Part shown: positions 1-40,588 of the stretch, piece after piece | Position numbering within the stretch: the stretch's first letter is position 1 | How the letters are laid out: each line of letters opens with the position of its first letter | From: an uncultured Methanosarcinales archaeon | Lineage (GTDB): Archaea; Nanobdellota; Nanobdellia; Woesearchaeales; CAZYIM01 | Direction of reading: 5' to 3' | NCBI GenBank assembly: GCA_964647565.1 | Contig: CAZYIM010000027.1 | Coordinates: 1-40,588, forward strand | DNA length: 40,588 nucleotides | Made by a program: the position numbers and the translations under genes | The notes under the pieces: generated by a model | The model's database searches: none | Told to the model about the DNA's origin: nothing | The model's input: the letters and a program-made list of their open reading frames with translations, nothing else

Positions 1-467
1 CGTTAAGAATAATTGCTGAAAATAGCAACCTTGAAAATAGTCAAGATACCGAACTGTATCAGTTTATTGTTGGGAATCCCATTTATATTCCACCAAAATC
101 TGAGATTGAAATTTTTATCCCTTTAAAAGCATATAACGAGTTAGATAAAGATAAGCGGATCGGAGATTGGAGTGTAAAACCACAATTAAATCCAAATCAA
201 TACAACATTAAATATTTTAATAATCCTTTTACAGGAGAAATAGCTAATATAAAACCAGAATTTAGAATTCAATCACAGATAACCGGCAATTTATTAAAAT
301 TTGAAGCAAAGAAAAAAGAAGTAGTAGTTGATTCGAATACGGGAACAATGTCAGAAATTATAAAAGCCATATGGGAATTTATTAAGAACTGGATAGGCTA
401 TATTATTGCGGGAATCATTATAGTTGTGGGGGGAGGTATAATCCTTGCCAAGTTTAAGAAGAAATAA
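1..467 (+). CDS. 3' part of a hypothetical protein. Partial: start lies outside the window. C-terminal hydrophobic anchor (IIAGIIIVVGGGIILAKFKKK).
   Basis: Open frame (phase 3) runs from the window edge to TAA at 465-467. Hydrophobic C-terminus. Confidence 0.4.
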   Translation, partial: LRIIAENSNLENSQDTELYQFIVGNPIYIPPKSEIEIFIPLKAYNELDKDKRIGDWSVKPQLNPNQYNIKYFNNPFTGEIANIKPEFRIQSQITGNLLKFEAKKKEVVVDSNTGTMSEIIKAIWEFIKNWIGYIIAGIIIVVGGGIILAKFKKK

Positions 468-468
468 A

Positions 469-672
469 ATGTCAAAACAAAAGTCTCCAGCTGATTTCAA
501 TATGAAAGATTGGAAAAACTTAGGTATTTATTTAGTTCTGTTAGGATTGATGGCTATGTTTCTAATTGGAGAATGGAAAATTGGAGGTGGATTATTTCTT
601 GTTGGTTTAATTTTCACGGGAATCTTTCAGGGCCCAAAAATATTCAAAATTTTTAAGAAAAAAAACTGGTAA
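469..672 (+). CDS. Small membrane protein, two predicted TM helices.
   Basis: ORF track 445..672. ATG at 469 (MSKQKSP...). Hydrophobic stretches LGIYLVLLGLMAMFLIG / GLFLVGLIFTGIF. Confidence 0.4.
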   Translation: MSKQKSPADFNMKDWKNLGIYLVLLGLMAMFLIGEWKIGGGLFLVGLIFTGIFQGPKIFKIFKKKNW

Positions 673-792
673 ATCCGTTAAGAAATACAATTTATAATGG
701 TAGTATGCCTAATTTCCAAAGTATGAGAAAGATGATTACTGCCAAAATCAATATTTCTAATCTTGGATCTAAACCGAACCAACCTTTTTTAT

Positions 793-1701
793 TCATTTTG
801 TTATACCCCCATTCGACTTACGCCCATTTTTTCGCTTATTAACTAAGTATATTATTATGTATAAAATAACTGCTAAGACTGTTAGTAATAACGCAACATT
901 ATTACTTTTTGAAATACCAACGAAAGAAAGCAAGGCGGAAAAACCTTTTGTAACCAGTGCTAATACACTTAAATAAAAAATTAAAAGTATACTAGATCTA
1001 ATAATAACGATGGGTGATTTTAGAGATGGATTTTCTTTAAAGAAGGTTTCTTCTCCAAAGATTATTTCTCTAAGCTTATGAAATGCTAGTGAAAAAAAAT
1101 TTTCTACAATATTTTGATTTGTATCCTTTATGTTAATCTCTTCACCAAGTTGAACCTTAGTTGGTTTCTGTGTATCATCAGATGATTTTATTATTAATTC
1201 ACATTTATTGATGTATTCATCAATTATTTCAATAAGTTTAGATTTTACTGATGAAATAATGCGAGAAAGATGGGCGGGAGGAACATGAGCTTGAAAGACA
1301 GGTACATTAAAAACTTCTCTTAGTGCTTGTCCATTTACAGGATTTAGTATCCAGTATGATTCTATATGCTCTTCTATAAATGAAATTTCTTGGCCAACAG
1401 GATATTTTTGTGCGTCTTTTTTGATTTTTTGGTCTTCAATAATTATTGGTCTTTTATACTCATCGTAAAATTGACAATATGTTATTCTATATTCAGGAAG
1501 ATTTTTTTCTAATTCACCAACAGTTTTAAATTTATGATAACCATTTAATTCCAAATCTATCCATTCAAAATTTACTGAATCGTTTAATGATTTTGCAATG
1601 GATCTTACTGTTAGCAATGCTGAACTAATTTTAATCTCATCCTTAATAAGGTCGTCTTTAGTTTGAATTAACTGTTGTATGATTCTAGGATAATTCACCA
1701 T
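793..1701 (-). CDS. Hypothetical protein with a soluble N-terminal domain and two C-terminal TM helices.
   Basis: 302-aa ORF. C-terminal ILLIFYLSVLALV... and VALLLTVLAVILYIIIYLV hydrophobic helices. No motif recognised with confidence. Confidence 0.55.
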   Translation of the reverse strand: MVNYPRIIQQLIQTKDDLIKDEIKISSALLTVRSIAKSLNDSVNFEWIDLELNGYHKFKTVGELEKNLPEYRITYCQFYDEYKRPIIIEDQKIKKDAQKYPVGQEISFIEEHIESYWILNPVNGQALREVFNVPVFQAHVPPAHLSRIISSVKSKLIEIIDEYINKCELIIKSSDDTQKPTKVQLGEEINIKDTNQNIVENFFSLAFHKLREIIFGEETFFKENPSLKSPIVIIRSSILLIFYLSVLALVTKGFSALLSFVGISKSNNVALLLTVLAVILYIIIYLVNKRKNGRKSNGGITK

Positions 1702-1911
1702 TATTAAAGAAATAGTATAATCATATTTAAAAAACTTTTCTTGGTTTCCTTAAAAATAGGTTTAATATCAAATCAATTCACTTCAAGTTCTTTTTACCGC
1801 AATCTTTATAAACTCCAAAGCCCAACTCTAAAACAAAACCAATAAGAAACAGCATGGCGTTCTACCCAACGTTTATCGTCGGGCCGTGGCGTTTTTCCCT
1901 TCTCCCACCCA

Positions 1912-3495
1912 TCAACCAACAACATCATGCATCCGATACCGATTGTTCTCCAGCTTGTACTTCCGTAGTTTGCCTATCATTCCGGTTCTTGCCTTAGTTT
2001 TCTCTGGTTCGTTCCAGGGATAGATTATCCCGTGGATCACTTTCCCATTCATCTGTATAATTTTTCTCGGAAGGTTCGTAATCTTAATCCCATACTTGCC
2101 TGGGTTTATCTGCATGTCAGACCCTTTGACAACCTGCAGTTTCCCAAAGCCTATCCTATCGATAAAGTCTTGATTGTTTTCTAAGAAATCAAGTGTTTCC
2201 TGCAATTCACTTTCACTTTCAGTAGGCAGGTTGTATATTATCAAAAGATAGTTCTTTATACCTTGTAAATATGCTCGTTTCAACACATCCTTCATAACTT
2301 CCACTTTAGTGCCTTTCTTAATTAAATCAAGCAGTCTTTGATTAAAACACTCTGCTCCCCAGTATATTGCCTTGCAGCCTGCTTTGGCCATCTTCATTAA
2401 AATCTCATCTGTAAACGTCTCAATTGGCTTTGAATAGCAGGAGAACTTAATATCCATGTTTTCAACAACCAACCTTTCACTCAATTTCTCAAGCAGCGGA
2501 GGCACCATATATTCATCTACAAATGAAAAGCTTTCAATCCCATATTTCCTCTTATAATATTTGAGCTCTTCAATAAACCTATCCAGGGATTTCCTGCGAA
2601 AGGCCATATATGAACGGTGATGTGTGCAAAACGCACATTTCCTCCAATGGCAGCCTCTTGTTGAGAGCACTGCTAAGATCGGCACAGGATTAAGATACTG
2701 TTTAAAATCAAAATCATCAAGATCTGGAAAAGGAAGATTATCAATATCAGGAACACAATTCGTCTCATTAAATACTAACTCCTTTTGTTTCATATATGCT
2801 AAATTGGGCACAGAGTCTATATTTTTACCTTGCTCAATTGCATCCATCAGTCCAAGCAGGGCAAGCTCTCCTTCACCAACTATCAGATAATCAACAAAGT
2901 CAAGAGTCTCTAAAATCTCCTTATGATCATAATGTGTCATTTGTGCCCCGCCCAAAACAATAGTCTTGTTATGGTGTTTTTTAAGATATTTAGCAAGGGC
3001 GAATGTATAATGGAACTGCAATGAAGAGAACATGGAGAATCCAACTATATCACAATCAACTTCCAAGATCCGTTTGATATCATTTTTTAAGAATAATTCA
3101 ACAATCTCTTCTTCATACATATCCTTCTCAATATATTTGATGAATGCATGGCTGACTATCTTGATCATTGACATAGACAGTTCATTTACCCTGATATTGT
3201 ATTCATTGATAAGCTTAGGATTTTCTTTTACAAGGGTCATACTCTTGAAGTATCTTTTAGCATCCTTAACAAATTCAGGATTTTCCAGCTTGGGATCATC
3301 AGGGTAATCCGCAGGAATCTTCTTCTTGATCAGATCTATATCCATTTCAGGAAGCCGATTATAAAAATCAATATTCAGATCTATACACCTGACCTTGTAA
3401 TCAGAACTCTTTTCAACATAGGCCTTTAAGTACGCTATACCTATTGGCATATAGGTGGGCACACCTATAGGTGAAAATACCAGACATGCTTTCAT
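1912..3495 (-). CDS. B12-binding-domain / radical SAM domain protein (class-B-like radical SAM enzyme).
   Basis: 527 aa. N-terminal Rossmann-like B12-type region (KACLVFSP...) followed by Cys triad RGCHWRKCAFCTHH (spacing C-x4-C-x2-C) and a radical-SAM core. Confidence 0.7.
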   Translation of the reverse strand: MKACLVFSPIGVPTYMPIGIAYLKAYVEKSSDYKVRCIDLNIDFYNRLPEMDIDLIKKKIPADYPDDPKLENPEFVKDAKRYFKSMTLVKENPKLINEYNIRVNELSMSMIKIVSHAFIKYIEKDMYEEEIVELFLKNDIKRILEVDCDIVGFSMFSSLQFHYTFALAKYLKKHHNKTIVLGGAQMTHYDHKEILETLDFVDYLIVGEGELALLGLMDAIEQGKNIDSVPNLAYMKQKELVFNETNCVPDIDNLPFPDLDDFDFKQYLNPVPILAVLSTRGCHWRKCAFCTHHRSYMAFRRKSLDRFIEELKYYKRKYGIESFSFVDEYMVPPLLEKLSERLVVENMDIKFSCYSKPIETFTDEILMKMAKAGCKAIYWGAECFNQRLLDLIKKGTKVEVMKDVLKRAYLQGIKNYLLIIYNLPTESESELQETLDFLENNQDFIDRIGFGKLQVVKGSDMQINPGKYGIKITNLPRKIIQMNGKVIHGIIYPWNEPEKTKARTGMIGKLRKYKLENNRYRMHDVVG

Positions 3496-3610
3496 TTCAT
3501 CCCCGATTCAAGAAGATTTATACAAGCTTAAAAAGTTTATTGTTTAACATAAGTTATTAAAAATAGAAAAATTAATAAACTAGTAAGTCATACCTTACTT
3601 TGGTGATATC

Positions 3611-3877
3611 ATGGAATTTGCTATAGCTAAAGTAAGTACAAAAGGTCAGATAGTAATCCCTAGTTCTTTAAGAGGGGACATACATAGCGGAGACGAATTC
3701 TTAATCGTCAAGGATAATGGAAGAATGATCCTGAAAAACATGAAAAAAGTAGCTAAGGATTTAAAAGAAGATCTTGCCTTTGCAGAGAGGATTGAAAAAG
3801 CCTGGAAAGAACACGATAAAGGTAAGTTTATTACCAAATCCAAGAATGATTTCTTAAAGGAATTAAGAACATGTTAA
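3611..3877 (+). CDS. AbrB/MazE/SpoVT-family antitoxin (swapped-hairpin DNA-binding domain).
   Basis: N-terminal KVSTKGQIVIPSSLR motif typical of AbrB-type looped-hinge domain. Overlaps the downstream toxin gene by 7 nt. Confidence 0.65.
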   Translation: MEFAIAKVSTKGQIVIPSSLRGDIHSGDEFLIVKDNGRMILKNMKKVAKDLKEDLAFAERIEKAWKEHDKGKFITKSKNDFLKELRTC

Positions 3878-4119
3878 CCATTGATTATCACCCTAATTTT
3901 CTAAAGATAATTAGTAAGATTAAAGACTTGACAACCAAAGAGAAAATCAAGAAACAAGTCGAAAAAATAATAGAAGATCCAGAAATTGGCAAACCAATGA
4001 AATATGATCGCAAGGGAACAAGGGAGCTGTATGTTGCACCTTATAGGTTAGCCTATGTATTTATTGCCTCAGAAAATAAAATAATCTTTCTAGACATCTA
4101 TCATAAAGATAATCAGTAG
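3871..4119 (+). CDS. RelE/ParE-family type II toxin.
   Basis: 82 aa. GKPMKYDRKGTRELYVAPYRLAYVF...IIFLDIYHK matches the RelE/ParE core. Operonic with the upstream antitoxin. Confidence 0.7.
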   Translation: MLTIDYHPNFLKIISKIKDLTTKEKIKKQVEKIIEDPEIGKPMKYDRKGTRELYVAPYRLAYVFIASENKIIFLDIYHKDNQ

Positions 4120-4190
4120 TGCCTGTTTTTAGCCTATATTTATAAATAAATTCAACTTCCCTATTCTATTATAGTAACAGTTGATGAAAT

Positions 4191-5090
4191 ATGAATCCAA
4201 TAGCATTTTTCGGGCGGATGCGCTGGGCTTACAATAACTGGACTGAAACCCTTGAAGAATTGATCCAACCACTACCAAAAGACCTTGCAAAGTCTTTTAG
4301 GCAGTTGCACACCAGAAGAAAGGGCCTGTCAGTTTCAGGATTAGGAACCTTGCTTTTCGGCGAGATGTTCAACCTAAATACAGATCCTATTGTATCTAAT
4401 GTAACCGCTGCAATAAACTTCGGATCTGGCTATCTGGATGATTATATAGATTTACACGATCCAGATCCTTCTTTTACAGAGACAATGCTGGATGATCTTT
4501 TGCACTTCTCAGAGACTGGAACCAATGATAATGAATTCCTGACAAGAATCGCACCAATAGTCCAATATATACGGGAACAATTTGACACAAAAATCAACGA
4601 TGGCATCCTGGACGCCTTCAAGTATTACAAGGACGCATCAGTAGCAGAGATGAAAGCCAACACTCCAGATGATCGCGAATCTGCAAGGATCAAGATTGCA
4701 GACGGCTACTCAATGATGCTTTCCCACACATTGAATGCCTTCTCAGAGAATCAACTAACTCCAAACCAATGGCAGGCAATAAAGCTTTTTACCAGGAGCT
4801 CTGTTTTGCTTGATGACCTTTGCGACATGTATCCTGATGCTGATTCCAAAGCAGGTTCATATGTCATGGACAGGATAAAACAGTCAGGAAGCACTATTAA
4901 AGTCATTTATGACCAAGCCAGGAAGATACAAACAAATTTCAAGGAAGGAAAAAAATTAATACAGAATTATGATGATAAGAGGCTTTACCAGGATATGGCG
5001 AATTCAGCCAACATAGCAGTATCTTACAGGTTCTTTACCAACTATTGCAAGCGTATACTCGGCAAGAGTTGGGAAAAGATCGGTTATTAG
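4191..5090 (+). CDS. Uncharacterised protein with two Asp-rich motifs (YLDDYIDLHD; LLDDLCDMYPDADS). Possibly isoprenoid-synthase-fold-like. Paralog of the next gene.
   Basis: 299 aa. Motif 1 DD at about residue 83 and motif 2 DD at about residue 208, spacing about 125 aa. Clear paralogy with 5130..5993. Confidence 0.6.
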   Translation: MNPIAFFGRMRWAYNNWTETLEELIQPLPKDLAKSFRQLHTRRKGLSVSGLGTLLFGEMFNLNTDPIVSNVTAAINFGSGYLDDYIDLHDPDPSFTETMLDDLLHFSETGTNDNEFLTRIAPIVQYIREQFDTKINDGILDAFKYYKDASVAEMKANTPDDRESARIKIADGYSMMLSHTLNAFSENQLTPNQWQAIKLFTRSSVLLDDLCDMYPDADSKAGSYVMDRIKQSGSTIKVIYDQARKIQTNFKEGKKLIQNYDDKRLYQDMANSANIAVSYRFFTNYCKRILGKSWEKIGY

Positions 5091-5129
5091 CCCAAACCAT
5101 TAAATATATACCTAAATTCCCTAATCAAG

Positions 5130-5993
5130 ATGCAACCAATAACTGTTTTTAAGGACCTGAAAAAACTAGGCAATGACTGGAACAAGACTCTTGAAAAGAT
5201 TATCTCTTCTGCGCCTGAAAAAGACAAGCAGGCATTTCGCGCTTATAATGAGAAGAGGAAACACACCAGGTATACTGGATTTGATGTGCAGCAATTTGCA
5301 AAGATGTTTCAGCTGGGCACATATGAAGCTGGGCCCATGGCAATGACCGCTCTCTTCTTTACAGGCATCTATCTGGATGATTATTATGATGAACACCCGG
5401 ACACTCAAGATATCGGTCCAGTCATTCTTGAGGATTTTGATAATTTCTGCAAGACTGGCAATGCATCCACAGATATAGTAAAATCCACAAGACCTTTTGT
5501 CGATTACATCAGGGACACCTTTGGCAAGAAATATGATGCTTTTATCCCGCTTATCAAGAAATCAATAGATATCTCTGCAATGGAATTCAAAAATCTAACG
5601 CCTGACCAAAGAGAAGAAGTCAGATACAAAATGGGTGAAACATTCGGCGAGGTCATGGCCTTTACCCTGGATGCAACTTCAAATGCATCTTTACAACCCT
5701 ATCAACATTCAGTTATAGAGAAGATTGGCACGGCACTGATGCTTCTGGATGATATCGCAGACGTACATCAGGATGCATGTTCTGGTGTTTCTTATCTCAT
5801 ACACAGGCAGTCCAGCCTTGATGTAATATTGTGGAACCAGCTCAAGAAAGTGAGAAAACTTTGCAGCGATGGTTATTCGCTATTGAACACCAAACATGAA
5901 AAGAATGTGTACAAGAACCTGGTTGATACTACAGCCCTGGTTTATGTTCATGCCTTTCTGAAGAACCAGATAAAGTACACCTTCAGGAGTTAG
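5130..5993 (+). CDS. Paralog of 4191..5090 with the same two Asp-rich motifs (IYLDDYYDEHPD; LLDDIADVHQDACSG).
   Basis: 287 aa. Co-linear similarity to the upstream gene (shared W-N-x-TLE N-terminal motif, both DD motifs conserved). Confidence 0.6.
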   Translation: MQPITVFKDLKKLGNDWNKTLEKIISSAPEKDKQAFRAYNEKRKHTRYTGFDVQQFAKMFQLGTYEAGPMAMTALFFTGIYLDDYYDEHPDTQDIGPVILEDFDNFCKTGNASTDIVKSTRPFVDYIRDTFGKKYDAFIPLIKKSIDISAMEFKNLTPDQREEVRYKMGETFGEVMAFTLDATSNASLQPYQHSVIEKIGTALMLLDDIADVHQDACSGVSYLIHRQSSLDVILWNQLKKVRKLCSDGYSLLNTKHEKNVYKNLVDTTALVYVHAFLKNQIKYTFRS

Positions 5994-6733
5994 ACTTTCC
6001 TGCAGACATAGAAAACAGGAGATAGTTTTTTTGTATCATCCTTCTCAATGATATGCTGCTGCCTCATTTCTAAAATCTCAAAGCCAGCAAGGCCGATCAG
6101 CTCCTTTACTTCAGCAATAGTGGGGATGTGGATATATTGCTTCTGTTTATACACATGACCACCTGTCTCCCGATCAAAGAACCTGTCGCCAAACTCAATC
6201 TCATCTATTTTGAAACCGAACGGCTTCAATATAAACATCTTTATCCATTCCCTGACCCAAAGCCAGAAATACCCCTTCCTGATATGCGCTGTAAAGATAA
6301 AGATGCCATCTTTCTTCAGCACCCTATTAACCTCAATCAAAGCCTTCAACCTATTATCACTTCCAGGAATCTGGGACCAGCCATTATTAGAGAACAATGC
6401 AAAATCAAAACTATTTTCATCATACCTAAGATCAGTAGCATCGCCAACAACATAATCTATCTTTAATTTTTTAGTCTTAGCAATCCTTTTAGCACTCTTG
6501 ATCATATTAGGCGTCAAGTCCAGGCCAACAACCTTATATCCCATCTTAAAGAGCGGCATTGTGGTCCTGCCAGTGCCGCAGCCAATATCAAGCACAGAAC
6601 CTTTTTTCTTGAAATACTTCCTAACCGAGATATCTTCAGCCTTCCAAAAACCCTCTTTCGCCTTCTGGGAATAAAACTCCTGTGTCAACTCAGTGCCAAA
6701 CTCGTCGATAACATGTTTCTTAAGATCCTTCAT
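5990..6733 (-). CDS. Class I SAM-dependent methyltransferase.
   Basis: 247 aa. Motif I VLDIGCGTGRTT, then acidic motif II (VVGLDL). Convergent with the paralog pair, 4-nt overlap. Confidence 0.75.
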   Translation of the reverse strand: MKDLKKHVIDEFGTELTQEFYSQKAKEGFWKAEDISVRKYFKKKGSVLDIGCGTGRTTMPLFKMGYKVVGLDLTPNMIKSAKRIAKTKKLKIDYVVGDATDLRYDENSFDFALFSNNGWSQIPGSDNRLKALIEVNRVLKKDGIFIFTAHIRKGYFWLWVREWIKMFILKPFGFKIDEIEFGDRFFDRETGGHVYKQKQYIHIPTIAEVKELIGLAGFEILEMRQQHIIEKDDTKKLSPVFYVCRKV

Positions 6734-6786
6734 ATAGGTGATGATAAAGAGAAATATTTATAAATATTTTCTATCTCTCCTCGAAT

Positions 6787-7452
6787 TTGGTGGTGGTTAT
6801 GGACGTTTGTTTTAATAAGTTTAAAAAAGGAGTTGATATCAAGGCAATACTTGATATTAGCCTTATCGAGGACATAAAGCCAGGCATGCTTCCAGGCTAC
6901 TTCTTTCCAAAGCTGATCAAGATGGGCCATCTTAAGATAGATCCGTATTATCCTGATCAGCAGGGTAATATCTGCTACTACCTGCATTTCAACAATGTTT
7001 CCAGGCGACTCAAGAGAAGAGGCTGCAGGATCGATCTCAACTCAGAGGAGTCTGTGGAGGCTGCCTATAAAAAAGCCAAGACAGCAGAGTTCTTAACCAT
7101 AAAACCTGGAGAGAGCATCATTGCCCAGACCTATGAGAAGCTGGGCCTGTCCAACTGGCTGGCAGCCAAGATGGAGAACACAACCACGCTTGGAAGGATA
7201 TTCCTCAATCATGCATCACATGGATATATGCATCCGGGCCATGGATATAAAGAACCAGCCCAGTTGATGATAGAACTGACCAATCTTGGAAAGCGGACTG
7301 CTGTACTGCAGCCTGCTGTTGAAGAAGGCGGACAGATATACGGTTCCCAGGCTTTCAGGTTCTATATAGAAAAGCTTCCATATCCTGCAGTACCTTACAC
7401 CCACGGAAGCAAGAATGCAAGATTAAAGATGAATGAAAGCGACAAAAGCTAG
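6787..7452 (+). CDS. Hypothetical protein.
   Basis: 221-aa ORF with coding-like composition. No recognised motif. Probable true start at MDVCFNKF (6799). Confidence 0.5.
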   Translation: MVVVMDVCFNKFKKGVDIKAILDISLIEDIKPGMLPGYFFPKLIKMGHLKIDPYYPDQQGNICYYLHFNNVSRRLKRRGCRIDLNSEESVEAAYKKAKTAEFLTIKPGESIIAQTYEKLGLSNWLAAKMENTTTLGRIFLNHASHGYMHPGHGYKEPAQLMIELTNLGKRTAVLQPAVEEGGQIYGSQAFRFYIEKLPYPAVPYTHGSKNARLKMNESDKS

Positions 7453-8105
7453 ATCTTGTACGCCAGTGTAGAAGGACTTATTCTTCCAACACAAGGACCG
7501 TCTTTTACTTCAAAGCCAGCCCTGACCAAATTGATCCTTATCGGTGTTGCGCAAGAATAGGTTGATAGCACACCTCCAGTCTTGACGACCTTTGAGATCT
7601 GCTTCATGAACTCCTCACTCCACATATGCGGAGTCCTTGAATATGAGAAAGGATCTAAAAACACAACATCAAACTCGCCGTCAAGCATATCCACTGTCTT
7701 CTTTGCATCACCAAGCAGCAATTTGATAGTCACATTGTTCCACTTGGCAGAGAGATCACCCTTTGCCATGCCTTTTATCAATGGATAGCTCCAGAATTTT
7801 GGATTCACTTCCTTTATCTTCTCAATGATATGAGGATCCAGCTCAAGGGCCATGACATCTATCTCACACTCTTTATTAGTTTTCAGAGCCAGATCAAGGG
7901 CTGCAGCAGTGTTATAGCCAATGCCAAAACATATATCCAGAATCCTGATCTTGCCTTTCTTTGCAAGCTTTTTGATTTCAGTCGGCTCTGCATATTTCTT
8001 TATGGCCTCTTCCTCTGCTCCGGTCAATGAATGATAGCACTCTTTTACCTTTTCGTTGAAATAAGTGTACGAGCCGTCCTTGGTCTTGGTCTTCTTGAGC
8101 TTCAT
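7449..8105 (-). CDS. MnmC-like (DUF752) SAM-dependent methyltransferase domain protein.
   Basis: 218 aa. ILDICFGIGYN and DVVFLDPFSYSRTPHMWSEEF...GGVLSTYSCATPIRINLVRAGFEV align with the methyltransferase domain of MnmC (WFLDGFAPAKNPDMWTQ...[22 protein letters not shown]). Confidence 0.75.
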   Translation of the reverse strand: MKLKKTKTKDGSYTYFNEKVKECYHSLTGAEEEAIKKYAEPTEIKKLAKKGKIRILDICFGIGYNTAAALDLALKTNKECEIDVMALELDPHIIEKIKEVNPKFWSYPLIKGMAKGDLSAKWNNVTIKLLLGDAKKTVDMLDGEFDVVFLDPFSYSRTPHMWSEEFMKQISKVVKTGGVLSTYSCATPIRINLVRAGFEVKDGPCVGRISPSTLAYKI

Positions 8106-9205
8106 TCTACTATTTTGGAATCCATAAGGTATTTATATATTTTTTCTGCAGCAAGCCTATGAGCCTTTTGATTTGAATGTACAATGTCCAGATAATCATA
8201 CTTCAATGACATATAATGATACTCTTTATATACATCCAGGATGTCTAAGGAAAAAAAGTCATTTTCCTCTGCTTCATTCAACACCTGTTCATGCACCTCT
8301 GTTAAGGGATAGTCATCATAATCAAGCACCAATGGAAAGATGATCACCAAAACATCGAAATCATTCTTTTCAGACAACTCCCTCAATTCACTAAAAGAAT
8401 CCTCTATCCGCTTCCATGAGCAGCTGTTGCTATGCATCTGCTGTGCTTTTTCAACTCCGTCAACTACCCTAAGGCCTGTTTCGTATTGTATATTGCTAAA
8501 AGTCCTTACTGTCTTCAACCTGCCTATATCATGACCTAATCCGCACAGGAATGAGCTCTTATAGCTGATATGCCTTTCCCTCGCATCAAACTCTTTTTGT
8601 GTGTGCAAATGCCGATAAGGTGTGTCTGTCATGATCGGATCGTTCAATGTATACTGCAGTATTACAAGGTCAGGATCATATTTCAATCCCTTCTCCTTTA
8701 GCAGTTCTATCTCCTGCATGGTGCCATATCCGTCCAGGCCAAAGCTTATGATCTCCACTGCATTGTCAGCCAACTGCCTTTCCAGAACACTATGATAGCA
8801 TTCATCCAATTTAAAGCTTCCTCCGCACATCGAGACAGAATCACCAAGGACAATCACCCGAAAAACACCATCTTCTTTTTCCACTTCATACTCTGTATCC
8901 CTCAATCCATCGTTATTGAACTTGTTGGTGATATTTGCAGAAGTTGTATACTCATAATTTGGCATCCCTTCATAGCCAAGTATGATGTTATTGCTCTTTA
9001 ATATAAATGAATCTTTGTTTCTTGGTGCGAGAGCGAATTTTTCTTCTTCCAAAGGTACAATATACCTAAACACTATAAGTTCAGAAATCAGGAACATCAA
9101 AACTATGACTTCAACTAATAACAGGATTTTTTTATGAGTCTTTCTCTTCTTATTTTTTCTTTTTGAGCCGGCCATAGTAGAATGTGGTTCCAGATAACAA
9201 TCCAT
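8102..9205 (-). CDS. SGNH/GDSL-family hydrolase with N-terminal membrane anchor.
   Basis: 367 aa. Basic N-terminus plus TM helix. VIVLGDSVS (GDS block), DGYGT and LNDP blocks. Likely true start MAGSKRK (9175). Confidence 0.55.
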   Translation of the reverse strand: MDCYLEPHSTMAGSKRKNKKRKTHKKILLLVEVIVLMFLISELIVFRYIVPLEEEKFALAPRNKDSFILKSNNIILGYEGMPNYEYTTSANITNKFNNDGLRDTEYEVEKEDGVFRVIVLGDSVSMCGGSFKLDECYHSVLERQLADNAVEIISFGLDGYGTMQEIELLKEKGLKYDPDLVILQYTLNDPIMTDTPYRHLHTQKEFDARERHISYKSSFLCGLGHDIGRLKTVRTFSNIQYETGLRVVDGVEKAQQMHSNSCSWKRIEDSFSELRELSEKNDFDVLVIIFPLVLDYDDYPLTEVHEQVLNEAEENDFFSLDILDVYKEYHYMSLKYDYLDIVHSNQKAHRLAAEKIYKYLMDSKIVE

Positions 9206-9596
9206 ATGTAAAGCAAAGGACAGCGATTATGAATAAGTGCTCAGTCGCAAGATAACTGGTCAATAAGATGACAGGCAGCAAAGGATAGGTGAACCTGTCA
9301 ATATCCCTGGCAAACTTGAGCAGTATCAGCAATAGGATGATGGAAAGGATTCCCCAATAGCCTACTAGATAATATAGCAAGAGAGCAACAATAAGAGAAA
9401 ACAATAGCTTCTTTGCAAACAGGAAATACTTCCTTCCGTCTGCCAATTCTTCTTTTGTGAACCTGGCAATTATAGCACCCACAACAGGGCCAAGAGAAAC
9501 AACAACCACAACCAATATGAAAGTCAGTAACGGGCTCATCAAGAATTGTGAAAACAAGGCCTTTATATTTCTTACGATTACGGCAGATAGAGTCAA
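9150..9596 (-). CDS. Small polytopic membrane protein, about 4 TM helices.
   Basis: 148 aa, almost entirely hydrophobic helices. TTG start in the track, so the true start is uncertain. Confidence 0.5.
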   Translation of the reverse strand: MTLSAVIVRNIKALFSQFLMSPLLTFILVVVVVSLGPVVGAIIARFTKEELADGRKYFLFAKKLLFSLIVALLLYYLVGYWGILSIILLLILLKFARDIDRFTYPLLPVILLTSYLATEHLFIIAVLCFTYGLLSGTTFYYGRLKKKK

Positions 9597-9704
9597 GTTA
9601 GAATGTCAGATATCCAGCCATACATGGCAGCAGACGGCCTTCGGCCTGCGAGGCACCCCATAGGGTTTCCCCCGCCTCGCCTGCGCCATGTCTGGATATT
9701 ACAC
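9590..9704. other. GC-rich, highly structured 115-bp element, flanked by an 11-bp direct repeat TACGGCAGATA. Candidate small ncRNA, cis-regulatory leader or miniature inserted element.
   Basis: Intergenic between two minus-strand genes. Closing stem ATATCCAG(CCAT)ACATGG at 9610-9627 pairs with CCATGTCTGGATAT at 9686-9699. Internal hairpin GGCC-TTC-GGCC; stem GCGAGGC/GCCTCGC; CCC-ATA-GGG. The 11-mer repeat is at 9579-9589 and 9705-9715. Local GC is far above the surroundings. Confidence 0.4.
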
Positions 9705-10585
9705 TACGGCAGATACACGCCATACTTTTCCTGGGAGACCTGCATCGGTCTTTTCACAGCTTCGCAATAACCCTCAACAGGGCATTCAGCTTGCATCTTA
9801 CAGGCCATATCCCTTCTTTTGTTGCAGCCGTACTTGCTCAGGTTCCATAGCGGTTCATCAAGATCAAACTTGCTAAAACCATTCTCTATTGCAGCTTCAG
9901 ACCATAGACTGTCAATCAATTTAGCAGTATTCTTTATCTCGCTTTGGAATCCCTCGCCCTTTAGACATCCAGTATAGAAGGTTGCTCTTGCAACATGGAC
10001 ATCGACTGCTAAGGGTATGCTTTCAATATTCTTTATATTGAGCTTGCAGGAATCCTTAAGCATTCTTATCCATAATGGAAGGATCTTATCGCCAGTCAAA
10101 CATGGGAACTCCTTCCTGTAGCCTTTCATAGTATTATATATAATAGAAGCATCCAGTCCACATCCATCAACTAAAAAACCCTTCATATCACCGTCAAAAA
10201 TATCCTTTATGCTTCTTGAGATGGTCTGCCAATACTTGGCATCAAGATTATACTTTTTGGAAAGCTTATGCACCTGCAGGCCTTTGACAAGCTCTTCAAG
10301 ATTATCAGTTCTTGGAGAATCCAGGTCAAACACCCATCTGGTCTTTGGATCCTCAAAAGTCTCAACACCAGCCTTCCACAACTGCTCTGCATTCCGCATA
10401 TAATCAAGGGCAGTCACAAGAGTGAAATAATTGACATGATTCTTAGAACCTCTTATCAAACCCTTAGGCTTTGCCAATTCAGGCATATGCTCTGCTGTCT
10501 GGCCAAAGACACCTTGGGTCCTATAAGCATCCAATAAAGCCTCTGCTACCTGTTTTGCCCTTCTTTTGTCGAATTCCAAGTTCAT
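9704..10585 (-). CDS. HhH-GPD-superfamily base-excision DNA glycosylase-like protein with a C-terminal 4-Cys cluster.
   Basis: 293 aa. IPLAVDVHVARATFYTG resembles the EndoIII GPD block (IAVDTHIFRVCNRT). C-terminal CNKRRDMACKMQAECPVEGYC (C-x7-C-x5-C-x5-C) is a probable Fe-S site. Confidence 0.45.
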   Translation of the reverse strand: MNLEFDKRRAKQVAEALLDAYRTQGVFGQTAEHMPELAKPKGLIRGSKNHVNYFTLVTALDYMRNAEQLWKAGVETFEDPKTRWVFDLDSPRTDNLEELVKGLQVHKLSKKYNLDAKYWQTISRSIKDIFDGDMKGFLVDGCGLDASIIYNTMKGYRKEFPCLTGDKILPLWIRMLKDSCKLNIKNIESIPLAVDVHVARATFYTGCLKGEGFQSEIKNTAKLIDSLWSEAAIENGFSKFDLDEPLWNLSKYGCNKRRDMACKMQAECPVEGYCEAVKRPMQVSQEKYGVYLP

Positions 10586-10619
10586 AGAATAAGTAATCTC
10601 ATCTCATTATTAAGTATTT

Positions 10620-11369
10620 TCATATAGAACTCAACAAGACAACGAATATAACTCCTGCGATCAATGAGAAGATTGTCTGGTGGCTCCAGGCTTTCCTGTC
10701 CTTGGAGCAGGACATTGGAATCAATTCATCACCTGAAATGTAGATCATGATTCCTGCTGTAGCTGCCACAATCAAGCCGACAAGGGTTTTAGAGATTGAG
10801 GGGAAAAGGAAATACGCAATTAAAAAACCGATCACAGTTGGAAATGCTGTTGATGCAGACAATAAGAATGCCTTCAACCTCTTCTTGCTTACATAATAAT
10901 AAGGGGCAGATGTGCAGATGCCCTCTGGAATGTTATGCACTGCGATTGCAATGGCTATTATTATCGACAACTTGATATTTGTCACAAAACCAGAGCCTAT
11001 CGCAAGGCCTTCTGGCAGGTTGTGCATGAATATGCCTATCAGCAGATAGACAGCGGTTTTCTTAAGATTATGGCCCTGCTCCTGTTGGCAGAATTCTGGA
11101 TGCAGGTGAGGTATAAGCTTGTCAATAAGATACATGACAACAGAGCCAAGGATAATGCCAATAACGCATATATAGATTGATGATAACCTGATGCTCTCAG
11201 GGATAAGCTCAAGGAACGAAACCGACAACATAACGCCTGCAGCAAAGGCAAGCATTGCAAACATGAACTTGTCTGAAGGCTTCTTCAGAATACCTAATAA
11301 CGAGCCGATTATAGGCCCTAAAAAGCTGATCACCAGGATTATGACAATAGGATTCATAACACAAAGCAA
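10620..11369 (-). CDS. zupT: ZIP-family zinc/divalent metal transporter (ZupT-like).
   Basis: 249 aa, multi-TM. Paired signature motifs HNLPEGLAIGSGF and AVHNIPEGI, characteristic of ZupT. Confidence 0.85.
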   Translation of the reverse strand: MLCVMNPIVIILVISFLGPIIGSLLGILKKPSDKFMFAMLAFAAGVMLSVSFLELIPESIRLSSIYICVIGIILGSVVMYLIDKLIPHLHPEFCQQEQGHNLKKTAVYLLIGIFMHNLPEGLAIGSGFVTNIKLSIIIAIAIAVHNIPEGICTSAPYYYVSKKRLKAFLLSASTAFPTVIGFLIAYFLFPSISKTLVGLIVAATAGIMIYISGDELIPMSCSKDRKAWSHQTIFSLIAGVIFVVLLSSI

Positions 11370-11442
11370 CTAATCCCCTCTTTATAAAATTGTCTGTGAT
11401 GCACAAGCATTATATACTCCATTCAATTCCCTTTTCCTGACC

Positions 11443-12399
11443 ATGATAGAACTTACTTTAAGAGATAATGTTGAGAAATATATAGCCAATAACATAGACG
11501 TCTTAGAAGATCGTCTAGAAGATATTGCAGAGAGATATTTAACGCTTAAAGAGCAGAAAGACAGCTTTGACTATGGTGAGAAATTGACCAAAAAGAATCT
11601 TGATGTAATTCTACGGCCAGCAACAATAGCAGCCAAGAAAGTCTTAGGAATTGAAGAGAAATTTCCTGTTGGTGTGCATATTTTCGATCTTAAAAAAACA
11701 TCTGTTTACGGGTTAAAAGTTGGAGGTGCTATATTTGGCATTGGTATGGTCGTACGTCTTTTCGACGGTTTTCAAACTTCGGATATCTGGTACTCATTAT
11801 TAATTGCAGGCGGGATAACAGCTGTTGGAATCTTGCGCCAATTCCAGGATGATGGCAGGCCGATATTTCATAGTGATCGGAATACAATCACTTTGTCTGG
11901 GACCAATACTGTTGAAGGGTATGCAGTCCTTGCTCATGAGTTTGTCCATAGGATCCAGGAGTCTAAGACAGATCTTTCATCTCGCCTCGAAAAGCCTGGT
12001 TTAAAAGGGCCAAAGTATGTAAAAAAAGTAATAAACTGGTTTTACAACCTTAAACATATAATGAAGCCAATTGCAGAAGGCCATGCAAGGGGCGTGCAAC
12101 TGAAGGTCTGCGAGGAATACTTTGAGGAAACTGGCAATCCAACCAACTTATTCTATTCACTTGACCAAACTGCTCCTGAAATGAGACATGCCTATGAACG
12201 TGTCTGCAAGAAATATGATATCTCGAAGAAAGAGATTCCTGGTGTTGATCAGATTCCTAAGATTAAGGGCATAAGACATAAGTTAGAAAGATACCATTAT
12301 TGCATTGGTACTGCTGCCATGCAGATCGCAGAGGCAAAGCACGGCACCAAGGTCTACAGGGATGTGCTTAAGAAGGATTATTCTTTCTTGAAAATATAG
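11443..12399 (+). CDS. Hypothetical HExxH-motif protein (possible membrane-associated zinc metallopeptidase).
   Basis: 318 aa. AHEFVH motif. Hydrophobic segment VGGAIFGIGMVV...LLIAGGITAVGIL. Confidence 0.45.
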   Translation: MIELTLRDNVEKYIANNIDVLEDRLEDIAERYLTLKEQKDSFDYGEKLTKKNLDVILRPATIAAKKVLGIEEKFPVGVHIFDLKKTSVYGLKVGGAIFGIGMVVRLFDGFQTSDIWYSLLIAGGITAVGILRQFQDDGRPIFHSDRNTITLSGTNTVEGYAVLAHEFVHRIQESKTDLSSRLEKPGLKGPKYVKKVINWFYNLKHIMKPIAEGHARGVQLKVCEEYFEETGNPTNLFYSLDQTAPEMRHAYERVCKKYDISKKEIPGVDQIPKIKGIRHKLERYHYCIGTAAMQIAEAKHGTKVYRDVLKKDYSFLKI

Positions 12400-12404
12400 A
12401 AAAC

Positions 12405-12650
12405 TCACTTATACACGTTTTTTCTATGATCAAAGCAATTGACTATTATCTTGTTGTTTTCTAATCTATAAATGATCCTAAAGGGAGGGATTCTTGCACT
12501 ACGATGACCTTTGAGGCCATATTTCAAAGGTTTTCCTGATTCTGGGAGTTGTCCTAATTTTTTAATATGCTTAATCAGGTTTAATCTCATGGATTTGTCT
12601 TTAATTTTCTTAAAATCTTTTTTAAACTCTTCAGAAAATATGATCTGCAT
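12405..12650 (-). CDS. RelE/ParE-family type II toxin.
   Basis: 81 aa. GKPLKYGLKGHRSARIPPFRIIYRLENNKIIV is a RelE/ParE core. Directly downstream of the antitoxin gene. Confidence 0.7.
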   Translation of the reverse strand: MQIIFSEEFKKDFKKIKDKSMRLNLIKHIKKLGQLPESGKPLKYGLKGHRSARIPPFRIIYRLENNKIIVNCFDHRKNVYK

Positions 12651-12653
12651 TTT

Positions 12654-12938
12654 TTAGTTTATTAATAAGTCATCAATCTCTTTGTCGTTCATTTTTGTGT
12701 CAGCTTTGATGAATCTGCCTTTTTCGATATCTTCTTCGCTCTTTCTTATTTGGTCTATTAATAGCAGATCTTCTTTTAGAGATTCCTTTTTTATCTGTTT
12801 TAACAATATGTTTCCATCTTGGTTGAACACTAAAAATTGTGTTGATGGTTTTATGTCCGCATCTTTCCTGACTTCTGAAGGGATTACAACCTGCCCATTC
12901 TGGGATATTTTTGTTATTGAAACTTCCATTTGTATCAC
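12654..12938 (-). CDS. AbrB/SpoVT-like antitoxin.
   Basis: 94 aa. ISQNGQVVIPSEVRK AbrB-type N-terminus plus acidic C-terminal tail. 3-nt gap to the toxin. Confidence 0.6.
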   Translation of the reverse strand: MIQMEVSITKISQNGQVVIPSEVRKDADIKPSTQFLVFNQDGNILLKQIKKESLKEDLLLIDQIRKSEEDIEKGRFIKADTKMNDKEIDDLLIN

Positions 12939-13095
12939 CTACAATACATTTTAATATTAAAACGTATTGTATATATATATATGTTTTTCGGTTTTATAGC
13001 TTAGAAAAGTTTATTTTGCTTCTATCAATAAATTCACCAAATAGTAGTAAACTAACGACATATTTATATAAAAACATTCATTCTCTCTTGCTACA

Positions 13096-13596
13096 ATGGC
13101 ATCAGGAAATTTTATACTCGGAACGCACGCAAAAATGGAAGATTTTGTCAACTATGTTGAACCTGAATTAAAAGAAAAAGGCTGCACAGTTGTTGGCAAA
13201 AGTGTTTTTACAGAATACGAAAAAAGAGACCAACATACTTTCACAAATAACTATATCATGGTTTCTATTGTTGGTAAAGAAGACCTTGAAGAAGCTGTCA
13301 ATGACTCACTTATAGAGGCCGGCGACAAGATGCAAAAGCTAAAGGACGCCGGAGAAGAGGAACATAAGAATCTTTGGCCAGATAGCATCAGATATCGGTC
13401 CAGTACAGCAGGCAAAGATCCCGAAGCCTACTTTAAGACTGTTGAGATCTTCCCAACAGCTGATGCTGCCGGAAGACTCTTCCCAGACAGGATACAAGCA
13501 TATCTTACACTGGAACGAGAGGTCAAGATTGCCCAGATTGCAGAAAAGCTTCAGAAATTCGGAGAAGCCATGTCAGGCCTGACCAAACTAAGATAA
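13096..13596 (+). CDS. Hypothetical protein.
   Basis: 166-aa ORF, no recognised motif. Confidence 0.5.
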   Translation: MASGNFILGTHAKMEDFVNYVEPELKEKGCTVVGKSVFTEYEKRDQHTFTNNYIMVSIVGKEDLEEAVNDSLIEAGDKMQKLKDAGEEEHKNLWPDSIRYRSSTAGKDPEAYFKTVEIFPTADAAGRLFPDRIQAYLTLEREVKIAQIAEKLQKFGEAMSGLTKLR

Positions 13597-13608
13597 TTCT
13601 TTATCAAG

Positions 13609-14247
13609 CTATTTAGCTGAATATAATTCTGCAGGAATTGGCTGTGGTTGTGGGTTAGGCACTAAATAACCAACTTGTTTCTTTGCCCAACTATATGCGC
13701 TTTGCCAAAATGGCGCTTCATCTAATAATTTAGGATCAGAATCCCTTACATACATTGCAGAAGACCAGGACAATAGCCCTATGCCCAGTACTGTTTGCTG
13801 AATGCCTGCAGGCAAGGCAGAAGCATCTCCTTTAGCAAAATAATTGTATAAATTTGTAACGCCCATTCCTATTTGCGATGCAGCCCCTGCTAAAACTGGT
13901 AATCTTACAATAGAATAAATTGATTTCATCCTCTCAACAAATGGATCTTTGACTCTTGAAGAGGTTGCGAGTCCTTCTGCATGAAATGCGGCTAAGTTGT
14001 ATATAAATAGCTCAAATGTATTTTCGAGTGAAGCTCCCATTGCAATTCCATAACGTGTATAATCACGGATTTGTGAACTAATGAACCATGTAGCCATAAA
14101 AGATAATTTTGCAGCACCATTCAGGCCAGTAGCAAGGACAAATTTACCAACACCTTTTTTCTCGGCTTTACGGGCTAATTTGGTATACTCTCTTAATATC
14201 TGTTTGTCAACCCATTTCACAGGTTTTAATAAATATTCTAAACTCAT
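13609..14247 (-). CDS. Hypothetical protein.
   Basis: 212-aa ORF. Proline-rich C-terminus (PNPQPQPIP). Confidence 0.5.
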   Translation of the reverse strand: MSLEYLLKPVKWVDKQILREYTKLARKAEKKGVGKFVLATGLNGAAKLSFMATWFISSQIRDYTRYGIAMGASLENTFELFIYNLAAFHAEGLATSSRVKDPFVERMKSIYSIVRLPVLAGAASQIGMGVTNLYNYFAKGDASALPAGIQQTVLGIGLLSWSSAMYVRDSDPKLLDEAPFWQSAYSWAKKQVGYLVPNPQPQPIPAELYSAK

Positions 14248-14333
14248 ACCTAAAGGATAAAACCCATTTCTTTATAAACTTTTTTTTGTTTACTACTAGA
14301 TAGTTAATGACGCCCAGATTCTTTTTTTCACAT

Positions 14334-14663
14334 TCAGTTCGTTGAAACCTTGTTTAGAATCAGGATAAACGATGTATTCTCTTTAGCGCTCAAGGAATGC
14401 CCAGCATTTGCATCCATGAATATCAATACGCCTGGTTTCATAGGAATATCTTCACCTTCAAGAGTAAAAATCCCATCGCCTTCAATAACATAGACATATC
14501 CTGCTTTTGTTGATGTGTGCTCAGAGATCTCAGTCCCTTTTGACATGCTAAAAAGAGTCACGTCGCCGATATCATCTTTTGCAATGACCTTGCTCATTAT
14601 CCCACCAGCAGAATAATTAATCATCTCAGTTACATCTTGCCATTTGTTTTCCATTTTGTTCAC
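14334..14663 (-). CDS. Cupin-fold small protein.
   Basis: 109 aa. Beta-rich, YVYVIEGDG...KPGVLIFMDANAGHSL is consistent with the cupin_2 two-motif barrel. Confidence 0.5.
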   Translation of the reverse strand: MNKMENKWQDVTEMINYSAGGIMSKVIAKDDIGDVTLFSMSKGTEISEHTSTKAGYVYVIEGDGIFTLEGEDIPMKPGVLIFMDANAGHSLSAKENTSFILILNKVSTN

Positions 14664-14671
14664 CTTAAATA

Positions 14672-15061
14672 TTACACTATCTCCCTTAACTCTTCAAGAA
14701 AATGCTCTTTAACCCATTCAATCTCTTTCTTAAGTTTATTCTTGCCCATGCCGCTGTCAATCCTCTTGTATTCCCCGTGGCTGATGGTGCAGTTCTTCTG
14801 CCCTTTGATCTCAAACCAGGTCAGGGGATAGTTTCTTTTTGCGACAAATGCCAAATTGACGCCTTTTTTAGGAATAACGGTCATTAATATGACATCGCCT
14901 TTCGAAATAATTGCATAATTATTATCTGAAATCTTTCTAACTGTAGAATTCTTATCAAAACCCTCGATCCTGATGATCTTTTTAGGAGAATTGATCTTAC
15001 CCCACAGGTAATCCCTTGACCTGTTTGTCTTTAAACTTGACTCAATAACCTTGTACTTCAT
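14672..15061 (-). CDS. Hypothetical protein.
   Basis: 129-aa ORF immediately upstream of the cupin gene on the same strand (likely co-transcribed). Confidence 0.45.
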   Translation of the reverse strand: MKYKVIESSLKTNRSRDYLWGKINSPKKIIRIEGFDKNSTVRKISDNNYAIISKGDVILMTVIPKKGVNLAFVAKRNYPLTWFEIKGQKNCTISHGEYKRIDSGMGKNKLKKEIEWVKEHFLEELREIV

Positions 15062-15225
15062 AACTACTCAAAAGATCCTGGATATTTTTAAATGTAACGG
15101 ATATCATTCACATCTAGCTCGGATTTCTAGAAAATTATTTCAATAGATGTCAAAATCGAGAAAAAAGGCACAAAAACAAAAAGACTTATATTCTATTCCA
15201 GATTACCCTTAGTAGTGGTTTTAAA

Positions 15226-15588
15226 ATGAACAATAATGCAGCACTAATAAATATACTATCAAGTCAGGAGAATCATCCAGTAGAGGATCTATCCTCCTTA
15301 GAAATTGATCTATACAATGCCGCAGTCAAATTTGCTGAACAATTAAAATCTGAATTCAAAGGGGCTACATTTGAAGCTGTGATGCAAACAGTTCCAGGGT
15401 CCACTTGTAGAGGTATATGGATTTCAAATTTAGGAGGAACAAATTCAACAAATTATAAAGCAAGTTTAGTTTATGATGTGCGGGAGAAAAGATTGTCTTT
15501 TCCAAAGAACAGCAACACTGACAACAGGTATCAGGCGTTTATTAGTGAAAAGGTTCCAGCTTCTAAAGACTTAGTTGAGAGACTTTAA
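15226..15588 (+). CDS. Hypothetical protein.
   Basis: 120-aa ORF. Confidence 0.4.
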   Translation: MNNNAALINILSSQENHPVEDLSSLEIDLYNAAVKFAEQLKSEFKGATFEAVMQTVPGSTCRGIWISNLGGTNSTNYKASLVYDVREKRLSFPKNSNTDNRYQAFISEKVPASKDLVERL

Positions 15589-15618
15589 TCTTGCCCTTTT
15601 TTTAATTTATTATAAATT

Positions 15619-16944
15619 CTACTTAAACAATCCCTTAAAGAAATTCATAATCTTTACAAAAAGATTTGGTTTGTCATCGTACTCTTTATACTCAACCGTT
15701 AAATTCCCTTGAGAAGGTTCAGTTTCAGGAATTTCTGGTTCAATGTCTTCAGCTGATCCAATCGCATAAAGCCCGCTCCAGCTTCCAACATATATCGTGT
15801 CCTTGCCGATTGCAGGAGAAGAGGCCCAGCCTTTTACATTTGCCCTCCACTTTTCAGTTCCATGGGGATATATTGCAAAAAAGTCTGAGCCATACAGATC
15901 CTTAGAGCCCATATATATTGTCCCGTCTGCACCAATTGCAGGCGAGCAACCACCTTCATCTGGCAGAGCATAGAGCCATTTTACCTTGCCTTCAGGCGAG
16001 ACAGCATACAGGTTCTTATCATCACCTCCAATGTAGATAGTGCCATCAGCTCCAATCGCTGGAGAGCTCCAGACATCAATCGAAGGCCCTAATTGAATCC
16101 ACCATTTTTCTTTTCCATCAGAACTGACTGCGTATAATTTTCCTGCTCTTGTCGAACCAACGTAGATTGTGCCATCTTTTCCAATGGCAGGAGAAGAATC
16201 AGCGAAATCCTCAAATTCAAAAGCCCACTTTCTTTTACCTTTAGGTGTTATTGCATGCAGGTGTTTATCTCCGGATCCTATATATATTGTCCCATCATCT
16301 CCTACTGCAGCAGATGAGCATATATCGCCCCTGGTTGAATAATTCCATAATAGCTTGCCATCAGGACTTAGTGCATACAATTTACCTCGAAAATCATCAT
16401 GCGAACCAACGTAGACTGTTCCATCTTTTCCAATTGCAGGAGAATTCCAGATATCTATAGACAAATCGATCTCATAGCGCCACTTCTCTGTTCCATCAGG
16501 ATTCAGAGCAAAAAGAAGGTCGCTTTGGGATGTGAAATAGATGGTTCCATCTTTTGCAACAGCAGGAGAAGAAAGTATTCCTTTGGTTCCGCTGTATTTT
16601 GCAGTGCCGCTTTGACTATAAACCGGACCATCTCCTACCTGGAAATGCCATTTTTCACTACCATCCGGATTGATTGCATATAATACATTCTGGTGGGATC
16701 CGATGTATATTGTTCCATCAGCGCCGATTGCAGGAGATGATTCCATGCCTTTATCAGATTCAAAAACCCACTTTATCGTGCCGTCAATATGACTGGTATC
16801 ATGTGGGCTAAGACCTGTATTTTTCATATTGCCTCTCCACTTTGACCATGGAGAATCCGCAAGCTGTGCCGAGGCAAGTCCTATTGACACTAAAAAGATT
16901 ATTGCAATCAACCATCTCTTCATATCGATGACCTCTTTTGTCAA
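15619..16944 (-). CDS. Secreted PQQ-repeat (BamB-like) beta-propeller protein.
   Basis: 441 aa. Signal-peptide-like N-terminus MKRWLIAIIFLVSIGLASAQLA. About 8 repeats of the DGTIYIGS...LYA(IV).PDG.EKW pattern. Confidence 0.7.
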   Translation of the reverse strand: MTKEVIDMKRWLIAIIFLVSIGLASAQLADSPWSKWRGNMKNTGLSPHDTSHIDGTIKWVFESDKGMESSPAIGADGTIYIGSHQNVLYAINPDGSEKWHFQVGDGPVYSQSGTAKYSGTKGILSSPAVAKDGTIYFTSQSDLLFALNPDGTEKWRYEIDLSIDIWNSPAIGKDGTVYVGSHDDFRGKLYALSPDGKLLWNYSTRGDICSSAAVGDDGTIYIGSGDKHLHAITPKGKRKWAFEFEDFADSSPAIGKDGTIYVGSTRAGKLYAVSSDGKEKWWIQLGPSIDVWSSPAIGADGTIYIGGDDKNLYAVSPEGKVKWLYALPDEGGCSPAIGADGTIYMGSKDLYGSDFFAIYPHGTEKWRANVKGWASSPAIGKDTIYVGSWSGLYAIGSAEDIEPEIPETEPSQGNLTVEYKEYDDKPNLFVKIMNFFKGLFK

Positions 16945-17095
16945 TATATGGAAAGACTACTATTTAAAGTTTCTTGCTTTTATCTGTAGTGTTAATCTGG
17001 ACAAGTATTCATAGAATTTTTTATTTTTCGTTTTTTCTTAAATTATACCGGTTAATAACTCGCGTCTAGATCTCTCACTACTTTTAAAACTTCAT

Positions 17096-17464
17096 TTAAT
17101 CCTGAGTCTGTTCATTAGTTGTTGGATAGCTATCGTGGTATATTCTTCTTAGATCATACCCGCCTATAGAAGCAAAATACCATTTATTAGAATCTTTACC
17201 TCTTTCAGTTAAGATTTGAAGCGAATTTGGAAATCCACTTTTTACAGTTTCAAGAAAACATCTTTTACCAGAATAAAATTCTGCATCGCCAGCGATCATA
17301 TATCCTCCACCCCATTTAACTAAATTAATATTTCTGAATATAATTTTTTCAACTTCACCAATAACAGTGCTAGCGCCTTCTTCTACATTCAATCCATCAG
17401 GTATATGTTTTCTGATTATATCCGGACCAGCGATCCTATCATCGCACACAGTTGTTTCCCCCAT
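17096..17464 (-). CDS. Hypothetical protein.
   Basis: 122-aa ORF. Confidence 0.4.
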   Translation of the reverse strand: MGETTVCDDRIAGPDIIRKHIPDGLNVEEGASTVIGEVEKIIFRNINLVKWGGGYMIAGDAEFYSGKRCFLETVKSGFPNSLQILTERGKDSNKWYFASIGGYDLRRIYHDSYPTTNEQTQD

Positions 17465-17591
17465 ACAGTAAGGGAATGAGCATATACTTTTAAAGGTTAC
17501 TTCTATTGAAAAGAGATTAATAAAAATCGAGATACAATCATAATTAAAATAGGTTAGCTTAGAACAAGTTTAGAAATATTTTTAAGATCTA

Positions 17592-18104
17592 TCAAGACTG
17601 TCTTTTATTTCTTTTTGAAATGCTCTGTCTTAATTCATACGAAGCAATTGTAGAGATATAAAAACCGATATCAGCAACAATCTTTCCAGCCATCACACCC
17701 ACTTCCCTTCCAAGATATTTCGATCCTAATCCCATTGTAGCAGGCCTTATGACAAAAGAATCCAATGCTTCAGCAGCTCCGAATTCTGAAATAAGTTTCG
17801 CTGCTGTTTTCACAACTTTGCGCGGGCCATAGCGTTGCCCTTTGCGCTTAGCATCCTTCATATCGCTGGCGGTTTCCCTGATGATCATTGTTCCATAGAA
17901 ACCTACATTCTCACCTATGGTTCCTGCGTATGCTGCAGCAATATTACTGTCTGTGGCATCCTGAACCAGAAAGAAACTTGTATACGCTGCAACTGTGCCT
18001 ATTATTTCCGCAGGACCATACCTATACAGCCACTCTTTTATCTTTCCAAGACCCTTGGTTTTCTGGGTATCTTCAATTTTGGTCTCTAGGCTATCCCGAT
18101 TCAT
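17592..18104 (-). CDS. Hypothetical protein.
   Basis: 170-aa ORF. Confidence 0.45.
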   Translation of the reverse strand: MNRDSLETKIEDTQKTKGLGKIKEWLYRYGPAEIIGTVAAYTSFFLVQDATDSNIAAAYAGTIGENVGFYGTMIIRETASDMKDAKRKGQRYGPRKVVKTAAKLISEFGAAEALDSFVIRPATMGLGSKYLGREVGVMAGKIVADIGFYISTIASYELRQSISKRNKRQS

Positions 18105-18175
18105 ACATCTAAGTTATAAACACGACTTTATAAATGTTTCTTAATTTACCACTATACAGTTACAATAATAACGTT

Positions 18176-18529
18176 TCATTTACGCTTTGTATTGCTAGAA
18201 TACGCTTTCTTAAGAACTTCAATAACATCAGCAGGAGCACCAGACTTATCCAGCATAGATCCTATATTGGGTCTGAGTTCAGCTGGATCATCACAATCCT
18301 TAGAGGGTAAAAACTTCGATCTTTCTGGATCAGGTATATAGCTTCTTTCGCGAGTCATTTCTCCTCCTGGTCTGTTGATCGTTGCTTCATATAACATGCT
18401 TGGTTTGATTTTAGCTAAACACTGCACTGTAATAGAATCATCTGATACAAAAGCTTCTACTTTTCCCCAAGCATAGCCTAATATATAGTGCTTAGCAGTT
18501 GGTCCATTTTTTTGTGCTGGTTTGGCCAT
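18176..18529 (-). CDS. Hypothetical protein.
   Basis: 117-aa ORF. Confidence 0.4.
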   Translation of the reverse strand: MAKPAQKNGPTAKHYILGYAWGKVEAFVSDDSITVQCLAKIKPSMLYEATINRPGGEMTRERSYIPDPERSKFLPSKDCDDPAELRPNIGSMLDKSGAPADVIEVLKKAYSSNTKRK

Positions 18530-18635
18530 GAAATTGTAAATTCACATCAATATTAAAGCATTTCGGTAGAAATAACACCTAAATTTGAGTATATGCCCGA
18601 AATATATATAATATACAGCATAATCCCTATGAAAT

Positions 18636-19712
18636 ATGACGAAATATGAAGTTGGTCCGATCAGGCCGCCAAGCGAAGCAAGTAGTCTAATAGTTCGTGT
18701 GACAAGGAACTGTCCCTGGAATCGCTGCACTTTTTGTCCTGTCTATAAAGGCCAGGACTATGAACAAAGAGCTGTCTCTGAAGTTCTTGAGGACATTAAA
18801 AAAAACGCTCCAAGAGTACAAGCAAGTAAGCGTCCATATAAAAGTGTCTTTCTTCAGGATGCAGATCCAATGGGATTGCCAACAGCCGACTTGATACCAA
18901 TTCTAATTGAACTAAGAAAGAATTATCCTACAATCTCCAAAATAACAACCTATGCGCGAACTGCTTCTCTTATAAAAAAATCGCCTGATGAGATCAGAGA
19001 ATTGTATGAAGCTGGTCTGACAAGGATTCATCGGGGTCTTGAGACTGGATACAATCCTTTATTACGATTTGTGAAAAAAGGGACTACAGCAAAATTACAG
19101 ATAAAAGGGGGTAGGCGAGTAAAAGAGGCAGGCATGGAATTAAGCGAATATGTCATGCCGGGCTTAGCTGGAGATTTAATTTTCGATAAACAACCTGCAT
19201 GGAGAAATCATGCTATAGAGACTGCTAATGTATTAAATGAGATCAATCCAGATTTCATTCGATTAAGGACATTGTCCATTTATCCGGGAGATGTCTCGTG
19301 GAATAGGCATAAACAAGAAGGAGTCTCAAGATTGACAGATCAGGATATAGCAAAAGAGATTTATCTTTTTATTGAAAACCTGAATGGAATAACCAGTACA
19401 ATAAAAAGCGATCATAGACTAAACCTATTATGGGAATTAAGAGGTAAACTGCCTAGAGACAAAAATAAGATGCTGGCATTGATAGACCAATACCTTTCTA
19501 TGAAACCAATAGACCAATATGCTTTTAGAATTGGTGCTTTATTAGGAGGGCCAGCCACCTTAGATAGATTTGCAGCTGCTAATGGCGTTCAGCTAATCAC
19601 AGACGATACTAAACCTGCATCAGGAAAAAAAACAGAAGGCATTGAAACTGAAGAAAATGAATATGCCTCCTTAGAGAATCTTGTGCAGGCCCTTCTTACA
19701 ATGGTTGTATAA
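18636..19712 (+). CDS. Radical SAM domain protein.
   Basis: 358 aa. N-terminal VRVTRNCPWNRCTFCPVYKG Cys triad, the same C-x-W-x-[RK]-C-x-F-C pattern (C-x4-C-x2-C) as 1912..3495. Confidence 0.65.
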   Translation: MTKYEVGPIRPPSEASSLIVRVTRNCPWNRCTFCPVYKGQDYEQRAVSEVLEDIKKNAPRVQASKRPYKSVFLQDADPMGLPTADLIPILIELRKNYPTISKITTYARTASLIKKSPDEIRELYEAGLTRIHRGLETGYNPLLRFVKKGTTAKLQIKGGRRVKEAGMELSEYVMPGLAGDLIFDKQPAWRNHAIETANVLNEINPDFIRLRTLSIYPGDVSWNRHKQEGVSRLTDQDIAKEIYLFIENLNGITSTIKSDHRLNLLWELRGKLPRDKNKMLALIDQYLSMKPIDQYAFRIGALLGGPATLDRFAAANGVQLITDDTKPASGKKTEGIETEENEYASLENLVQALLTMVV

Positions 19713-19721
19713 TAGATTCTT

Positions 19722-19768
19722 TTAACCTGCTGAATGTCCTCCCCAGCCTGCTGCGCTCCTATAGCATC
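19722..19768. repeat. 47-bp perfect direct repeat, copy 1 (orphan copy of the 3' end of gene 20392..21540).
   Basis: TTAACCTGCTGAATGTCCTCCCCAGCCTGCTGCGCTCCTATAGCATC is identical to 20392-20438. Confidence 0.9.
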
Positions 19769-19839
19769 TGCTGCTTATGTAATTTTCAATATAACTGATG
19801 TTTTATTTGGAATTAAACGATGTATTACTTAGAGCATAT

Positions 19840-20088
19840 CTATACTTCCCGATAATCATGTTTCCTAAAGAGAATGTCTGCAATAATTATTTGATTTGCT
19901 TTAAGCTCATAGATTATTCGGTATTTGTTTACATGAATTGACCAATATGGATTTGCTTTAAGTTTCTTTCCGAGTGGAGCTCTTAATTCCAGCTTCTGAA
20001 TTTTCTTCCATATTTGTTTCTTTAGTATTTTATCTTCAATTTTAGAAAAAGATTTGTCAAATTGTTCACTAAAAATCAACGTATACAT
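19840..20088 (-). CDS. RelE/ParE-family type II toxin.
   Basis: 82 aa. YWSIHVNKYRIIYELKANQIIIADILFRKH is a RelE/ParE core. 1-nt gap from the upstream antitoxin. Confidence 0.65.
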   Translation of the reverse strand: MYTLIFSEQFDKSFSKIEDKILKKQIWKKIQKLELRAPLGKKLKANPYWSIHVNKYRIIYELKANQIIIADILFRKHDYREV

Positions 20089-20089
20089 T

Positions 20090-20275
20090 TTAACTTAATT
20101 TAGGATGTCTCCTCAGGAACTCAGATTTTGTTAGAAAAGGACCTTTCATTGCCTTTTTTATCTTTCTAAGCTCGTCTTTAGTTAATTCATCAGTCTCAAT
20201 GTAACGATCAAATAAGTCTGCCTTATTTTTAAGCAGATCATATTCTTCTTTTGGTATAATCATAGTTTCAGACAT
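20090..20275 (-). CDS. Putative antitoxin (small helical protein).
   Basis: 61-aa ORF immediately upstream of, and co-oriented with, the RelE gene. Confidence 0.5.
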   Translation of the reverse strand: MSETMIIPKEEYDLLKNKADLFDRYIETDELTKDELRKIKKAMKGPFLTKSEFLRRHPKLS

Positions 20276-20391
20276 TCTTTTTACCTATGTGTATTTGTAA
20301 GGGCTTTATCTATTTAAATTTATCGGGCAGGCGTTCTTGATAAAATATAGATTGGGAGCAAGTTTAAAGATGTTTAAAAAAAATCTAAAAA

Positions 20392-20438
20392 TTAACCTGC
20401 TGAATGTCCTCCCCAGCCTGCTGCGCTCCTATAGCATC
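20392..20438. repeat. 47-bp direct repeat, copy 2 (true 3' end of gene 20392..21540).
   Basis: Identical to 19722-19768. Contains the stop codon (TTA on the plus strand) and the last 15 codons. Confidence 0.9.
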
Positions 20439-21540
20439 CATCTCCATCATAAAACCCGGAGCCTGATGAACGGTATGAGCTGGAAGATGACTTTTTCTCT
20501 TTGGTTGGATCGCCCAATAACTGGGATCTGTTCAGGCCGATCCTTAGCAGTCTTTTATCATATATGCTCACTTTCTCATCTTCAAGCCTGTCATTTATGT
20601 AATTCTCAAATCCTGCTATGGTTCCTGTCTCAAATGCTGGCTTTAATAGTTTCACAGTAATCCTTCCAAGGAGATTTCTGTTTGGGATCGTAATCTTGTC
20701 CAGATGCTCTGCATCCATCCTCTTGTATTCACCAGCCAGGTCTATCTTATGCTTTTTACCATCAAAAGAGCTGTGGCTCACCACAACCAGGTCATCAATG
20801 GATTTGGCATCCAGTTCCCTGATGTGCAGTCTGTCAGGATCTATTATCTGATTAAGGGCTGATGAACCATACTCGCATTTAGCTGGATCTTTAAATTTTC
20901 GTATATAACAAAATCCTGAAGAATAGCTTACATCCAATTTTCTGACTGGGCCCTCTGAGCAGAGTTGCACTGTCTGGAGATCATACTCCCTTATGAACCT
21001 TGGCTCCTGGTTGCGGACAGGAAGTATCTTGATGTTAAAGGTGCAGTTATAGGTCTTGCTATCCCTGCCATCACTAATGATCCTGTCTGTAGAATCTCTA
21101 TAAGACTCATACCAGCTCTTTTTAGATTGATAGTCATCTGATGCCCAATAGTCTTTCTTCTTTTCCATCTTATGCAGTTGCTTGGATAGAATATCCCTTT
21201 TTTTCTCATATTTCAAAAACAATTCTGTCTCCTCTCTGGTTAGGTTGGAGTATTTCATCCTTTCATCCTTCCAGATCTTGGCAGATAAAGCAAACCTATA
21301 ATCCTCTGTCTGGCCCATCATTGCCTCAAGAAGGATATGTGTGCCATATCCAGGGAACTTATAGTTCAGCTTTTCAAGCAGATAGACATTGTGATTGTGA
21401 TATGCACCTTTCTTGGCAGTATTAATGGCTGAACTGATGAAATTATCATGGTCAAACAATTTGTTCCTAAAATAGTCAAATTTTCCTTTTTTCATTTTTT
21501 CTACCTCTGAAAGTTGTTTTCTTTTGGACTGCCTCAGCAA
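20392..21540 (-). CDS. Hypothetical protein with Ser/Gly-rich C-terminal tail (…SSSSSYRSSGSGFYDGDGCYRSAAGWGGHSAG).
   Basis: 382-aa ORF. No recognised domain. Confidence 0.55.
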   Translation of the reverse strand: MLRQSKRKQLSEVEKMKKGKFDYFRNKLFDHDNFISSAINTAKKGAYHNHNVYLLEKLNYKFPGYGTHILLEAMMGQTEDYRFALSAKIWKDERMKYSNLTREETELFLKYEKKRDILSKQLHKMEKKKDYWASDDYQSKKSWYESYRDSTDRIISDGRDSKTYNCTFNIKILPVRNQEPRFIREYDLQTVQLCSEGPVRKLDVSYSSGFCYIRKFKDPAKCEYGSSALNQIIDPDRLHIRELDAKSIDDLVVVSHSSFDGKKHKIDLAGEYKRMDAEHLDKITIPNRNLLGRITVKLLKPAFETGTIAGFENYINDRLEDEKVSIYDKRLLRIGLNRSQLLGDPTKEKKSSSSSYRSSGSGFYDGDGCYRSAAGWGGHSAG

Positions 21541-21575
21541 TCTTTGATTGCTCTTACCTCAGTGTACTTTGTTAC

Positions 21576-22832
21576 TCAGGACCTCATCTTTATTGCTTTG
21601 AATCCCAGGAGTTCATACCTATCTGAATTCCTTGAGGCATGGATCAGGGCTGTAAGGGTTGTCTCATAATCCACCCTCTGGTCTGAATTTTTCATATTGG
21701 CCACCAGTCTTATCCCTAAAGCGCCCATCTCTAACATTGCATGAGGAGCCCAGGCGTCTTCTCTTCTTCCCTTTGTCTTAGCATAAAGCTGGGTCTGAAT
21801 CTGATTCAGGGACCAGGGCTTGGATGGCCAGCGGGAGTCATCCATGACCTTGCCTTCATGGTCAAACTTCAACTGGGCCCTGGGGCAGTCTTCAAAGCCT
21901 TCAAAGCCCCTGATTATCTTAAGCTCGAATGCTGGTTTGTAACTATACTCTTTCTTAGGATTTATCCTGTAGTGAAGTTCAGCTTCTTTGTAGTCGCCGC
22001 GCATAAGAATGTAGTTAAATGCAAGTTCCTCAATGATGCCGGGGTTTCTGCTGTCAATGACTGCCTTGTAGTCAAATATGATCTCTCCGTAAGCATCAGT
22101 CACTTTTCTTTCTGCGCTGACAGAGTACCAAGAATGGCCGCTCTCGTTTAGGTTCCCTGAGTCTACATCTGGTATTATTTCCAATTCCTTAAGCACGAAT
22201 CCGTCAAGGTCAATTCCGCTGAATCTTTCTTTCGCAGGGATGATCTCCAGGGGCAATTCTTCAACAAACCGTCCTTTTTCGATTTGTTGATCCTGATATT
22301 TGTTCTCTGCTTCTTTATGATCAAGATATTGCCTTAAAGCAGGTCCGCTGACATTCTTCTTTGGAGTTTTTTCAATAGGTACAACCATATCCAGATGATG
22401 CTCCAGATGATAGTGTTCGTCATAGCCGCATGGAGGCCTGGCATTGGTATTTGCTTTAAGAAAAGCACTGGATTCAAGGTCCAAAGGCACTACAAATACC
22501 AGATAGTCATCAGAACTTCCAAACCTGGTACTCATCAACTGGCCATGTTTAGCGCCAGCTGTAATAAGCTTCTCATGCAATGGCATAGCACTATAGAACA
22601 AATCAGGCTTGGATTTGCTGTTAATCTTTTTATACATCTTTTTTGCGTTTTTAAGCTTTCTTTGATAAGCTCCAATCAGATCTGTTGTGACGCCAACATC
22701 AAAATAATAAAAATCTGTGTTCTCAATTCCACTTATTCTTCTTGTTTTCAATAGTTCATTTAAACTCATTTCAATCACAAAATATGTTACTCTCCAGTAA
22801 TAGATAAATATTGTTGTTGATTTTTCCATCAA
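21576..22832 (-). CDS. Hypothetical protein.
   Basis: 418-aa ORF directly upstream of, and co-oriented with, 20392..21540. No recognised domain. Confidence 0.55.
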   Translation of the reverse strand: MMEKSTTIFIYYWRVTYFVIEMSLNELLKTRRISGIENTDFYYFDVGVTTDLIGAYQRKLKNAKKMYKKINSKSKPDLFYSAMPLHEKLITAGAKHGQLMSTRFGSSDDYLVFVVPLDLESSAFLKANTNARPPCGYDEHYHLEHHLDMVVPIEKTPKKNVSGPALRQYLDHKEAENKYQDQQIEKGRFVEELPLEIIPAKERFSGIDLDGFVLKELEIIPDVDSGNLNESGHSWYSVSAERKVTDAYGEIIFDYKAVIDSRNPGIIEELAFNYILMRGDYKEAELHYRINPKKEYSYKPAFELKIIRGFEGFEDCPRAQLKFDHEGKVMDDSRWPSKPWSLNQIQTQLYAKTKGRREDAWAPHAMLEMGALGIRLVANMKNSDQRVDYETTLTALIHASRNSDRYELLGFKAIKMRS

Positions 22833-22873
22833 AAACGGAAAAATTTATTAATAACTAAGAAAATGATGTAAAT

Positions 22874-23830
22874 ATGCAACTAGATGTGCTGGATAAAAAG
22901 ATCTTGAATCAGCTCAACCAAAAGCCAAGGGCGAGCTTCTCAGAGATTGCCAAGAAAGCAAGGGCATCCAAGGAGATTGTGAACTACAGGGTTAGCAGGC
23001 TAAAAAAGGAGGGCATAATAAAAGAATTTGTGACCATCTTTGGCCTGGGCTACTGGGCATATAAGGTGCTTATAGATTTTAGCCAGATAGATGTTGAAAA
23101 AGAAAAGAAAATCCTGGAATACCTGACTAATCATCCCAATGCCAACTGGGTGACATCGTGCTCTGGAGGCTGGGACCTGGTCTTTGCAGTCATGGTAAAG
23201 GACCCTGAGCACTTTGATAAGGTGTTAAGGCAGATAATGGGCAAGCTGGGCAAGCATGTAAGGGAGTATAAGGTGGCAACCAGCATCGGCTCCCAGACAT
23301 TCGGCCATACATACATCCTGGGCCGGGTCAAAGAGCCTGAGAAGATACAGAGAAAGAAAAAAGAGTTTGATTTTGATGAAAAAGACAAACAGATTGCCAG
23401 GATACTGCATAAGAATGCAAGAGCTCACTTGATGGAGATCTCAACCCAGACAGGCATCCCAGTTGACACAGTCAACTACAGGATAAAGAAGATGGAGCAG
23501 AACTCGATCATCAAGAGATACCGGATGATATTAAACCCTTCTGTATTGGGCTATCATCGGTACGAGATATTCATCAGATGCATCAACCTGACTGATCCGA
23601 TAATATCCAAATTCAGGGAATACGCAAAACAGAATAAACACATAGAATACTTCAGCAGGTGCGTGGGCAGCTGGGATATTGAATTGACTGTACATTTCAA
23701 GACCAGCGATGAGCTGAGAAAATTTATCCTGGAAGTCAAACAAAATTTCGGCGAAAACATACAGAAATTCGAGACAATAACACTCTTTGAAACACTTAAC
23801 TATGTCTACTTCCCAGAGGAGTTTGTTTAA
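22874..23830 (+). CDS. Tandem (single-chain double) Lrp/AsnC-family transcriptional regulator.
   Basis: 318 aa containing two HTH+RAM modules: DKKILNQLNQKPRASFSEIAKKARASKEIVNYRVSRLKKEGII and DKQIARILHKNARAHLMEISTQTGIPVDTVNYRIKKMEQNSII. Confidence 0.7.
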   Translation: MQLDVLDKKILNQLNQKPRASFSEIAKKARASKEIVNYRVSRLKKEGIIKEFVTIFGLGYWAYKVLIDFSQIDVEKEKKILEYLTNHPNANWVTSCSGGWDLVFAVMVKDPEHFDKVLRQIMGKLGKHVREYKVATSIGSQTFGHTYILGRVKEPEKIQRKKKEFDFDEKDKQIARILHKNARAHLMEISTQTGIPVDTVNYRIKKMEQNSIIKRYRMILNPSVLGYHRYEIFIRCINLTDPIISKFREYAKQNKHIEYFSRCVGSWDIELTVHFKTSDELRKFILEVKQNFGENIQKFETITLFETLNYVYFPEEFV

Positions 23831-24006
23831 AGGGTTTGTCCTCACCTCTGCAGAAGAGAGTTCCGTCCTTTGAACATACTCAGAAATGAAACAGTTCTGG
23901 TATGCTTAGCAACGCAGTTGCTGGCACACCGGAAACACAGCTTCCTTGTGTCCTAGAAATCTTAATTTCTATGATATAGTCTGCTTTACAGGATTAATTA
24001 AAAGAA

Positions 24007-24369
24007 TTATGCTGCTGAAGCAATTAAGGGACTCTTAAAATTAGCATTGGCAAATGCTGGTAATTTTTCCTTGATCACTTCATTATTATGCTTAAATATC
24101 AGAGTAACAATAAAATAATTTCGATAATTTATTACATCCAACTCAACCTCAGTTATACCTTCCAACATATCTTTTGAAATTTTATCATTAACAGTATGTA
24201 AGAATTCAAATGCATCAATTAACTCCAAATTAACTAATTGTTTATTTTTGTCTATATCAATAACTAGATCTTCAGATACTTCAATACTTTCTTTAACATT
24301 TTTTGCAGACCTATAAATAGTTAAAACATCCCCATCTGGATCATATGAAGCACTAAATTTCTCAGTCAT
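24007..24369 (-). CDS. DUF2283-like small protein (antitoxin-like partner of DUF4258 toxins).
   Basis: 120 aa. YDPDGDVLTIY...IEVSEDLVIDIDKNKQLVNLELIDA matches the DUF2283 pattern (YDxExDxLYI...GIEIL). Confidence 0.4.
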   Translation of the reverse strand: MTEKFSASYDPDGDVLTIYRSAKNVKESIEVSEDLVIDIDKNKQLVNLELIDAFEFLHTVNDKISKDMLEGITEVELDVINYRNYFIVTLIFKHNNEVIKEKLPAFANANFKSPLIASAA

Positions 24370-24391
24370 AATAATCTCTAAATACTCCGGG

Positions 24392-24655
24392 TTATTTAAA
24401 TCTTTTCCTATATTTAGTAATTGTCGTTCTTCCTAGTGGAAAAACAGTAATAACTTTAATATTTGAATTAAAAGTTAAAATAAAACATCTGCCTTTAGAT
24501 CCTGAGAAAATGTGATAACACCTATATCTTGTTTCTTTTTTACCTTGAAAATCTACTTCTTGTTTCGCTACAAAAACCAAATCTGTAGAATCGTGAATTT
24601 CAGTTTTCAAATCTTGGATAGTACTTTTATTCCTTTTTTCTAACCAACTTATCAA
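24392..24655 (-). CDS. Small hypothetical protein (possible DUF4258-like toxin partner).
   Basis: 87-aa ORF immediately upstream of the DUF2283-like gene. C-terminal ...IKVITVFP resembles DUF4258. Confidence 0.35.
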   Translation of the reverse strand: MISWLEKRNKSTIQDLKTEIHDSTDLVFVAKQEVDFQGKKETRYRCYHIFSGSKGRCFILTFNSNIKVITVFPLGRTTITKYRKRFK

Positions 24656-24850
24656 TTTAATCTTAGTAAATTTAATATCGGATAATTGATATTTTTTTAA
24701 TTTATCCTTAATAAATTTTGACCAATCATCTATGATGAAACATAGAGCAGATACTCAAGTATATAAACATTCCCCAATAAACCTTGTTCTTTTTACTAGG
24801 GTAGATAGAACAAAACTCCCCCTTTATATAAAATACAAAAGAAGTCTTAG

Positions 24851-24905
24851 GTGCTGATCAGATCTTTTTTCTATAATGAAATGCGTATTCATCAAAGTCA
24901 TAGCT
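24851..24905. repeat. 55-bp direct repeat (51 bp perfect plus GTG with 1 mismatch), copy A (orphan copy of the 3' end of GNAT gene 26744..27181).
   Basis: TGATCAGATCTTTTTTCTATAATGAAATGCGTATTCATCAAAGTCATAGCT is identical to 26741-26791. On the minus strand it encodes SYDFDEYAFHYRKKI-stop. Confidence 0.9.
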
Positions 24906-26736
24906 TACATTCCTGGACATGTTTGCACATAAACAAAACAATGTCTCGTTTAATGGGTGCTAAGTTCAATAAGATTTGGAGTCCTAAAAAGATAAAGGGG
25001 TCTGGAAATTTTAGATAAATTCTTAAATAGATAGTTCTCTTTTGTTCATAACATGAATCCAATATTATCAGAAGTAAAATACGTTGTTGAAAATTCAGAA
25101 CACGTCAAAATTAATGTTGATGCCATAAAAACAGTTGTAGATGGTTTTTCCCCTGAAGATAAAGTTCCTTGGACTGACATTCTTCCATTTAAACCACAGA
25201 ATCTAACTAAAAAAGAAAGAATTGCTTTTAATTTTGTATTTAATGCAATTAATTTTTCATATTGGGGAAATCCAAAATGGACAATCAAATACCAAGATAA
25301 AGAATTAGATGGTTCTTGGGCAATGATTGGCTCAATTCATCGTGCGATTGAAGAAGGTTATGATATTTTGAATCCAAAATATCTGATAAATATTAGTGAG
25401 GAAAATTTTGATCATATTTTTCGAGGAAACGTAAAAGTTCCACTTTTTAATGAGAGATTAGAAATCCTTCGAAAACTTGGAAAAATAATATGTTCTGATT
25501 TTAATGATGATTTTGAAAATGTTTTAATAGAATCTAATTATGAATCTGAGAAACTGCTCAATATAATTACTTCTAAATTTGATTTTTTTAATGACTATTC
25601 CCTGTACAAAAATAAAAAAGTGCATTTTCATAAAAGAGCCCAATTACTAATTGGAGATATTTATGAATTATTGCTGGAATTCAAGCAAGAAAGCATAAAA
25701 AACATAAATTTTTTGACTGCTTTTGCTGATTACAAAATACCTCAGATTCTAAGAAAACTTAATGTCTTGGAATATTCTAAAGAGTTAGAAAATTTAATTG
25801 GTAATAAAATAGAGATGGAATCTGGAAATCCGATGGAAGTAGAAATAAGAGCAAATATGATATGGGCAATTGAATTAATTAAAGAAGAAATAAACAAAAA
25901 ATATCCTGAAATTAATTCAATGAATATAGATCACTATTTGTGGATTCTTTCACAAGATAAAAAGAAAGATGATAAACCATATCACCTAACAAGAACTATT
26001 AATTATTAAAAAATTGCAATTTTACTCAGAATTTCTGGCGCAGAGTTTATAAATTAAGCTGAATTCCCCTTGTTTATGGGAATTGATTTTTCAGAATTGC
26101 CTTGGGAAGATCTTGAAGTTGAAGATCATGATTGGCCTGGAGGAAAGTCCATTAAATGGTTGTCTGGCAGAGTAACTATTAATGAATATGGTTATGATAT
26201 AACGGATCGTGTTGAATTATATATACTTCCTGATGGAATTGAATACTTAGCACAACATCCTCAAGCTCTTAATAGTTGGTTAAATGAGGATTTTTTTTGT
26301 CAGAAGAAAAATATCGAGGTCCAACAGCTCTAAGAGGCAGGTATGTTCAACAACTAACTCTAGATGGAGAGGTATTTGCACAAAAAACTTATGGAAATAA
26401 TGATGTCGAAAGCGCATTTAAACAAGCAGGTTTCTATCGAAAATTAGATGAACAACTAGACCCCAGTAATGTAAGAATTCCCAAATTATTCTTTGCTCTG
26501 GAACGGAGATTATTAATGGAACCCTTGTTTGGTTTTCCCAATATTGAGGATCTAAGAATAAAAAGTGGTTCTGATCAAGATATCCTGGCCTTTTTTGACA
26601 AACAAGAAAAACCAGACAAACCTTTAGTTGAAGAAGATGGAATCTACGTACTAAAAGGCAATCCTATTGAAAAATCAGAGTTTATATTGACTGATCCGAG
26701 AGTTAATAACGCTAAAAATTCTTCCAGCATACTAAA
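24906..26736. mobile_element. Very AT-rich (about 27% GC) inserted island bounded by the 55-bp direct repeats. Carries Qng1-like gene plus a frameshifted gene. No integrase inside.
   Basis: Bounded by the direct repeats. Strong compositional contrast with flanks (about 45-50% GC at 33.3 kb). Confidence 0.45.
25053..26009 (+). CDS. Qng1/DUF2419-family queuosine salvage protein (queuosine 5'-phosphate N-glycosylase/hydrolase-like).
   Basis: 318 aa. Blocks AFNFVFNAINFSYW, HKRAQLLIGDIY, AFADYKIPQIL, MEVEIRANMIWAIELIK and IDHYLW align to conserved blocks of Qng1 (…NFSFW…YKRAQILVADTW…MFADYRLPQVL…QEVEIRGCSLWCVELIR…LDYYLW). Confidence 0.75.
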   Translation: MNPILSEVKYVVENSEHVKINVDAIKTVVDGFSPEDKVPWTDILPFKPQNLTKKERIAFNFVFNAINFSYWGNPKWTIKYQDKELDGSWAMIGSIHRAIEEGYDILNPKYLINISEENFDHIFRGNVKVPLFNERLEILRKLGKIICSDFNDDFENVLIESNYESEKLLNIITSKFDFFNDYSLYKNKKVHFHKRAQLLIGDIYELLLEFKQESIKNINFLTAFADYKIPQILRKLNVLEYSKELENLIGNKIEMESGNPMEVEIRANMIWAIELIKEEINKKYPEINSMNIDHYLWILSQDKKKDDKPYHLTRTINY

Positions 26737-26743
26737 GTGTTGA
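26070..26743 (+). pseudogene. Hypothetical gene split into two ORFs (26070..26333 and 26297..26743) at a T8 homopolymer (26291-26298). Frameshifted, slippage-prone, or a sequencing error.
   Basis: Two overlapping ORFs in different frames switch exactly at TTTTTTTT. The second ORF has no ATG (TTG only). Confidence 0.35.
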
Positions 26744-26791
26744 TCAGATCTTTTTTCTATAATGAAATGCGTATTCATCAAAGTCATAGCT
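26737..26791. repeat. 55-bp direct repeat, copy B (true 3' end of the GNAT gene).
   Basis: Matches 24851-24905. Confidence 0.9.
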
Positions 26792-34680: not shown

Positions 34681-36201
34681 TTACCAGCCGCCGACAGAGC
34701 CGCCTCCGCCTCCGCCGCCCCATCCTCCGATAGAGCCGCCTCCGCCTCCACCACCAAAACCGATGTTGGAGCCGCCCATACCAGGGCTACTGAAGATCGT
34801 GGTTGAGGTACTTGTATTCCAGGATGAGCTGGAGCTAGATGTTGACTTGAAGTACTGTGCATTATCGATCTTGTTCCACAGCTGTCTCTTGGTGATCCTG
34901 TCTGCCATGTACCTATCCATCTCTCTTTCGATGTCCAGGTCAGATTCAAAACGGGACCTGCTTGCATCATAGTCATAATCCTCAAAGTCATCAAGCACGT
35001 CCTTCAATCCTGATATATTGCTTGACAGTTCTCTTCGTTTTTCGACCAGTGTCTTGGATTGTTGCCTGTAATCGCCGATGGTCTCATTGATATCGTAAAT
35101 CTTTTCAACAAGCATGTCGTCCTTTCGAGTAGGAGTTTGCTCTGCAATCTCCCTTAACTTTTCAAGTTCGTAACTTCCAAGGACCTTTTTTAATGTTTCC
35201 AACGCCCTTCCAAAATAAGCGCCTTTTGTATCCTGAAGCTTCTCCCTCTGGTCTGCATATTCTCTGTAGAGATTATCTTCATGGGTGATCTTGGCAATCA
35301 CATCGTTTCGCTTGTTGGTCAGGTCATCCATCTCAACTAGGATATTAGTAAGGCCGTGCTTGTCAGATACCTCTTTCTCGTATTCATTCAGCTTTGTGAT
35401 AAAGTTGTCTCTGTATTCCTTTCTATTATTGGTCGCTTCCTCAAGAGTCTTAGGAATATTGATCAGACGCTCATAGCTCTTCTTGGCCTGATCAAAGGTT
35501 ATCTTGTTGCCGTCAGCATCTTTCAAACCTACTTTATTGGCCAGCCATTCATCGCCTTTCTTTAGAAGTCCTTTTCCTTTGTATTCAGCTGATCCAAATT
35601 GCCTCTTGAAATAAAGGTATTTGAAGACCTTGTTGTTCTCAAAGACTTTTTTCTTGGCTTCTACTTTCTCTTTCCACTTATCCAGCCTTTGGACACTCCG
35701 ATCATAGCTCTGCTCTGCCTTTTCAGCATCAAAGACCATGTTGACATAAGTTTTGTTCTTGTCCAGCTCTTCAACAACTGCATTTTGTACTTGCTCCCTG
35801 AGCTTGGATTTTTCATGCAGGACCGTTGACTGCTCTTTTAGCTTGAGCTGCAGATTCTTTTTTGTCTGGTGCGAACTTAGCATGTCTTTCTCGATCTTCT
35901 GCCTGGCTGCCTGTTTCTCCAGATAAAGATTTCGGACTTGCTCTTCTGCCCTCTCAAGCTCTTCCACTTTCTGATCGATATCATCGATACCTTCTGCAGT
36001 CAGCTCTTCAAGATAGACATTGGCTAAATTCCTATAGGTCTCTACCCTGTCTGTCTGCAACCTTCCGATCTTGTTCTCGAATGAGGAGATATCTCTTTTG
36101 AGTCTTGATTCCTTCCTTTCTTCAGCATCAATCCTGCTGTCGATTTCGTCGTAAATATCTGATCCGTAGTAGCTCATTTTATTTCCTCCAGTTGACATCA
36201 C
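34681..36201 (-). CDS. Long coiled-coil protein with C-terminal poly-Gly/Trp tail (GGGGGGGSIGGWGGGGGGGSVGGW).
   Basis: 506 aa. About 430 aa of heptad-like charged helical sequence, then S-rich linker and G-rich tail. Likely true start MSYYGSD (36177), leaving a 1-nt gap to the upstream gene. Confidence 0.6.
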   Translation of the reverse strand: MMSTGGNKMSYYGSDIYDEIDSRIDAEERKESRLKRDISSFENKIGRLQTDRVETYRNLANVYLEELTAEGIDDIDQKVEELERAEEQVRNLYLEKQAARQKIEKDMLSSHQTKKNLQLKLKEQSTVLHEKSKLREQVQNAVVEELDKNKTYVNMVFDAEKAEQSYDRSVQRLDKWKEKVEAKKKVFENNKVFKYLYFKRQFGSAEYKGKGLLKKGDEWLANKVGLKDADGNKITFDQAKKSYERLINIPKTLEEATNNRKEYRDNFITKLNEYEKEVSDKHGLTNILVEMDDLTNKRNDVIAKITHEDNLYREYADQREKLQDTKGAYFGRALETLKKVLGSYELEKLREIAEQTPTRKDDMLVEKIYDINETIGDYRQQSKTLVEKRRELSSNISGLKDVLDDFEDYDYDASRSRFESDLDIEREMDRYMADRITKRQLWNKIDNAQYFKSTSSSSSSWNTSTSTTIFSSPGMGGSNIGFGGGGGGGSIGGWGGGGGGGSVGGW

Positions 36202-36616
36202 TTGTGGATTGCTGGCTTAACTTGACGCCTCTCTTGAGTGTTCCACCATAAGCACCTTTCATGACCACTCTATCCTGAAGATAACCCCTATCTTTCTTAG
36301 CAAAGATAAAATCATCAAGCCGGCCATCGCTTTTTGCATCTTCTTTCAACTGCTCTTCCTTCCGCTCAGAGATCTCCTCTCCCCACATAGACTCGGTCCG
36401 TGTCTTACCATAAAGGTCTGTGATCTGACGATTTATCACATTTCCTGTATATCGTCCATTCTTGAATTCCTTTGCGCGCACAATCAGGAACTTAGTGATC
36501 TTGCCTGATCTGTAATCCCTGAAATAATCCACTGTCTTCCATCTTGAGCTTAGTTCAGCAACAACATGGTAGCAGAGATCAAGCTCTGCATAGAGATTTT
36601 TCATTTCTGACATCAC
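36179..36616 (-). CDS. Hypothetical protein (middle gene of three-gene operon).
   Basis: 145-aa ORF. Confidence 0.5.
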   Translation of the reverse strand: MMSEMKNLYAELDLCYHVVAELSSRWKTVDYFRDYRSGKITKFLIVRAKEFKNGRYTGNVINRQITDLYGKTRTESMWGEEISERKEEQLKEDAKSDGRLDDFIFAKKDRGYLQDRVVMKGAYGGTLKRGVKLSQQSTSDVNWRK

Positions 36617-36621
36617 TGAAT

Positions 36622-37683
36622 TTAACTCGGTTGCTTTCCCTGGTTAAGATGAAGCTTGCCATTTGCATATAGCTGCTCATTACTGTTATTTGCTGCAGCG
36701 ACTTTAGATAGATTCTTGATATTTTTGTATACATTGTCAAGTTGAGGACCCAAGTCAATTATATCCTCAATATTGTCGCCTAGTCCCTGGAGATTTCTTA
36801 AGGCGTTTTGCCCCTTGTCCAGGTTGCCTCTTTCAACATTCATGACTCCAGTCCTATAGGTTGATTCTGCCTTGTTAGCCAGAACATTAGGACCGTCAAG
36901 GTTCCTGATCTCCTCAATGGTTGTATCAAGGCTTCTCTTCACCTGCTTGAGGAATGCTCTTTCTTTGACAATGCCATCAGCAGTCATAAGATATGCATTG
37001 ACGCCATCGAGAGTCCTGACAATAGGTCCTAGTTCATCCATCACAGCTTCGTAGTTGTGCTTGGTGACCTTGTCATCTGCCTCTCCCCTGTTGTCGCAAT
37101 ACATGGATAAGAAATTGTCTGTGGTCTTAAGAGCGTTCTCTGAGTTGATCAATAGAGTGCTTAGATTCTCTGCATTAGGCTGGCTACGGTCTCTTGCGTC
37201 TGGCGCGAGCCTGTCAATTGTATCGAGCAGGTGCTGCCTGCTTTCATAGGCAATCTCCACCCTTTCCTCAACAGCCTTTTCAGCCCTTGCAATCTTTCTT
37301 GCGCCTGCTGTCAGCATGCTGATGCCAGCTGTTAGGCCAACAGCACTTATCACTGCGATTGGCACCACTCTTGTCCATAAATACTTGGTCCTGTCTATAA
37401 ACCAGTTGACTTTCTTGTTTTCAGGCATATAGATATCAAAATCCCTTGAGAACTGACTTTCGAGCCCTGCTTGATCTTCTGTATCAAGATATGTTTCTGC
37501 TATTTTTCGCTCATCAATCATCTCATTAAGGTTTTGTGGAATCATAGTGGTTGTGGACTTTTTTGATCCGTCTTTCCCAGAGTTAGTTTCATCCATCATT
37601 TTAAGTTGGGAAAGGCAGAAATGATTATAAATCTTTCGTAAAATTGCCACTTGAAAATAGAAACATATGGACGTGATAAACAT
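36622..37683 (-). CDS. Membrane-anchored helical protein (single TM VVPIAVISAVGLTAGISMLTAGA, then about 240-aa helical domain).
   Basis: 353-aa ORF. Probable true start MMDETNSG or MIPQNL. First gene of the operon. Confidence 0.55.
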   Translation of the reverse strand: MFITSICFYFQVAILRKIYNHFCLSQLKMMDETNSGKDGSKKSTTTMIPQNLNEMIDERKIAETYLDTEDQAGLESQFSRDFDIYMPENKKVNWFIDRTKYLWTRVVPIAVISAVGLTAGISMLTAGARKIARAEKAVEERVEIAYESRQHLLDTIDRLAPDARDRSQPNAENLSTLLINSENALKTTDNFLSMYCDNRGEADDKVTKHNYEAVMDELGPIVRTLDGVNAYLMTADGIVKERAFLKQVKRSLDTTIEEIRNLDGPNVLANKAESTYRTGVMNVERGNLDKGQNALRNLQGLGDNIEDIIDLGPQLDNVYKNIKNLSKVAAANNSNEQLYANGKLHLNQGKQPS

Positions 37684-37750
37684 TTCTAAACTCTAGAAAA
37701 AATTCACAAATAACAACATTTAAAACCCAATCAAAAAAAACTTTCAATTA

Positions 37751-38491
37751 ATGTTAATTGGAATCAAGATCGGGCCGTTAAGCTCAAAAGACCATGCAGA
37801 AAAGATGAATGATTATACTGATTATTTTGAGATATATGCAGCCCCTGGCTATGAATTCACAGAGCTTGAAAATGTTGACAAGCCAATAGTTGTGCATGTG
37901 GCTCATTCATGCGAGGGTGTAAATCTTGCAGATCCTGCAAAAACCGAGCACAACCAAAGCGCGCTGAGATGGGCAATTAAACAAGCAGACAGGTACAATG
38001 CAGACAAGATAGTCATACACCCGGGCTTTAAAGAGAATCCAGCCTGCTCATTCGCAGTCATGCTGCAGTTCCTAAAAGATAACAGGGACCCAAGATTGTT
38101 GATAGAGAACATGCCAGACACATCTGACGGATTTTATCATTACTGTGGATCTATAGAAGAGATCAGACAGGTGATGACAGAAATAAACATCGGTTTTTGC
38201 CTTGACTTTTCCCATGCAGCAGCCTATGCCAAAAAGAAGCAACTGAACCAGCTCCAATTCTTCAAAGAGCTGCTAGCCCTAAATCCCTGCTACTTCCACC
38301 TGACAGACACCCTTCTAAGTGAGGTCTTTGATGAAAAATACAGCGAAAAACATGTACATCTCCTGGAAGGCGACCTTGACCTGAGCTTCCTAAAAGAGAT
38401 ATTACCAAACGACGCGATGCTGACTCTTGAAACCCCTCAAATCCTTGACAAACAGATAGAAGAAATCGAATTCTTAAGAGCACTGAAATAA
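37751..38491 (+). CDS. Sugar phosphate isomerase/epimerase (xylose-isomerase-like TIM barrel) family protein.
   Basis: 246 aa. Blocks VVHVAH, IVIHPG, LLIENMP and FCLDFSHA are characteristic of the AP-endonuclease-2/xylose-isomerase-like TIM barrel. Confidence 0.6.
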   Translation: MLIGIKIGPLSSKDHAEKMNDYTDYFEIYAAPGYEFTELENVDKPIVVHVAHSCEGVNLADPAKTEHNQSALRWAIKQADRYNADKIVIHPGFKENPACSFAVMLQFLKDNRDPRLLIENMPDTSDGFYHYCGSIEEIRQVMTEINIGFCLDFSHAAAYAKKKQLNQLQFFKELLALNPCYFHLTDTLLSEVFDEKYSEKHVHLLEGDLDLSFLKEILPNDAMLTLETPQILDKQIEEIEFLRALK

Positions 38492-38546
38492 ACATTTGAA
38501 AGGGCGTTAGAAAAGTTTATAAATATCACCCTTCAATATTCTTGTC

Positions 38547-39116
38547 ATGGCCACATTAGATTTTAAGACGGCATTCCACTATCCGTTTAACAGAGCAAAA
38601 GGAATGTGGAATATCCTATGGCTTCTATTGCCTATTATCGGCTGGTTTGCTTTGGGCGGATACAGTGTCCGGATTGTCCAGGAATTCATTAAAGGCAAAT
38701 TTAAGCAGTTACCCACTTTTAATTTTAGCAGTGATCTTAAACTAGGATTCTTTATGTTCATTAAAGCGCTTCCCTTCTTGATTGTATATGGAGTGATTCT
38801 TTCTATCTTTGGCGCCATAGATCCCTGGTTTAGAAGCATCATTGAAGTATTATTAGGCCTATTTATAATTCCGATATTATCTGTAAATTTCCTTAATAAA
38901 CAAACAGTAGGCTCTTATTTTGAATTTAAAATACTAAACTCTGTCTTTAATAATCTAGGGGACTATGTTGTGGCAATGTTGAAAACTATTCTGTTAGGAA
39001 TAATATTTCTAATCATGTGGATCGTCTTAGTAGGCATACCTGCAGGGGTGTTCACACAAGATATATTTATGGCAGATTTCTATAGGAGAAAAACCCTTAA
39101 AAAAGGGACAAAATAA
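38547..39116 (+). CDS. Polytopic membrane protein (possibly DUF4013-like).
   Basis: 189 aa. Four or more hydrophobic helices. Confidence 0.5.
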   Translation: MATLDFKTAFHYPFNRAKGMWNILWLLLPIIGWFALGGYSVRIVQEFIKGKFKQLPTFNFSSDLKLGFFMFIKALPFLIVYGVILSIFGAIDPWFRSIIEVLLGLFIIPILSVNFLNKQTVGSYFEFKILNSVFNNLGDYVVAMLKTILLGIIFLIMWIVLVGIPAGVFTQDIFMADFYRRKTLKKGTK

Positions 39117-39129
39117 TACCTCTGGACAT

Positions 39130-40152
39130 ATGTATTCTACTTGCTGGCCCTATTTTTCTTATATTTGCCCTTATTTAGTTTATCAATTTCACCACTATGT
39201 GGGAGTCAATTTAATAATCTTTATAAACTACCTCCTATTTCTTCTGATTATGGACATCACAATAGAAATGGGATACTTCCCTCTTACAGGGGGCACCAAG
39301 GGAAAACCAGACCTTGAATGGATCCAAGAGCAAAAACAGATAGCTGCACAGCATGATGTGACTCTGCATTTCATGATATATGACGGCATCACATCTACAA
39401 ATTCAGGAGGAAGGCCTATTCTTGGTCAAGAGAGATTTCTAGACATTCTTCCATTCTGCAATAGCAATGAGATGCCAGTCATCATGGCACTTAATGGTGG
39501 CCTTCTGAGACCAGAAGTGACTGAATTAGATGCCAAGGAGCATAGCCATCTGGATGAACTTGCAAAAAGTGCTCAAACGCATAAGCTAAAAAATAAGGTG
39601 ATTGTCACATATCCATCAATAGCAGACCAGGTTAGAAAGGAATATCCTGGATTGGAATTAATAGCATCTTGCATACAACAAGTTGAAACGAGATTCCCTG
39701 AAACATATCAGCAGAAATTTGAGAAGTATGACTATGTAGTACCATTAAACCAGGATATCAATTTTGAGACTCTCTCACCTCTTAAACAATATGCAGATAA
39801 GATGATTATTTTCCTGACATTACCCTGCCAATCATCTGATAGGGATACATGCAGGAAACATTATATGATATTAGAGACTCAGGCCACTGCCGAAGACCAG
39901 AGAGAAGCAGCAGAGAAAGTATTGCAGAGCCACTATGCAGATTCTGAACTGGAAAACTGTAATTGTCTAAATAGCAATGCTCTCTTTAAATATCCTAAAA
40001 AGCTCCTGCCTCTGATGGGTTTAGGTGTGAATAAATTCAAATACCAGAGGATGGATTTTCCAGATGCTCAATCATTACAATGCTTATACATGGGTGCAGA
40101 AATGTTGAAAGAGTATGGTGCAGATGCTCTATTGGGTTTGGCGAAACAATAA
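39130..40152 (+). CDS. Hypothetical protein. The track ORF probably over-extends; likely start is ATG at 39251 (MDITIEMGYFPL…).
   Basis: 340-aa ORF. The first about 40 codons are low-complexity hydrophobic read-through of A/T-rich upstream DNA. Confidence 0.5.
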   Translation: MYSTCWPYFSYICPYLVYQFHHYVGVNLIIFINYLLFLLIMDITIEMGYFPLTGGTKGKPDLEWIQEQKQIAAQHDVTLHFMIYDGITSTNSGGRPILGQERFLDILPFCNSNEMPVIMALNGGLLRPEVTELDAKEHSHLDELAKSAQTHKLKNKVIVTYPSIADQVRKEYPGLELIASCIQQVETRFPETYQQKFEKYDYVVPLNQDINFETLSPLKQYADKMIIFLTLPCQSSDRDTCRKHYMILETQATAEDQREAAEKVLQSHYADSELENCNCLNSNALFKYPKKLLPLMGLGVNKFKYQRMDFPDAQSLQCLYMGAEMLKEYGADALLGLAKQ

Positions 40153-40200
40153 AGCAGATATCAAATTCTTACAAACCCTGAAATGGATCTCATTTCGCTT

Positions 40201-40371
40201 CTATTTCCCTTTTGAGATTATTGAAGTTGTTATCAAACCCAGGCCAATTCCTGCAAGTATGCAACCTACAAATGCCAGAGGTGATCCGGGCAGGAAGAAA
40301 AATCCAACTCCTATACCCAGCATCACTCCGCCACCAATTGCCCATGTGCTCTTATCTTCTTTCTTGTCCAT
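40201..40371 (-). CDS. Small (56 aa) Gly-rich membrane protein, below the ORF-track threshold.
   Basis: ATG (reverse complement of 40369-40371) to TAG (reverse complement of 40201-40203). MDKKEDKSTWAIGGGVMLGIGVGFFFLPGSPLAFVGCILAGIGLGLITTSIISKGK, two hydrophobic helices. Confidence 0.35.
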   Translation of the reverse strand: MDKKEDKSTWAIGGGVMLGIGVGFFFLPGSPLAFVGCILAGIGLGLITTSIISKGK

Positions 40372-40403
40372 TTTTTAAACCTCTTTTATTCAATCTTTTC
40401 ATG

Positions 40404-40588
40404 TTACTTAACTTCGATTGTTTCTTCGATTTCCAGGAATTTAAAATTTAAATCCTGCTCACTAAAATCTTTTTCAATCTGTTTAAAATTTGCCGGATGT
40501 TTAGGGCTATCATAATGGAACGGAATTACTAATTTGGCACCTGTTTCTTTTGCAAAAAGTGCAGCTTCCCATGAACTCATAACTACGC
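40404..40588 (-). CDS. C-terminal part of an MBL-fold metal-dependent hydrolase. Partial: start lies outside the window.
   Basis: Translation …VVMSSWEAALFAKETGAKLVIPFHYDSPKHPANFKQIEKDF…IEVK-stop. AxxxxAKxVIPxHY is the typical C-terminal block of UPF0173/Lactamase_B_3-type hydrolases. Confidence 0.5.
   Translation of the reverse strand, partial: VVMSSWEAALFAKETGAKLVIPFHYDSPKHPANFKQIEKDFSEQDLNFKFLEIEETIEVK

Follow-up and report, generated by a model that had tools for sequence, protein, structure and literature searches.

Prokaryotic miniature inverted-repeat elements (MITEs), such as the Correia/NEMIS elements of Neisseria, the RUP elements of Streptococcus pneumoniae and the elements derived from IS4/IS231, are about 100 bp long and non-coding. 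They form a long hairpin, lie at gene boundaries between short exact direct repeats of the target, and after insertion become part of the untranslated region of the adjacent transcript, and the element described here resembles them in these points, presumably in the last as well. Short GC-rich palindromic elements are also known as the GC clusters of yeast mitochondria, the double-hairpin elements of fungal mitochondria and the Rickettsia palindromic elements, and families of the GC-cluster type comprise tens to hundreds of copies per genome. A GC-island approach to small RNAs in AT-rich archaeal genomes is reportedly that of Klein, Misulovin and Eddy in 2002. In a census of prokaryotic MITEs, a Woesearchaeal genome was among the most MITE-dense archaeal genomes, and the usual target duplications were 2-10 bp (PMC11602168), so that the 11 bp found in this study are at or above the range.

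We analyzed a stretch of 40,588 nucleotides (the window) from an uncultured, Woesearchaeota-like archaeon. Between two minus-strand genes a 115-bp segment (9590-9704) was found, bracketed by the exact 11-bp direct repeat TACGGCAGATA, which occurs twice in the window (9579-9589 and 9705-9715). Judged from sequence, the segment is best supported as a 126-bp insertion, consisting of the 115-bp element and one copy of the 11-bp duplicated target. The second copy starts at base 2 of the minus-strand TAG stop (9704-9706) of gene 9704..10585 and codes for the final three codons and two stop bases of this gene, with base 9704 of the insert serving as the third base of the current stop. The first copy corresponds to the displaced original tail of the gene, and the BRE/TATA belonging to the next gene follows it immediately. 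Read in the frame of the upstream gene, both copies encode Tyr-Leu-Pro-stop. A longer but imperfect match was seen around the repeat (TTACGATTACGGCAGATA versus TTAC-ACTACGGCAGATA). When a 95-nt frame was slid along the window and its 30-nt flanks were compared, an exact repeat of at least 11 nt was detected at only one other place (16418/16544), which is a coding tandem repeat. Removal of the 126 bp gives the reconstructed empty-site junction GGCGTGTATCTGCCGTAATCGTAAGAAATATAAAGG, in which a TAA stop occupies -42..-40 relative to the following ATG and immediately precedes the BRE/TATA at the canonical -30. The BRE/TATA of the next gene is then within 10 nt of the stop, and the junction is as compact as others in the window, for example that of the Zip gene and the glycosylase gene (34 nt apart). 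The first-pass annotation had described the bracketing repeat, had placed its second copy inside the stop codon of the HhH-GPD gene and had named a miniature insertion among its explanations. The repeat and its position were found as described, and the insertion gains from the exact and non-random repeat, the Tyr-Leu-Pro-stop shared by both copies and the normal compact junction left by the deletion.

Positions of the inserted element, its parts, the neighboring genes and the two larger repeats of the window
Feature	Position	Strand	Remark
Membrane-protein gene, 129 aa, multi-pass	9150..9539	-	ATG 9539 start
TATA box AATATAAA of membrane-protein gene	9562-9569	-	exactly -30 of ATG 9539
Direct repeat copy 1 (distal)	9579..9589	.	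minus strand reads TAT CTG CCG TA+A
AT-rich unpaired spacer, 19 nt (GAGTCAAGTTAGAATGTCA)	9590..9608	.	between copy 1 and structured core
Structured GC-rich core	9609..9700	.	from fold computation and GC peak
P1 helix	9609-9617/9692-9700		
CCAU bulge, 4 nt	9618-9621		
P1b helix	9622-9628/9685-9691		
Bulged A, 1 nt	9629		
P1c helix	9630-9633/9681-9684		
P2 hairpin GGCC-UUC-GGCC, UUC triloop	9636-9646		
P3 hairpin GCGAGGC.../...GCCUCGC	9648-9680		
ACAC tail of inserted segment	9701..9704	.	ACA 9701-9703 directly after closing helix (plus strand)
Direct repeat copy 2 (proximal)	9705..9715	.	contiguous with gene 9704..10585
Target gene, 293-aa AGOG-like N-glycosylase/DNA lyase (HhH-GPD superfamily)	9704..10585	-	3' end took the insertion
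Perfect 47-bp repeat	19722-19768 / 20392-20438		flanks ParE-type toxin/antitoxin pair
55-60-bp repeat	24846-24905 / 26732-26791		flanks queuosine-salvage gene and two ORFs

The glycosylase itself gave a weak match to PF09171, a family carried by its homologues, and among its named homologues the closest, with 54% identity, belongs to Candidatus Woesearchaeota. Five orthologous glycosylase loci (49-55% identity) were without synteny and had no GC-rich element downstream; in these loci the gene after the glycosylase overlaps it or is convergent.

The element differs from its surroundings in composition. Its 95-nt core has 67% GC in a window of 38% GC, and the 80-nt stretch 9614-9693 reaches 67.5% as compared to the window mean of 38.4% (+3.7 sd), which makes it the second highest GC peak in the 40.6 kb after a Gly-rich coding repeat. 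Both this excess and the architecture proposed at first pass, a long closing stem around a multibranch core with two hairpins and a trailing ACA, agree with our computations. The closing helix has 20 bp in three segments (9+7+4 bp) and is capped by a tight three-way junction. As plus-strand RNA the 95-nt core folds with -49.0 kcal/mol (z = -6.19), the minimum-energy structure making up 72% of the ensemble; as minus-strand RNA the values are z = -4.81 and 21%, and as single-stranded DNA z = -6.9 and -6.3. The fold is thus strong and well defined whichever strand is taken. Since all helices are Watson-Crick except for one terminal G-U, the structure is equally a palindrome at the DNA level. The 115 bp have no coding capacity, and gene callers place no ORF over the element.

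Copies and homologues of the element were searched for with several approaches. A second copy was not detected in the 40.6-kb window by blastn-short or nhmmer. Exact-pattern scans were done with 19-22-mers, the source genome being covered by the 40.6-kb window only. One 20-mer gave 10 matches in genome_contigs, all in GC-rich bacteria; none was longer than 20-21 nt and they are therefore regarded as chance matches. Two different 20-22-mers gave no matches in metagenome_contigs, a collection that evidently does not hold the source sample, and two exact patterns gave none in viral_contigs. Blastn against phages and plasmids returned chance fragments only (E = 1). Concatenated six-frame peptides of the element, which would reveal other copies wrongly annotated as ORFs, had no match among 5.8 billion proteins. 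The locus was present on seven other contigs of the same strain, each with an identical element; samples in which it occurs are JGI 3300009374 and 3300009128 and ENA ERZ23499040, ERZ23499064 and ERZ23498658. The eight locus sequences, including the window, are 99.6-100% identical, and neither an empty site nor variation was observed among them. Matches to the proteins at the window edges, sought in order to extend the genome, were limited to contigs of 1.3-3 kb. The element is thus an orphan, with no relative in any collection searched, and is most likely a MITE-like or an integration-derived insertion.

The reading we favor, tentatively, is a non-autonomous miniature mobile element of the MITE-like or palindromic GC-cluster type, whose mobility we infer. 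Miniature elements are usually marked by just these traits: a comparable size, a strong hairpin, no coding function and a duplication at the flanks. Insertion would have been catalyzed by an enzyme acting in trans, with an 11-nt staggered cut within the three final codons and the stop of the AGOG-like DNA-glycosylase gene, and filling in of the stagger would have created the direct repeat. At 115 bp the element is within the usual MITE size (about 50-800 bp), is non-coding and carries no transposase, and it is flanked by an exact 11-bp target-site duplication. MITEs are further characterized by several genomic copies related to the ends of an autonomous IS, multiple copies being what defines a mobile family; of the present element one copy was found in the 40.6-kb window. 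Inverted repeats of at least 10 bp adjoining the duplication were not found. Since the 19-nt spacer makes the element asymmetric, no terminal inverted repeat abuts the direct repeat. The true insert ends, GAGTCAAG... and ...ATTACAC, are non-complementary, and the inverted repeats (8+7 bp with a 4-nt bulge) are subterminal, at a distance of 20 nt from the left copy of the direct repeat and of 5 nt from its right copy. Another observation against a MITE is that the apical three-way junction does not simply continue a palindrome and resembles a selected RNA fold. The glycosylase mRNA may now carry the element in its 3' untranslated region; downstream of the glycosylase stop, no U-run occurs before the end of the element. 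Its present effect is probably neutral, or at most that of a 3'-end-protecting hairpin or an insulator, because it would be placed in this 3' untranslated region and upstream of the promoter of the neighbor, not inside the mRNA of the latter.

The flanking duplication could also have another origin, namely site-specific or homology-driven (Campbell-type) integration into the 3' end of the gene, of which the 115 bp would be the remainder or the whole of the integrated DNA. The 11-bp repeat would then be an att core instead of a transposition duplication, and a single process would account for this insertion and for the two larger ones in the window. This we consider rather unlikely, but it accounts for several features of the locus. 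In all three insertions of the window the repeat spans the 3' end of a gene on the minus strand, with the complete copy of this gene on the proximal side, so that the 3'-end-duplication geometry pointed out in the first-pass annotation is indeed common to the 11-bp, 47-bp and 55-60-bp repeats. By our own estimate, an 11-bp duplication overlapping the stop is expected at roughly one tenth of tolerated random sites, whereas it is the rule for integration targeting 3' ends, and asymmetric ends without terminal inverted repeats fit as well. As in att duplications, the repeat corresponds to the gene tail and the target gene stays intact; however, neither integrase nor cargo was found between the repeats, and the 115 bp have no ORF. 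The scanned ORFs of the window included neither a transposase nor an integrase. As the 115 bp are gene-free and a double-stranded circle of 126 bp is physically implausible, a secondary deletion must be assumed. Moreover, a core of 11 bp falls far short of 47-60 bp, and no sequence is common to the three repeats. In one further contig the left end of the toxin/antitoxin insert is connected through the repeat to the right end, as expected from an excised circle or a tandem copy, but this junction could also be an assembly artefact over the 47-bp repeat.

A lineage-specific gene for a small structured RNA of about 95-135 nt, probably on the plus strand and with or without arrival by insertion, is to be taken seriously although we think it doubtful. 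It would be transcribed divergently from the quasi-symmetric TATA at 9562-9569 and would end at the T-run 9726-9729. Like tRNA and rRNA genes, the element stands out as a GC island from an AT-rich genome, and its multi-branched fold is very well defined, more so on the plus strand than on the minus strand by share of the ensemble. The plus-strand reading of the TATA is TTTATATT, which matches the window consensus in 7/8 positions; it starts about 28-31 nt before the first bases of the insert (9590-9593), which is the spacing of the promoters in the window, and a TTTT follows 25 nt past the helix. On the other hand, the BRE-like purine stretch is well placed for the minus-strand orientation of the TATA only, the absence of homologues in the collections searched leaves no covariation, the structure serves equally well as a DNA palindrome, and the flanking duplication points to a recent arrival and not to a conserved gene. 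The Infernal/Rfam scan suggested at first pass, run over 4227 families on the whole window at gathering thresholds and on 501 nt and 161 nt at E <= 10, gave nothing on the element. An archaeal H/ACA guide RNA on the plus strand is highly improbable. The ACA immediately 3' of the basal helix, as noted in the first-pass annotation, is present, and the GC richness and size are compatible, but the other hallmarks fail: the 20-bp helix has bulges of 4 nt and 1 nt, both on its 5' side, and lacks the two-sided internal loop that would form the pseudouridylation pocket at about 14-16 nt from the ACA, no K-turn or K-loop and no tandem G-A/A-G pairs for L7Ae were seen (P2 and P3 are without a GA/AG motif), and the H/ACA models of Rfam gave zero matches. 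Control of the downstream minus-strand membrane-protein gene by a riboswitch or structured 5' leader, another role suggested at first pass, is very unlikely. The element is strongly structured and located upstream on the strand of this gene; it would form part of the mRNA if TTG 9596 were the start, as first annotated (gene 9150..9596), or if transcription began upstream of the element. The start is, however, almost certainly ATG 9539 (129 aa), which was also chosen by independent gene calls on the metagenome contigs covering the gene start. In most window genes a TTTAWAWA box begins 30-33 nt upstream of the ATG, a geometry that implies mRNAs without leaders, and the membrane-protein gene shares the canonical -30 TATA and this geometry with about 14 others. 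Its TATA is preceded on the minus strand by the BRE-like CGTAAGA and lies outside the insertion, between the element and the gene. With the TATA at -30 of ATG 9539, the element (-51 to -165) would be upstream of the promoter and outside the 5' untranslated region, so a leader is not supported by the promoter geometry. No riboswitch family of Rfam matched the element. The 129-aa protein has no Pfam family and no homologue besides itself, being neither CrcB nor SMR, and therefore no conserved association of an RNA with a gene can be claimed. The riboswitch and H/ACA readings can be dropped.

Other candidates were tried and rejected. Neither ARAGORN, run over the whole window, nor the Rfam tRNA model detected a tRNA, and no tRNA-like cloverleaf was found. 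Local Rfam matches to 5S rRNA, SRP or RNase P fragments were also absent. By inspection, the cores of hammerhead or twister-type ribozymes are missing (no CUGANGA/GAAA), the 4-nt and 1-nt bulges share one strand and cannot form a bulge-helix-bulge splicing motif, and a C/D box RNA lacks its C box. A small ORF could start at ATG 9603, but this is 41 nt from the TATA start and the ORF has no homologues. In integron attC sites the outer R''/R' boxes (RYYYAAC ... GTTRRRY) are paired at the base of the hairpin, and the sites occur in cassette arrays. Here the hairpin base is GATATCCAG/CTGGATATT; an AAC...GTT pair is missing, and the window contains no other element like it.

If the segment is a miniature mobile element, it would add one more orphan family from a poorly sampled DPANN-type archaeon and would mainly mark recent insertion activity. 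The region covered by the window is accessory and rich in defence and toxin-antitoxin genes. An expressed structured RNA would be of greater consequence. A mobile small-RNA cassette, that is, a structured RNA of about 100 nt which is specific to the lineage, uses the divergent side of the neighbor's TATA for its expression and was brought to the gene tail by the same tail-duplicating integration as the toxin/antitoxin and queuosine-salvage cassettes 10-15 kb away, is a speculation to which we give little credence; it would mean an unrecognized archaeal cassette-integration system that targets the 3' ends of genes and can carry RNA-only cargo. A mechanism shared by the three tail-duplicating insertions would in itself indicate cassette acquisition at archaeal gene 3' ends without a local integrase. 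The window also encodes a homologue of the major vault protein (29918..32290). That the element is a vault-type RNA linked to this homologue is barely credible, the resemblance consisting of size and the closing helix.

Among known systems, archaeal H/ACA and GC-rich small RNAs resemble the element in forming GC islands of about 100 nt in which ACA comes after a stable helix, whereas the element has no pocket, K-turn, Rfam match or conservation. Integrase-type elements in the tails of archaeal and bacterial tRNA and protein genes likewise have a repeat that consists of the gene tail with its stop and leave the gene intact; they differ in carrying genes (an integrase or cargo), as compared to an insert of 115 bp with no ORF, and in cores that are usually longer than 11 bp. 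Compared to prokaryotic MITEs, the element has subterminal inverted repeats, an 11-bp duplication, an apical three-way junction and a GC content far above that of the host, with a single copy found and no cognate transposase known. In comparison to GC-cluster-type elements, it has a single known copy, an archaeal host and a longer duplication, and it has in common with them a short GC-rich hairpin insert in an AT-rich, gene-dense genome, a site at the end of a gene and a short target duplication.

We found the 11-bp direct repeat TACGGCAGATA of the first-pass annotation to be exact, with copies at 9579-9589 and 9705-9715 as its only two exact occurrences in the 40,588 bases. The copies are separated by 115 bp (9590-9704). 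The GC content of 9614-9693 was 67.5% as compared to a window mean of 38.4% (+3.7 sd); of all 80-nt values in the window, only that of a Gly-rich coding repeat is higher. Local 11-mer repeats as such are not rare (10 observed against 4.5 expected). When a 95-nt frame was slid along the window and exact repeats of at least 11 nt were sought in the 30-nt flanks, bracketing repeats were detected at this locus and at one coding tandem repeat, and nowhere else. The unusual feature is the bracketing, not the mere presence of a local 11-mer repeat. A beta-propeller (PQQ/ACSF4-type) gene at 15619..16944 (minus strand) has seven DNA-level repeats with a 120-129-nt period and holds the only other repeat of at least 11 nt at 126-nt spacing; this match in spacing to the element is coincidental.

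The fold that had been drawn by eye was reproduced for the core (9609-9703). As plus-strand RNA the core gave -49.0 kcal/mol and z = -6.19 in comparison to dinucleotide shuffles, with a single minimum-energy structure making up 72% of the ensemble. For minus-strand RNA the z score was -4.81 and the ensemble share 21%, and single-stranded DNA gave z < -6 for either strand. Apart from one terminal G-U, every helix pair is Watson-Crick, and thermodynamics therefore does not settle the strand, nor DNA versus RNA.

Features in the predicted fold of the 95-nt core (plus-strand numbering)
Feature	Position	Remark
Basal helix	9609-9617/9692-9700	
CCAU bulge		directly above basal helix
7-bp helix	9622-9628/9685-9691	
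Bulged A		between 7-bp and 4-bp helices
4-bp helix	9630-9633/9681-9684	
Three-way junction, tight		caps closing helix, bears two hairpins
Hairpin GGCC-UUC-GGCC	9636-9646	
Hairpin GCGAGGC.../...GCCUCGC	9648-9680	
ACA		immediately 3' of closing helix, plus strand

The gene at 9704..10585 (minus strand, 293 aa) encodes an AGOG-like N-glycosylase of the HhH-GPD superfamily, homologues of which carry PF09171. Its nearest named homologue, from Candidatus Woesearchaeota, has 54% identity, and the source organism is an archaeon. The second repeat copy does overlap the stop codon of this gene, as had been proposed. On the minus strand the proximal copy, which closes the gene, reads TAT CTG CCG TA(G) and the distal copy TAT CTG CCG TA(A), both encoding Tyr-Leu-Pro-stop; C 9704, the final base of the element, happens to finish the TAG. 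Deletion in silico of one repeat copy with the 115 bp gave ...GGCGTGTATCTGCCGTAATCGTAAGAAATATAAAGG..., in which the glycosylase gene ends with TAA, the BRE/TATA of the next gene lies within 10 nt and the intergenic spacer is 38 nt (other window spacers: 34, 35 and 39 nt). The present spacer of 164 nt is no outlier by itself, as spacers of 127-424 nt are also found in the window, and what argues for insertion is therefore the repeat together with the reading frame. The best-supported reading is that the element is inserted DNA, foreign or mobile in origin.

Promoters in the window have the archaeal BRE/TATA form. About 14 of the long ORFs are preceded by a GAAA-type BRE followed by a TTTAWAWA box, the box starting 30-33 nt upstream of the ATG, which implies that the mRNAs are mostly leaderless; this regular architecture is an aid to gene-start annotation in this lineage. 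The downstream membrane-protein gene had been read as 9150..9596 with a TTG start, but independent calls on metagenome contigs covering the start use ATG 9539 (129 aa), and AATATAAA at 9562-9569, with CGTAAGA before it, starts exactly 30 nt ahead of that ATG. The structured element is at -51 to -165 relative to this ATG. Judged by promoter geometry, the element would lie upstream of the promoter and outside the mRNA, which removes the suggested riboswitch or 5' leader reading. Nor does Rfam support that reading, and the downstream protein matched no Pfam family (which leaves out CrcB and SMR) and had no homologue among 5.8 billion proteins. The proposed Infernal/Rfam scan returned no family, either at gathering score over the whole window or at E <= 10 over 501 nt and 161 nt around the element. 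No tRNA was found in the window. The likeness to an H/ACA guide RNA held for the ACA position but not for the rest, as a two-sided pocket and a K-turn are lacking. Inspection showed no C/D boxes, ribozyme cores, bulge-helix-bulge motif or attC R boxes, and six-frame translations of the element gave no relatives. The element is now predicted to be part of the glycosylase mRNA's 3' untranslated region, as the first U-run past the stop is at 9549-9556, and its role could at most be that of a 3' hairpin.

The locus was present on seven other contigs from several samples, with 99.6-100% identity to the window and the element invariant. The nearest glycosylase orthologues (49-55% identity) showed no synteny and nothing comparable downstream. 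A 20-mer of the element matched only GC-rich bacterial genomes, and the similarity ends there. A Syntrophobacter MAG has the 20-mer CGGCCTTCGGCCTGCGAGGC at three places ~1 kb apart on one contig (L011, CAZIJV010000023.1, 477-2448) and at a fourth on another contig (L016); the similarity is confined to the 20-mer, which is probably a local repeat unrelated to the element. Two 20-22-mers of the element had no match in the metagenome collection, two element patterns had none in viral contigs, and phage and plasmid collections gave E = 1 fragments only.

The geometry is, as noted earlier, common to two larger insertions, whose repeats likewise lie at gene tails. A perfect 47-bp repeat (19722-19768 / 20392-20438) begins at the stop codon of gene 20392..21540 and encloses 623 bp that encode a ParE-type toxin (82 aa) and an antitoxin (61 aa). 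A 55-60-bp repeat (95% identity; 24846-24905 / 26732-26791) spans the tail of a GNAT acetyltransferase gene (26744..27181) and encloses 1.8 kb, in which two small ORFs accompany a queuosine-salvage gene (PF10343, 25053..26009). A 641-bp contig (L030) joins the left end of the toxin/antitoxin insert, one repeat copy and the right end of the insert. This junction is that of an excised circle or tandem copy and hints at active cassettes, or it may be an assembly artefact.

The window also encodes an AbiTii abortive-infection protein (793..1701, minus strand), a MazE/ParE pair (~12400-12942; from gene calls on the contig L021) and a second ParE-type pair inside the 47-bp-repeat insert (19840-20275), giving the region the appearance of an accessory or defence island. 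The intergenic stretch that separates the MazE/ParE pair from gene 13096..13596 has a cluster of overlapping AT-rich palindromes (12940-12998; 20 nt at 95% and 27 nt at 74% complementarity). At 29918..32290 (minus strand) the window encodes a protein of 790 aa that is homologous to major vault protein (MVP) of eukaryotes, with Pfam matches to MVP_shoulder (3.9e-28), Vault_3 (7.9e-08) and Vault_4 (1.5e-05), and phmmer against PDB major vault proteins gave E = 5e-26 over residues 186-706 (~520 residues). Archaeal homologues have so far been reported from Asgard archaea only, with ten sequences (PMC12962969), and an earlier survey detected no archaeal ones (bioRxiv 10.1101/872010). It would be unusual for a Woesearchaeota-like genome to encode MVP.

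We tentatively favor, at somewhat short of an even chance, a non-autonomous miniature element that would have been inserted by a trans-acting enzyme via an 11-nt staggered cut. Its size, non-coding nature, strong hairpin and exact duplication are in line with this, and MITEs were reported to be abundant in a Woesearchaeal genome (PMC11602168). Of the earlier suggestion of a miniature insertion, the exact duplication stood, but the inverted repeats lie apart from the duplication. Also against it are the apical three-way junction in place of a simple palindrome, a GC content alien to the host and the lack of any known second copy, the window having just the one. The main rival is that the element is left over from, or is a mini-cassette of, the tail-duplicating integration that the window shows at two further places. 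This accounts better for a repeat covering a stop codon, but it calls for either a further deletion or a circle too small to be plausible, and we consider it unlikely.

That the insert carries a small RNA gene is compatible with either insertion reading and rather doubtful. The TATA box of the membrane-protein gene is TTTATATT when taken on the plus strand and is spaced from the start of the insert as a promoter would be, there is a T-run downstream (9726-9729) and the plus-strand fold is better defined than the minus; however, the BRE is positioned for the opposite orientation. It appears very improbable that a gene-tail-targeting integration system delivered the insert as a mobile cassette for a small RNA.

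Among known kinds, the closest to the element are prokaryotic MITEs, GC-rich palindromic mini-elements of AT-rich compact genomes, and integrase-type insertions that duplicate gene tails. Terminal inverted repeats adjoining the duplication, one of the features that define MITEs, are lacking here. With this feature missing and only the one copy in the window to go by, we describe the element as working like a miniature insertion and assign it to no named family; it is a new orphan among miniature insertions.

Follow-up and report, generated by a model that had tools for sequence, protein, structure and literature searches.

Archaeal att sites measure 29-69 bp in Crenarchaeota, and 14 of 68 thaumarchaeal integrated elements lie in the 3'-distal parts of protein-coding genes (PMC6563490). 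Elements that have kept attL and attR and lost their integrase form a defined class, the CIMEs (PMC5704250), and in Streptococcus thermophilus both CIMEs and tandem accretion are described for the fda gene, at its 3' end (Pavlovic et al. 2004, as summarized in the review PMC5704250). Here, we compare these systems with a 40,588-nt stretch of DNA (the window) that seems to come from a Woesearchaeota-like archaeon. The first-pass annotation had described three insertions, each following a minus-strand gene and duplicating the end of that gene. We recovered all three direct repeats, of 11, 47, and 55 bp (DR1, DR2, and DR3), at the positions it gave, each at the end of a minus-strand gene. Insertion holds up for the two longer repeats (cases 2 and 3), whose cargo differs from the window in GC content, and is unproven for DR1 (case 1), which is at chance level.

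DR2 brackets a 623-bp toxin-antitoxin cassette (positions 19769-20391, minus strand) that comprises the toxin, the antitoxin, and their own upstream region. The toxin (19840-20088, minus strand) is of the ParE/RelE type (Pfam ParE_toxin PF05016, 2.3e-8; PHROG RelE-like toxin phrog_1213, 4.5e-11), and the ORF of the 61-aa antitoxin (20090-20275, minus strand) ends 1 nt ahead of the toxin start. As judged from sequence, this pair has the makeup of a type II toxin-antitoxin module, with a small antitoxin gene preceding a small toxin of predicted ParE/RelE fold in one operon. The gene-proximal, attR-like copy of DR2 (20392-20438) consists of the stop codon and last 44 coding nucleotides of a 382-aa ORF (20392-21540, minus strand). 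Its first position is the final base of this stop codon (TAA, which reads TTA on the plus strand), and it encodes the C-terminus ...CYRSAAGWGGHSAG*. The gene-distal, attL-like copy (19722-19768) is identical to it at 47 of 47 positions; a convergent radical-SAM gene (18636-19712, plus strand) has its stop codon 9 nt away. Outside the repeat, the flanks of the two copies are unrelated, with 2 of 12 matches on either side. Removal of the cassette and one copy of DR2 would leave the radical-SAM stop 9 nt from the stop of the 382-aa gene, a compact and plausible junction. The target gene is an orphan. The 382-aa ORF matched only itself among 5.8 billion clusters, so that no homologue was detected outside this population, and it had no match in Pfam, PHROG, NCBIfam, or PDB.

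DR3 brackets the 1.83-kb Qng1 island (24906-26736, plus strand), which carries a queuosine-salvage gene, Qng1 (25053-26009, plus strand; Pfam Q_salvage, 1.6e-79), and a 222-aa ORF. In the window, this ORF is split by a T8 run into 26070-26333 and 26297-26743 (plus strand); in contigs L001 and L109, which have T9, it is intact at 222 aa. The gene-proximal, attR-like copy of DR3 (26737-26791) spans the last 15 codons and stop codon of a GNAT acetyltransferase gene (26744-27181, minus strand; Pfam Acetyltransf_1, 4.9e-16) plus 7 nt downstream, and it also overlaps the stop codon of the island ORF that converges on this gene. The gene-distal, attL-like copy (24851-24905) matches at 54 of 55 positions, with an exact core of 51 nt. 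A weaker 12-nt extension with 9/12 identity (24846-24857 versus 26732-26743) carries the left copy back to 24846. Removal of the island and one copy of DR3 would place the GNAT stop ~200 nt upstream of the next gene, again a plausible junction. Homologues of the GNAT protein were at most 75% identical and lay in non-syntenic contexts, and no 3'-end duplication or repeat was found at their loci.

DR2 (E = 2e-17) and DR3 (E = 4e-20) were the sole significant dispersed repeats in a self-BLAST of the window, and second-order Markov simulations never produced anything like either of them. Exact 11-nt repeats within 200 nt are common in the window (9, versus 3.3 on average and at most 8 in the simulations), and therefore DR1 alone is not significant. 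The window has a GC content of 38.4% and the target genes range from 36 to 42%, whereas the toxin-antitoxin cassette has 28.9% and the Qng1 island 30.3%. This foreign composition supports the conclusion that the cargo of cases 2 and 3 is inserted DNA. The proposed resemblance to integrase att-site logic likewise applies to these two cases, in which long, sharp, near-identical direct repeats flank cargo of foreign GC content and one copy covers the 3' end of a target gene whose ORF is intact, its end having been regenerated. It does not extend to DR1, which has this arrangement in form only, at a length of 11 nt that is at chance level. The lengths of DR2 and DR3 are inside the published archaeal range (PMC6563490). 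The three repeats lie within 17 kb, and each has its outer border 0-7 nt from a minus-strand stop codon, a closeness that may reflect selection for intact genes.

The closest parallels are informative for both their likenesses and their differences. As in the thaumarchaeal iMGEs (Krupovic et al. 2019, PMC6563490), att repeats of a length in the archaeal range flank the inserts, and one copy is at the end of a functional protein-coding gene; some iMGEs themselves provide the stop codon of the gene. However, the iMGEs measure from several kb to >100 kb and encode their own integrase, whereas the inserts described here are 0.6 and 1.8 kb and consist of cargo only. Integration of the iMGEs was confirmed by empty sites in sister genomes, whereas the islets in the window are known from occupied loci alone. 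The islets of cases 2 and 3 resemble CIMEs in lying at the end of a protein-coding gene, between an attL and an attR, and in having no genes for integration or transfer. As summarized in the review, CIMEs are potentially excised by an integrase encoded elsewhere; they are defined there by descent from ICEs or IMEs in bacteria, whereas the host here appears to be an archaeon and no parent element is known. Tycheposon-shaped islands of Prochlorococcus also consist of cargo bracketed by partial copies of the target, and they include scattered degenerate elements without an integrase in a streamlined marine genome (bioRxiv 10.1101/2020.12.28.424599). Tycheposons differ in that they target seven tRNA/tmRNA genes rather than protein-coding genes and, when intact, carry a tyrosine recombinase and replication modules. 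Integron cassettes and CALINs are similarly small, promoter-poor or self-contained units, often with toxin-antitoxin or acetyltransferase genes, that are served by an integrase in trans. However, they depend on imperfectly palindromic attC sites and IntI, whereas here the ends of the cassettes bear no attC site, IntI is absent, and no repeat family is common to the cassettes. Integron insertion also does not duplicate 47-55 bp of the adjoining ORF, unlike cases 2 and 3.

Taken with these parallels, the scars left by DR2 and DR3 are best read as products of known archaeal and bacterial integration logic, in the manner of CIMEs. We consider it somewhat probable that cases 2 and 3 are integrase-less islets that recombined into the 3' ends of protein-coding genes and that the repeat of case 1 is a coincidence. 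In such events, an incoming circular DNA would have borne ~50 bp identical to the end of a chromosomal gene, and a crossover within this block of identity would have inserted the cargo and doubled the block as attL and attR. Because the block was duplicated in this way, the C-terminus and stop codon of the host ORF would have stayed intact. The enzyme would most likely have been a tyrosine integrase, as in other integrated elements of archaea and bacteria. The sites differ between cases 2 and 3, which probably represent independent events. The diverged extension of DR3 (9/12) is expected of diverged att arms but not of a target-site duplication. What we observe directly is the repeats, their placement at stop codons, the foreign GC content, and the lack of a recognizable recombinase, of terminal inverted repeats, and of attC structures; that a recombinase acted, that it did so on a circular DNA, and that the two events were independent is inferred.

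The initial note that no recombinase is encoded in these 40 kb agrees with our domain and profile searches, which recognized no integrase or other recombinase in the two islands or anywhere in the window. The same was true of its small and edge ORFs and of the 10 orphan ORFs, which revealed no hidden recombinase when compared with PHROGs, NCBIfam, and PDB sequences. The enzyme being absent from the islets and from the window, the islets would therefore be decayed elements or elements served in trans, as is the case for CIMEs.

Case 1 concerns a GC-rich, 115-bp element (9590-9704, read on the plus strand; core at 9609-9698) next to a gene for an AGOG-like N-glycosylase/DNA lyase (9704-10585, minus strand). 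Homologues of this gene carry PF09171, are at most 55% identical, and are named Woesearchaeota N-glycosylase/DNA lyase, with the alignment extending to the C-terminus. The right copy of DR1, TACGGCAGATA (9705-9715), covers 2 nt of the stop codon and the last three codons (YLP) of this gene. The left copy, also TACGGCAGATA (9579-9589), is directly upstream of a TATA-like box, AAATATAAA (the reverse complement of 9561-9570), of a 129-aa gene starting at 9539. Together with the preceding base, the two copies give TTA and CTA, both stop codons on the strand of the gene. The element has a GC content of 57% overall and 63% in its core, a value exceeded by only one other 90-mer of the window. The core is predicted to form a junction that bears two hairpins and is closed by a long stem, and the folding energy (-51.4 kcal/mol, z = -3.07 on the plus strand; z = -1.66 on the minus strand) agrees with the original description of the element as structured. 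There was no Rfam match at gathering thresholds, with noise only at E values up to 10, and ARAGORN found no tRNA or tmRNA. The element is single-copy in the window and ~118 kb of related loci, and a covariance model of the 115-nt element returned only itself from the window and Woesearchaeota-like loci. The most probable reading of case 1 is a structured RNA or DNA element that was resident at this locus and is flanked by an 11-bp repeat by coincidence, although it may conceivably be a very small third insertion.

Active integration had also been suggested. All of the ~20 near-identical metagenome contigs contain the insertions, and no polymorphism between occupied and empty sites was found. 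What points to activity is one end of one 641-nt contig (L012), which starts with 7 nt of the far end of the toxin-antitoxin cassette followed by DR2 and the start of the cassette. These 7 nt at a single contig end hint at the junction of an excised circle or of a tandem copy of the cassette. The 7 nt and the 47 nt of DR2 add up to 54 nt, which is k-1 for an assembly graph with k = 55. No syntenic empty site was found in the contexts of homologues of the three target genes. No relative is near enough for an empty-site comparison because the homologues of the GNAT and AGOG-like proteins are non-syntenic and at most 75% and 55% identical, respectively, and the 382-aa gene is itself an orphan. 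A search of genome contigs with the neighboring radical-SAM gene yielded, as best matches, Desulfobacterales genes of 45% identity without synteny. Viral contigs had no match to the core of the 115-bp element, DR2, DR3, the 222-aa protein, Qng1, or the variant junction of contig L009. A dual IUPAC pattern for DR2 and the 115-bp element had three matches in the window and none in the metagenome contigs, a set that evidently lacks the JGI contigs known to carry DR2 (L008).

The strongest competing explanation, which we nevertheless consider unlikely, is Campbell-type integration, in which a circular DNA, derived perhaps from a related strain by excision or capture, carried ~50 bp of the end of the gene by chance and recombined with the chromosome by a single RadA/RecA-dependent crossover. 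The homologous stretch would be duplicated upon integration, and no site-specific enzyme would be involved. Homologous recombination can proceed over stretches of identity as short as these blocks of 47-55 bp. The lack of a recombinase in the window and the unrelated sequences of DR2 and DR3 are both consistent with such a process, the extension of DR3 at 75% identity fits a donor from a diverged relative, and the L012 junction could equally come from homologous recombination between the repeats. However, the borders of DR2 are very sharp and fall exactly at the stop codon, which looks selected or site-defined rather than like a random fragment. In addition, the orphan status of the 382-aa target means that any donor of its 3' end would need to belong to the same lineage.

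It is improbable that this Woesearchaeota-like (DPANN) archaeon harbors cargo-only cassettes that are inserted at, and still excised from, the last codons of genes by an unrecognized trans-acting recombinase, with L012 as the first trace of this activity and the 115-bp element as the smallest member. We regard as highly improbable the related proposal that one uncharacterized trans-acting cassette-capture system placed cargo right after stop codons and regenerated the gene end in all three cases. The clustering of three repeats in 17 kb, all with an outer border 0-7 nt from a minus-strand stop, would fit such a system, as would the hint of a circular or tandem form and the failure of any of the three cargoes to encode a recombinase; the many orphan genes of the window could hide a new enzyme. 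However, DR1, DR2, and DR3 share no sequence, and the ends of the elements have no common motif. The repeat lengths vary fivefold (11, 47, and 55 bp), the shortest being at chance level, and the cargo is opposite in GC content (57% versus 29-30%). We found no attC-like hairpins, with no inverted repeat at the left copy of DR2 and only short AT-rich ones elsewhere, and no IntI or other tyrosine recombinase in the window. Nor do repeats of this type flank the other two ParE toxin-antitoxin pairs of the window. Ordinary att logic combined with selection for intact genes fully accounts for the pattern (PMC6563490). The single shared mechanism, and with it the new cassette-type mobile system, is therefore not upheld; a non-canonical enzyme shared by the cases would have to be identified before such a system came into consideration.

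There is only a very slight probability that the repeats are long target-site duplications left by a transposase- or casposase-like enzyme, which would have cut the two strands 47-55 nt apart (11 nt in case 1), the target then being copied as these staggered breaks were repaired. The complete identity and sharp borders of DR2 are compatible with this, and the 115-bp element resembles a MITE in its sub-terminal inverted repeats and its flanking repeat of 11 bp. Its inverted repeat scored 19, above the 95% level of the null (15). However, these repeats are not flush with the ends, being 19 and 6 nt from the DR1 copies, and the element is single-copy in the available sequence. The toxin-antitoxin cassette and the Qng1 island lack terminal inverted repeats (scores of 11 and 10, versus a null median of 10), the window contains neither a transposase nor Cas1, and fill-in would not yield the diverged extension of DR3. 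Finally, although the repeat lengths of 47 and 55 are near common k-mer sizes and several contigs break within the toxin-antitoxin cassette, the chance that repeat-induced misjoins created the duplications is negligible because the same structure is present in independent JGI, ENA, and NCBI assemblies (100% identical over 14.5 kb in the JGI assembly, and recurring in several ENA assemblies from different samples).

If cases 2 and 3 are indeed integrase-less islets, they would add to the examples of a well-known process in which an element integrates at the 3' end of a gene and that end is regenerated. They would come from a poorly sampled, probably DPANN lineage in which mobile elements are little documented, and would indicate that toxin-antitoxin and salvage genes can arrive there in very small modules flanked by att sites. 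In practical terms the benefit is modest: exact junction sequences are available for searches of raw reads from the source metagenomes, to gauge excision and occupancy. No third, degenerate att copy indicative of tandem accretion scored above the null, and none delimits the low-GC DNA to the left of the distal copy of DR3, which counts against the islet reading. Candidate homology between this DNA and the C-terminus of the 222-aa ORF was rejected, as the alignment covered only the last 3-4 residues. The AT-rich stretch itself extends over positions 24000-24845, with a GC content of 27%.

Two of the three direct repeats in the window, each associated with the 3' end of a minus-strand gene, stand clear of the background. 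The 47-bp repeat (DR2; 19722-19768 and 20392-20438) is identical at 47/47 positions. Its right copy starts on the final base of the stop codon in a 382-aa ORF (20392..21540) and encodes the 14 C-terminal residues of the product. The 55-bp repeat (DR3; 24851-24905 and 26737-26791) is identical at 54/55 positions, and its right copy spans the stop codon of a GNAT gene (26744..27181), the last 15 codons, and 7 nt; similarity continues for 12 further nt beyond the repeat (9/12 identity). In a self-BLAST, DR2 and DR3 were the only significant dispersed repeats in the 40 kb, and simulated sequences never produced anything comparable. The third repeat, the 11-bp DR1 (9579-9589 and 9705-9715; TACGGCAGATA), overlaps with its right copy the stop codon and last three codons of the AGOG-like glycosylase gene (9704..10585). 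Read on the gene strand with the preceding base included, the copies give TAA and TAG. The window contains nine exact 11-nt repeats spaced within 200 nt, compared with a simulated mean of 3.3; therefore, DR1 by itself is not evidence. All three repeats are thus present as described in the first-pass annotation, which had read each as the footprint of an insertion, but with DR1 at chance level the observation holds up in only two of them.

The sequence between the DR2 copies (19769-20391; 623 bp, 28.9% GC) encodes a toxin of the ParE/RelE type with a 61-aa antitoxin, and that between the DR3 copies (24906-26736; 1.83 kb, 30.3% GC) carries a gene for queuosine salvage (Qng1) alongside a 222-aa orphan ORF. 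Both inserts have sharp borders, a cargo of foreign composition, and near-identical flanking blocks (47-55 bp), one of which regenerates the 3' end of a gene. Ordinary att-site logic is the most economical explanation for the two. The earlier suggestion of such logic therefore holds for the toxin-antitoxin cassette and the Qng1 island, given their long near-identical repeats, regenerated gene ends, foreign GC content, and sharp borders, but it probably does not extend to the DR1 case. A circular fragment integrating by general homologous recombination would leave an identical scar, and this route is a reasonable although less probable alternative. A fill-in target-site duplication is argued against by the diverged 12-nt extension of DR3, which would fit att arms that share ancestry.

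On the reading of these repeats as att sites, only the very small size of the inserts and their complete lack of integration genes are unusual. Known att sites measure 8 to >25 bp in thaumarchaeal elements and 29-69 bp in Crenarchaeota, and some integrated elements bring an alternative stop codon with them (PMC6563490). Elements that retain attL and attR after loss of the integrase are known as CIMEs (PMC5704250), and islands in Prochlorococcus are assembled from such integrase-less remnants (bioRxiv 10.1101/2020.12.28.424599). The cassette and the Qng1 island resemble CIMEs in having kept att-like repeats while integration genes are absent.

Deleting each insert together with one repeat copy in silico restored compact gene junctions. 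Without the toxin-antitoxin cassette, the stop codons of the radical-SAM gene and the 382-aa ORF lie 9 nt apart; the deduced empty-site junction reads TAATAGATTCTT, DR2, and CATCTCCATCAT, and the deduced circle or tandem junction reads TCTAAAAA, DR2, and TGCTGCTT. With these exact sequences in hand, excision is readily testable at the level of reads. The ORF of the Qng1 island is split into 87 and 148 aa by a T8 run at 26283-26290 in the window and in three near-identical contigs from other metagenome assemblies (L002-L004), and it is intact (222 aa) in two others with T9 (L001 and L109), a difference that reflects either population polymorphism or a sequencing slip. GC content is low on either side of the island and the GNAT gene (27% at 24000-24845 and 34% at 27200-29900). 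The region from ~24 to 30 kb as a whole may represent a variable island of greater age with the Qng1 islet nested inside it; no repeats delimiting this low-GC region were found.

Removal of the 115-bp element between the DR1 copies (9590-9704) together with one repeat copy leaves 38 nt between the AGOG stop codon and the next start, and a TATA-like box is then correctly spaced. This box (AAATATAAA, 9561-9570 on the minus strand) has its center ~27 nt ahead of the ATG (position 9539), and the left copy of DR1 lies directly upstream of the box. The position of the box suggests that the 129-aa membrane-protein gene at 9539 may produce a leaderless transcript. In Woesearchaeota relatives, the gene that follows AGOG overlaps the AGOG stop codon and is not homologous to its counterpart in the window. 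The element itself has 57% GC (63% in its core). In its predicted fold, a long stem closes a junction with two hairpins, and the z-scores are -3.07 on the plus strand and -1.66 on the minus strand. Rfam gave no match to the element, even with E relaxed to 10, and it is single-copy in all sequence searched; its inverted repeat is sub-terminal and not flush with DR1. Most likely, the element is a resident structured RNA or terminator-like element in the 3' region of AGOG, and the 11-nt repeat arose by chance; a small insertion is a possible alternative. Among the 90-mers of the window, the element ranks second in GC content. The GC maximum (72%) falls at 34688-34780, a GGAGGCGGAGGC-type low-complexity repeat within the 3' part of a 506-aa orphan ORF (34681..36201).

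The first-pass annotation had suggested that all three inserts might stem from a single uncharacterized cassette system targeting stop codons. We found no feature common to the three cases to sustain this proposal: DR1, DR2, and DR3 are unrelated in sequence, no motif recurs at the element ends, and no attC-like hairpins were found at the repeats. Neither the toxin-antitoxin cassette nor the Qng1 island has terminal inverted repeats, a search for third, degenerate att copies found none, and the other ParE toxin-antitoxin pairs, both of the MazE-ParE type (3611-4119 on the plus strand and 12405-12938 on the minus strand), lack flanking gene-end duplications. The clustering of repeat borders at stop codons is the outcome expected from selection for intact genes and does not require a stop-codon-targeting enzyme. 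As the annotation had stated, no recombinase is encoded recognizably in any ORF of the 40 kb, nor is a transposase or Cas1 (Pfam, PHROGs, NCBIfam, and PDB sequence searches). For about 10 ORFs of 200-500 aa, Pfam, PHROGs, and NCBIfam all gave no match, and the six of these ORFs checked against PDB sequences were also unmatched (regions 4191-5993, 11443-12399, 13609-14247, 20392-22832, 28635-29828, 34681-37683, and 39130-40152). Because these sizeable ORFs are complete orphans, an enzyme beyond recognition may be hidden among them.

Near-identical contigs are present in several marine metagenome assemblies (JGI and ENA). The presence/absence polymorphism that active integration might leave was not observed, as the insertions occur in every such contig retrieved through flanking or cargo proteins. 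No empty site was found among these contigs and the target-gene homologs, because the 382-aa ORF has no homolog outside this population (5.8 billion protein clusters) and the nearest GNAT homolog (75% identity) sits in a different neighborhood, with no 3'-end duplication. One contig (L012; ENA SCRA20-1_SAMN11854493 scaffold_241434), which ends at window position 19805, carries at positions 1-61 7 nt of the cassette end, DR2, and the cassette start (19769-19775 / DR2 / 20391 in window terms). This single contig end hints at an excised circle or a tandem duplicate of the cassette, either of which would produce such a junction. The overhang (7 + 47 = 54 nt) matches k-1 for an assembly graph built with k = 55, suggesting that the reads of that sample contain a real branch. 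Contigs from three independent assemblies (L009, L010, and L011) break at window positions 20164-20182, inside the antitoxin gene, and L009 has a different sequence (AAACTTGGGTTTA, its positions 1027-1060) joined at ~20164. Given these shared breakpoints and the differing sequence, the toxin and the C-terminal core of the antitoxin may have a second genomic context or a second allele.

The window has a GC content of 38.4% and no match to rRNA, tRNA, or Rfam families. The neighboring radical-SAM protein has a best match of 45% identity in a scan of a genome collection, and the organism has no close sequenced relative. Since the best named homologs of two housekeeping-type genes are Woesearchaeota proteins (54-68% identity), the host is probably a DPANN-type archaeon. 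Toxin-antitoxin and defense-type genes are dense in the window: besides the pairs already described, it encodes a DUF2283 pair (24007-24655), a HEPN/nucleotidyltransferase pair (27257-28296), and an AbiTii protein (793-1701), all on the minus strand and none with flanking gene-end duplications. Two toxin-antitoxin/defense operons are preceded by palindromes (12940-12971 and 28275-28318), which probably serve as operators. A 790-aa ORF (29918-32290, minus strand) on this apparent Woesearchaeota-type contig matches major vault protein domains (MVP_shoulder, 3.9e-28; Vault_3; Vault_4). Because vaults are considered a eukaryotic protein family, a prokaryotic homolog may merit separate study.

Follow-up and report, generated by a model that had tools for sequence, protein, structure and literature searches.

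Two convergent genes in the window—by which we mean the whole 40,588-nt stretch of DNA analyzed here—are separated by a small toxin–antitoxin (TA) cassette that is bracketed by perfect direct repeats, an observation that we confirm as real. On the left lies a radical-SAM gene (18636..19712, + strand; Pfam PF04055, E = 1.3e-14), whose nearest homologs are 59% identical and nonsyntenic. On the right lies a gene for a 382-aa ORFan (20392..21540, − strand), which is the source of the repeated segment and is itself intact; its GC content (0.41) matches the rest of the contig, its protein falls into its own cluster only among 5.8 billion proteins, and no Pfam, PHROG, or NCBIfam family is assigned to it. 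Exactly two copies of the 47-mer TTAACCTGCTGAATGTCCTCCCCAGCCTGCTGCGCTCCTATAGCATC lie in the window, at 19722-19768 and 20392-20438 with 0 mismatches, just as the initial annotation had reported, and no third copy was found in the window even at a threshold of at least 27/47 matches. Copy 1 (19722..19768, no strand assigned) is an orphan copy of the 3′ end of the 382-aa gene and begins 9 nt past the stop codon of the radical-SAM gene. Copy 2 (20392..20438, − strand) provides the 382-aa gene with its functional 3′ end. The initial annotation had equated it with the stop codon plus the last 15 codons; it does include the stop, and it takes in a further 14 codons and 2 nt of ORF 20392..21540(−). 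Both edges of the repeat are sharp, one of them falling exactly at the stop codon of the 382-aa gene. No exact 47-mer pair is expected by chance (100 shuffles), and the longest direct repeats in shuffled windows measure only 13-17 nt. Separately, a 33-nt segment at 19699-19731 matches 36915-36947 at 82%, which is near chance (~0.15 expected, by a rough estimate).

Which of the two copies is the original? Composition and reading frame demonstrate, at the level of sequence, that the repeat is native to the 382-aa gene, copy 1 being its derived orphan. The repeat has a GC content of 0.55, resembling the tail of the 382-aa gene and unlike the insert (0.29), and it continues the host protein seamlessly: the Ser/Gly-rich C-terminal tail, ...SSGSGFYDGDG|CYRSAAGWGGHSAG, reads unbroken across the repeat boundary of copy 2. 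Both points argue for a target origin. A tblastn search with the 382-aa protein recovered 15 identical residues at copy 1, where the similarity ends, and no pseudogene remnants were found beyond the repeats.

Could a perfect repeat of this kind have been created by assembly? Its length is near common assembler k-mer sizes and its source is a metagenome, so that a duplicated k-mer overlap or a collapsed strain bubble deserves consideration; the initial annotation had itself named such an artifact as grounds for rejecting the insertion. However, both copies are present not only in the NCBI contig but also in L001 (JGI 3300009374) and L003 (ENA ERZ23498639), assemblies from different samples and pipelines, which makes an artifact very unlikely, to the point that we give it almost no weight. 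Furthermore, the analogous repeats at other loci (see below) are imperfect and of many lengths. A further contig, L002 (JGI 3300009008), is identical to the window and ends inside the cassette, past copy 1. In all, four separately assembled contigs agree with the repeat arrangement.

The 623 bp between the copies contain a toxin ORF and an antitoxin ORF only, plus 187 nt of noncoding DNA (71 and 116 nt); ORFs and Pfam matches bear out the earlier statement that nothing but a RelE-like toxin and its antitoxin lies there. The toxin gene (19840..20088, − strand) encodes 82 aa of the RelE/ParE superfamily, RelE/YoeB-like mRNA-interferase type. It matches Pfam ParE_toxin (PF05016, E = 2.3e-8, 34.9 bits vs. 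a cut-off of 23) and, weakly, the NCBIfam families YafQ and RelE_StbE, and the sole match of its family profile to solved structures in the PDB is YoeB, also weak (E = 0.0075). Its homologs make up 82 clusters at 55-100% identity; few carry source names, and those that do are DPANN archaea. No family members were found on viral contigs. The antitoxin gene (20090..20275, − strand; 61 aa) lies upstream of the toxin gene, with a gap of 1 nt between its stop and the toxin start. It belongs to an uncharacterized family with no match in Pfam, PHROG, NCBIfam, or the PDB, comprising 27 clusters at 50% identity in 1.8 billion proteins, and almost every related locus has a homolog of it immediately upstream of the toxin. 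The window pair carries two hallmarks of a type II TA system—a RelE/ParE fold signature and a conserved small upstream antitoxin.

The noncoding ends of the cassette are short. At its 3′ end, 71 nt (19769..19839, − strand) run from the toxin stop codon to repeat copy 1 and have no similarity to the flank of copy 2. The 5′ end (20276..20391, − strand; 116 nt) includes a putative promoter, a TATA-like box that spans 20310-20324 and precedes the antitoxin ATG by 35-49 nt, as well as a putative terminator, a run of T residues at ~20376-20391 that comes directly after the stop of the 382-aa gene. The box, GATAAATTTAAATAG, is shared with the cassette of locus L015, where it reads AATAAATTTAAATAC. 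The insert is AT-rich and looks foreign: its GC content, 0.29, falls below that of the flanking genes (0.39-0.42) and that of the window (0.384). We read the 623-bp segment as a self-contained type II addiction module, probably transcribed from its own TATA-type promoter, with predicted toxicity and neutralization. The window also holds other TA-like pairs—ParE/MazE, a DUF2283 pair, and HEPN/nucleotidyltransferase—around which no decayed flanking repeats were found.

We searched the window and related loci for machinery that might have moved the cassette. Pfam, PHROG, and NCBIfam profiles for integrase, resolvase, and transposase families found nothing in window ORFs of at least 110 aa, upholding within that set the earlier claim that no integrase is present. 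Nor were recombinase families found in L036, where the 310-aa ORF was scanned, or among the ORFs of at least 170 aa of L034, L040, L042, L046, and L068; several neighboring proteins have no family assignment. Terminal inverted repeats scored at shuffle level in 7/7 cassettes tested, and no conserved end motifs were found among the cassettes. We considered and rejected an SSV-type split integrase (the 382-aa gene bears no integrase signature, and no ORF enters copy 1), a retro-copy of the TA mRNA (the insert contains its own putative promoter upstream of the transcription start), and a DDE transposon or MITE-like element (there are no terminal inverted repeats, and the duplications of 23-107 bp are neither short nor fixed).

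Might the two 47-mers instead be a functional repeat system, either the template/variable repeat pair of a diversity-generating retroelement or a pair of integron attC sites? Such a retroelement would indeed place a copy of a gene's 3′ end in nearby noncoding DNA. Integrons often carry TA cassettes, and their discrete promoter-bearing TA cassettes of ~0.5-1 kb and repeat-separated arrays resemble what we see here. Integrons have also been reported in Archaea (bioRxiv 10.1101/2022.02.06.479319). However, neither a reverse transcriptase family in the scanned window ORFs nor IntI or attI within the 40.6-kb window was found, and 0 mismatches in 47 nt leave no adenine-specific differences. Neither strand folds better than shuffled sequence: no attC-like fold was found on either strand of either copy (z of −0.88 to −0.01; +1.4 and +1.7 for the second event described below). 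Unlike integron cassettes, those examined here have no conserved core sites, and their repeats copy host genes and are unrelated in sequence from locus to locus. We regard the retroelement or integron reading as effectively refuted.

The window contains a second event (event B), ~5 kb from the TA cassette, in which the 3′ end of a GNAT gene is repeated around a ~1.8-kb insert. Copy 2 (26732..26791, − strand) comprises the stop and last 15 codons of the GNAT gene (26744..27181, − strand) and also overlaps the last codons of a convergent 222-aa gene. Copy 1 (24846..24905, no strand assigned) is an orphan copy of the GNAT gene 3′ end, with 51 nt exact (24855-24905), matches at 9 of the preceding 12 nt, and 57/60 overall; a tblastn search with the GNAT protein matched its last 15 residues there. 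No third copy was found. The insert (24906..26731, + strand) carries a queuosine-salvage gene (25053..26009; Pfam Q_salvage, E = 1.6e-79) and the 222-aa gene (26070..26743), which is frameshifted in the window and for which the intact protein P0132 of L007 and L014 served as reference. Its GC content is 0.30, vs. 0.384 for the window, and it holds neither a TA pair nor a recombinase.

How widespread is this arrangement among relatives of the cassette? In 11 of 41 independent archaeal lineages of the cassette family (27%), with named hosts mostly DPANN, the cassette is hugged by direct repeats of 23-107 bp. These 11 lineages score 23-95 at a repeat spacing of 543-730 bp, while the other 30 score at most 13. 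Among control positions in the same loci, which were drawn at random and not matched to gene boundaries, only 12/1,248 (1%) reach a score of 23 (Fisher p = 8e-12); three of the 11 cases (scores 23-25) fall inside this control tail. The repeats are thus recurrent, and the excess over controls sustains the initial proposal that the TA cassette behaves as a mobile unit. Every one of the 11 inserts holds a TA pair only, with 0.53-0.62 kb between repeats, and the cassette end points vary, from 0 to 182 nt past the toxin stop and from 44 to 135 nt before the antitoxin start.

The repeat sequences are unrelated among the 11 loci, each copying its local target. They derive from the 3′ end of SRP54 (L068), the 5′ end of TruD (L042), the 3′ end of an amino-acid-kinase-family gene (L040), the promoter and first codons of a gene (L034), intergenic DNA (L046), and the 3′ end of tRNA-Gly (L036); SRP54 and TruD are core housekeeping genes. 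In L036, three different TA cassettes stand behind tRNA-Gly, separated by copies of its 3′ end, and in L015 the tRNA-Gly 3′ end is repeated 615 bp downstream. L034 has two outer repeat copies that agree at all 89 nt and an inner copy that departs from them at four positions, a pattern expected if a repeat-containing block was re-inserted at a homologous site. Event B, L040, L042, and L059 share a further feature: on the side on which cassette and functional copy adjoin, the repeat is prolonged by a diverged stretch, suggesting that in some events the incoming DNA already bore a homologous but diverged copy of the target end.

These comparisons bear on a simpler account of the window, in which the TA pair was there first, between the two genes, and slippage or unequal recombination later made a local duplicate of the gene end beside it. 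That no empty or ancestral state of the locus was found in the collections is compatible with such a history. However, local duplication leaves unexplained both the cassette-hugging repeats at different targets in 11 independent lineages and the foreign composition between the repeats in both window events, and we consider it hardly probable.

A more serious alternative is that the 47-mers are attL and attR sites left by a tyrosine or serine integrase, the cassette being either a CIME-like relic or a miniature element mobilized in trans. In the relic version, a larger element would have lost its integrase and been kept because the TA pair cannot be lost. The anatomy is suggestive: like archaeal att elements and CIMEs (PMC6563490; PMC5704250), the window has perfect direct repeats in the range of ~30-70 bp, one of which is the 3′ end of an intact gene. 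Archaeal att repeats are typically 29-69 bp, a range that includes 47 bp, and 14 of 68 thaumarchaeal integrated elements lie in 3′-distal regions of protein genes (PMC6563490). The repeat spans from an internal point to the exact stop codon, as it would if an element had supplied a replacement gene end, and classical integrase att sites that restore a gene's 3′ end look alike, with two sharp edges. CIMEs, which are att-flanked elements that keep attL and attR without an integrase, are documented in bacteria (PMC5704250) and accrete in tandem at one site; the tRNA-Gly 3′ ends of L036 and L015 are classical integrase targets, and the L036 array looks like classical tandem site-specific integration.

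Several observations nonetheless speak against an att origin. No integrase was found near the repeat-flanked cassettes or in the window, within the ORFs scanned. Random decay of larger elements should leave varied remnants, yet 11/11 inserts hold a TA pair only and at 0.53-0.62 kb are far smaller than the relics described; in the window, no pseudogene remnants of a larger element accompany the TA genes, and noncoding DNA amounts to only 71 + 116 nt. The 47-mer, searched by its 34-nt core, has no match in genome_contigs, viral_contigs, or metagenome_contigs. The repeat sequence is set by each target and not by the element family: related cassettes carry unrelated repeats at unrelated targets, which include gene 5′ ends, intergenic DNA, and an ORFan known only from the source population, so that attP would need to be re-invented for each target. 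Since the repeats are unrelated, their lengths range over 23-107 bp, the cassette end points vary, and no ends are conserved, one recombinase with a fixed att site does not fit, and we consider this explanation unlikely. Thus, of the initial reading as an attL/attR-like site-specific insertion, the footprint of an insertion at a gene 3′ end stands; the site-specific att interpretation lacks support in the form given.

Would a cut-and-fill process do better? A trans-acting enzyme—transposase-like, or one nicking the two strands 20-110 nt apart—could make a staggered break into which a linear cassette is ligated and the gaps filled. Such a process accommodates the repeats of the window and L068, which are perfect and sharp at both edges, the variable repeat length, and the identical outer copies of L034. 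By way of context, Furuta et al. (PMC2853133) mention a Mycoplasma transposon whose duplications are long and variable (19-26 bp). Such IS elements resemble our cases in a duplication length that is variable and above the usual 2-15 bp. However, those elements have a transposase and defined ends, and the cassettes have neither: a transposase would find no terminal inverted repeats and no conserved ends to act on, and the end points are not fixed. Fresh fill-in does not predict the diverged similarity past the identical core in four events. Repeat edges also lie at or near start and stop codons (0 nt away in the window, 3 nt in event B, 1-2 nt in L068, and at the start codon in L042), which staggered cuts would meet only by chance or after selection, and a RelE/YoeB-type toxin is not expected to break DNA. 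We therefore judge staggered cleavage improbable as well.

Insertion that depends on homology or microhomology and duplicates a long stretch of the target fits these patterns better than a recombinase with a fixed att site. Our preferred explanation, to which we assign a probability of roughly 0.55, is that the cassette moves alone, without a recombinase of its own, by recombination that duplicates a long target stretch. The TA cassette would have entered the chromosome between the two convergent genes, duplicating the last 47 bp of the 382-aa gene; that gene would have remained intact, and the orphan copy of its 3′ end would now lie across the cassette from it. Because the cassette has no recombinase, inverted ends, or conserved site, it would depend on recombination functions supplied by the cell, either RadA-type homologous or microhomology-dependent. 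The incoming molecule may have been circular, or linear with both ends invading; pairing at two overlapping target positions would then leave the intervening stretch on both sides of the insert. The flanking repeats could afterwards travel with the cassette as homology arms that guide it to the equivalent position in related genomes, and recombination between them could loop the cassette out. Cassette loss would probably be penalized by the stable toxin through postsegregational killing, and such a penalty would explain why repeat-flanked inserts persist mainly with addiction-module cargo. Postsegregational killing is not the whole story of retention, however, because event B is retained with no recognizable addiction module.

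We looked for other states of the locus. Exact look-ups of the 382-aa, radical-SAM, and GNAT proteins, which took in a 100%-identical ENA variant of the radical-SAM protein and a variant of the GNAT protein, returned filled-state contigs only; all contigs found for the source population are in this state. No diverged ortholog of the locus was found in the collections searched, nor was an excised circle or a second insertion site of the window's cassette. Since no empty site, circle, or second site was found, we infer the polarity of the insertion and the mobility of this particular cassette from its anatomy and from the other lineages. In the reconstructed empty site, ...GGTTGTATAATAGATTCTTT + 47-mer + CATCTCCATCATAAAACC..., the stop codon of the radical-SAM gene would lie 9 nt from that of the 382-aa gene, and the predicted junction of an excised circle is ...GTTTAAAAAAAATCTAAAAA + 47-mer + TGCTGCTTATGTAATTTTC....

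The closest precedent for such an event is the "insertion with long target duplication" of bacterial restriction-modification systems, for which we used the criteria of Furuta, Abe and Kobayashi 2010 (PMC2853133), together with the earlier work of 2000 cited there and a review (PMC3874152). In both settings a small addiction-type module is inserted alone, without a mobility gene, and the direct repeats on either side, tens to hundreds of bp long, are copies of the local target. In both, repeat length varies by event, start or stop codons are often spanned while the target gene survives, and flanking repeats are significantly commoner than around control genes. The Haemophilus influenzae cases of the precedent have 46-bp repeats, near the 47 bp of the window (PMC2853133). 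By the criteria of 2010, the window repeats exceed 30 bp (47/47), an addiction module is all that lies between them, and length and sequence vary by event.

The differences are equally informative. The cargo of the precedent is a DNA-cleaving restriction enzyme, and Furuta et al. (PMC2853133) suggest that what restriction-modification insertions have in common is double-strand breakage; in our cases a RelE/YoeB-type TA pair is carried instead, so that breakage made by the module would not apply. No archaeal case survived the precedent's screen, whereas the named hosts here are mostly DPANN archaea, and arrays of several cassettes sharing one repeat (L034, L036) are, unlike in the precedent, part of the picture. 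Finally, the restriction-modification cases were defined by pairs of filled and empty sites, and the window locus is known from the filled state alone.

What does this mean for the spread of TA systems? Chromosomal TA loci spread by horizontal transfer, often occupying ordinary positions without an associated mobile element; to our knowledge, the route by which they move has so far been an open question. Our literature search turned up neither an account of long target duplication around inserted TA cassettes nor any such case in DPANN archaea. The window locus and its ten independent parallels provide a concrete, recurrent footprint for TA movement. An RNase-type toxin bearing a restriction-modification-like footprint would argue for a host recombination route, and selection against module loss would then be the filter that makes such inserts visible. 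Taking all loci together, it is possible, though we advance the idea only tentatively, that the TA cassettes of DPANN archaea form a distinct class of recombinase-less mobile elements that insert at the ends of genes and tRNAs and in intergenic DNA, with long target-derived duplications that act as homology arms or excision sites for movement between related genomes and with integron-like arrays such as those of L036 and L034. For annotation, orphan gene-end fragments adjoining TA pairs would be read as insertion scars and not as paralog pseudogenes. If the cassettes do form such a class, addiction modules would have a general route across domains in insertion with long target duplication, one that is independent of DNA cleavage by the module itself.

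What separates the two copies of the repeat, and how far does it stand out from its surroundings? The 47-mer TTAACCTGCTGAATGTCCTCCCCAGCCTGCTGCGCTCCTATAGCATC occurs at 19722-19768 and 20392-20438 with 0 mismatches, and the edges of the identity are abrupt on either side when the copies are aligned with 60 nt of flank. The rest of the window holds no third or near copy, down to 27/47 matches. Only two repeats are outstanding in the real window, this 47-mer and a 51-mer; the longest direct repeat within 8 kb in the shuffled window was 13-17 nt (30 shuffles). Copy 2 (20392-20438, reverse strand) is the 3' end of the 382-aa ORF 20392..21540, as the initial annotation had it, comprising the stop codon, 14 codons, and 2 bases. 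Copy 1 (19722-19768) is an orphan lying 9 nt past the stop of the convergent radical-SAM gene 18636..19712. The 623 bp between the copies do contain only a toxin ORF and an antitoxin ORF, plus non-coding ends. Copy 1 is followed by 71 nt of non-coding cassette DNA, the toxin ORF (19840..20088, reverse strand; 82 aa; Pfam ParE_toxin PF05016, E = 2.3e-8), a single base, the antitoxin ORF (20090..20275, reverse strand; 61 aa; no family), and 116 nt of upstream cassette DNA that leads to copy 2. The initial observation is confirmed in full. A TATA-like box, GATAAATTTAAATAG, lies at 20310-20324, 35-49 nt upstream of the antitoxin start, and a near-identical box occupies the equivalent position in a related cassette; a T-run derived from the cassette now directly follows the stop of the 382-aa gene. 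From these features we infer roles as promoter and terminator, which would make the cassette self-sufficient, with a promoter of its own. Within the pair there is also a 26-nt inverted repeat (81% complementary) between 19866-19891, in the 3' part of the toxin gene, and 20258-20283, around the antitoxin start codon; it could reflect long-range pairing in the toxin–antitoxin (TA) mRNA, or chance.

The repeat and its insert differ sharply in composition: GC is 0.55 in the repeat and 0.29 in the insert, against 0.384 for the window and 0.39-0.42 for the flanking genes. When translated, the repeat extends the Ser/Gly-rich tail of the 382-aa protein unbroken (...SSGSGFYDGDG|CYRSAAGWGGHSAG). Thus, the 47 bp are native to the 382-aa gene and the AT-rich TA segment is a later arrival, in keeping with the insertion scar that had been proposed. 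In the inferred empty site, the two convergent genes would have stood 9 nt apart. Two further sequence features involve this region. The 33-nt stretch at 19699-19731, which covers the stop of the radical-SAM gene and the 9-nt spacer and reaches 10 nt into the 47-mer, is 82% like 36915-36947, inside ORF 36622..37683, a match near chance level (by a rough estimate, ~0.15 expected). Gly/Ser/Trp-rich tails end two unrelated proteins of the window, one of 382 aa (20392-20500; ...AAGWGGHSAG) and one of 506 aa (34681-34760; GGGGGS/GGW repeats), and may be a common C-terminal signal.

Assembly artefact, which the initial annotation had raised against its own reading, is not the source of the repeat. 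Among contigs of other assemblies that encode the radical-SAM protein, one (L001, JGI sample 3300009374) matches the window at 100% identity across 13 kb and has both copies, as does an ENA scaffold (L003, ERZ23498639, sample SAMN10231914); another (L002, JGI 3300009008) is identical to the window and stops within the cassette, beyond copy 1. The site is filled in every contig of this population, and neither an empty site nor an excised circle was found for this locus. A search of 5.8 billion proteins gave the 382-aa protein no homolog but itself, the genome, viral, and metagenome collections lack the 47-mer core, and the nearest radical-SAM relatives (59% identity) have a different gene context.

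The toxin belongs to a family of 82 homologous clusters (55-100% identity). DPANN archaea (Woesearchaeota, Nanoarchaeia/Nanoarchaeota, Micrarchaeota, and Aenigmatarchaeota) account for the few toxin hits with a named source and for most of the 21 reference-genome loci; other labels are limited to a few MAGs (Methanosarcinales, Methanocellales), one Candidatus Methanoperedens, and one Saccharibacteria contig. The family has no occurrence on viral contigs. Taken with the type of promoter, this distribution suggests that the window itself derives from an archaeon, possibly a DPANN member. Compared with solved structures, the family profile matches YoeB alone, weakly (E = 0.0075), and NCBIfam gives weak matches to YafQ and RelE. 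These matches favor an mRNA interferase of the RelE/YoeB type over a gyrase poison as the predicted toxin. The antitoxin (20090-20275, reverse strand; homologs P0218-P0244) represents a small uncharacterised family: 1.8 billion proteins yield only 27 clusters at 50% identity, and Pfam, PHROG, NCBIfam, and PDB contain no match. Nearly all related loci encode an antitoxin homolog together with the toxin.

How widespread are flanking repeats in this cassette family? We surveyed 21 reference-genome loci, 30 metagenome loci, and those from exact protein look-up, which clustered at 95% DNA identity into 46 lineages, 41 of them with at least 150 nt of flank at either side. For each lineage, the 500 nt left of the antitoxin were aligned to the 500 nt right of the toxin. 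The scores were bimodal, with 30/41 lineages at or below 13 and 11/41 at 23-95: L042 (95), L034 (77), L046 (61), the window (47), L036 (33), L068 (32), L062 (30), L059 (29), L067 (25), L047 (24), and L040 (23). In these 11 lineages the repeat copies are spaced 543-730 bp apart and hence hug the cassette. Among random 440-bp pseudo-cassettes placed in the same loci, a score of 23 was reached by 12/1248 (Fisher p = 8e-12) and a score of 29 by 7/1248 (p = 3e-9). Direct repeats at its flanks are therefore a recurrent feature of the cassette family and no peculiarity of the window, which bears out the suggestion that the TA pair behaves as a mobile unit.

The repeats at different loci are mutually unrelated, and each is a copy of its local target. 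The geometry of the window recurs in L068, where the repeat spans the final 11 codons and the stop of SRP54 (Pfam E = 4.9e-67). In L042 the repeat spans the start codon and ~45 codons of TruD (E = 1.6e-105), with the cassette within the 5' part of the gene. The repeat of L040 consists of 23 identical bases within the 3' end of an amino-acid-kinase-family gene, whose last 10 codons have diverged between the copies; that of L059 covers the start of a Lys-rich gene together with a diverged version of the final codons of the gene upstream. In L067 the cassette stands in place of a small gene's four final codons, and the repeat of L046 is intergenic. L034 (467-2207 of the Nanoarchaeia MAG contig DATDYQ010000062.1; the population of L070) carries three copies of a promoter and first-codons segment around a two-ORF cassette and the TA pair; the outer copies are identical over 89 nt, while the inner (middle) copy differs at 4 positions and has a longer stretch, of ~180 nt, in common with the first. 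L036 (1148-3714 of the Nanoarchaeota MAG contig JBBSWF010000028.1) has an integron-like array, in which tRNA-Gly(CCC) is followed by four copies of the tRNA 3' end, each with ~35 nt from further downstream. Each of the three gaps has a different small module: a nucleotidyltransferase (MNT-like) pair, in which the partner ORF matches no family; the RelE/ParE-family TA studied here; and HicAB. Inter-copy identity ranges from ~85% to 100% across loci, as expected for events of different ages, and the repeats show no attC-like folding. Repeats also adjoin all three tRNA genes of another locus, L015 (GCA_964571335.1; 75-600, 3492-4180, and 7739-7950). There, the final 21 nt of tRNA-Gly(GCC) reappear 615 bp downstream, with a 47-aa ORF as the sole content between; tRNA-Val is followed by several 55-nt repeats, and a 25-nt repeat adjoins tRNA-Glu; these may be scars of repeated small insertions.

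Did a site-specific integrase make these repeats? The geometry fits: repeats of ~30-70 bp, a restored gene end, and tandem arrays at a tRNA are common with integrases in archaea (PMC6563490), and integrase-less relics are known in bacteria (PMC5704250). However, an integrase does not explain why every repeat-flanked insert of the family is a bare TA pair, nor why related cassettes have unrelated repeats at unrelated targets, an ORFan gene included. None lies nearby in any scanned case: the 3.8-kb L036 contig has no recognisable integrase, and no recombinase family was found among the scanned ORFs of at least 170 aa in L034, L040, L042, L046, and L068, which otherwise include core genes such as ribosomal protein S4, an RNA polymerase subunit, and Trm1. 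We regard an integrase origin as unlikely, and the attL/attR reading of the initial annotation is not supported; its interpretation overall is partly supported.

The 51-mer marks a second event in the window, an insertion with target duplication of the same kind as at the 47-mer. Its repeat (24846-24905 and 26732-26791; 57/60 overall) consists of 51 exact bases and 12 preceding bases with 9 matches. Copy 2 (26732-26791, reverse strand) contains the final 15 codons, with the stop, of the gene for a GNAT acetyltransferase (26744..27181), and copy 1 (24846-24905) is an orphan copy of that 3' end. The 1.8-kb AT-rich insert (24906-26731, GC 0.30) contains a gene for queuosine salvage and another, of unknown function, for a 222-aa protein (26070-26743, forward strand), with neither a TA pair nor a recombinase found. 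The latter gene is frameshifted in the window contig into 87-aa and 148-aa ORFs and intact in contigs from other samples (P0132; L007, L014). The imperfect 12 bases, at the left edge of the repeat, encode LKC*, the last codons of the convergent 222-aa gene, on the cassette side and LRC* in the orphan copy, so on one side, and on that side alone, the similarity runs on in diverged form past the identical core.

Other defence or addiction modules are numerous in the window, namely an AbiTii protein (793-1701), a ParE/MazE pair (~12405-12929), a DUF2283 gene with an 87-aa partner (24007-24655; GC 0.27), and a HEPN-like/nucleotidyltransferase pair (27257-28296). Of the three pairs tested, none (0/3) is flanked by repeats. 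A 790-aa protein (29918-32290, reverse strand) matches domains of the major vault protein (MVP_shoulder, E = 3.9e-28; Vault_3; Vault_4). Eukaryotes are the best-known source of such proteins, so the gene is unusual on a prokaryotic contig.

One-sided diverged extensions, seen in the second event and in L040, L042, and L059, are not predicted if staggered cleavage with fill-in copied the target. Such cleavage accounts for perfect, sharp repeats of variable length, but it requires recognisable element ends. The distance from repeat to antitoxin start varies across loci from 44 to 135 nt and that from toxin stop to repeat from 0 to 182 nt, and the cassette ends have no terminal inverted repeats and no common motif but the promoter box. 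Staggered cleavage is thus an improbable source.

Of the three classes of mechanism, we favor insertion by the cell's own recombination machinery, with a probability of roughly 0.55. An incoming molecule would recombine with the chromosome by pairing at overlapping target positions, through its ends or, in a circular molecule, through its one homologous segment. This route would need no element-encoded function and no fixed ends, and could leave repeats of any length. A diverged repeat edge would arise if the incoming DNA already carried the target end of a related genome, and the L034 pattern if a block holding an old repeat was re-inserted at a homologous site. Deletion between direct repeats would be likely, and only cargo that is punished on loss would persist long enough to be seen, which may explain the predominance of addiction modules between such repeats. 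The second event has no recognisable addiction gene, so loss-punishment is not the whole story.

How do these insertions compare with known systems? Bacterial restriction-modification modules also occur alone between repeats without mobility genes (Furuta et al. 2010, PMC2853133; Mruk and Kobayashi 2014, PMC3874152). Their repeats, of ~46 to >400 bp and often across start or stop codons, are enriched relative to control genes; the insertion mechanism is unknown and is ascribed to DNA breakage; and the cases are all bacterial, no archaeal one having survived the screen (PMC2853133; PMC3874152). The TA cassettes share this footprint and type of selfish cargo. Unlike restriction-modification modules, however, their toxin is not expected to cut DNA, their hosts are mainly DPANN archaea, and they also occur in arrays. 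The searchable literature, of which coverage was incomplete, held no report of such insertion for TA modules or DPANN archaea. Taken alone, the window is a tidy single scar; with its recurrence in other lineages, it becomes a testable claim about the movement of chromosomal TA loci.

What the first reader, a model, noticed from the sequence alone, without database searches (positions are those of the whole stretch)
24851..26791. AT-rich island carrying a Qng1 homolog, bounded by a 51-55-bp direct duplication of the GNAT gene's 3' end
A 51-bp perfect repeat (55 bp with one mismatch) at 24851-24905 and 26737-26791 encodes the last 15 codons plus stop of the GNAT gene 26744..27181. The 1.8 kb in between is about 27% GC versus about 40-50% in the flanks. 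It carries a Qng1/DUF2419 gene and a frameshifted gene. The geometry is the same as the TA-cassette insertion 5 kb upstream: insert downstream of a minus-strand gene, orphan 3'-end copy on the far side.
Basis: seen in the sequence. Interest (0 to 1): 0.7.

Follow-up and report, generated by a model that had tools for sequence, protein, structure and literature searches.

The report
Gene cassette inserted behind duplicated gene tail
A small block of imported DNA carrying a queuosine-salvage gene sits just after the end of an acetyltransferase gene in a probable DPANN archaeon, flanked by two copies of that gene's last ~50 bases; the same unusual footprint recurs at two other genes, and no enzyme that could have made it is encoded in the inserts.

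Summary
The repeat is real. Window 24851-24905 and 26737-26791 match at 54 of 55 bases, with a 51-base perfect core and sharp edges. The right copy is the stop codon plus the last 15 codons of the GNAT gene. Sixteen independent metagenome contigs reproduce the two junctions, so it is not a mis-assembly.

Between the copies lie a full-length Qng1/DUF2419 gene and a 222-aa ORFan. The ORFan is split in the window by a T8/T9 homopolymer polymorphism.

The GC claim is overstated. The insert is 30.3% GC, and only Qng1 is 27%. The immediate flanks are 26-36%, not 40-50%.

A ParE toxin-antitoxin cassette 5 kb upstream has the same geometry, with a 47-base repeat starting at a stop codon. So does a 59-base insert in another Woesearchaeota genome, with a 48-base repeat. 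Nothing comparable appeared in about 2 Mb of other DPANN/CPR DNA.

No insert encodes an integrase or transposase, and no empty site was found.

Best reading: integrase-less cassettes captured at gene 3' ends by att-type recombination acting in trans. Live rival: an undescribed integrase that duplicates a fixed ~48-base target.

The parts
24851..24905 (.). Orphan copy of the GNAT gene tail (repeat R_B, left copy). No gene body is attached.
   Evidence: It matches 26737-26791 at 54 of 55 positions. Only 54-55-aa ORFs overlap it, and they were not tested against Pfam.
24906..26736 (.). Inserted segment of 1831 bp at 30.3% GC, carrying two genes and no recombinase.
   Evidence: Contigs L008, L018, L020-L025, L001-L007 and L017 tile both junctions.
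25053..26009 (+). Qng1/DUF2419 queuosine-salvage family gene, 318 aa, 26.9% GC, GC3 17.9%.
   Evidence: PF10343 at 1.6e-79. PDB 7uk3/7u07 at 2e-57 over the full length. It has 80-84% aa and 83% nt identity to Woesearchaeota homologs.
26076..26743 (+). ORFan of 222 aa. In the window it is split into 26070..26333 and 26297..26743 by a T8 run (26291-26298) that is T9 in other samples. Its TGA stop abuts the GNAT stop (TGATCA).
   Evidence: No homologs or families were found. The AF2 model has pLDDT 36.
26737..26791 (.). Gene-attached copy of repeat R_B. It comprises the last 15 codons plus stop of GNAT, plus 3-7 nt beyond the stop.
26744..27181 (-). GNAT N-acetyltransferase of 145 aa, the target gene whose 3' end is duplicated.
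   Evidence: Pfam Acetyltransf_1 at 4.9e-16. Homologs occur in Woesearchaeota and CPR.
19722..19768 (.). Orphan copy of the tail of gene 20392..21540 (repeat R_A). It lies 9 nt after the stop of the radical-SAM gene 18636..19712.
19769..20391 (.). Second insert of 623 bp at 28.9% GC. It is a ParE toxin (19840..20088, -) plus a putative antitoxin (20090..20275, -) with their own upstream region.
   Evidence: PF05016 at 2.3e-08. GC. Junctions are present in L020/L027 and L028.
20392..20438 (.). Gene-attached copy of R_A. It starts exactly at the TAA stop of the 382-aa gene 20392..21540(-).
24007..24655 (-). Left-flank DUF2283-type two-gene cassette (27.6% GC), itself probably mobile. It gives context for the low-GC flank.
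   Evidence: PF10049 at 9.9e-11. The same cassette lies next to a different gene in contig L019.

Best explanation
The 1.8-kb segment is a horizontally acquired two-gene cassette (Qng1 plus an ORFan). It was inserted precisely at the 3' end of the GNAT gene. The recombination event left the gene intact and left two copies of its last ~50 bases, one attached to the gene and one orphaned on the far side.

I read the two copies as attL/attR-type junctions of a Campbell-type integration. In this model a circular DNA carrying a copy of the gene tail recombined with the chromosomal tail. The recombinase was supplied in trans, either by the host or by another element. This matches the 'gene capture' and integrase-less att-flanked elements known in archaea and bacteria.

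The ParE cassette at 19.7-20.4 kb, and a 59-nt insert in a second Woesearchaeota genome, are products of the same process.

Shown: the repeats, their position at stop codons, the cargo, independent assembly support, and the foreign composition of Qng1.

Inferred: the direction of the event (insertion rather than some other rearrangement), the circular intermediate, and the enzyme acting in trans.
For: - The repeats are exact and sharply bounded. One copy completes the ORF.
- The geometry is the standard one for elements integrated in 3'-distal parts of genes. PMC6563490 reports 14 of 68 thaumarchaeal integrated elements in such sites. It also reports crenarchaeal att sites of 29-69 bp with a median of 45 bp, which brackets 47-55.
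- Identity ends at the stop codon. This is expected if only the coding tail must be restored.
- In case B, a perfect 51-nt core is followed by 6 of 9 matches just outside it. This resembles attP/attB pairs more than a freshly filled-in duplication.
- The cargo is accessory and AT-rich. Qng1 has GC3 of 18% and the ParE cassette is 29% GC, against core genes at 41-47%.
- Qng1 is 83% identical in DNA to genes of 26-29% GC relatives, and only over the gene plus or minus 30 nt.
- Both junctions are seen in many samples.
- The event type is rare. There were 3 hits among 6536 ORFs in about 2.06 Mb, all in two Woesearchaeota genomes.
Against: - No integrase, transposase or Cas1 is present in any insert, or in any window ORF of at least 80 aa that was scanned (about 50 in all).
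- The inserts are tiny (59, 623 and 1831 nt) and share no genes.
- The three repeat sequences are unrelated. Each element would therefore need its own copy of a different gene tail.
- The duplicated length measured from the stop codon is nearly constant (47, 48, 48 nt). The att model does not predict this.
- No empty site, circular form or second context of the same cassette with the same repeat was found.
Confidence: 0.4

Rival explanations
1. Fixed-length target-site duplication. An unidentified integrase acts in trans, working like Cas1/casposase with a molecular ruler. It nicks the two strands about 47-48 nt apart at the end of a gene, joins arbitrary DNA to the ends, and gap repair duplicates the intervening segment. 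The repeats are then made by the insertion itself rather than brought in by the element.
For: - The duplicated length counted from the stop is 47, 48 and 48 nt in three unrelated targets.
- A 47-nt exact duplication (51 nt allowing one indel) flanks an 87-nt hairpin-bearing insert at a tRNA-Arg gene in a Nanoarchaeota MAG (L101).
- The inserts are heterogeneous in size and content and include a 59-nt piece that could not be an autonomous element.
- The repeats are 100% identical, the junctions show no microhomology and there are no recombinase genes.
- Inserts B and C share the 8-mer TACTAAAG at the gene-proximal end (p about 0.01).
- Casposons show that ruler-type integration at gene 3' ends exists in archaea.
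Against: - No prokaryotic element with a duplication of about 48 bp appears in the casposon and thaumarchaeal-element papers I consulted, where casposon duplications are 15 bp; my own recollection agrees.
- There are no terminal inverted repeats and no Cas1.
- The real repeat in case B is 51-55 nt, not 48, with mismatches clustered at one end.
- Exact anchoring at the stop codon needs an unexplained target recognition.
- The sample is only three or four cases.
Confidence: 0.3
2. Recombinase-independent capture. Foreign or sister-strain DNA entered by homology-facilitated illegitimate recombination, by Campbell integration of a circularised fragment through host RadA using a short stretch of homology, or by replication template switching. 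The duplication is a by-product.
For: - It needs no element-encoded enzyme, which is consistent.
- The cargo is ordinary accessory DNA.
- GNAT and Qng1 each sit in unrelated contexts in related genomes, showing high gene flux.
Against: - Such events give variable junctions, usually with microhomology. Here the edges are sharp and lack microhomology.
- The edges are anchored at stop codons and the lengths are nearly the same in three cases.
- The 59-nt insert is hard to explain as captured homologous DNA.
Confidence: 0.17
3. Assembly or scaffolding artefact: a k-mer-sized duplication, or a collapsed mixture of an empty chromosome site with a small circular DNA.
For: One similar-looking case, L084, is such an artefact: an exact 55-nt duplication flanks a run of 100 N. 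The third case (L029) rests on a single assembly.
Against: - Both junctions of the island and of the TA cassette are reproduced at 99.9-100% identity in 16+ contigs. These come from JGI and ENA assemblies of different samples, made with different pipelines.
- The repeat lengths (47, and 51/55 with a fixed mismatch) do not equal a common k.
- There are no N runs.
- The repeats start at stop codons.
Confidence: 0.03

Closest known systems
Archaeal integrated elements inserted in 3'-distal regions of genes by tyrosine recombinases (thaumarchaeal elements, PMC6563490; crenarchaeal 'gene capture', from my own knowledge of She et al. 2001-2004)
   Same: Direct repeats of about 45-55 bp flank foreign AT-rich DNA. 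One repeat restores the target gene's 3' end and the other is an orphan. Identity stops at the end of the gene.
   Different: Known elements are 5-70 kb and carry an integrase plus replication or viral genes. Here the inserts are 0.06-1.8 kb with one or two cargo genes and no recombinase. The targets are three unrelated protein genes with nearly the same duplicated length.
Integrase-less att-flanked elements mobilised in cis or trans (the CIME elements at the fda 3' end in Streptococcus, and cargo-only satellites of tycheposons; both from my own knowledge, not checked here)
   Same: Small cargo modules are bounded by att repeats derived from a gene's 3' end and depend on an integrase encoded elsewhere.
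   Different: Those share the att sequence of a known parent element and sit at its single target. Here no parent element or common att sequence is visible.
Casposons and Cas1-mediated integration
   Same: They insert at the 3' end of genes (tRNA-Pro, ef-2). The duplicated segment has a fixed length set by the enzyme. Arbitrary DNA can be integrated in vitro.
   Different: The casposon duplication is 14-15 bp and requires terminal inverted repeats, and the element encodes Cas1 and PolB. None of these is present here.
Integron gene cassettes
   Same: They are small one- or two-gene units, often toxin-antitoxin pairs and acetyltransferases, inserted by an integrase acting in trans.
   Different: The repeats contain no attC-like folded site. 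There is no shared recombination site, no IntI and no co-oriented array. Integron insertion also does not duplicate a gene tail.

Membership tests
Qng1 / DUF2419 queuosine-salvage family (PF10343) | Full-length match to the family profile above the curated cut-off | tested here: met
   The score is 267.9 bits against a cut-off of 25, covering profile positions 6-285 of 285.
Qng1 / DUF2419 queuosine-salvage family (PF10343) | Sequence similarity over the whole length to solved DUF2419 enzymes | tested here: met
   7uk3 and 7u07 match at 2e-57, covering residues 4-318.
Qng1 / DUF2419 queuosine-salvage family (PF10343) | Queuosine-5'-phosphate glycosylase activity | not testable with these tools
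   The substrate in an archaeon, which should lack queuosine in tRNA, is unknown.
GNAT acetyltransferase (target gene) | Acetyltransf_1 domain above the cut-off | tested here: met
   The score is 59.5 bits against a cut-off of 20.7.
Recombinase-integrated mobile element (attL/attR) | Direct repeats flank the element, and one of them completes the target gene | tested here: met
Recombinase-integrated mobile element (attL/attR) | An integrase gene lies inside the element | tested here: not met
   The inserts contain only Qng1 plus an ORFan, or ParE plus an antitoxin. No recombinase family hit appeared in any window ORF that was scanned (about 50 ORFs).
Recombinase-integrated mobile element (attL/attR) | An unoccupied site with a single repeat copy exists in related genomes or populations | tested here: inconclusive
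   All contigs that reach the sites are occupied. No syntenic relative was found in the genome or metagenome collections.
Recombinase-integrated mobile element (attL/attR) | Composition differs from the host genome | tested here: met
   Qng1 has GC3 of 18% and the TA insert is 29% GC, against core genes at 41-47%. The immediate flanks are also AT-rich.
Casposon / Cas1-type transposon | Terminal inverted repeats, Cas1 and PolB genes, and a 14-15-bp target duplication | tested here: not met
   No inverted repeats lie at the insert ends. There are no Cas1 or PolB hits. The duplication is 47-55 bp.
Integron cassette | A folded attC recombination site at the cassette end, and IntI nearby | tested here: not met
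   The repeats do not fold better than shuffles, with z from -0.7 to +1.2. There is no integrase in the window.
Diversity-generating retroelement (template/variable repeat at a gene 3' end) | A reverse transcriptase, and adenine-specific differences between the two repeats | tested here: not met
   No RT hit was found. The repeats are identical apart from one C/T outside the GNAT ORF.
ParE/RelE type II toxin (second insert) | ParE_toxin domain above the cut-off, with a small upstream partner gene | tested here: met
   PF05016 scores 34.9 bits against a cut-off of 23. A 61-aa ORF lies 1 nt upstream.

The most novel reading that the evidence does not exclude
DPANN archaea may possess an undescribed insertion machinery. 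It would place arbitrary DNA, from 59-nt hairpin pieces to 1.8-kb gene cassettes, exactly behind the stop codon of a gene while duplicating a fixed ~48-nt stretch of the gene tail. This would be a ruler-type, Cas1/casposase-like staggered integration with by far the longest target duplication known in prokaryotes. The enzyme would be encoded elsewhere in the genome.
Probability: 0.3. Interest if true: 0.8.

Novelty: new variant of a known kind. Interest (0 to 1): 0.55.

Why it matters
DPANN archaea have tiny genomes, and how they gain genes is poorly understood. This window shows at least two recent gene gains: a 7-deazapurine salvage enzyme and a toxin-antitoxin pair. Both carry a clean, repeated molecular footprint that leaves the neighbouring gene intact and needs no cassette-encoded enzyme.

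If the footprint comes from att-type capture, it documents integrase-less mini-cassettes in DPANN. If it comes from a fixed-length target duplication, it points to a new class of integrase.

The footprint is a stop-anchored duplication of about 48 nt. It is simple enough to search for across all archaeal genomes, which makes the question directly testable.

Tried and rejected
**Empty-site search**
- Exact-protein look-ups for GNAT, Qng1, both left-flank genes, the radical-SAM gene and the 382-aa gene gave only occupied sites or nothing.
- A 34-mer of the repeat found nothing in metagenome contigs.
- The Lrp-like neighbour found no relative in genome contigs.
- The radical-SAM neighbour found only relatives of 47% identity or less, without synteny, in metagenome contigs.
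- The 75%-identical GNAT homolog sits in an unrelated context.

**Search for an older, decayed orphan copy**
- The best match to the repeat left of the island is 25 of 51, which is no better than shuffles.
- No degenerate orphans appeared at a threshold of 36 of 48 matches in about 2 Mb.

**Extended homology beyond the repeats**
- None was found.

**Function of the 222-aa ORFan**
- There were no Pfam or NCBIfam hits.
- The word search found no homologs.
- Full HMMER found three weak hits without domains.
- The structure model had pLDDT 36, so no fold search was run.

**Viral or plasmid origin**
- Both repeats, Qng1 and ParE were absent from viral contigs.

**Other readings rejected**
- DGR, integron, casposon and IS readings were rejected. 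There is no RT, attC, Cas1, terminal inverted repeat or transposase.
- Shared sequence motifs among the three repeats are only marginal. B versus C gives 23 of 48 in-register matches, p about 0.01, and A is dissimilar.
- Rfam and tRNA scans of the window were empty.
Full report
**1. The observation**

The window contains a direct repeat at 24851-24905 and 26737-26791. It is 55 nt long with one mismatch. The perfect core is 51 nt (24855-24905 / 26741-26791), and a weaker extension reaches 60 nt at 95% identity.

Local alignment of 400 nt around each copy returns only these 55 nt. In-register identity falls to background within 10-20 nt on both sides. A 51-nt exact repeat cannot arise by chance in 40.6 kb.

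The right copy is the 3' end of the minus-strand GNAT gene 26744..27181 (Acetyltransf_1, 4.9e-16). It comprises the stop codon TCA (read as TGA on the minus strand) at 26744-26746, the last 15 codons, and 3-7 nt beyond the stop.

**2. Content of the segment between the copies**

- Qng1 lies at 25053..26009(+). It matches PF10343 at 1.6e-79 across the whole profile. It matches solved DUF2419 structures at 2e-57 across the whole length.
- The two overlapping ORFs 26070..26333 and 26297..26743 are one gene of 222 aa. Contigs L001 and L017 have T9 where the window and L002-L004 have T8 at 26291-26298. This is a homopolymer polymorphism seen in several samples.
- The 222-aa protein has no family hit and no word-level homolog in 5.8 billion proteins. 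It has three weak HMMER hits in 1.84 billion representatives. Its structure model is unusable at pLDDT 36.
- Its TGA stop (26741-26743) abuts the GNAT stop, forming TGATCA.

**3. It is not an artefact**

- Exact-protein look-ups returned independent contigs from at least a dozen samples, from JGI and from ENA study sets SUTE22 and SCRA20.
- L008, L018 and L020-L025 cross the left junction.
- L001-L007 and L017 cross the right junction.
- All are 99.9-100% identical to the window, and all carry the same single mismatch between the repeat copies.
- None shows an unoccupied site.

**4. Composition**

| Region | GC |
|---|---|
| Whole window | 38.4% |
| Insert 24906-26736 | 30.3% |
| Qng1 | 26.9% (GC3 17.9%) |
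| ORFan | 34.9% |
| Left-flank DUF2283 gene pair | 27.6% |
| 195-nt spacer | 25.6% |
| Right flank (GNAT, HEPN, NTase, 397-aa gene) | 34-36% |
| Core-like genes | 41-47% (GC3 44-57%) |

The whole 24.0-29.9 kb stretch is a flexible, AT-rich region. The window as a whole is rich in toxin-antitoxin (TA) and defence modules. These include AbiTii, three ParE pairs, a DUF2283 pair and a HEPN/NTase pair.

**5. Origin of Qng1**

- Its nearest relatives are 80-84% identical in protein. One is a named Woesearchaeota MAG.
- They sit in 26-29% GC contigs.
- DNA identity is 83%. It covers only window 25023-26017, which is the gene plus or minus 30 nt.
- The neighbours of Qng1 differ in every relative examined.
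- Unameliorated low GC3 in a 38% GC genome argues for recent import from a low-GC Woesearchaeote.
- The best named GNAT homolog is also from Woesearchaeota. I infer that the window comes from a DPANN archaeon. The window has no rRNA or tRNA to confirm this.

**6. The geometry recurs**

- **Case A.** A 47-nt perfect repeat lies at 19722-19768 and 20392-20438. It flanks a 623-bp, 28.9% GC insert with a ParE toxin and a small partner gene. The gene-attached copy starts exactly at the TAA stop of the minus-strand 382-aa gene. The orphan copy lies 9 nt after the stop of the convergent radical-SAM gene. Both junctions are in JGI contigs L020/L027 and L028.
- **Case C.** This case is in L029 (GCA_050187915.1, Woesearchaeota), which was reached through its Qng1 homolog. 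A 48-nt perfect repeat lies at 6538-6585 and 6645-6692. It starts exactly at the stop of a minus-strand PD-(D/E)XK/Cas4-like gene. It encloses only 59 nt, which fold into two hairpins (z = -3.65).
- Measured from the outer edge of the stop codon, the duplicated lengths are 47, 48 and 48 nt. The island in the finding is case B.

**7. How unusual it is**

- I scanned the window plus 190 fetched loci, about 2.06 Mb. These hold 6536 stop-to-stop ORFs of at least 80 codons. The loci are mostly DPANN and CPR genomes found with a Qng1 alignment, plus metagenome contigs found with the radical-SAM gene.
- The scan looked for copies of each gene tail within 6 kb downstream.
- Only the three cases above qualify.
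- The other hits have simple explanations: a 55-nt duplication around a 100-N scaffold gap (L084), a 73-nt tandem duplication (L149), tandem repeats (L089), a short 16-nt match (L112) and paralogs (L040, L082, L160).
- No degenerate, older orphans were seen. Either the events are recent or the orphans are lost quickly.
- One related-looking structure does not involve a stop codon. In L101 (Nanoarchaeota), a 47-nt exact duplication (51 nt with one indel) covers the 5' part of tRNA-Arg plus its upstream flank. It encloses an 87-nt insert with a strong hairpin.

**8. What is absent**

- No integrase, transposase, Cas1, PolB or reverse transcriptase hit appears in the inserts or in any window ORF that was scanned (about 50 in all).
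- There are no terminal inverted repeats at the insert ends.
- The repeats do not fold.
- There is no microhomology at the junctions.
- The repeats and cassettes have no match in viral contigs.
- The three repeat sequences are unrelated overall. B and C share 23 of 48 in-register positions (p about 0.01). Their inserts share the 8-mer TACTAAAG at the gene-proximal end (p about 0.01). A shares only TTTAG there. These similarities are marginal.

**9. Mechanism**

Two models fit the geometry.

*Model (a): att-type, Campbell integration.*
- DNA carrying a copy of the gene tail recombines with the chromosomal tail, with the recombinase supplied in trans.
- This is the established explanation for such repeats. 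Archaeal att sites of 29-69 bp (median 45) and integration into 3'-distal parts of protein genes are documented (PMC6563490).
- It explains why identity ends at the stop codon.
- It also explains why case B has a perfect core with partial similarity just outside it.
- It does not explain the absence of any integrase from three tiny, unrelated inserts, the 59-nt insert, or the near-constant length.

*Model (b): fixed-length target-site duplication.*
- An integrase in trans with a ruler of about 48 nt would act by analogy with Cas1/casposase. That enzyme integrates at gene 3' ends and duplicates a fixed segment, but only 15 bp and with terminal inverted repeats.
- It explains the constant length, the perfect identity, the heterogeneous inserts and the lack of element-borne enzymes.
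- It has no precedent at this length in the papers I consulted or to my knowledge.
- It needs an unexplained recognition of the stop-codon boundary.
- It fits case B less well, because that repeat is 51-55 nt.

*Other models.* Recombinase-independent capture (homology-facilitated illegitimate recombination, or template switching) is less likely, given the sharp, anchored, equal-length junctions.

*Probabilities.* I give att-type capture 0.40, ruler-type duplication 0.30, recombinase-independent capture 0.17 and artefact 0.03. The remainder is unassigned.

**10. Consequence for the cell (inference)**

- The insertion leaves GNAT intact.
- It adds a complete Qng1 gene with 147 nt of its own upstream sequence.
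- Archaea are not known to carry queuosine in tRNA (my own knowledge). The enzyme here more likely salvages a 7-deazaguanine base for archaeosine synthesis or a related use.
- The family is widespread in DPANN and CPR organisms.

**11. Verdict**

The composition argument is overstated. The insertion reading is well supported but not proven by an empty site.

The recurring footprint is a stop-anchored duplication of about 48 nt around integrase-less mini-cassettes. It is a new variant of att-flanked integration. There is a substantial chance that it reflects a new integration mechanism.

Noticed in passing
window 29918-32290 (-): A 790-aa protein carries Major Vault Protein domains (MVP_shoulder at 3.9e-28, plus Vault_3 and Vault_4). 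It has the highest GC in the window (47.5%). An MVP-like protein in a probable DPANN archaeon is unusual.
   Followed up: no
L029 6538-6692 (GCA_050187915.1, Woesearchaeota): A 48-nt perfect duplication of the tail of a PD-(D/E)XK/Cas4-like gene starts at its stop codon. It encloses a 59-nt insert that forms two hairpins (z = -3.65). This is a third instance of the footprint, but it rests on one assembly only.
   Followed up: partly
L101 13307-13487 (Nanoarchaeota MAG): A 47-nt exact duplication (51 nt with one indel) covers the first 22 nt of tRNA-Arg(TCG) plus 25 nt upstream. It encloses an 87-nt insert with a 9-bp-stem hairpin. It has a similar length and small insert, but at a tRNA 5' end.
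   Followed up: partly
L019 1-162 versus window 24628-24655: In a 631-bp ENA contig, the DUF2283-type two-gene cassette (window 24168-24654) sits behind a different gene, which looks like a class IV aminotransferase C-terminus. Homology to the window starts 28 nt before that gene's stop. The window cassette may therefore still carry a fragment of a former target gene's tail.
   Followed up: partly
window 26291-26298: A T8/T9 homopolymer polymorphism splits or restores the 222-aa ORFan. T9 is seen in contigs from 2 samples, and T8 in the window and at least 3 other samples.
   Followed up: yes
window 793-1701, 3611-4119, 12405-12938, 19840-20275, 24007-24655, 27257-28296: The density of defence and toxin-antitoxin modules in 40 kb is very high. 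They include AbiTii, three ParE pairs (two with MazE-type partners), a DUF2283 pair and a HEPN/nucleotidyltransferase pair. All have below-average GC. Only the 19.8-kb cassette has flanking repeats.
   Followed up: partly
L084 8236-8445 (Woesearchaeota MAG): An exact 55-nt duplication flanks a run of 100 N. This is most likely an unmerged k=55 contig overlap at a scaffold gap. It mimics the footprint and is a caution for any automated survey.
   Followed up: yes
L029 243-1612: In the closest named relative, Qng1 lies directly after a nucleoside 2-deoxyribosyltransferase-like gene (PF05014, weak hit). This hints at a nucleoside or base salvage pairing.
   Followed up: no
L060 13761-19919; L114 179-1137 and 6023-6080: Short sequences of 28-58 nt are dispersed and repeated upstream or downstream of several small genes in two DPANN contigs. 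They look like promoter or terminator elements and are unrelated to the gene-tail duplications.
   Followed up: no
window 15904-16738 and 34684-34755: There are seven ~125-nt internal repeats in a beta-propeller (PQQ-like) gene. There is also a Gly-rich coding repeat in the 506-aa gene 34681..36201.
   Followed up: no

Follow-up and report, generated by a model that had tools for sequence, protein, structure and literature searches.

Enzymes of the Qng1/QNG1 family are queuosine-5'-phosphate N-glycosylases/hydrolases, known from Sphaerobacter thermophilus, S. pombe and human (PDB 7u07, 7u91, 7ugk; PMC9881137). They have so far been understood only as the queuine-releasing enzymes of eukaryotes and a few bacteria, and database naming spreads the term 'queuosine salvage' to every member of PF10343. 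The protein described here belongs with these enzymes, and is like several others in part. With the HhH DNA glycosylases (AGOG, Ogg1, EndoIII/NTHL1, MutY) it shares a two-lobe HhH architecture, a catalytic Asp and the HhH-motif Lys. DNPH1/Rcl (deoxyribosyltransferase fold), PpnN and AMP nucleosidase convert nucleoside monophosphates to free base and (deoxy)ribose 5-phosphate; this is the type of reaction we propose below, but the folds are unrelated and the analogy is functional only. QueK (a queuosine nucleoside hydrolase) and QueL (a queuine lyase) are similar in their 7-deazaguanine salvage context, but they come from unrelated families, and their substrates are the nucleoside or the free base. 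The 40.6-kb window—the whole stretch of DNA analysed here, 40,588 nucleotides long—yielded neither. The features of the window that matter for what follows are these:

22874..23830, plus strand: tandem Lrp/AsnC regulator, host-native (GC 0.43), a taxonomic marker
24007..24655, minus strand: DUF2283 and 87-aa ORF pair, left of the cassette (GC3 0.16–0.17)
24846..24905, no strand: left direct repeat, 57/60 identical to the right copy (54/55 by BLAST)
25053..26009, plus strand: Qng1-like gene (PF10343, 318 aa)
26070..26743, plus strand: second cassette gene, 224 aa in population variant L085
26732..26791, no strand: right direct repeat, inside the true 3' end of the GNAT gene
26744..27181, minus strand: GNAT acetyltransferase gene, whose 3' end is the repeated sequence

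The Qng1-like gene is an intact ATG-to-stop ORF, and its product is, as an earlier note on this DNA had claimed, a member of the Qng1/DUF2419 family; it has the Qng1 fold. The protein matches Pfam PF10343 (Q_salvage) over the full length of the profile (positions 6–285 of 285; E=1.6e-79, 267.9 bits against a cut-off of 25). It matches S. thermophilus Qng1 (StQng1; 7u07/7uk3) with E=2e-57 and 32% identity, and human QNG1 (7ugk) with E=2e-48; no NCBIfam model matches it. Its AlphaFold model (pLDDT 92.2) has the two-lobe, HhH-like fold of Qng1, and Foldseek aligns it to 7u07/7u91/7uk3 with a TM-score of 0.92 and an rmsd of ~2.1 Å. DNA glycosylases are remote matches by comparison (TM 0.3–0.4, ~10% identity), and a generic HhH-GPD DNA glycosylase was rejected on this account; like Qng1, the window protein has a closed site for a mononucleotide and a lid formed by the C-terminal carboxylate, and no DNA-binding groove. 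Qng1 enzymes, moreover, are inactive on polynucleotides (PMC9881137), which also argues against mis-assignment. The gene is under purifying selection, with dN/dS of 0.10–0.15 against four relatives.

Residue roles were taken from StQng1 as defined in PMC9881137, the window protein was mapped onto them, and 120 canonical Qng1 sequences were compared with 122 sequences of the window clade. The window protein retains all of ten such StQng1 residues: K199, D207, D231, Y232, K233, E267, W302, Q306, H316 and, at the C-terminus, Y323. Each is conserved in at least 94% of the clade sequences, D231 in 120/122, and K199, Y232, E267, W302 and H316 in all 122. The catalytic pair is D226 and K194 (St D231, K199), the ribose is stacked by Y70 and Y227 (St F75, Y232), and the 5'-phosphate pocket comprises K75, Y227, K228 and Q301 (St R80, Y232, K233, Q306); substitutions in the ribose/5'-phosphate site are all conservative. 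The protein ends ...TINY, such that the obligatory C-terminal Tyr is Y318, with E262 and H311 as its partners (St Y323, E267, H316); tags at the C-terminus inactivate Qng1. The 7-deazaguanine core would be recognized by the guanine-edge Asp, D293, and a sandwich of L198 and W297 (St D298, I203/W302). St D298 is replaced by Asn, with Asp at 299, in 46% of the window clade.

The part of the site that accommodates the queuine side chain is different. The earlier note held that all of the conserved Qng1 blocks were matched, and this stands for the catalytic, ribose, phosphate and C-terminal blocks, but not for the queuine-pocket block. There, four of eight pocket and proton-relay residues are replaced (H53→P45, D69→N64, Y93→S88, W299→H294), and a fifth queuine-pocket residue, P46, is deleted. 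Of the cyclopentenediol/aminomethyl pocket (P46, W48, H53, Y93, W94, W299), W40 and W89 alone are retained, and the D69–N72–D207 relay to the secondary amine of the substrate has lost its acid (D69→N64) and kept N67 and D202. Bulkier residues are found near the pocket, too (L68F, A62I, A97I).

These are not peculiarities of one protein. Across the 120 canonical sequences, the four residues are 97–100% conserved (H53 and D69 100%, Y93 99%, and Trp or Tyr at 299 99%); human QNG1 keeps D69 and Y93 and has Tyr at position 299, and H53 is not kept. In the window clade, the equivalents are Pro for H53, Asn for D69 (Asp in 13%), Ala or Ser for Y93, and Asp, Ser or His for W299, and the canonical D-Y-D-W signature is absent from all 80 of the best DPANN/CPR loci. 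Positions that discriminate between the two clades make up four of the eight in the 7-substituent pocket versus 18 of 306 elsewhere (p=0.001), and changes in the core are conservative (R→K, F→Y, I→L). Judged from these alignments, the DPANN/CPR clade as a whole has lost its queuine side-chain residues, with the chemistry retained. NCBI names the Woesearchaeota and Nanoarchaeota copies 'queuosine salvage family protein'; since queuine-specific residues are missing from the clade, the predominant one in DPANN archaea and CPR bacteria, and the chemistry is kept, such annotations are probably over-specific for its members.

Position 299 is variable within the clade (D/S/H/G/N). This may reflect several substrates, or a position of little weight.

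The window protein could be an ordinary Qng1, one that releases queuine from Q-5'-MP for insertion by a bacterial- or queuine-type TGT encoded elsewhere, in which case the pocket differences would be neutral drift. The strong, full-length family match and the presence of every catalytic, ribose and phosphate residue are what this would predict, and because the canonical pocket holds the cyclopentenediol by shape only (PMC9881137), the remodelled pocket might still accept Q-5'-MP. Drift sits poorly, however, with the systematic replacement across a clade of four residues so conserved elsewhere, and D69 is required in StQng1, where the D69A mutant is defective (PMC9881137). Bacterial-type TGT, QueA and QueH have been reported in 12 DPANN genomes (PMC8204110), but the TGT–QueA–QueH route uses preQ1, not queuine. 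In one relative (L075), genes for DnaJ, a Qng1-like protein, an NYN nuclease and a TGT form a co-directional cluster, and in this TGT Val replaces Cys158, which is one of two substitutions that characterize queuine-type TGTs (PMC5699537). It retains Val233, though, and the Qng1-like protein beside it is of the other pocket type (N298–D299). No conserved linkage to tgt was found, and a tgt gene lies within 10 kb in only one of 81 loci. On balance, we regard an ordinary Qng1 as unlikely.

We lean, instead, toward a functional but divergent nucleoside-5'-monophosphate N-glycosidase that would act on a base of the guanine or 7-deazaguanine type, though not on queuine, in nucleotide scavenging. Such an enzyme, of the HhH type, would bind a ribonucleoside 5'-monophosphate, cut the N-glycosidic bond by means of the Asp226/Lys194 pair and the C-terminal carboxylate of Tyr318, and release free base and ribose 5-phosphate. 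The base would be guanine-like, because the guanine-edge Asp D293 and the stacking Trp/Leu pair are retained, and probably not queuine, because the pocket and the acid for the aminomethyl-cyclopentenediol side chain have been replaced. Its most likely role would be to scavenge or sanitize nucleotides for a nucleotide-dependent DPANN symbiont: given a modified or 7-deazaguanine-type nucleotide from degraded RNA, it would recover the base, the ribose phosphate or both. Substrate class, non-queuine specificity and physiological role are what we infer as the best reading of the sequences, and any base named here is a candidate substrate only. The earlier note had looked for a different substrate on the grounds that the host is archaeal; a substrate other than Q-5'-MP is indeed plausible, but the reason is the remodelled specificity pocket, and an archaeal host as such provides none. 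Identifying the true substrate would fill in a step in the nucleotide economy of ultra-small symbionts, which is poorly known, and could bring to light a new way of salvaging or sanitizing modified guanine or 7-deazaguanine nucleotides.

Might the base be one of the archaeosine pathway, as the earlier note suggested among other options? An organism unable to make preQ0 could use the enzyme to free preQ0—or G+, en route to preQ0—from preQ0 or G+ nucleoside 5'-phosphates, supplied by tRNA turnover or by the host, for the archaeal TGT. The residues that recognize the edge and faces of the 7-deazaguanine core are kept, the acid that pairs with the amine of Q (D69) has become a neutral Asn, and a Ser/His pocket fits a nitrile or an amidine. 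Salvage of preQ0 is known in archaea, and deamidation of free G+ yields preQ0 (PMC5699537). A transporter encoded beside an Acidobacteriota qng1 carries preQ0/preQ1, not Q (PMC11130926), which hints that other deazaguanines are handled by some enzymes of the family. Against this, the same clade, with the same pocket signatures, occurs equally in CPR bacteria, which do not have archaeosine, and a smaller residue at position 93 would make for a larger pocket, not a tighter one. No gene for arcTGT, ArcS or QueC–E is present in the window or in the neighbourhoods examined; tgt, arcS and queC–E were all sought in the window, and its two radical-SAM proteins resemble neither QueE nor RaSEA at meaningful scores. 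Specific recycling of archaeosine-pathway bases seems to us an improbable role.

A broader proposition, which we put forward tentatively and hold somewhat short of probable, is that the DPANN/CPR clade constitutes a distinct class of nucleotide N-glycosidases in which recognition of queuine has been swapped for that of a different guanine- or 7-deazaguanine-type base, for example preQ0, preQ1, G+ or some other modified guanine, and that the class has at least two specificity sub-types, repeatedly exchanged between ultra-small archaea and bacteria. If so, nucleotide-auxotrophic symbionts would possess a dedicated route by which to strip and reuse modified nucleotides derived from their hosts.

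Among archaea, the family is not rare. In a pattern-limited scan, at least 443 species genomes proved to encode relatives, mostly of DPANN archaea and CPR bacteria—among the best 80 of these, ~35 are from DPANN archaea and the others from CPR bacteria—and the wider family has ~2,800 representatives at 50% identity. Canonical Qng1 enzymes, in contrast, belong to eukaryotes and Chloroflexota-type bacteria. The supposition of the earlier note that the family would be unexpected in archaea does not survive these numbers, the NCBI annotations, or the DPANN TGT, QueA and QueH genes cited above. The literature we searched contains no discussion of PF10343 in DPANN or CPR organisms, and the portion of the supplementary tables of PMC8204110 available to us has no entries for Q_salvage/PF10343/DUF2419, TGT, QueC/D/E, archaeosine or NUDIX.

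The host is archaeal, as had been supposed: homologues of the tandem Lrp/AsnC regulator are 60–71% identical, and all of the named ones are from Woesearchaeota or Nanoarchaeota. The Qng1-like gene differs from the rest of the window in composition, and the low-GC island of the earlier note is real. The GC content of the gene is 0.269, versus 0.387 for the remainder of the window, and its GC3 is 0.179, versus a mean of 0.376 (sd 0.113) over 42 window ORFs. Together with the second gene, it forms a 1.83-kb cassette with 55–60-nt direct repeats on either side, a sequence copied from the 3' end of the GNAT gene next to it. The left repeat is orphaned, reproducing the final 15 codons of the GNAT gene, its stop codon and 12 nt; it lies 147 nt upstream of where the Qng1-like ORF starts. 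The GNAT gene is the probable integration target. The second cassette gene, whose 224-aa product has no Pfam or PDB match, is intact in L085, whereas in the window a frameshift divides it into two ORFs (26070..26333 and 26297..26743). The arrangement is identical in contigs of at least nine metagenome samples; all 12 population contigs are colinear with the window, and no empty site without the cassette was found among them. No ORF of 100 aa or more in the window encodes an integrase domain. An integron attC cassette was rejected on this account and because the repeat is no more prone to fold than shuffled sequence is (z +0.4 to +0.6), and so was a viral origin, with a single distant match (29% identity) in 2.9 million viral contigs. 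The locus illustrates cleanly how a small gene cassette, bounded by repeats and free of an integrase, moves between Woesearchaeota.

Insertion of this cassette is recent, and the donor was another low-GC, Woesearchaeote-like organism. Composition and direct repeats point to this, and so do the relatives. The closest of these in a genome (L002), from a 26%-GC Woesearchaeote, is 82.7% identical in nucleotide sequence, but the identity is limited to the gene; there is no flanking synteny with it or with three other close homologues, and genomic context is different in every close relative. Recent horizontal acquisition had been anticipated, with a bacterium or a eukaryote as the source. Such a source is not supported. 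The gene clusters with Woesearchaeota and Nanoarchaeota sequences, its nearest, and its close relatives (59–84% aa identity) are on low-GC contigs, the named ones from Woesearchaeota; bacterial and eukaryotic donors were rejected accordingly.

The cassette lies within a variable, low-GC segment of ~6 kb (about 23950–29900) that includes the DUF2283/87-aa pair, and in which all genes other than those of the cassette are on the minus strand. Toxin-antitoxin-like genes occur in the segment as well. Such surroundings, and the frameshift in the adjacent gene, are what one would expect if the Qng1-like gene were a decaying passenger on a mobile cassette. The ORF is intact, however, its dN/dS is low, every catalytic residue is present, and the same arrangement recurs from sample to sample. 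A decaying passenger, or a mis-assigned DNA glycosylase, is very improbable, and largely refuted.

The neighbourhoods of the relatives offer some clues to function. Relatives of the window type (D298) have a NUDIX or nucleoside-deoxyribosyltransferase-like gene as a neighbour in seven of 26 loci, L002 included, versus one of 50 for the N298 type (p=0.002, kinship ignored). The deoxyribosyltransferase fold is that of DNPH1/Rcl. The link covers only about one quarter of D298-type loci, and it is not seen in the window. A DHH phosphoesterase gene adjoins an 83%-identical homologue, and a gene for an SNase nuclease lies ~4.4 kb from one that is 70% identical. Homologues of the Lrp/AsnC-type regulator are found directly beside Qng1-like genes in six other DPANN loci. 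In related Woesearchaeota, where its surroundings display no synteny and no Qng1 gene, the regulator adjoins genes for purine and pyrimidine biosynthesis.

The Qng1-like gene is intact, running on the + strand from an ATG at 25053 to a stop at 26009, and encodes 318 aa. Pfam Q_salvage (PF10343) matches the protein over its full length (E=1.6e-79, 268 bits, cut-off 25); no NCBIfam model does. Residues 4–318 align to the Qng1 of Sphaerobacter thermophilus (StQng1; 7u07/7uk3, E=2e-57) and to human QNG1 (7ugk, E=2e-48), and an AlphaFold model built from 30 homologues (pLDDT 92.2, pTM 0.91) superimposes on StQng1 with TM 0.92 and rmsd ~2.1 Å. The top non-Qng1 structural matches—NTHL1, AGOG, MutY and EndoIII—reach TM 0.3–0.4 only, which rules out the generic HhH-GPD glycosylase that the earlier note had allowed for. 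Against four relatives dN/dS is 0.10–0.15, and the gene is therefore under purifying selection. The Qng1-family gene reported from the sequence is thus real; that it might be a pseudogene, or encode a DNA glycosylase, is essentially excluded.

In StQng1, D231 acts as nucleophile or oxocarbenium stabiliser, K199 contacts the ribose hydroxyls, F75 and Y232 stack on the ribose, and R80, K233, Q306 and Y232 bind the 5'-phosphate. I203 and W302 sandwich the 7-deazaguanine, D298 reads its guanine edge, and the C-terminal Y323 shuts the site with its carboxylate, helped by E267 and H316. The cyclopentenediol lies among P46, W48, H53, Y93, W94 and W299; Y93 makes a cation–pi contact with the 7-methylamine, and a relay of D69, N72, D207 and water leads to the secondary amine of the substrate. 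Mutants D69A, N72A, D207A and D231A are defective (Hung et al., PMC9881137). We aligned 122 sequences of the window clade—Qng1-like proteins mostly of DPANN archaea and CPR bacteria—with 120 of the canonical, StQng1 clade and two PDB sequences. Core residues are 94–100% conserved in each clade; the window protein carries them as K194, D202, D226, Y227, K228, E262, W297, Q301, H311 and Y318, and also keeps D293. The pocket and relay residues separate the clades cleanly, and their alignment is unambiguous because it is anchored by flanking DG-x-W, D-x-LL-W and NF-x-x-WG motifs.

Pocket and relay residues by clade (StQng1 position: canonical clade; window clade; window protein)
P46: P 78% (A 15%); deleted; deleted
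H53: H 100%; P 94%; P45
D69: D 100%; N 71%, D 13%; N64
Y93: Y 99%; A/S 88%; S88
W299: W/Y 99%; D/S/H 92%; H294

The earlier statement that all conserved Qng1 blocks match thus holds for the core and fails at the pocket and relay (H53P, D69N, Y93S, W299H, P46 deleted). Four of the 22 clade-discriminating positions fall among the eight pocket/relay residues (p=0.001), and three core changes also discriminate, all of them conservative (R to K, F to Y, I to L). Bulkier residues near the pocket (L68F, A62I/L, A97I/L/M) suggest that the cavity would be reshaped, not merely emptier. Described by the residues at positions 69, 93, 298 and 299, the canonical signature, D-Y-D-W, occurs in 0 of 80 DPANN/CPR loci. 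There are two sub-types instead. N-[A/S]-N-D is the dominant one and occurs in both domains; the other is x-[A/S]-D-[S/H/G], to which the window protein and its closest relatives belong with N-S-D-H.

Judged by these residues, the protein has very probably kept the ability to cleave the N-glycosidic bond in a 5'-mononucleotide and to recognise a guanine-like ring; it has very probably not kept the ability to recognise the queuine side chain. With its core kept and its queuine pocket replaced, the protein is unlikely to perform canonical queuine salvage. The earlier guess of a different substrate gains residue-level support, which stops short of naming that substrate. A preQ0/preQ1 transporter is encoded beside an Acidobacteriota qng1, unexpectedly to its discoverers (PMC11130926), and archaea salvage preQ0, to which free G+ decays (PMC5699537); together these leave room for deazaguanine substrates other than Q. 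Dedicated recycling of preQ0/G+ for archaeosine is quite improbable. The window contains no tgt, arcS or queC–E gene, nor any for NUDIX or nucleoside-2-deoxyribosyltransferase-like (NDT-like) proteins, and across 81 loci tgt lies within 10 kb of the Qng1-like gene in one only, L075. There, DnaJ, Qng1-like, NYN-domain nuclease and bacterial-type TGT genes are co-directional (923–4725). In an alignment with E. coli Tgt, this TGT carries Val at the position of Cys158 and retains Val233; its pocket is, on these residues, of mixed preQ1-type/queuine-type.

Clustering of 1,355 neighbour proteins from the 81 loci revealed no universal partner gene and three recurrent partners. NUDIX hydrolases and small NDT-like proteins recur immediately upstream on the same strand, and are fused together in one locus (L017). 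They adjoin 7 of 26 genes of the D298 type, L002 among them, versus 1 of 50 of the N298 type (p=0.002, with no correction for phylogeny). In six DPANN loci the immediate neighbour of the Qng1-like gene is a tandem Lrp/AsnC regulator. Related Woesearchaeota (L083/L084, ERZ1426824 contig) carry this regulator beside purA–purB and pyrB–pyrI, or purC–hisG–hisIE, which hints that it controls nucleotide metabolism. Four representative clusters of the N-D type contain proteins with a SAM methyltransferase fused at the N terminus: P0251, P0252, P0290 and P0334, of ~540–557 aa, join a class I SAM methyltransferase to a C-terminal Q_salvage domain with an N298–D299 pocket. Standalone methyltransferase genes directly adjoin Qng1-like genes in L022 and L033. 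On balance, we lean toward a role in which scavenged or damaged nucleotides are split into ribose 5-phosphate and a guanine-type or 7-deazaguanine-type base other than queuine. Such a role fits the NUDIX/NDT-like neighbours and the nucleotide-scavenging lifestyle described for DPANN and CPR organisms (PMC8204110). In the literature searched we found no account of this DPANN/CPR clade or its altered pocket. Hundreds of genes named 'queuosine salvage' are likely to be over-annotated, a question to which this protein is relevant.

The family is widespread. A protein search gave 849 matches, the best named ones from Woesearchaeota, Nanoarchaeota and CPR bacteria (Torok-, Nomura-, Pace- and Patescibacteria); several of these bear the name 'queuosine salvage family protein' already. 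Exhaustive HMMER searching of representatives at 50% identity found 2,800 members at E≤1e-3, of which 495 reach E≤1e-30. With one genome taken per species, a pattern-limited scan found relatives in at least 443, the best 80 of which comprise ~35 DPANN archaea and ~45 CPR bacteria (a few doubtfully labelled); viral contigs essentially lack the gene. Its presence in a DPANN archaeon is therefore ordinary, and the premise that archaea should be without it was wrong. Bacterial TGT/QueA/QueH had already been reported in 12 DPANN genomes by Castelle et al. (PMC8204110). Neighbour-joining interleaves the sequences of DPANN with those of CPR, with at least ~10 domain switches, and places both the window protein and L002 with Nanoarchaeota. 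Very short branches link L018, L029, L032 and L038, labelled CPR or bacterial, with L027, L031 and L036, labelled DPANN, reflecting either very recent transfer between the domains or mis-binned contigs.

Several features point to a recent insertion. The gene lies in a cassette bounded by a 60-nt direct repeat (57/60 identical, 54/55 in the core):

24846–24905, left repeat copy, orphan
25053–26009, + strand, Qng1-like gene
26070–26743, + strand, 224-aa ORF of unknown function
26732–26791, right repeat copy, forming the genuine GNAT 3' end (last 15 codons, stop and 12 nt)
26744–27181, − strand, GNAT gene, its 3' end the repeated sequence

The repeats enclose 1.83 kb whose two genes are alone in the segment in lying on the + strand; flanking genes from 24007 to 32290 are all on the minus strand, and excision of the cassette would restore a co-directional array of GNAT, 87-aa ORF and DUF2283. 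The repeat shows no tendency to form a hairpin (z ~ +0.5) and no integrase is present, so an integron attC cassette is rejected. Campbell-type single crossover of a small circle bearing a copy of the GNAT 3' end would fit best. This arrangement recurs in each of the 12 population contigs recovered, which come from at least nine metagenome samples, and no empty site was found. The 224-aa ORF, without match in Pfam or PDB, is polymorphic within the population: single in variant L085 (445–1119), and broken in the window and other variants by a frameshift that leaves two overlapping ORFs of 87 and 148 aa.

That the host is archaeal was borne out. Genes for tRNA or rRNA are absent from the window; its tandem Lrp/AsnC regulator (22874–23830; GC 0.43, typical of the host) has homologues 60–71% identical, all named ones from Woesearchaeota or Nanoarchaeota, and further window proteins cluster with DPANN loci, so the contig belongs to a Woesearchaeote. 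The Qng1-like gene has GC 0.269 and GC3 0.179, against means of 0.387 and 0.376 (sd 0.113) for 42 window ORFs. Its homologues in 77 other genomes average 3.8 points (sd 4.6) under the GC of their own locus; here the gap is 11.9. The low-GC island of the earlier note thus stands, strengthened by the repeat-bounded cassette; a bacterial or eukaryotic source does not, for the donor is another DPANN archaeon. The closest genome relative, L002, is a 26%-GC Woesearchaeote with 82.7% nucleotide identity confined to 25023–26015 and none in the flanks, and three more close homologues (70–83% aa identity) lie on contigs of 30–35% GC, in a different context each.

The DUF2283 gene, the 87-aa ORF left of the Qng1-like gene and the AbiTii gene share the low-GC signature. 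Defence or toxin–antitoxin-like genes, all on the minus strand, are:

793–1701, AbiTii
24007–24655, DUF2283 and its 87-aa partner
27257–28296, HEPN and nucleotidyltransferase (MntA-like) pair

GC3 reaches its window minimum (0.16–0.18) in AbiTii and the DUF2283/87-aa pair, suggesting that several acquisitions took place separately. A perfect 47-nt direct repeat (19722–19768 and 20392–20438, ~670 nt apart; a self-match, L091 versus window) flanks the region between a radical-SAM gene and a 382-aa ORF. At 7449–8105 (−) is a protein with an MnmC2-like tRNA (mnm5s2U34) methyltransferase domain (Methyltransf_30, E=1.7e-29; NF033855, 118 bits, slightly below the 136-bit cut-off), a bacterial-type wobble-uridine modification enzyme, here in a DPANN archaeon. 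Vault protein is regarded as eukaryotic; 29918–32290 (−), whose GC of 0.475 is the window maximum, encodes a 790-aa homologue of the Major Vault Protein (MVP_shoulder at E=3.9e-28, with Vault_3 and Vault_4 also matching), residues 186–704 of which match 236–770 of rat/human MVP (E ~6e-26).

What the first reader, a model, noticed from the sequence alone, without database searches (positions are those of the whole stretch)
34681..37683. Three-gene operon: membrane-anchored helical protein, small protein, and 500-aa coiled-coil protein with a poly-Gly/Trp tail
Tightly packed (1-5 nt spacers) minus-strand operon. The last product is about 430 aa of continuous coiled coil ending in S-rich linker and GGGGGGGSIGGWGGGGGGGSVGGW. 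This architecture is reminiscent of intermediate-filament-like, PspA/ESCRT-III-like or LemA/TPM-partner proteins, but none match confidently. Located 2.4 kb from the vault gene. Candidate membrane-remodelling or scaffold module.
Basis: inference. Interest (0 to 1): 0.5.

Follow-up and report, generated by a model that had tools for sequence, protein, structure and literature searches.

The report
Uncharacterised membrane-anchor and scaffold gene pair
These genes are a diverged copy of a widespread but unstudied gene cassette: a membrane-anchored DUF6384 protein, here broken in two by a frameshift, followed by a long helical protein with a floppy glycine-rich tail; the cassette also occurs in bacteria, archaea, giant plasmids and a jumbo phage, and its function is unknown.

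Summary
The ORFs, tight spacing and Gly/Trp tail are real. The "three-gene operon" is really two genes.

g1 (36622-37599) and g2 (36179-36613) are the two halves of one DUF6384-type single-pass membrane protein ("B"). A -1 frameshift splits them, and it sits exactly on a G_GGA_AAG slippery heptamer (36634-36640). Related loci encode B as one 301-516 aa ORF.

g3 (34681-36177, "C") belongs to a large family that Pfam does not hold: 328 hits at E<=1e-10, collinear over the full length. Members have a ~430-aa antiparallel helical core, a Ser/Gly-rich disordered tail and a near-invariant C-terminal Phe/Trp.

B lies directly upstream of C in 25 of 25 loci that could be assessed. A third, highly conserved ~390-aa helical protein ("A") is adjacent in 18 of 24, but not in this window. 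The cassette occurs in DPANN and Methanosarcinales MAGs, bacterial contigs, Pseudomonas and Bradyrhizobium plasmids, and Yersinia jumbo phage phiR1-37, where transcript levels are very high.

No Pfam, NCBIfam, PADLOC, PHROG or PDB sequence or fold match links it to PspA/ESCRT-III, SPFH, LemA, intermediate filaments or the nearby vault gene.

The most likely role is a membrane-tethered cytoplasmic scaffold. That is inferred, not shown.

The parts
37624..37631 (-). TTTATAAT, a TATA-box-like element about 28 nt upstream of the first ATG of g1. This would fit an archaeal promoter with a leaderless transcript.
   Evidence: Read directly from the sequence. This is inference; no archaeal promoter tool was available. 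The sigma-70 scan found nothing above the level seen in shuffled sequence.
36622..37599 (-). g1, the 5' part of a frameshift-split DUF6384-type gene ("B"). It encodes a short, diverged cytoplasmic N-terminal region, one TM helix and a long spacer of about 220 aa.
   Evidence: ORF and gene calls. tblastn and BLASTP align it to residues ~40-350 of intact 435-516 aa B proteins. It scores 148.9 bits against a custom B profile. The Pfam DUF6384 hit is below threshold at 18.7 bits.
37303..37368 (-). The single transmembrane segment of g1 (aa 77-98, VVPIAVISAVGLTAGISMLTAG).
   Evidence: Kyte-Doolittle maximum of 2.13. It aligns with the TM segment of all B homologues.
36634..36640 (-). G_GGA_AAG, an X_XXY_YYZ slippery heptamer in the zero frame of g1, inside the 6-codon stretch where a -1 shift joins g1 to g2.
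   Evidence: Read from the sequence and checked by conceptual translation. The -1 frame is open from 36643 and the g1 stop is at 36622-36624. Homology to intact B proteins continues in the -1 frame from 36637.
36179..36613 (-). g2, the 3' part of the same B gene. It corresponds to the conserved C-terminal domain of DUF6384. It has no Shine-Dalgarno sequence and no signal peptide of its own.
   Evidence: BLASTP to the C-terminal ~130 aa of B proteins, with E down to 3e-12. Alignment A4. Sub-threshold Pfam DUF6384 hit at profile positions 235-299.
36185..36189 (-). GGAGG Shine-Dalgarno sequence, 7 nt upstream of the g3 ATG.
   Evidence: Read from the sequence.
34843..36177 (-). g3 core (aa 1-445), the helical domain of the "C" family.
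   Evidence: 328 homologues at E<=1e-10, collinear over aa 1-444. AF2 pLDDT is mostly above 90. Invariant positions are G5, Y187, L188, D353, S408 and F410.
34684..34842 (-). g3 tail (aa 446-498). It is Ser/Thr-rich and then Gly-rich, with two S[IV]GGW units, and ends in Trp-COOH.
   Evidence: pLDDT is below 40 here, so the region is predicted disordered. A 36-nt tandem repeat encodes it. 119 of 139 full-length homologues end in Phe or Trp.
34639..34660 (-). Terminator-like hairpin followed by a T-rich tract, about 20 nt after the g3 stop.

Best explanation
Identity (confidence about 0.9). The locus is the B-C core of a conserved, self-contained A-B-C cassette of unknown function.
- B is a DUF6384 single-pass membrane protein. 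It has a cytoplasmic N-terminal helical region, one TM helix, a variable spacer and a conserved C-terminal domain ending in Trp.
- In this genome B is split into g1 and g2 by a -1 frameshift located on a G_GGA_AAG heptamer.
- C (g3) is a cytoplasmic, elongated antiparallel helical bundle. It carries a disordered Ser/Gly tail whose last residue is almost always Phe or Trp.

Mechanism (inferred, about 0.35). B is inserted N-in and recruits C to the cytoplasmic face of the membrane through its N-terminal region. The tight B-C spacing suggests translational coupling and a stoichiometric complex. The flexible tail of C acts as a tether, and its Gly-spaced aromatic tips dock into a partner pocket or into the membrane interface. 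This would link many copies into a membrane-bound scaffold. Where present, A is the slowly evolving soluble partner that the scaffold organises. The likely role is maintenance or organisation of the cytoplasmic membrane. That is a function independent of envelope type, which would explain why the cassette works in Gram-negative bacteria, archaea, megaplasmids and a jumbo phage.

In this window the copy lacks an adjacent A. Full-length B is either made by -1 frameshifting, or only the membrane-anchored g1 part is used.
For: Shown:
- g3 belongs to a large family that is collinear over its full length (alignments A1 and A2).
- The AF2 model is confident and its tail is disordered.
- 116 of 139 homologues end in Phe and 3 in Trp.
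- B lies directly upstream of C, on the same strand and within about -20 to +34 nt, in 25 of 25 assessable loci.
- A is adjacent in 18 of 24.
- Only A, B and C recur among the neighbours.
- The g1+g2 fusion aligns without a gap at the junction to intact B proteins. It scores 217.7 bits as one domain, against 148.9 and 53.7 bits for the separate halves.
- The N-terminal flank of the TM helix has more Lys/Arg than the C-terminal flank in most of the 13 B proteins with a real TM segment, and never fewer. It ties in two, one of them g1. This predicts N-in topology.
- L002 keeps only the N-terminal region plus the TM helix of B (125 aa), still next to A and C. The anchor part can therefore suffice.
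- Some bacterial C tails carry an amphipathic stretch and a basic patch before the terminal GF.
- E. coli YgcG, a membrane protein, ends in the same kind of tail.
- The phiR1-37 genes g190-g192 are A-B-C. Their transcript levels are among the highest in the part of the table read, at all infection stages, and they are not listed as virion proteins (PMC4848604 Table S2).

Inferred: the B-C contact, the tail docking, the scaffold and the membrane role.
Against: - There is no experimental or homology-based functional evidence for any of A, B or C.
- No interaction or structure prediction could be run for A, B or a complex. The single-sequence model of g2 failed (pLDDT 38).
- The window copy lacks A within 40 kb. 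It has lost the first conserved N-terminal motif of B, and B is frameshifted. It may be partly decayed and not representative.
- If the C-terminal domain of B is extracytoplasmic, a separately translated g2 would be in the wrong compartment.
- The fold searches returned only generic coiled-coil arms, so "scaffold" rests on shape, not ancestry.
- The positive-inside topology call is only moderately strong, and for g1 itself it is ambiguous (4 vs 4 K/R).
Confidence: 0.4

Rival explanations
1. Conflict system. A-B-C is a mobile defence, abortive-infection, superinfection-exclusion or anti-defence module whose output acts at the membrane.
For: - The distribution is sporadic and includes mobile elements: IncP-type Pseudomonas megaplasmids, rhizobial plasmids and a jumbo phage.
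- A is 55-68% identical between bacterial and archaeal contigs, which implies horizontal transfer.
- The window also holds AbiTii and a HEPN/nucleotidyltransferase pair.
- In L002 the cassette is near a STAND/FtsK-like ATPase.
Against: - No meaningful PADLOC hit for any component from four sources. The best hits were coiled-coil noise at E>=4e-4.
- No recognisable effector domain such as a nuclease, NADase, protease or pore former.
- None of the flanking genes recurs.
- A is unusually conserved for a conflict protein.
- Very high transcript levels throughout phage infection fit a structural or abundant role better than a sensor.
Confidence: 0.2
2. Decaying remnant. In this genome the cassette is no longer functional as a unit. 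A has been lost, B is inactivated by a frameshift and N-terminal erosion, and g2 is a leftover reading frame. Only g3, if anything, is still used.
For: - No A in 40 kb.
- The -1 frameshift lies at a homopolymer-type run, where indels are common.
- g2 has no Shine-Dalgarno sequence or signal peptide.
- The g1 match to the B profile starts only at profile position 89.
- g3 departs from nearly invariant family residues at P57, G426 and the terminal F.
- This is the most divergent family member found. Its nearest homologue is 33% identical.
Against: - g2 stays open for 152 codons in an AT-rich genome and keeps the conserved residues of the domain: A47, D92, K107, G110 and W142.
- g3 is intact, with its Shine-Dalgarno sequence and tail.
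- The same split gene calls appear in NCBI, JGI and ENA assemblies.
- Five other loci also lack an adjacent A but have an intact B and C.
- L002 shows that a B without the C-terminal domain is tolerated.
Confidence: 0.25
3. Programmed -1 ribosomal frameshift. Both a short form of B (g1, 324 aa, without the C-terminal domain) and the full-length form (~472 aa) are made from one mRNA by slippage on G_GGA_AAG.
For: - A canonical X_XXY_YYZ heptamer sits in the zero frame, inside the only 6-codon stretch where a -1 shift yields a gap-free fusion. My estimate of the chance of this is about 6/256, or 2%.
- Homology to intact B continues across the junction in the -1 frame.
- g2 has no ribosome-binding site of its own.
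- From my own knowledge, the same heptamer drives the lambda G/GT frameshift.
Against: - The downstream RNA structure is not unusual (z = -0.88).
- There are no close relatives in which to test conservation of the site.
- A one-base deletion in a GGGAAAA-type run would leave the same sequence.
- The second split B, in L010, has no canonical slippery site.
Confidence: 0.2
4. Cytoskeletal, intermediate-filament-like protein. C polymerises through coiled-coil rods, and its keratin-like glycine/aromatic tail mediates lateral association.
For: - Heptad-like segments at aa 9-43 and 362-389.
- Fold hits are to long coiled-coil arms.
- The Gly-rich tail with spaced aromatic residues resembles keratin glycine loops (my own knowledge).
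Against: - AF2 gives a confident intramolecular bundle, not an extended parallel rod.
- Most of the protein lacks a strong heptad signal.
- No Filament-type Pfam hit in 72 members.
- The obligate pairing with a TM protein is not typical of intermediate-filament-like proteins.
Confidence: 0.08
5. A PspA/ESCRT-III, SPFH or LemA-TPM type envelope-stress module by descent, or a partner of the neighbouring vault-like protein.
For: Only analogy of architecture: soluble helical proteins plus a small membrane anchor. The tail of C resembles that of the TPM protein YgcG. The MVP-like gene is 2.4 kb away.
Against: - No PspA_IM30, Snf7, Band_7, LemA or TPM Pfam hit for g1-g3 or for the tested A and B proteins. 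None of these families is among the 25 most-matched families of the 72 C homologues.
- hhalign against E. coli PspA gave probabilities of 0.8% for C and 0.3% for A.
- No LemA, TPM or MVP gene occurs in any of the 29 related loci.
Confidence: 0.03

Closest known systems
Pfam DUF6384 (PF19911), annotated by NCBI as 'DUF6384 family protein'
   Same: g1 and g2 together are collinear with this family. g1's C-terminal part maps to profile positions 137-177 and g2 to 235-299. Orthologous neighbours of g3 homologues score 159-198 bits. The single TM helix, the C-terminal domain and the terminal Trp are shared.
   Different: The family has no known function, and no paper in the searched library mentions it. 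The window copy is split by a frameshift, has a ~220-aa spacer insert like the archaeal and Pseudomonas long forms, lacks the first N-terminal motif, and falls below Pfam's threshold in each half.
PspA with PspB/PspC, or LiaH with LiaI: soluble helical effectors recruited by small membrane anchors
   Same: The general layout is similar. There are one or two soluble all-helical proteins and a bitopic membrane protein in one tight operon. A membrane-maintenance role is plausible.
   Different: No sequence, profile or fold relationship was found. There is no ESCRT-III hairpin signature. The proteins are much larger and C has a low-complexity tail. The resemblance is in how it might work, not in family membership.
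TPM-domain membrane proteins such as E. coli YgcG
   Same: YgcG ends in ...[32 protein letters not shown]. This is the same Ser/Gly-rich tail with spaced aromatic residues and a terminal aromatic residue as in the C family.
   Different: In YgcG the tail follows transmembrane segments of a TPM-domain protein. C has neither a TPM domain nor a TM segment, and no TPM or LemA gene is linked to the cassette. What this tail type does is not known to me.
Antiparallel coiled-coil arms of SMC/MukB/Rad50 and chemoreceptor signalling domains
Disordered linker plus conserved C-terminal docking tip, as in bacterial SSB (...DDDIPF) or the FtsZ C-terminal peptide (my own knowledge)
   Same: A folded core is followed by a flexible, low-complexity, Gly-rich linker, with a short conserved motif at the extreme C-terminus ending in an aromatic or hydrophobic residue.
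   Different: There is no sequence relationship. The partner pocket for the C tail is unknown. The tail often carries several G-G-F/W units rather than one tip.
Phage lambda G/GT tail-chaperone -1 frameshift at G GGA AAG (my own knowledge)
   Same: The same heptamer is present, in the correct zero-frame register, just before the stop codon of the upstream frame.
   Different: No evidence of use was obtained here. There is no significant stimulatory RNA structure. The organism is probably an archaeon, and the genes are unrelated.

Membership tests
DUF6384 (PF19911), for g1+g2 | Pfam profile match above the gathering score (25 bits) | tested here: not met
   g1 scores 18.7 bits and g2 20.5 bits, each below 25. 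However, the two hits are collinear on the profile. Against a profile built from 10 bona fide members, the conceptual fusion scores 217.7 bits (E 4e-68). I treat this as membership by transitive homology.
DUF6384 (PF19911), for g1+g2 | Architecture: N-terminal helical region, one TM helix, C-terminal conserved domain ending in Trp | tested here: met
   The TM helix is at aa 77-98. The C-terminal domain motifs SMWGE, K107, G110 and W142 are kept. The first N-terminal motif (LxIMDVAxxLR) is missing.
DUF6384 (PF19911), for g1+g2 | Encoded as a single polypeptide | tested here: not met
   The gene is split by a -1 frameshift at 36634-36640. 21 related loci have one ORF, and L010 is split elsewhere.
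A-B-C cassette (defined here) | B immediately upstream of C on the same strand | tested here: met
   25 of 25 loci with upstream sequence, including the window.
A-B-C cassette (defined here) | A (~390-aa helical protein) adjacent | tested here: not met
   A is absent from the whole 40.6-kb window by profile search and tblastn. It is present in 18 of 24 assessable loci.
C family (defined here), for g3 | Full-length collinear homology, invariant residues, and a Ser/Gly tail with a C-terminal aromatic residue | tested here: met
   aa 1-444 align to aa 1-427 of the homologues at E down to 1.5e-52. G5, Y187, L188, D353, S408 and F410 are kept. The tail ends in GGW.
PspA/IM30/Vipp1 and ESCRT-III (Snf7) | Profile match to PF04012/PF03357, or ESCRT-III fold | tested here: not met
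SPFH/Band 7 and LemA | Profile match to PF01145 or PF04011 | tested here: not met
   There are no hits at E<=0.1 for the window proteins, and neither family is among the 25 most-matched families of the C homologues at E<=0.01.
TPM-domain protein, or partner of one | A TPM domain in the protein, or a TPM/LemA gene in the neighbourhood | tested here: not met
   No TPM Pfam hit. Only A, B and C recur in 29 loci. Only the tail type is shared with YgcG.
Intermediate-filament-like or crescentin-like | A long uninterrupted heptad rod that forms parallel dimers, and filament formation | tested here: inconclusive
   The heptad signal is patchy, at 13% above the 99th percentile (my own crude score). AF2 shows an intramolecular bundle. 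Oligomeric state and filament formation cannot be tested with these tools.
Known anti-phage defence systems (PADLOC-DB 2.0) | Profile match to a component of a catalogued system | tested here: not met
   No hits for the window proteins. The homologues gave only weak coiled-coil noise, with a best E of 4e-4.
Vault-associated module | Co-occurrence with an MVP-like gene | tested here: not met
   tblastn of the window's MVP-like protein against 29 related loci (283 kb) gave no hits.
Programmed -1 frameshift site | A slippery X_XXY_YYZ heptamer in frame, plus a downstream stimulatory structure, plus conservation | tested here: inconclusive
   The heptamer is present and in register. The downstream fold is not significant (z = -0.88). 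Conservation cannot be tested because there are no close relatives.

The most novel reading that the evidence does not exclude
A-B-C is a previously unrecognised, horizontally mobile membrane-scaffolding system, cytoskeleton-like or Psp-like in function but unrelated by descent. It is shared by bacteria, DPANN and methanogen-related archaea, megaplasmids and a jumbo phage. C proteins are tethered to the membrane by DUF6384 and cross-linked through Gly-spaced aromatic tail tips. In this archaeon, full-length DUF6384 is produced by programmed -1 frameshifting at G_GGA_AAG.
Probability: 0.2. Interest if true: 0.75.

Novelty: categorically new. Interest (0 to 1): 0.55.

Why it matters
The cassette has three proteins with no characterised relative.

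It is kept as a unit across both prokaryotic domains and on very different mobile elements. One component (A) is 55-68% identical between bacterial and archaeal contigs. In a jumbo phage its transcript levels are among the highest reported. All of this points to an unrecognised, envelope-independent cellular function.

It also gives a handle on a recurrent and unexplained feature of prokaryotic membrane-associated proteins: the Ser/Gly tail ending in Phe or Trp, which TPM-domain proteins such as YgcG share.

The cassette sits in tractable systems, namely Pseudomonas megaplasmids and Yersinia phage phiR1-37. The question can therefore be tested directly by deletion, localisation and pull-down experiments.

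The window copy adds a possible archaeal -1 frameshift site.

Caveat: "new" here means uncharacterised and without detectable relatives. It does not mean a demonstrated new mechanism. The window copy is only a diverged, possibly eroded member.

Tried and rejected
- Word-indexed homologue searches with g3 and g1 found only the query itself. The exhaustive HMMER search solved this for g3.
- The search for related loci with g3 alone found nothing in genome contigs. With the broad alignment A2 it had no pattern to use. A tighter alignment, A3, worked.
- The same search against viral contigs found nothing.
- PDB sequence searches with g3 and with the C, A and B profiles gave only coiled-coil noise.
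- A and C are not paralogues (hhalign 0.2%).
- PHROGs gave nothing useful, and NCBIfam gave nothing.
The single-sequence model was unusable (pLDDT 38). No structure could be obtained for A or for intact B.
- The window's 397-aa ORF next to the vault gene was tested as a possible A. It is unrelated.
- The vault gene and all other flanking genes were tested for co-occurrence and none recurs.
- Literature searches for DUF6384, for the NCBI name "merozoite surface protein 3b", and for TPM/LemA glycine-rich tails gave nothing relevant.
- The g1 ORF extension to 37683 was rejected as the start. Gene callers use 37599 or 37596, and a TATA-like box lies inside the extension.


Full report
**1. What is in the sequence**

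Three minus-strand ORFs fill the reported interval.
- g1 is 36622-37683 as the maximal ORF. Public gene calls use the ATGs at 37599 or 37596, giving 325 or 324 aa.
- g2 is 36179-36613 (144 aa).
- g3 is 34681-36177 (498 aa). The longer GTG-initiated form is not supported. The N-terminus MSYYGSDIY aligns with the family consensus MxxSGxxVY, with G5 invariant.

The sequence shows the following directly:
- an 8-nt gap between the g1 stop (TAA, 36624-36622) and the g2 ATG;
- a 1-nt gap between the g2 stop and the g3 ATG;
- a GGAGG 7 nt before the g3 ATG, and no such element before g2;
- a TTTATAAT about 28 nt before the g1 ATG. This would suit an archaeal leaderless transcript, but that is inference.

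A hairpin plus T-tract follows g3. g1 has a single hydrophobic segment at aa 77-98. g3 ends exactly as reported, in ...GGGGGGGSIGGWGGGGGGGSVGGW. This tail is encoded by 2.5 copies of a 36-nt repeat.

**2. g3 is a real, large, unnamed family**

The word-indexed searches found only the query. An exhaustive HMMER scan of 1.84 billion cluster representatives with aa 1-445 gave:
- 668 hits at E<=1e-3;
- 328 hits at E<=1e-10;
- 73 hits at E<=1e-30.

Nearly all are 460-530 aa long and align from residue ~1 to ~444, at 23-33% identity. This is family-level homology, not coiled-coil noise. An alignment of 72 members has six invariant and about 26 nearly invariant columns.

Every member inspected has the same layout: a core of about 430 aa, then a Ser/Tyr/Gly-rich low-complexity stretch, then Gly-spaced aromatic residues. 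Of 139 full-length sequences, 116 end in Phe and 3 in Trp. Some high-GC bacterial members insert an amphipathic stretch and a basic patch before the terminal GF.

No Pfam, NCBIfam, PADLOC or PHROG family covers g3 or its homologues. No PDB sequence matches.

**3. Shape of g3**

AlphaFold2 with the 72-sequence alignment gives mean pLDDT 84 and pTM 0.71.
- Helices span 5-61, 67-140, 142-180, 228-273, 276-316 and 351-400.
- A small non-helical insert lies at 183-227.
- Short strands near both ends of the core suggest that the termini meet.
- The tail at 450-498 is disordered.

The protein is therefore an elongated bundle of helices folded back on themselves. It has no specific solved relative.

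My crude heptad score puts 13% of residues above the 99th percentile of shuffles. The signal is concentrated at aa 9-43 and 362-389. "Continuous coiled coil" overstates this.

**4. g1 and g2 are one gene**

Pfam gave two sub-threshold but collinear DUF6384 hits. The g1 C-terminal part maps to profile positions 137-177, and g2 to 235-299.

In every related locus a single DUF6384-type ORF sits directly upstream of the g3 homologue. Its N-terminal ~350 aa match g1 and its last ~100-130 aa match g2.

tblastn of intact proteins against the window shows the switch of frame. For L004, aa 93-354 align in the g1 frame and aa 361-485 in the g2 frame. The g2-frame homology begins at 36625-36637, which is upstream of the g2 ATG.

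The junction has these features:
- The two frames differ by -1.
- The -1 frame is open from 36643 and the g1 frame stops at 36624.
- Inside this 6-codon overlap lies G_GGA_AAG (36640-36634), in the X_XXY_YYZ register of the g1 frame.

A conceptual -1 shift there gives a 472-aa protein (...LHLNQGK-ATELNSV-MSEMK...). It aligns with intact orthologues with no gap at the junction. It scores 217.7 bits as one domain against a profile of ten B proteins, compared with 148.9 and 53.7 bits for the two halves.

The split gene calls recur in NCBI, JGI and ENA records, so a single-assembly error is unlikely.

I cannot decide between three readings: programmed frameshifting, a recent one-base deletion in a homopolymer-type run, or a tolerated fission.
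- The downstream RNA fold is unremarkable (z = -0.88).
- There are no relatives closer than 33% identity in which to test conservation.
- A second split B, in L010, lies at a different position without a canonical slippery site.

**5. The conserved unit is a three-gene cassette, A-B-C**

Related loci came from five sources:
- exact-protein look-ups (L001-L003);
- GTDB genomes (L004-L011: Woesearchaeota, Pacearchaeota, Methanosarcinales and an unclassified archaeon);
- metagenomes (L015-L029);
- plasmids (L012 from a P. aeruginosa IncP megaplasmid and L013 from a Bradyrhizobium plasmid);
- phages (L014, Yersinia jumbo phage phiR1-37).

*B-C adjacency.* B lies immediately upstream of C on the same strand in all 25 loci where upstream sequence exists. 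The gaps run from about -20 to +34 nt. Several of these loci are near-duplicates of one lineage.

*State of B.*

| State | Loci |
|---|---|
| Intact single ORF, 301-516 aa | 21 |
| 125-aa form with N-terminus and TM helix only | 1 (L002) |
| Split | 2 (the window and L010) |
| Cut off by a contig end | 1 (L028) |

*The third protein, A.* A is about 380-400 aa and has no Pfam or NCBIfam match. NCBI names it "cell surface protein" or "merozoite surface protein 3b".
- It is adjacent in 18 of 24 assessable loci.
- It is divergently transcribed in the metagenome and MAG loci, and co-directional (A-B-C) on the plasmids and the phage.
- It is 55-68% identical between bacterial and archaeal contigs, whereas B and C are only 20-40% identical.

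*Nothing else is conserved.* No other neighbour recurs. None of the window's flanking genes appears in any of the 29 loci. That includes the MVP-like gene, the 397-aa ORF, and the DUF1015, GNAT, AP-endonuclease-like and DUF4013 genes. The vault adjacency is therefore coincidental.

*Absences in the window.* The window has no A in its 40.6 kb. Its g1 lacks the first conserved N-terminal motif of B.

**6. Features that bear on mechanism**

*B.* The protein has a conserved N-terminal helical region, one TM helix, a spacer of 0-250 aa and a conserved C-terminal domain ending ...QITxW. The N-terminal flank of the TM helix carries more Lys/Arg than the C-terminal flank in most of the 13 B proteins with a real TM segment, and never fewer. 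This predicts an N-in orientation. For g1 itself the counts tie at 4 vs 4.

*A and C.* Neither has a signal peptide or a TM segment.

*L002.* This locus shows that the N-terminal region plus TM helix of B can suffice beside A and C.

*The tail.* The tail type of C also occurs at the cytoplasmic end of the E. coli TPM-domain membrane protein YgcG, which ends ...[19 protein letters not shown].

*Expression in phiR1-37.* In the published RNA-seq table, mean total gene reads at the early, middle and late stages are:

| Gene | Early | Middle | Late |
|---|---|---|---|
| g190 | 32,683 | 39,000 | 41,993 |
| g191 | 13,922 | 14,582 | 16,006 |
| g192 | 16,261 | 20,881 | 24,416 |

These genes have no temporal class. 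They are among the highest values in the part of the table I read, and they are not marked as virion proteins (PMC4848604).

**7. Interpretation**

*Shown.* This is a B-C pair of a conserved, mobile A-B-C cassette. B is frameshift-split. C is a helical bundle with a disordered, aromatic-tipped tail.

*Inferred.* B anchors C, and A where present, at the cytoplasmic face of the membrane. The tail is a flexible tether whose Gly-spaced aromatic tips dock on a partner or on the membrane interface, giving a multivalent scaffold. The function concerns the cytoplasmic membrane itself, which would explain portability across envelope types and carriage by megaplasmids and a jumbo phage. I put this at about 0.35.

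*Rivals.*
- A conflict (defence or anti-defence) system, 0.2. It fits the mobility but lacks any effector domain or PADLOC hit.
- An eroded, partly non-functional copy in this genome, 0.25. This is compatible with either of the functional models.
- Programmed -1 frameshifting as the way full-length B is made, 0.2.
- An intermediate-filament-like polymer, 0.08.
- Descent from PspA/ESCRT-III, SPFH or LemA-TPM, or a vault partnership, 0.03. Pfam scans, hhalign against E. coli PspA (0.8% and 0.3%) and synteny argue against it.

**8. Novelty and verdict**

Only B is catalogued, and only as a domain of unknown function. No paper in the searchable library mentions DUF6384 or A's NCBI name, 'merozoite surface protein 3b'.

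By every test available here, the cassette has no characterised relative, so I rate it as lying outside known kinds. This is a statement about missing knowledge, not about a demonstrated new mechanism. The window's copy is a diverged and possibly decaying member.

Interest is moderate to good (0.55). The value lies in the cassette as a whole, in the unexplained tail signal, and in the possible frameshift, all of which are directly testable in Pseudomonas megaplasmids and phiR1-37.

Noticed in passing
window 29918-32290 (-) and 28635-29828 (-): A 790-aa major-vault-protein-like gene (Pfam MVP_shoulder 3.9e-28, Vault_3, Vault_4) sits in a prokaryote-like contig. A 397-aa ORF with no family match follows it. 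Neither occurs near the cassette in any related locus.
   Followed up: partly
window 36634-36640 (-): A G_GGA_AAG slippery heptamer lies in the zero frame of g1, exactly where a -1 shift fuses g1 to g2. It could be a programmed frameshift site or the scar of a one-base deletion.
   Followed up: partly
L014 (Yersinia phage phiR1-37, NC_016163.1 128018-131849): The jumbo-phage genes g190, g191 and g192 are a complete A-B-C cassette. Published RNA-seq lists them with very high read counts at all infection stages and not as virion proteins.
   Followed up: partly
L012 (P. aeruginosa plasmid NZ_CP017294.1 287826-291738); L013 (Bradyrhizobium plasmid NZ_CP082162.1 454832-458379): The cassette is co-directional (A-B-C) on conjugative plasmids of 398 and 602 kb. 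A is annotated there as 'merozoite surface protein 3b' or 'cell surface protein'; nothing found here supports either name.
   Followed up: partly
L001-L009 A genes, e.g. L001 5731-6924 (-), L005 4250-5434 (-): Protein A is 55-68% identical between bacterial contigs and Methanosarcinales or Pacearchaeota MAGs. The adjacent B and C are only 20-40% identical. So one component is strongly constrained, or recently transferred, while its partners evolve fast.
   Followed up: partly
L010 5437-7004: This is a second, independent -1 split of the DUF6384 gene, at a different position (237 + 278 aa). It has no canonical slippery heptamer.
   Followed up: partly
L002 6629-7006: A naturally short DUF6384 of 125 aa, with only the N-terminal region and the TM helix, is still flanked by A and C.
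   Followed up: no
L031 4712-5584 (E. coli K-12 ygcG): The TPM-domain protein YgcG ends in ...[20 protein letters not shown]. This is the same Ser/Gly tail with a terminal aromatic residue as in the C family. It hints at a shared, unexplained C-terminal signal in membrane-associated proteins.
   Followed up: partly
window 27257-28296 (-): An overlapping HEPN (154 aa) and nucleotidyltransferase (195 aa) gene pair, which looks like a MNT/HEPN toxin-antitoxin module.
   Followed up: no
window 793-1701 (-): An AbiTii-domain protein (Pfam 9.9e-16), a marker of abortive-infection systems.
   Followed up: no
window 22874-23830 (+): A 318-aa protein with two AsnC/Lrp-type HTH plus ligand-domain halves and a weak NirDL-like hit, so possibly siroheme-decarboxylase-like. 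This is one of the few hints that the host is an archaeon.
   Followed up: no
window 34688-34776: The glycine-rich tail of g3 is encoded by 2.5 copies of a 36-nt tandem repeat (77% matches). The number of S[IV]GGW units could therefore vary by slippage.
   Followed up: no
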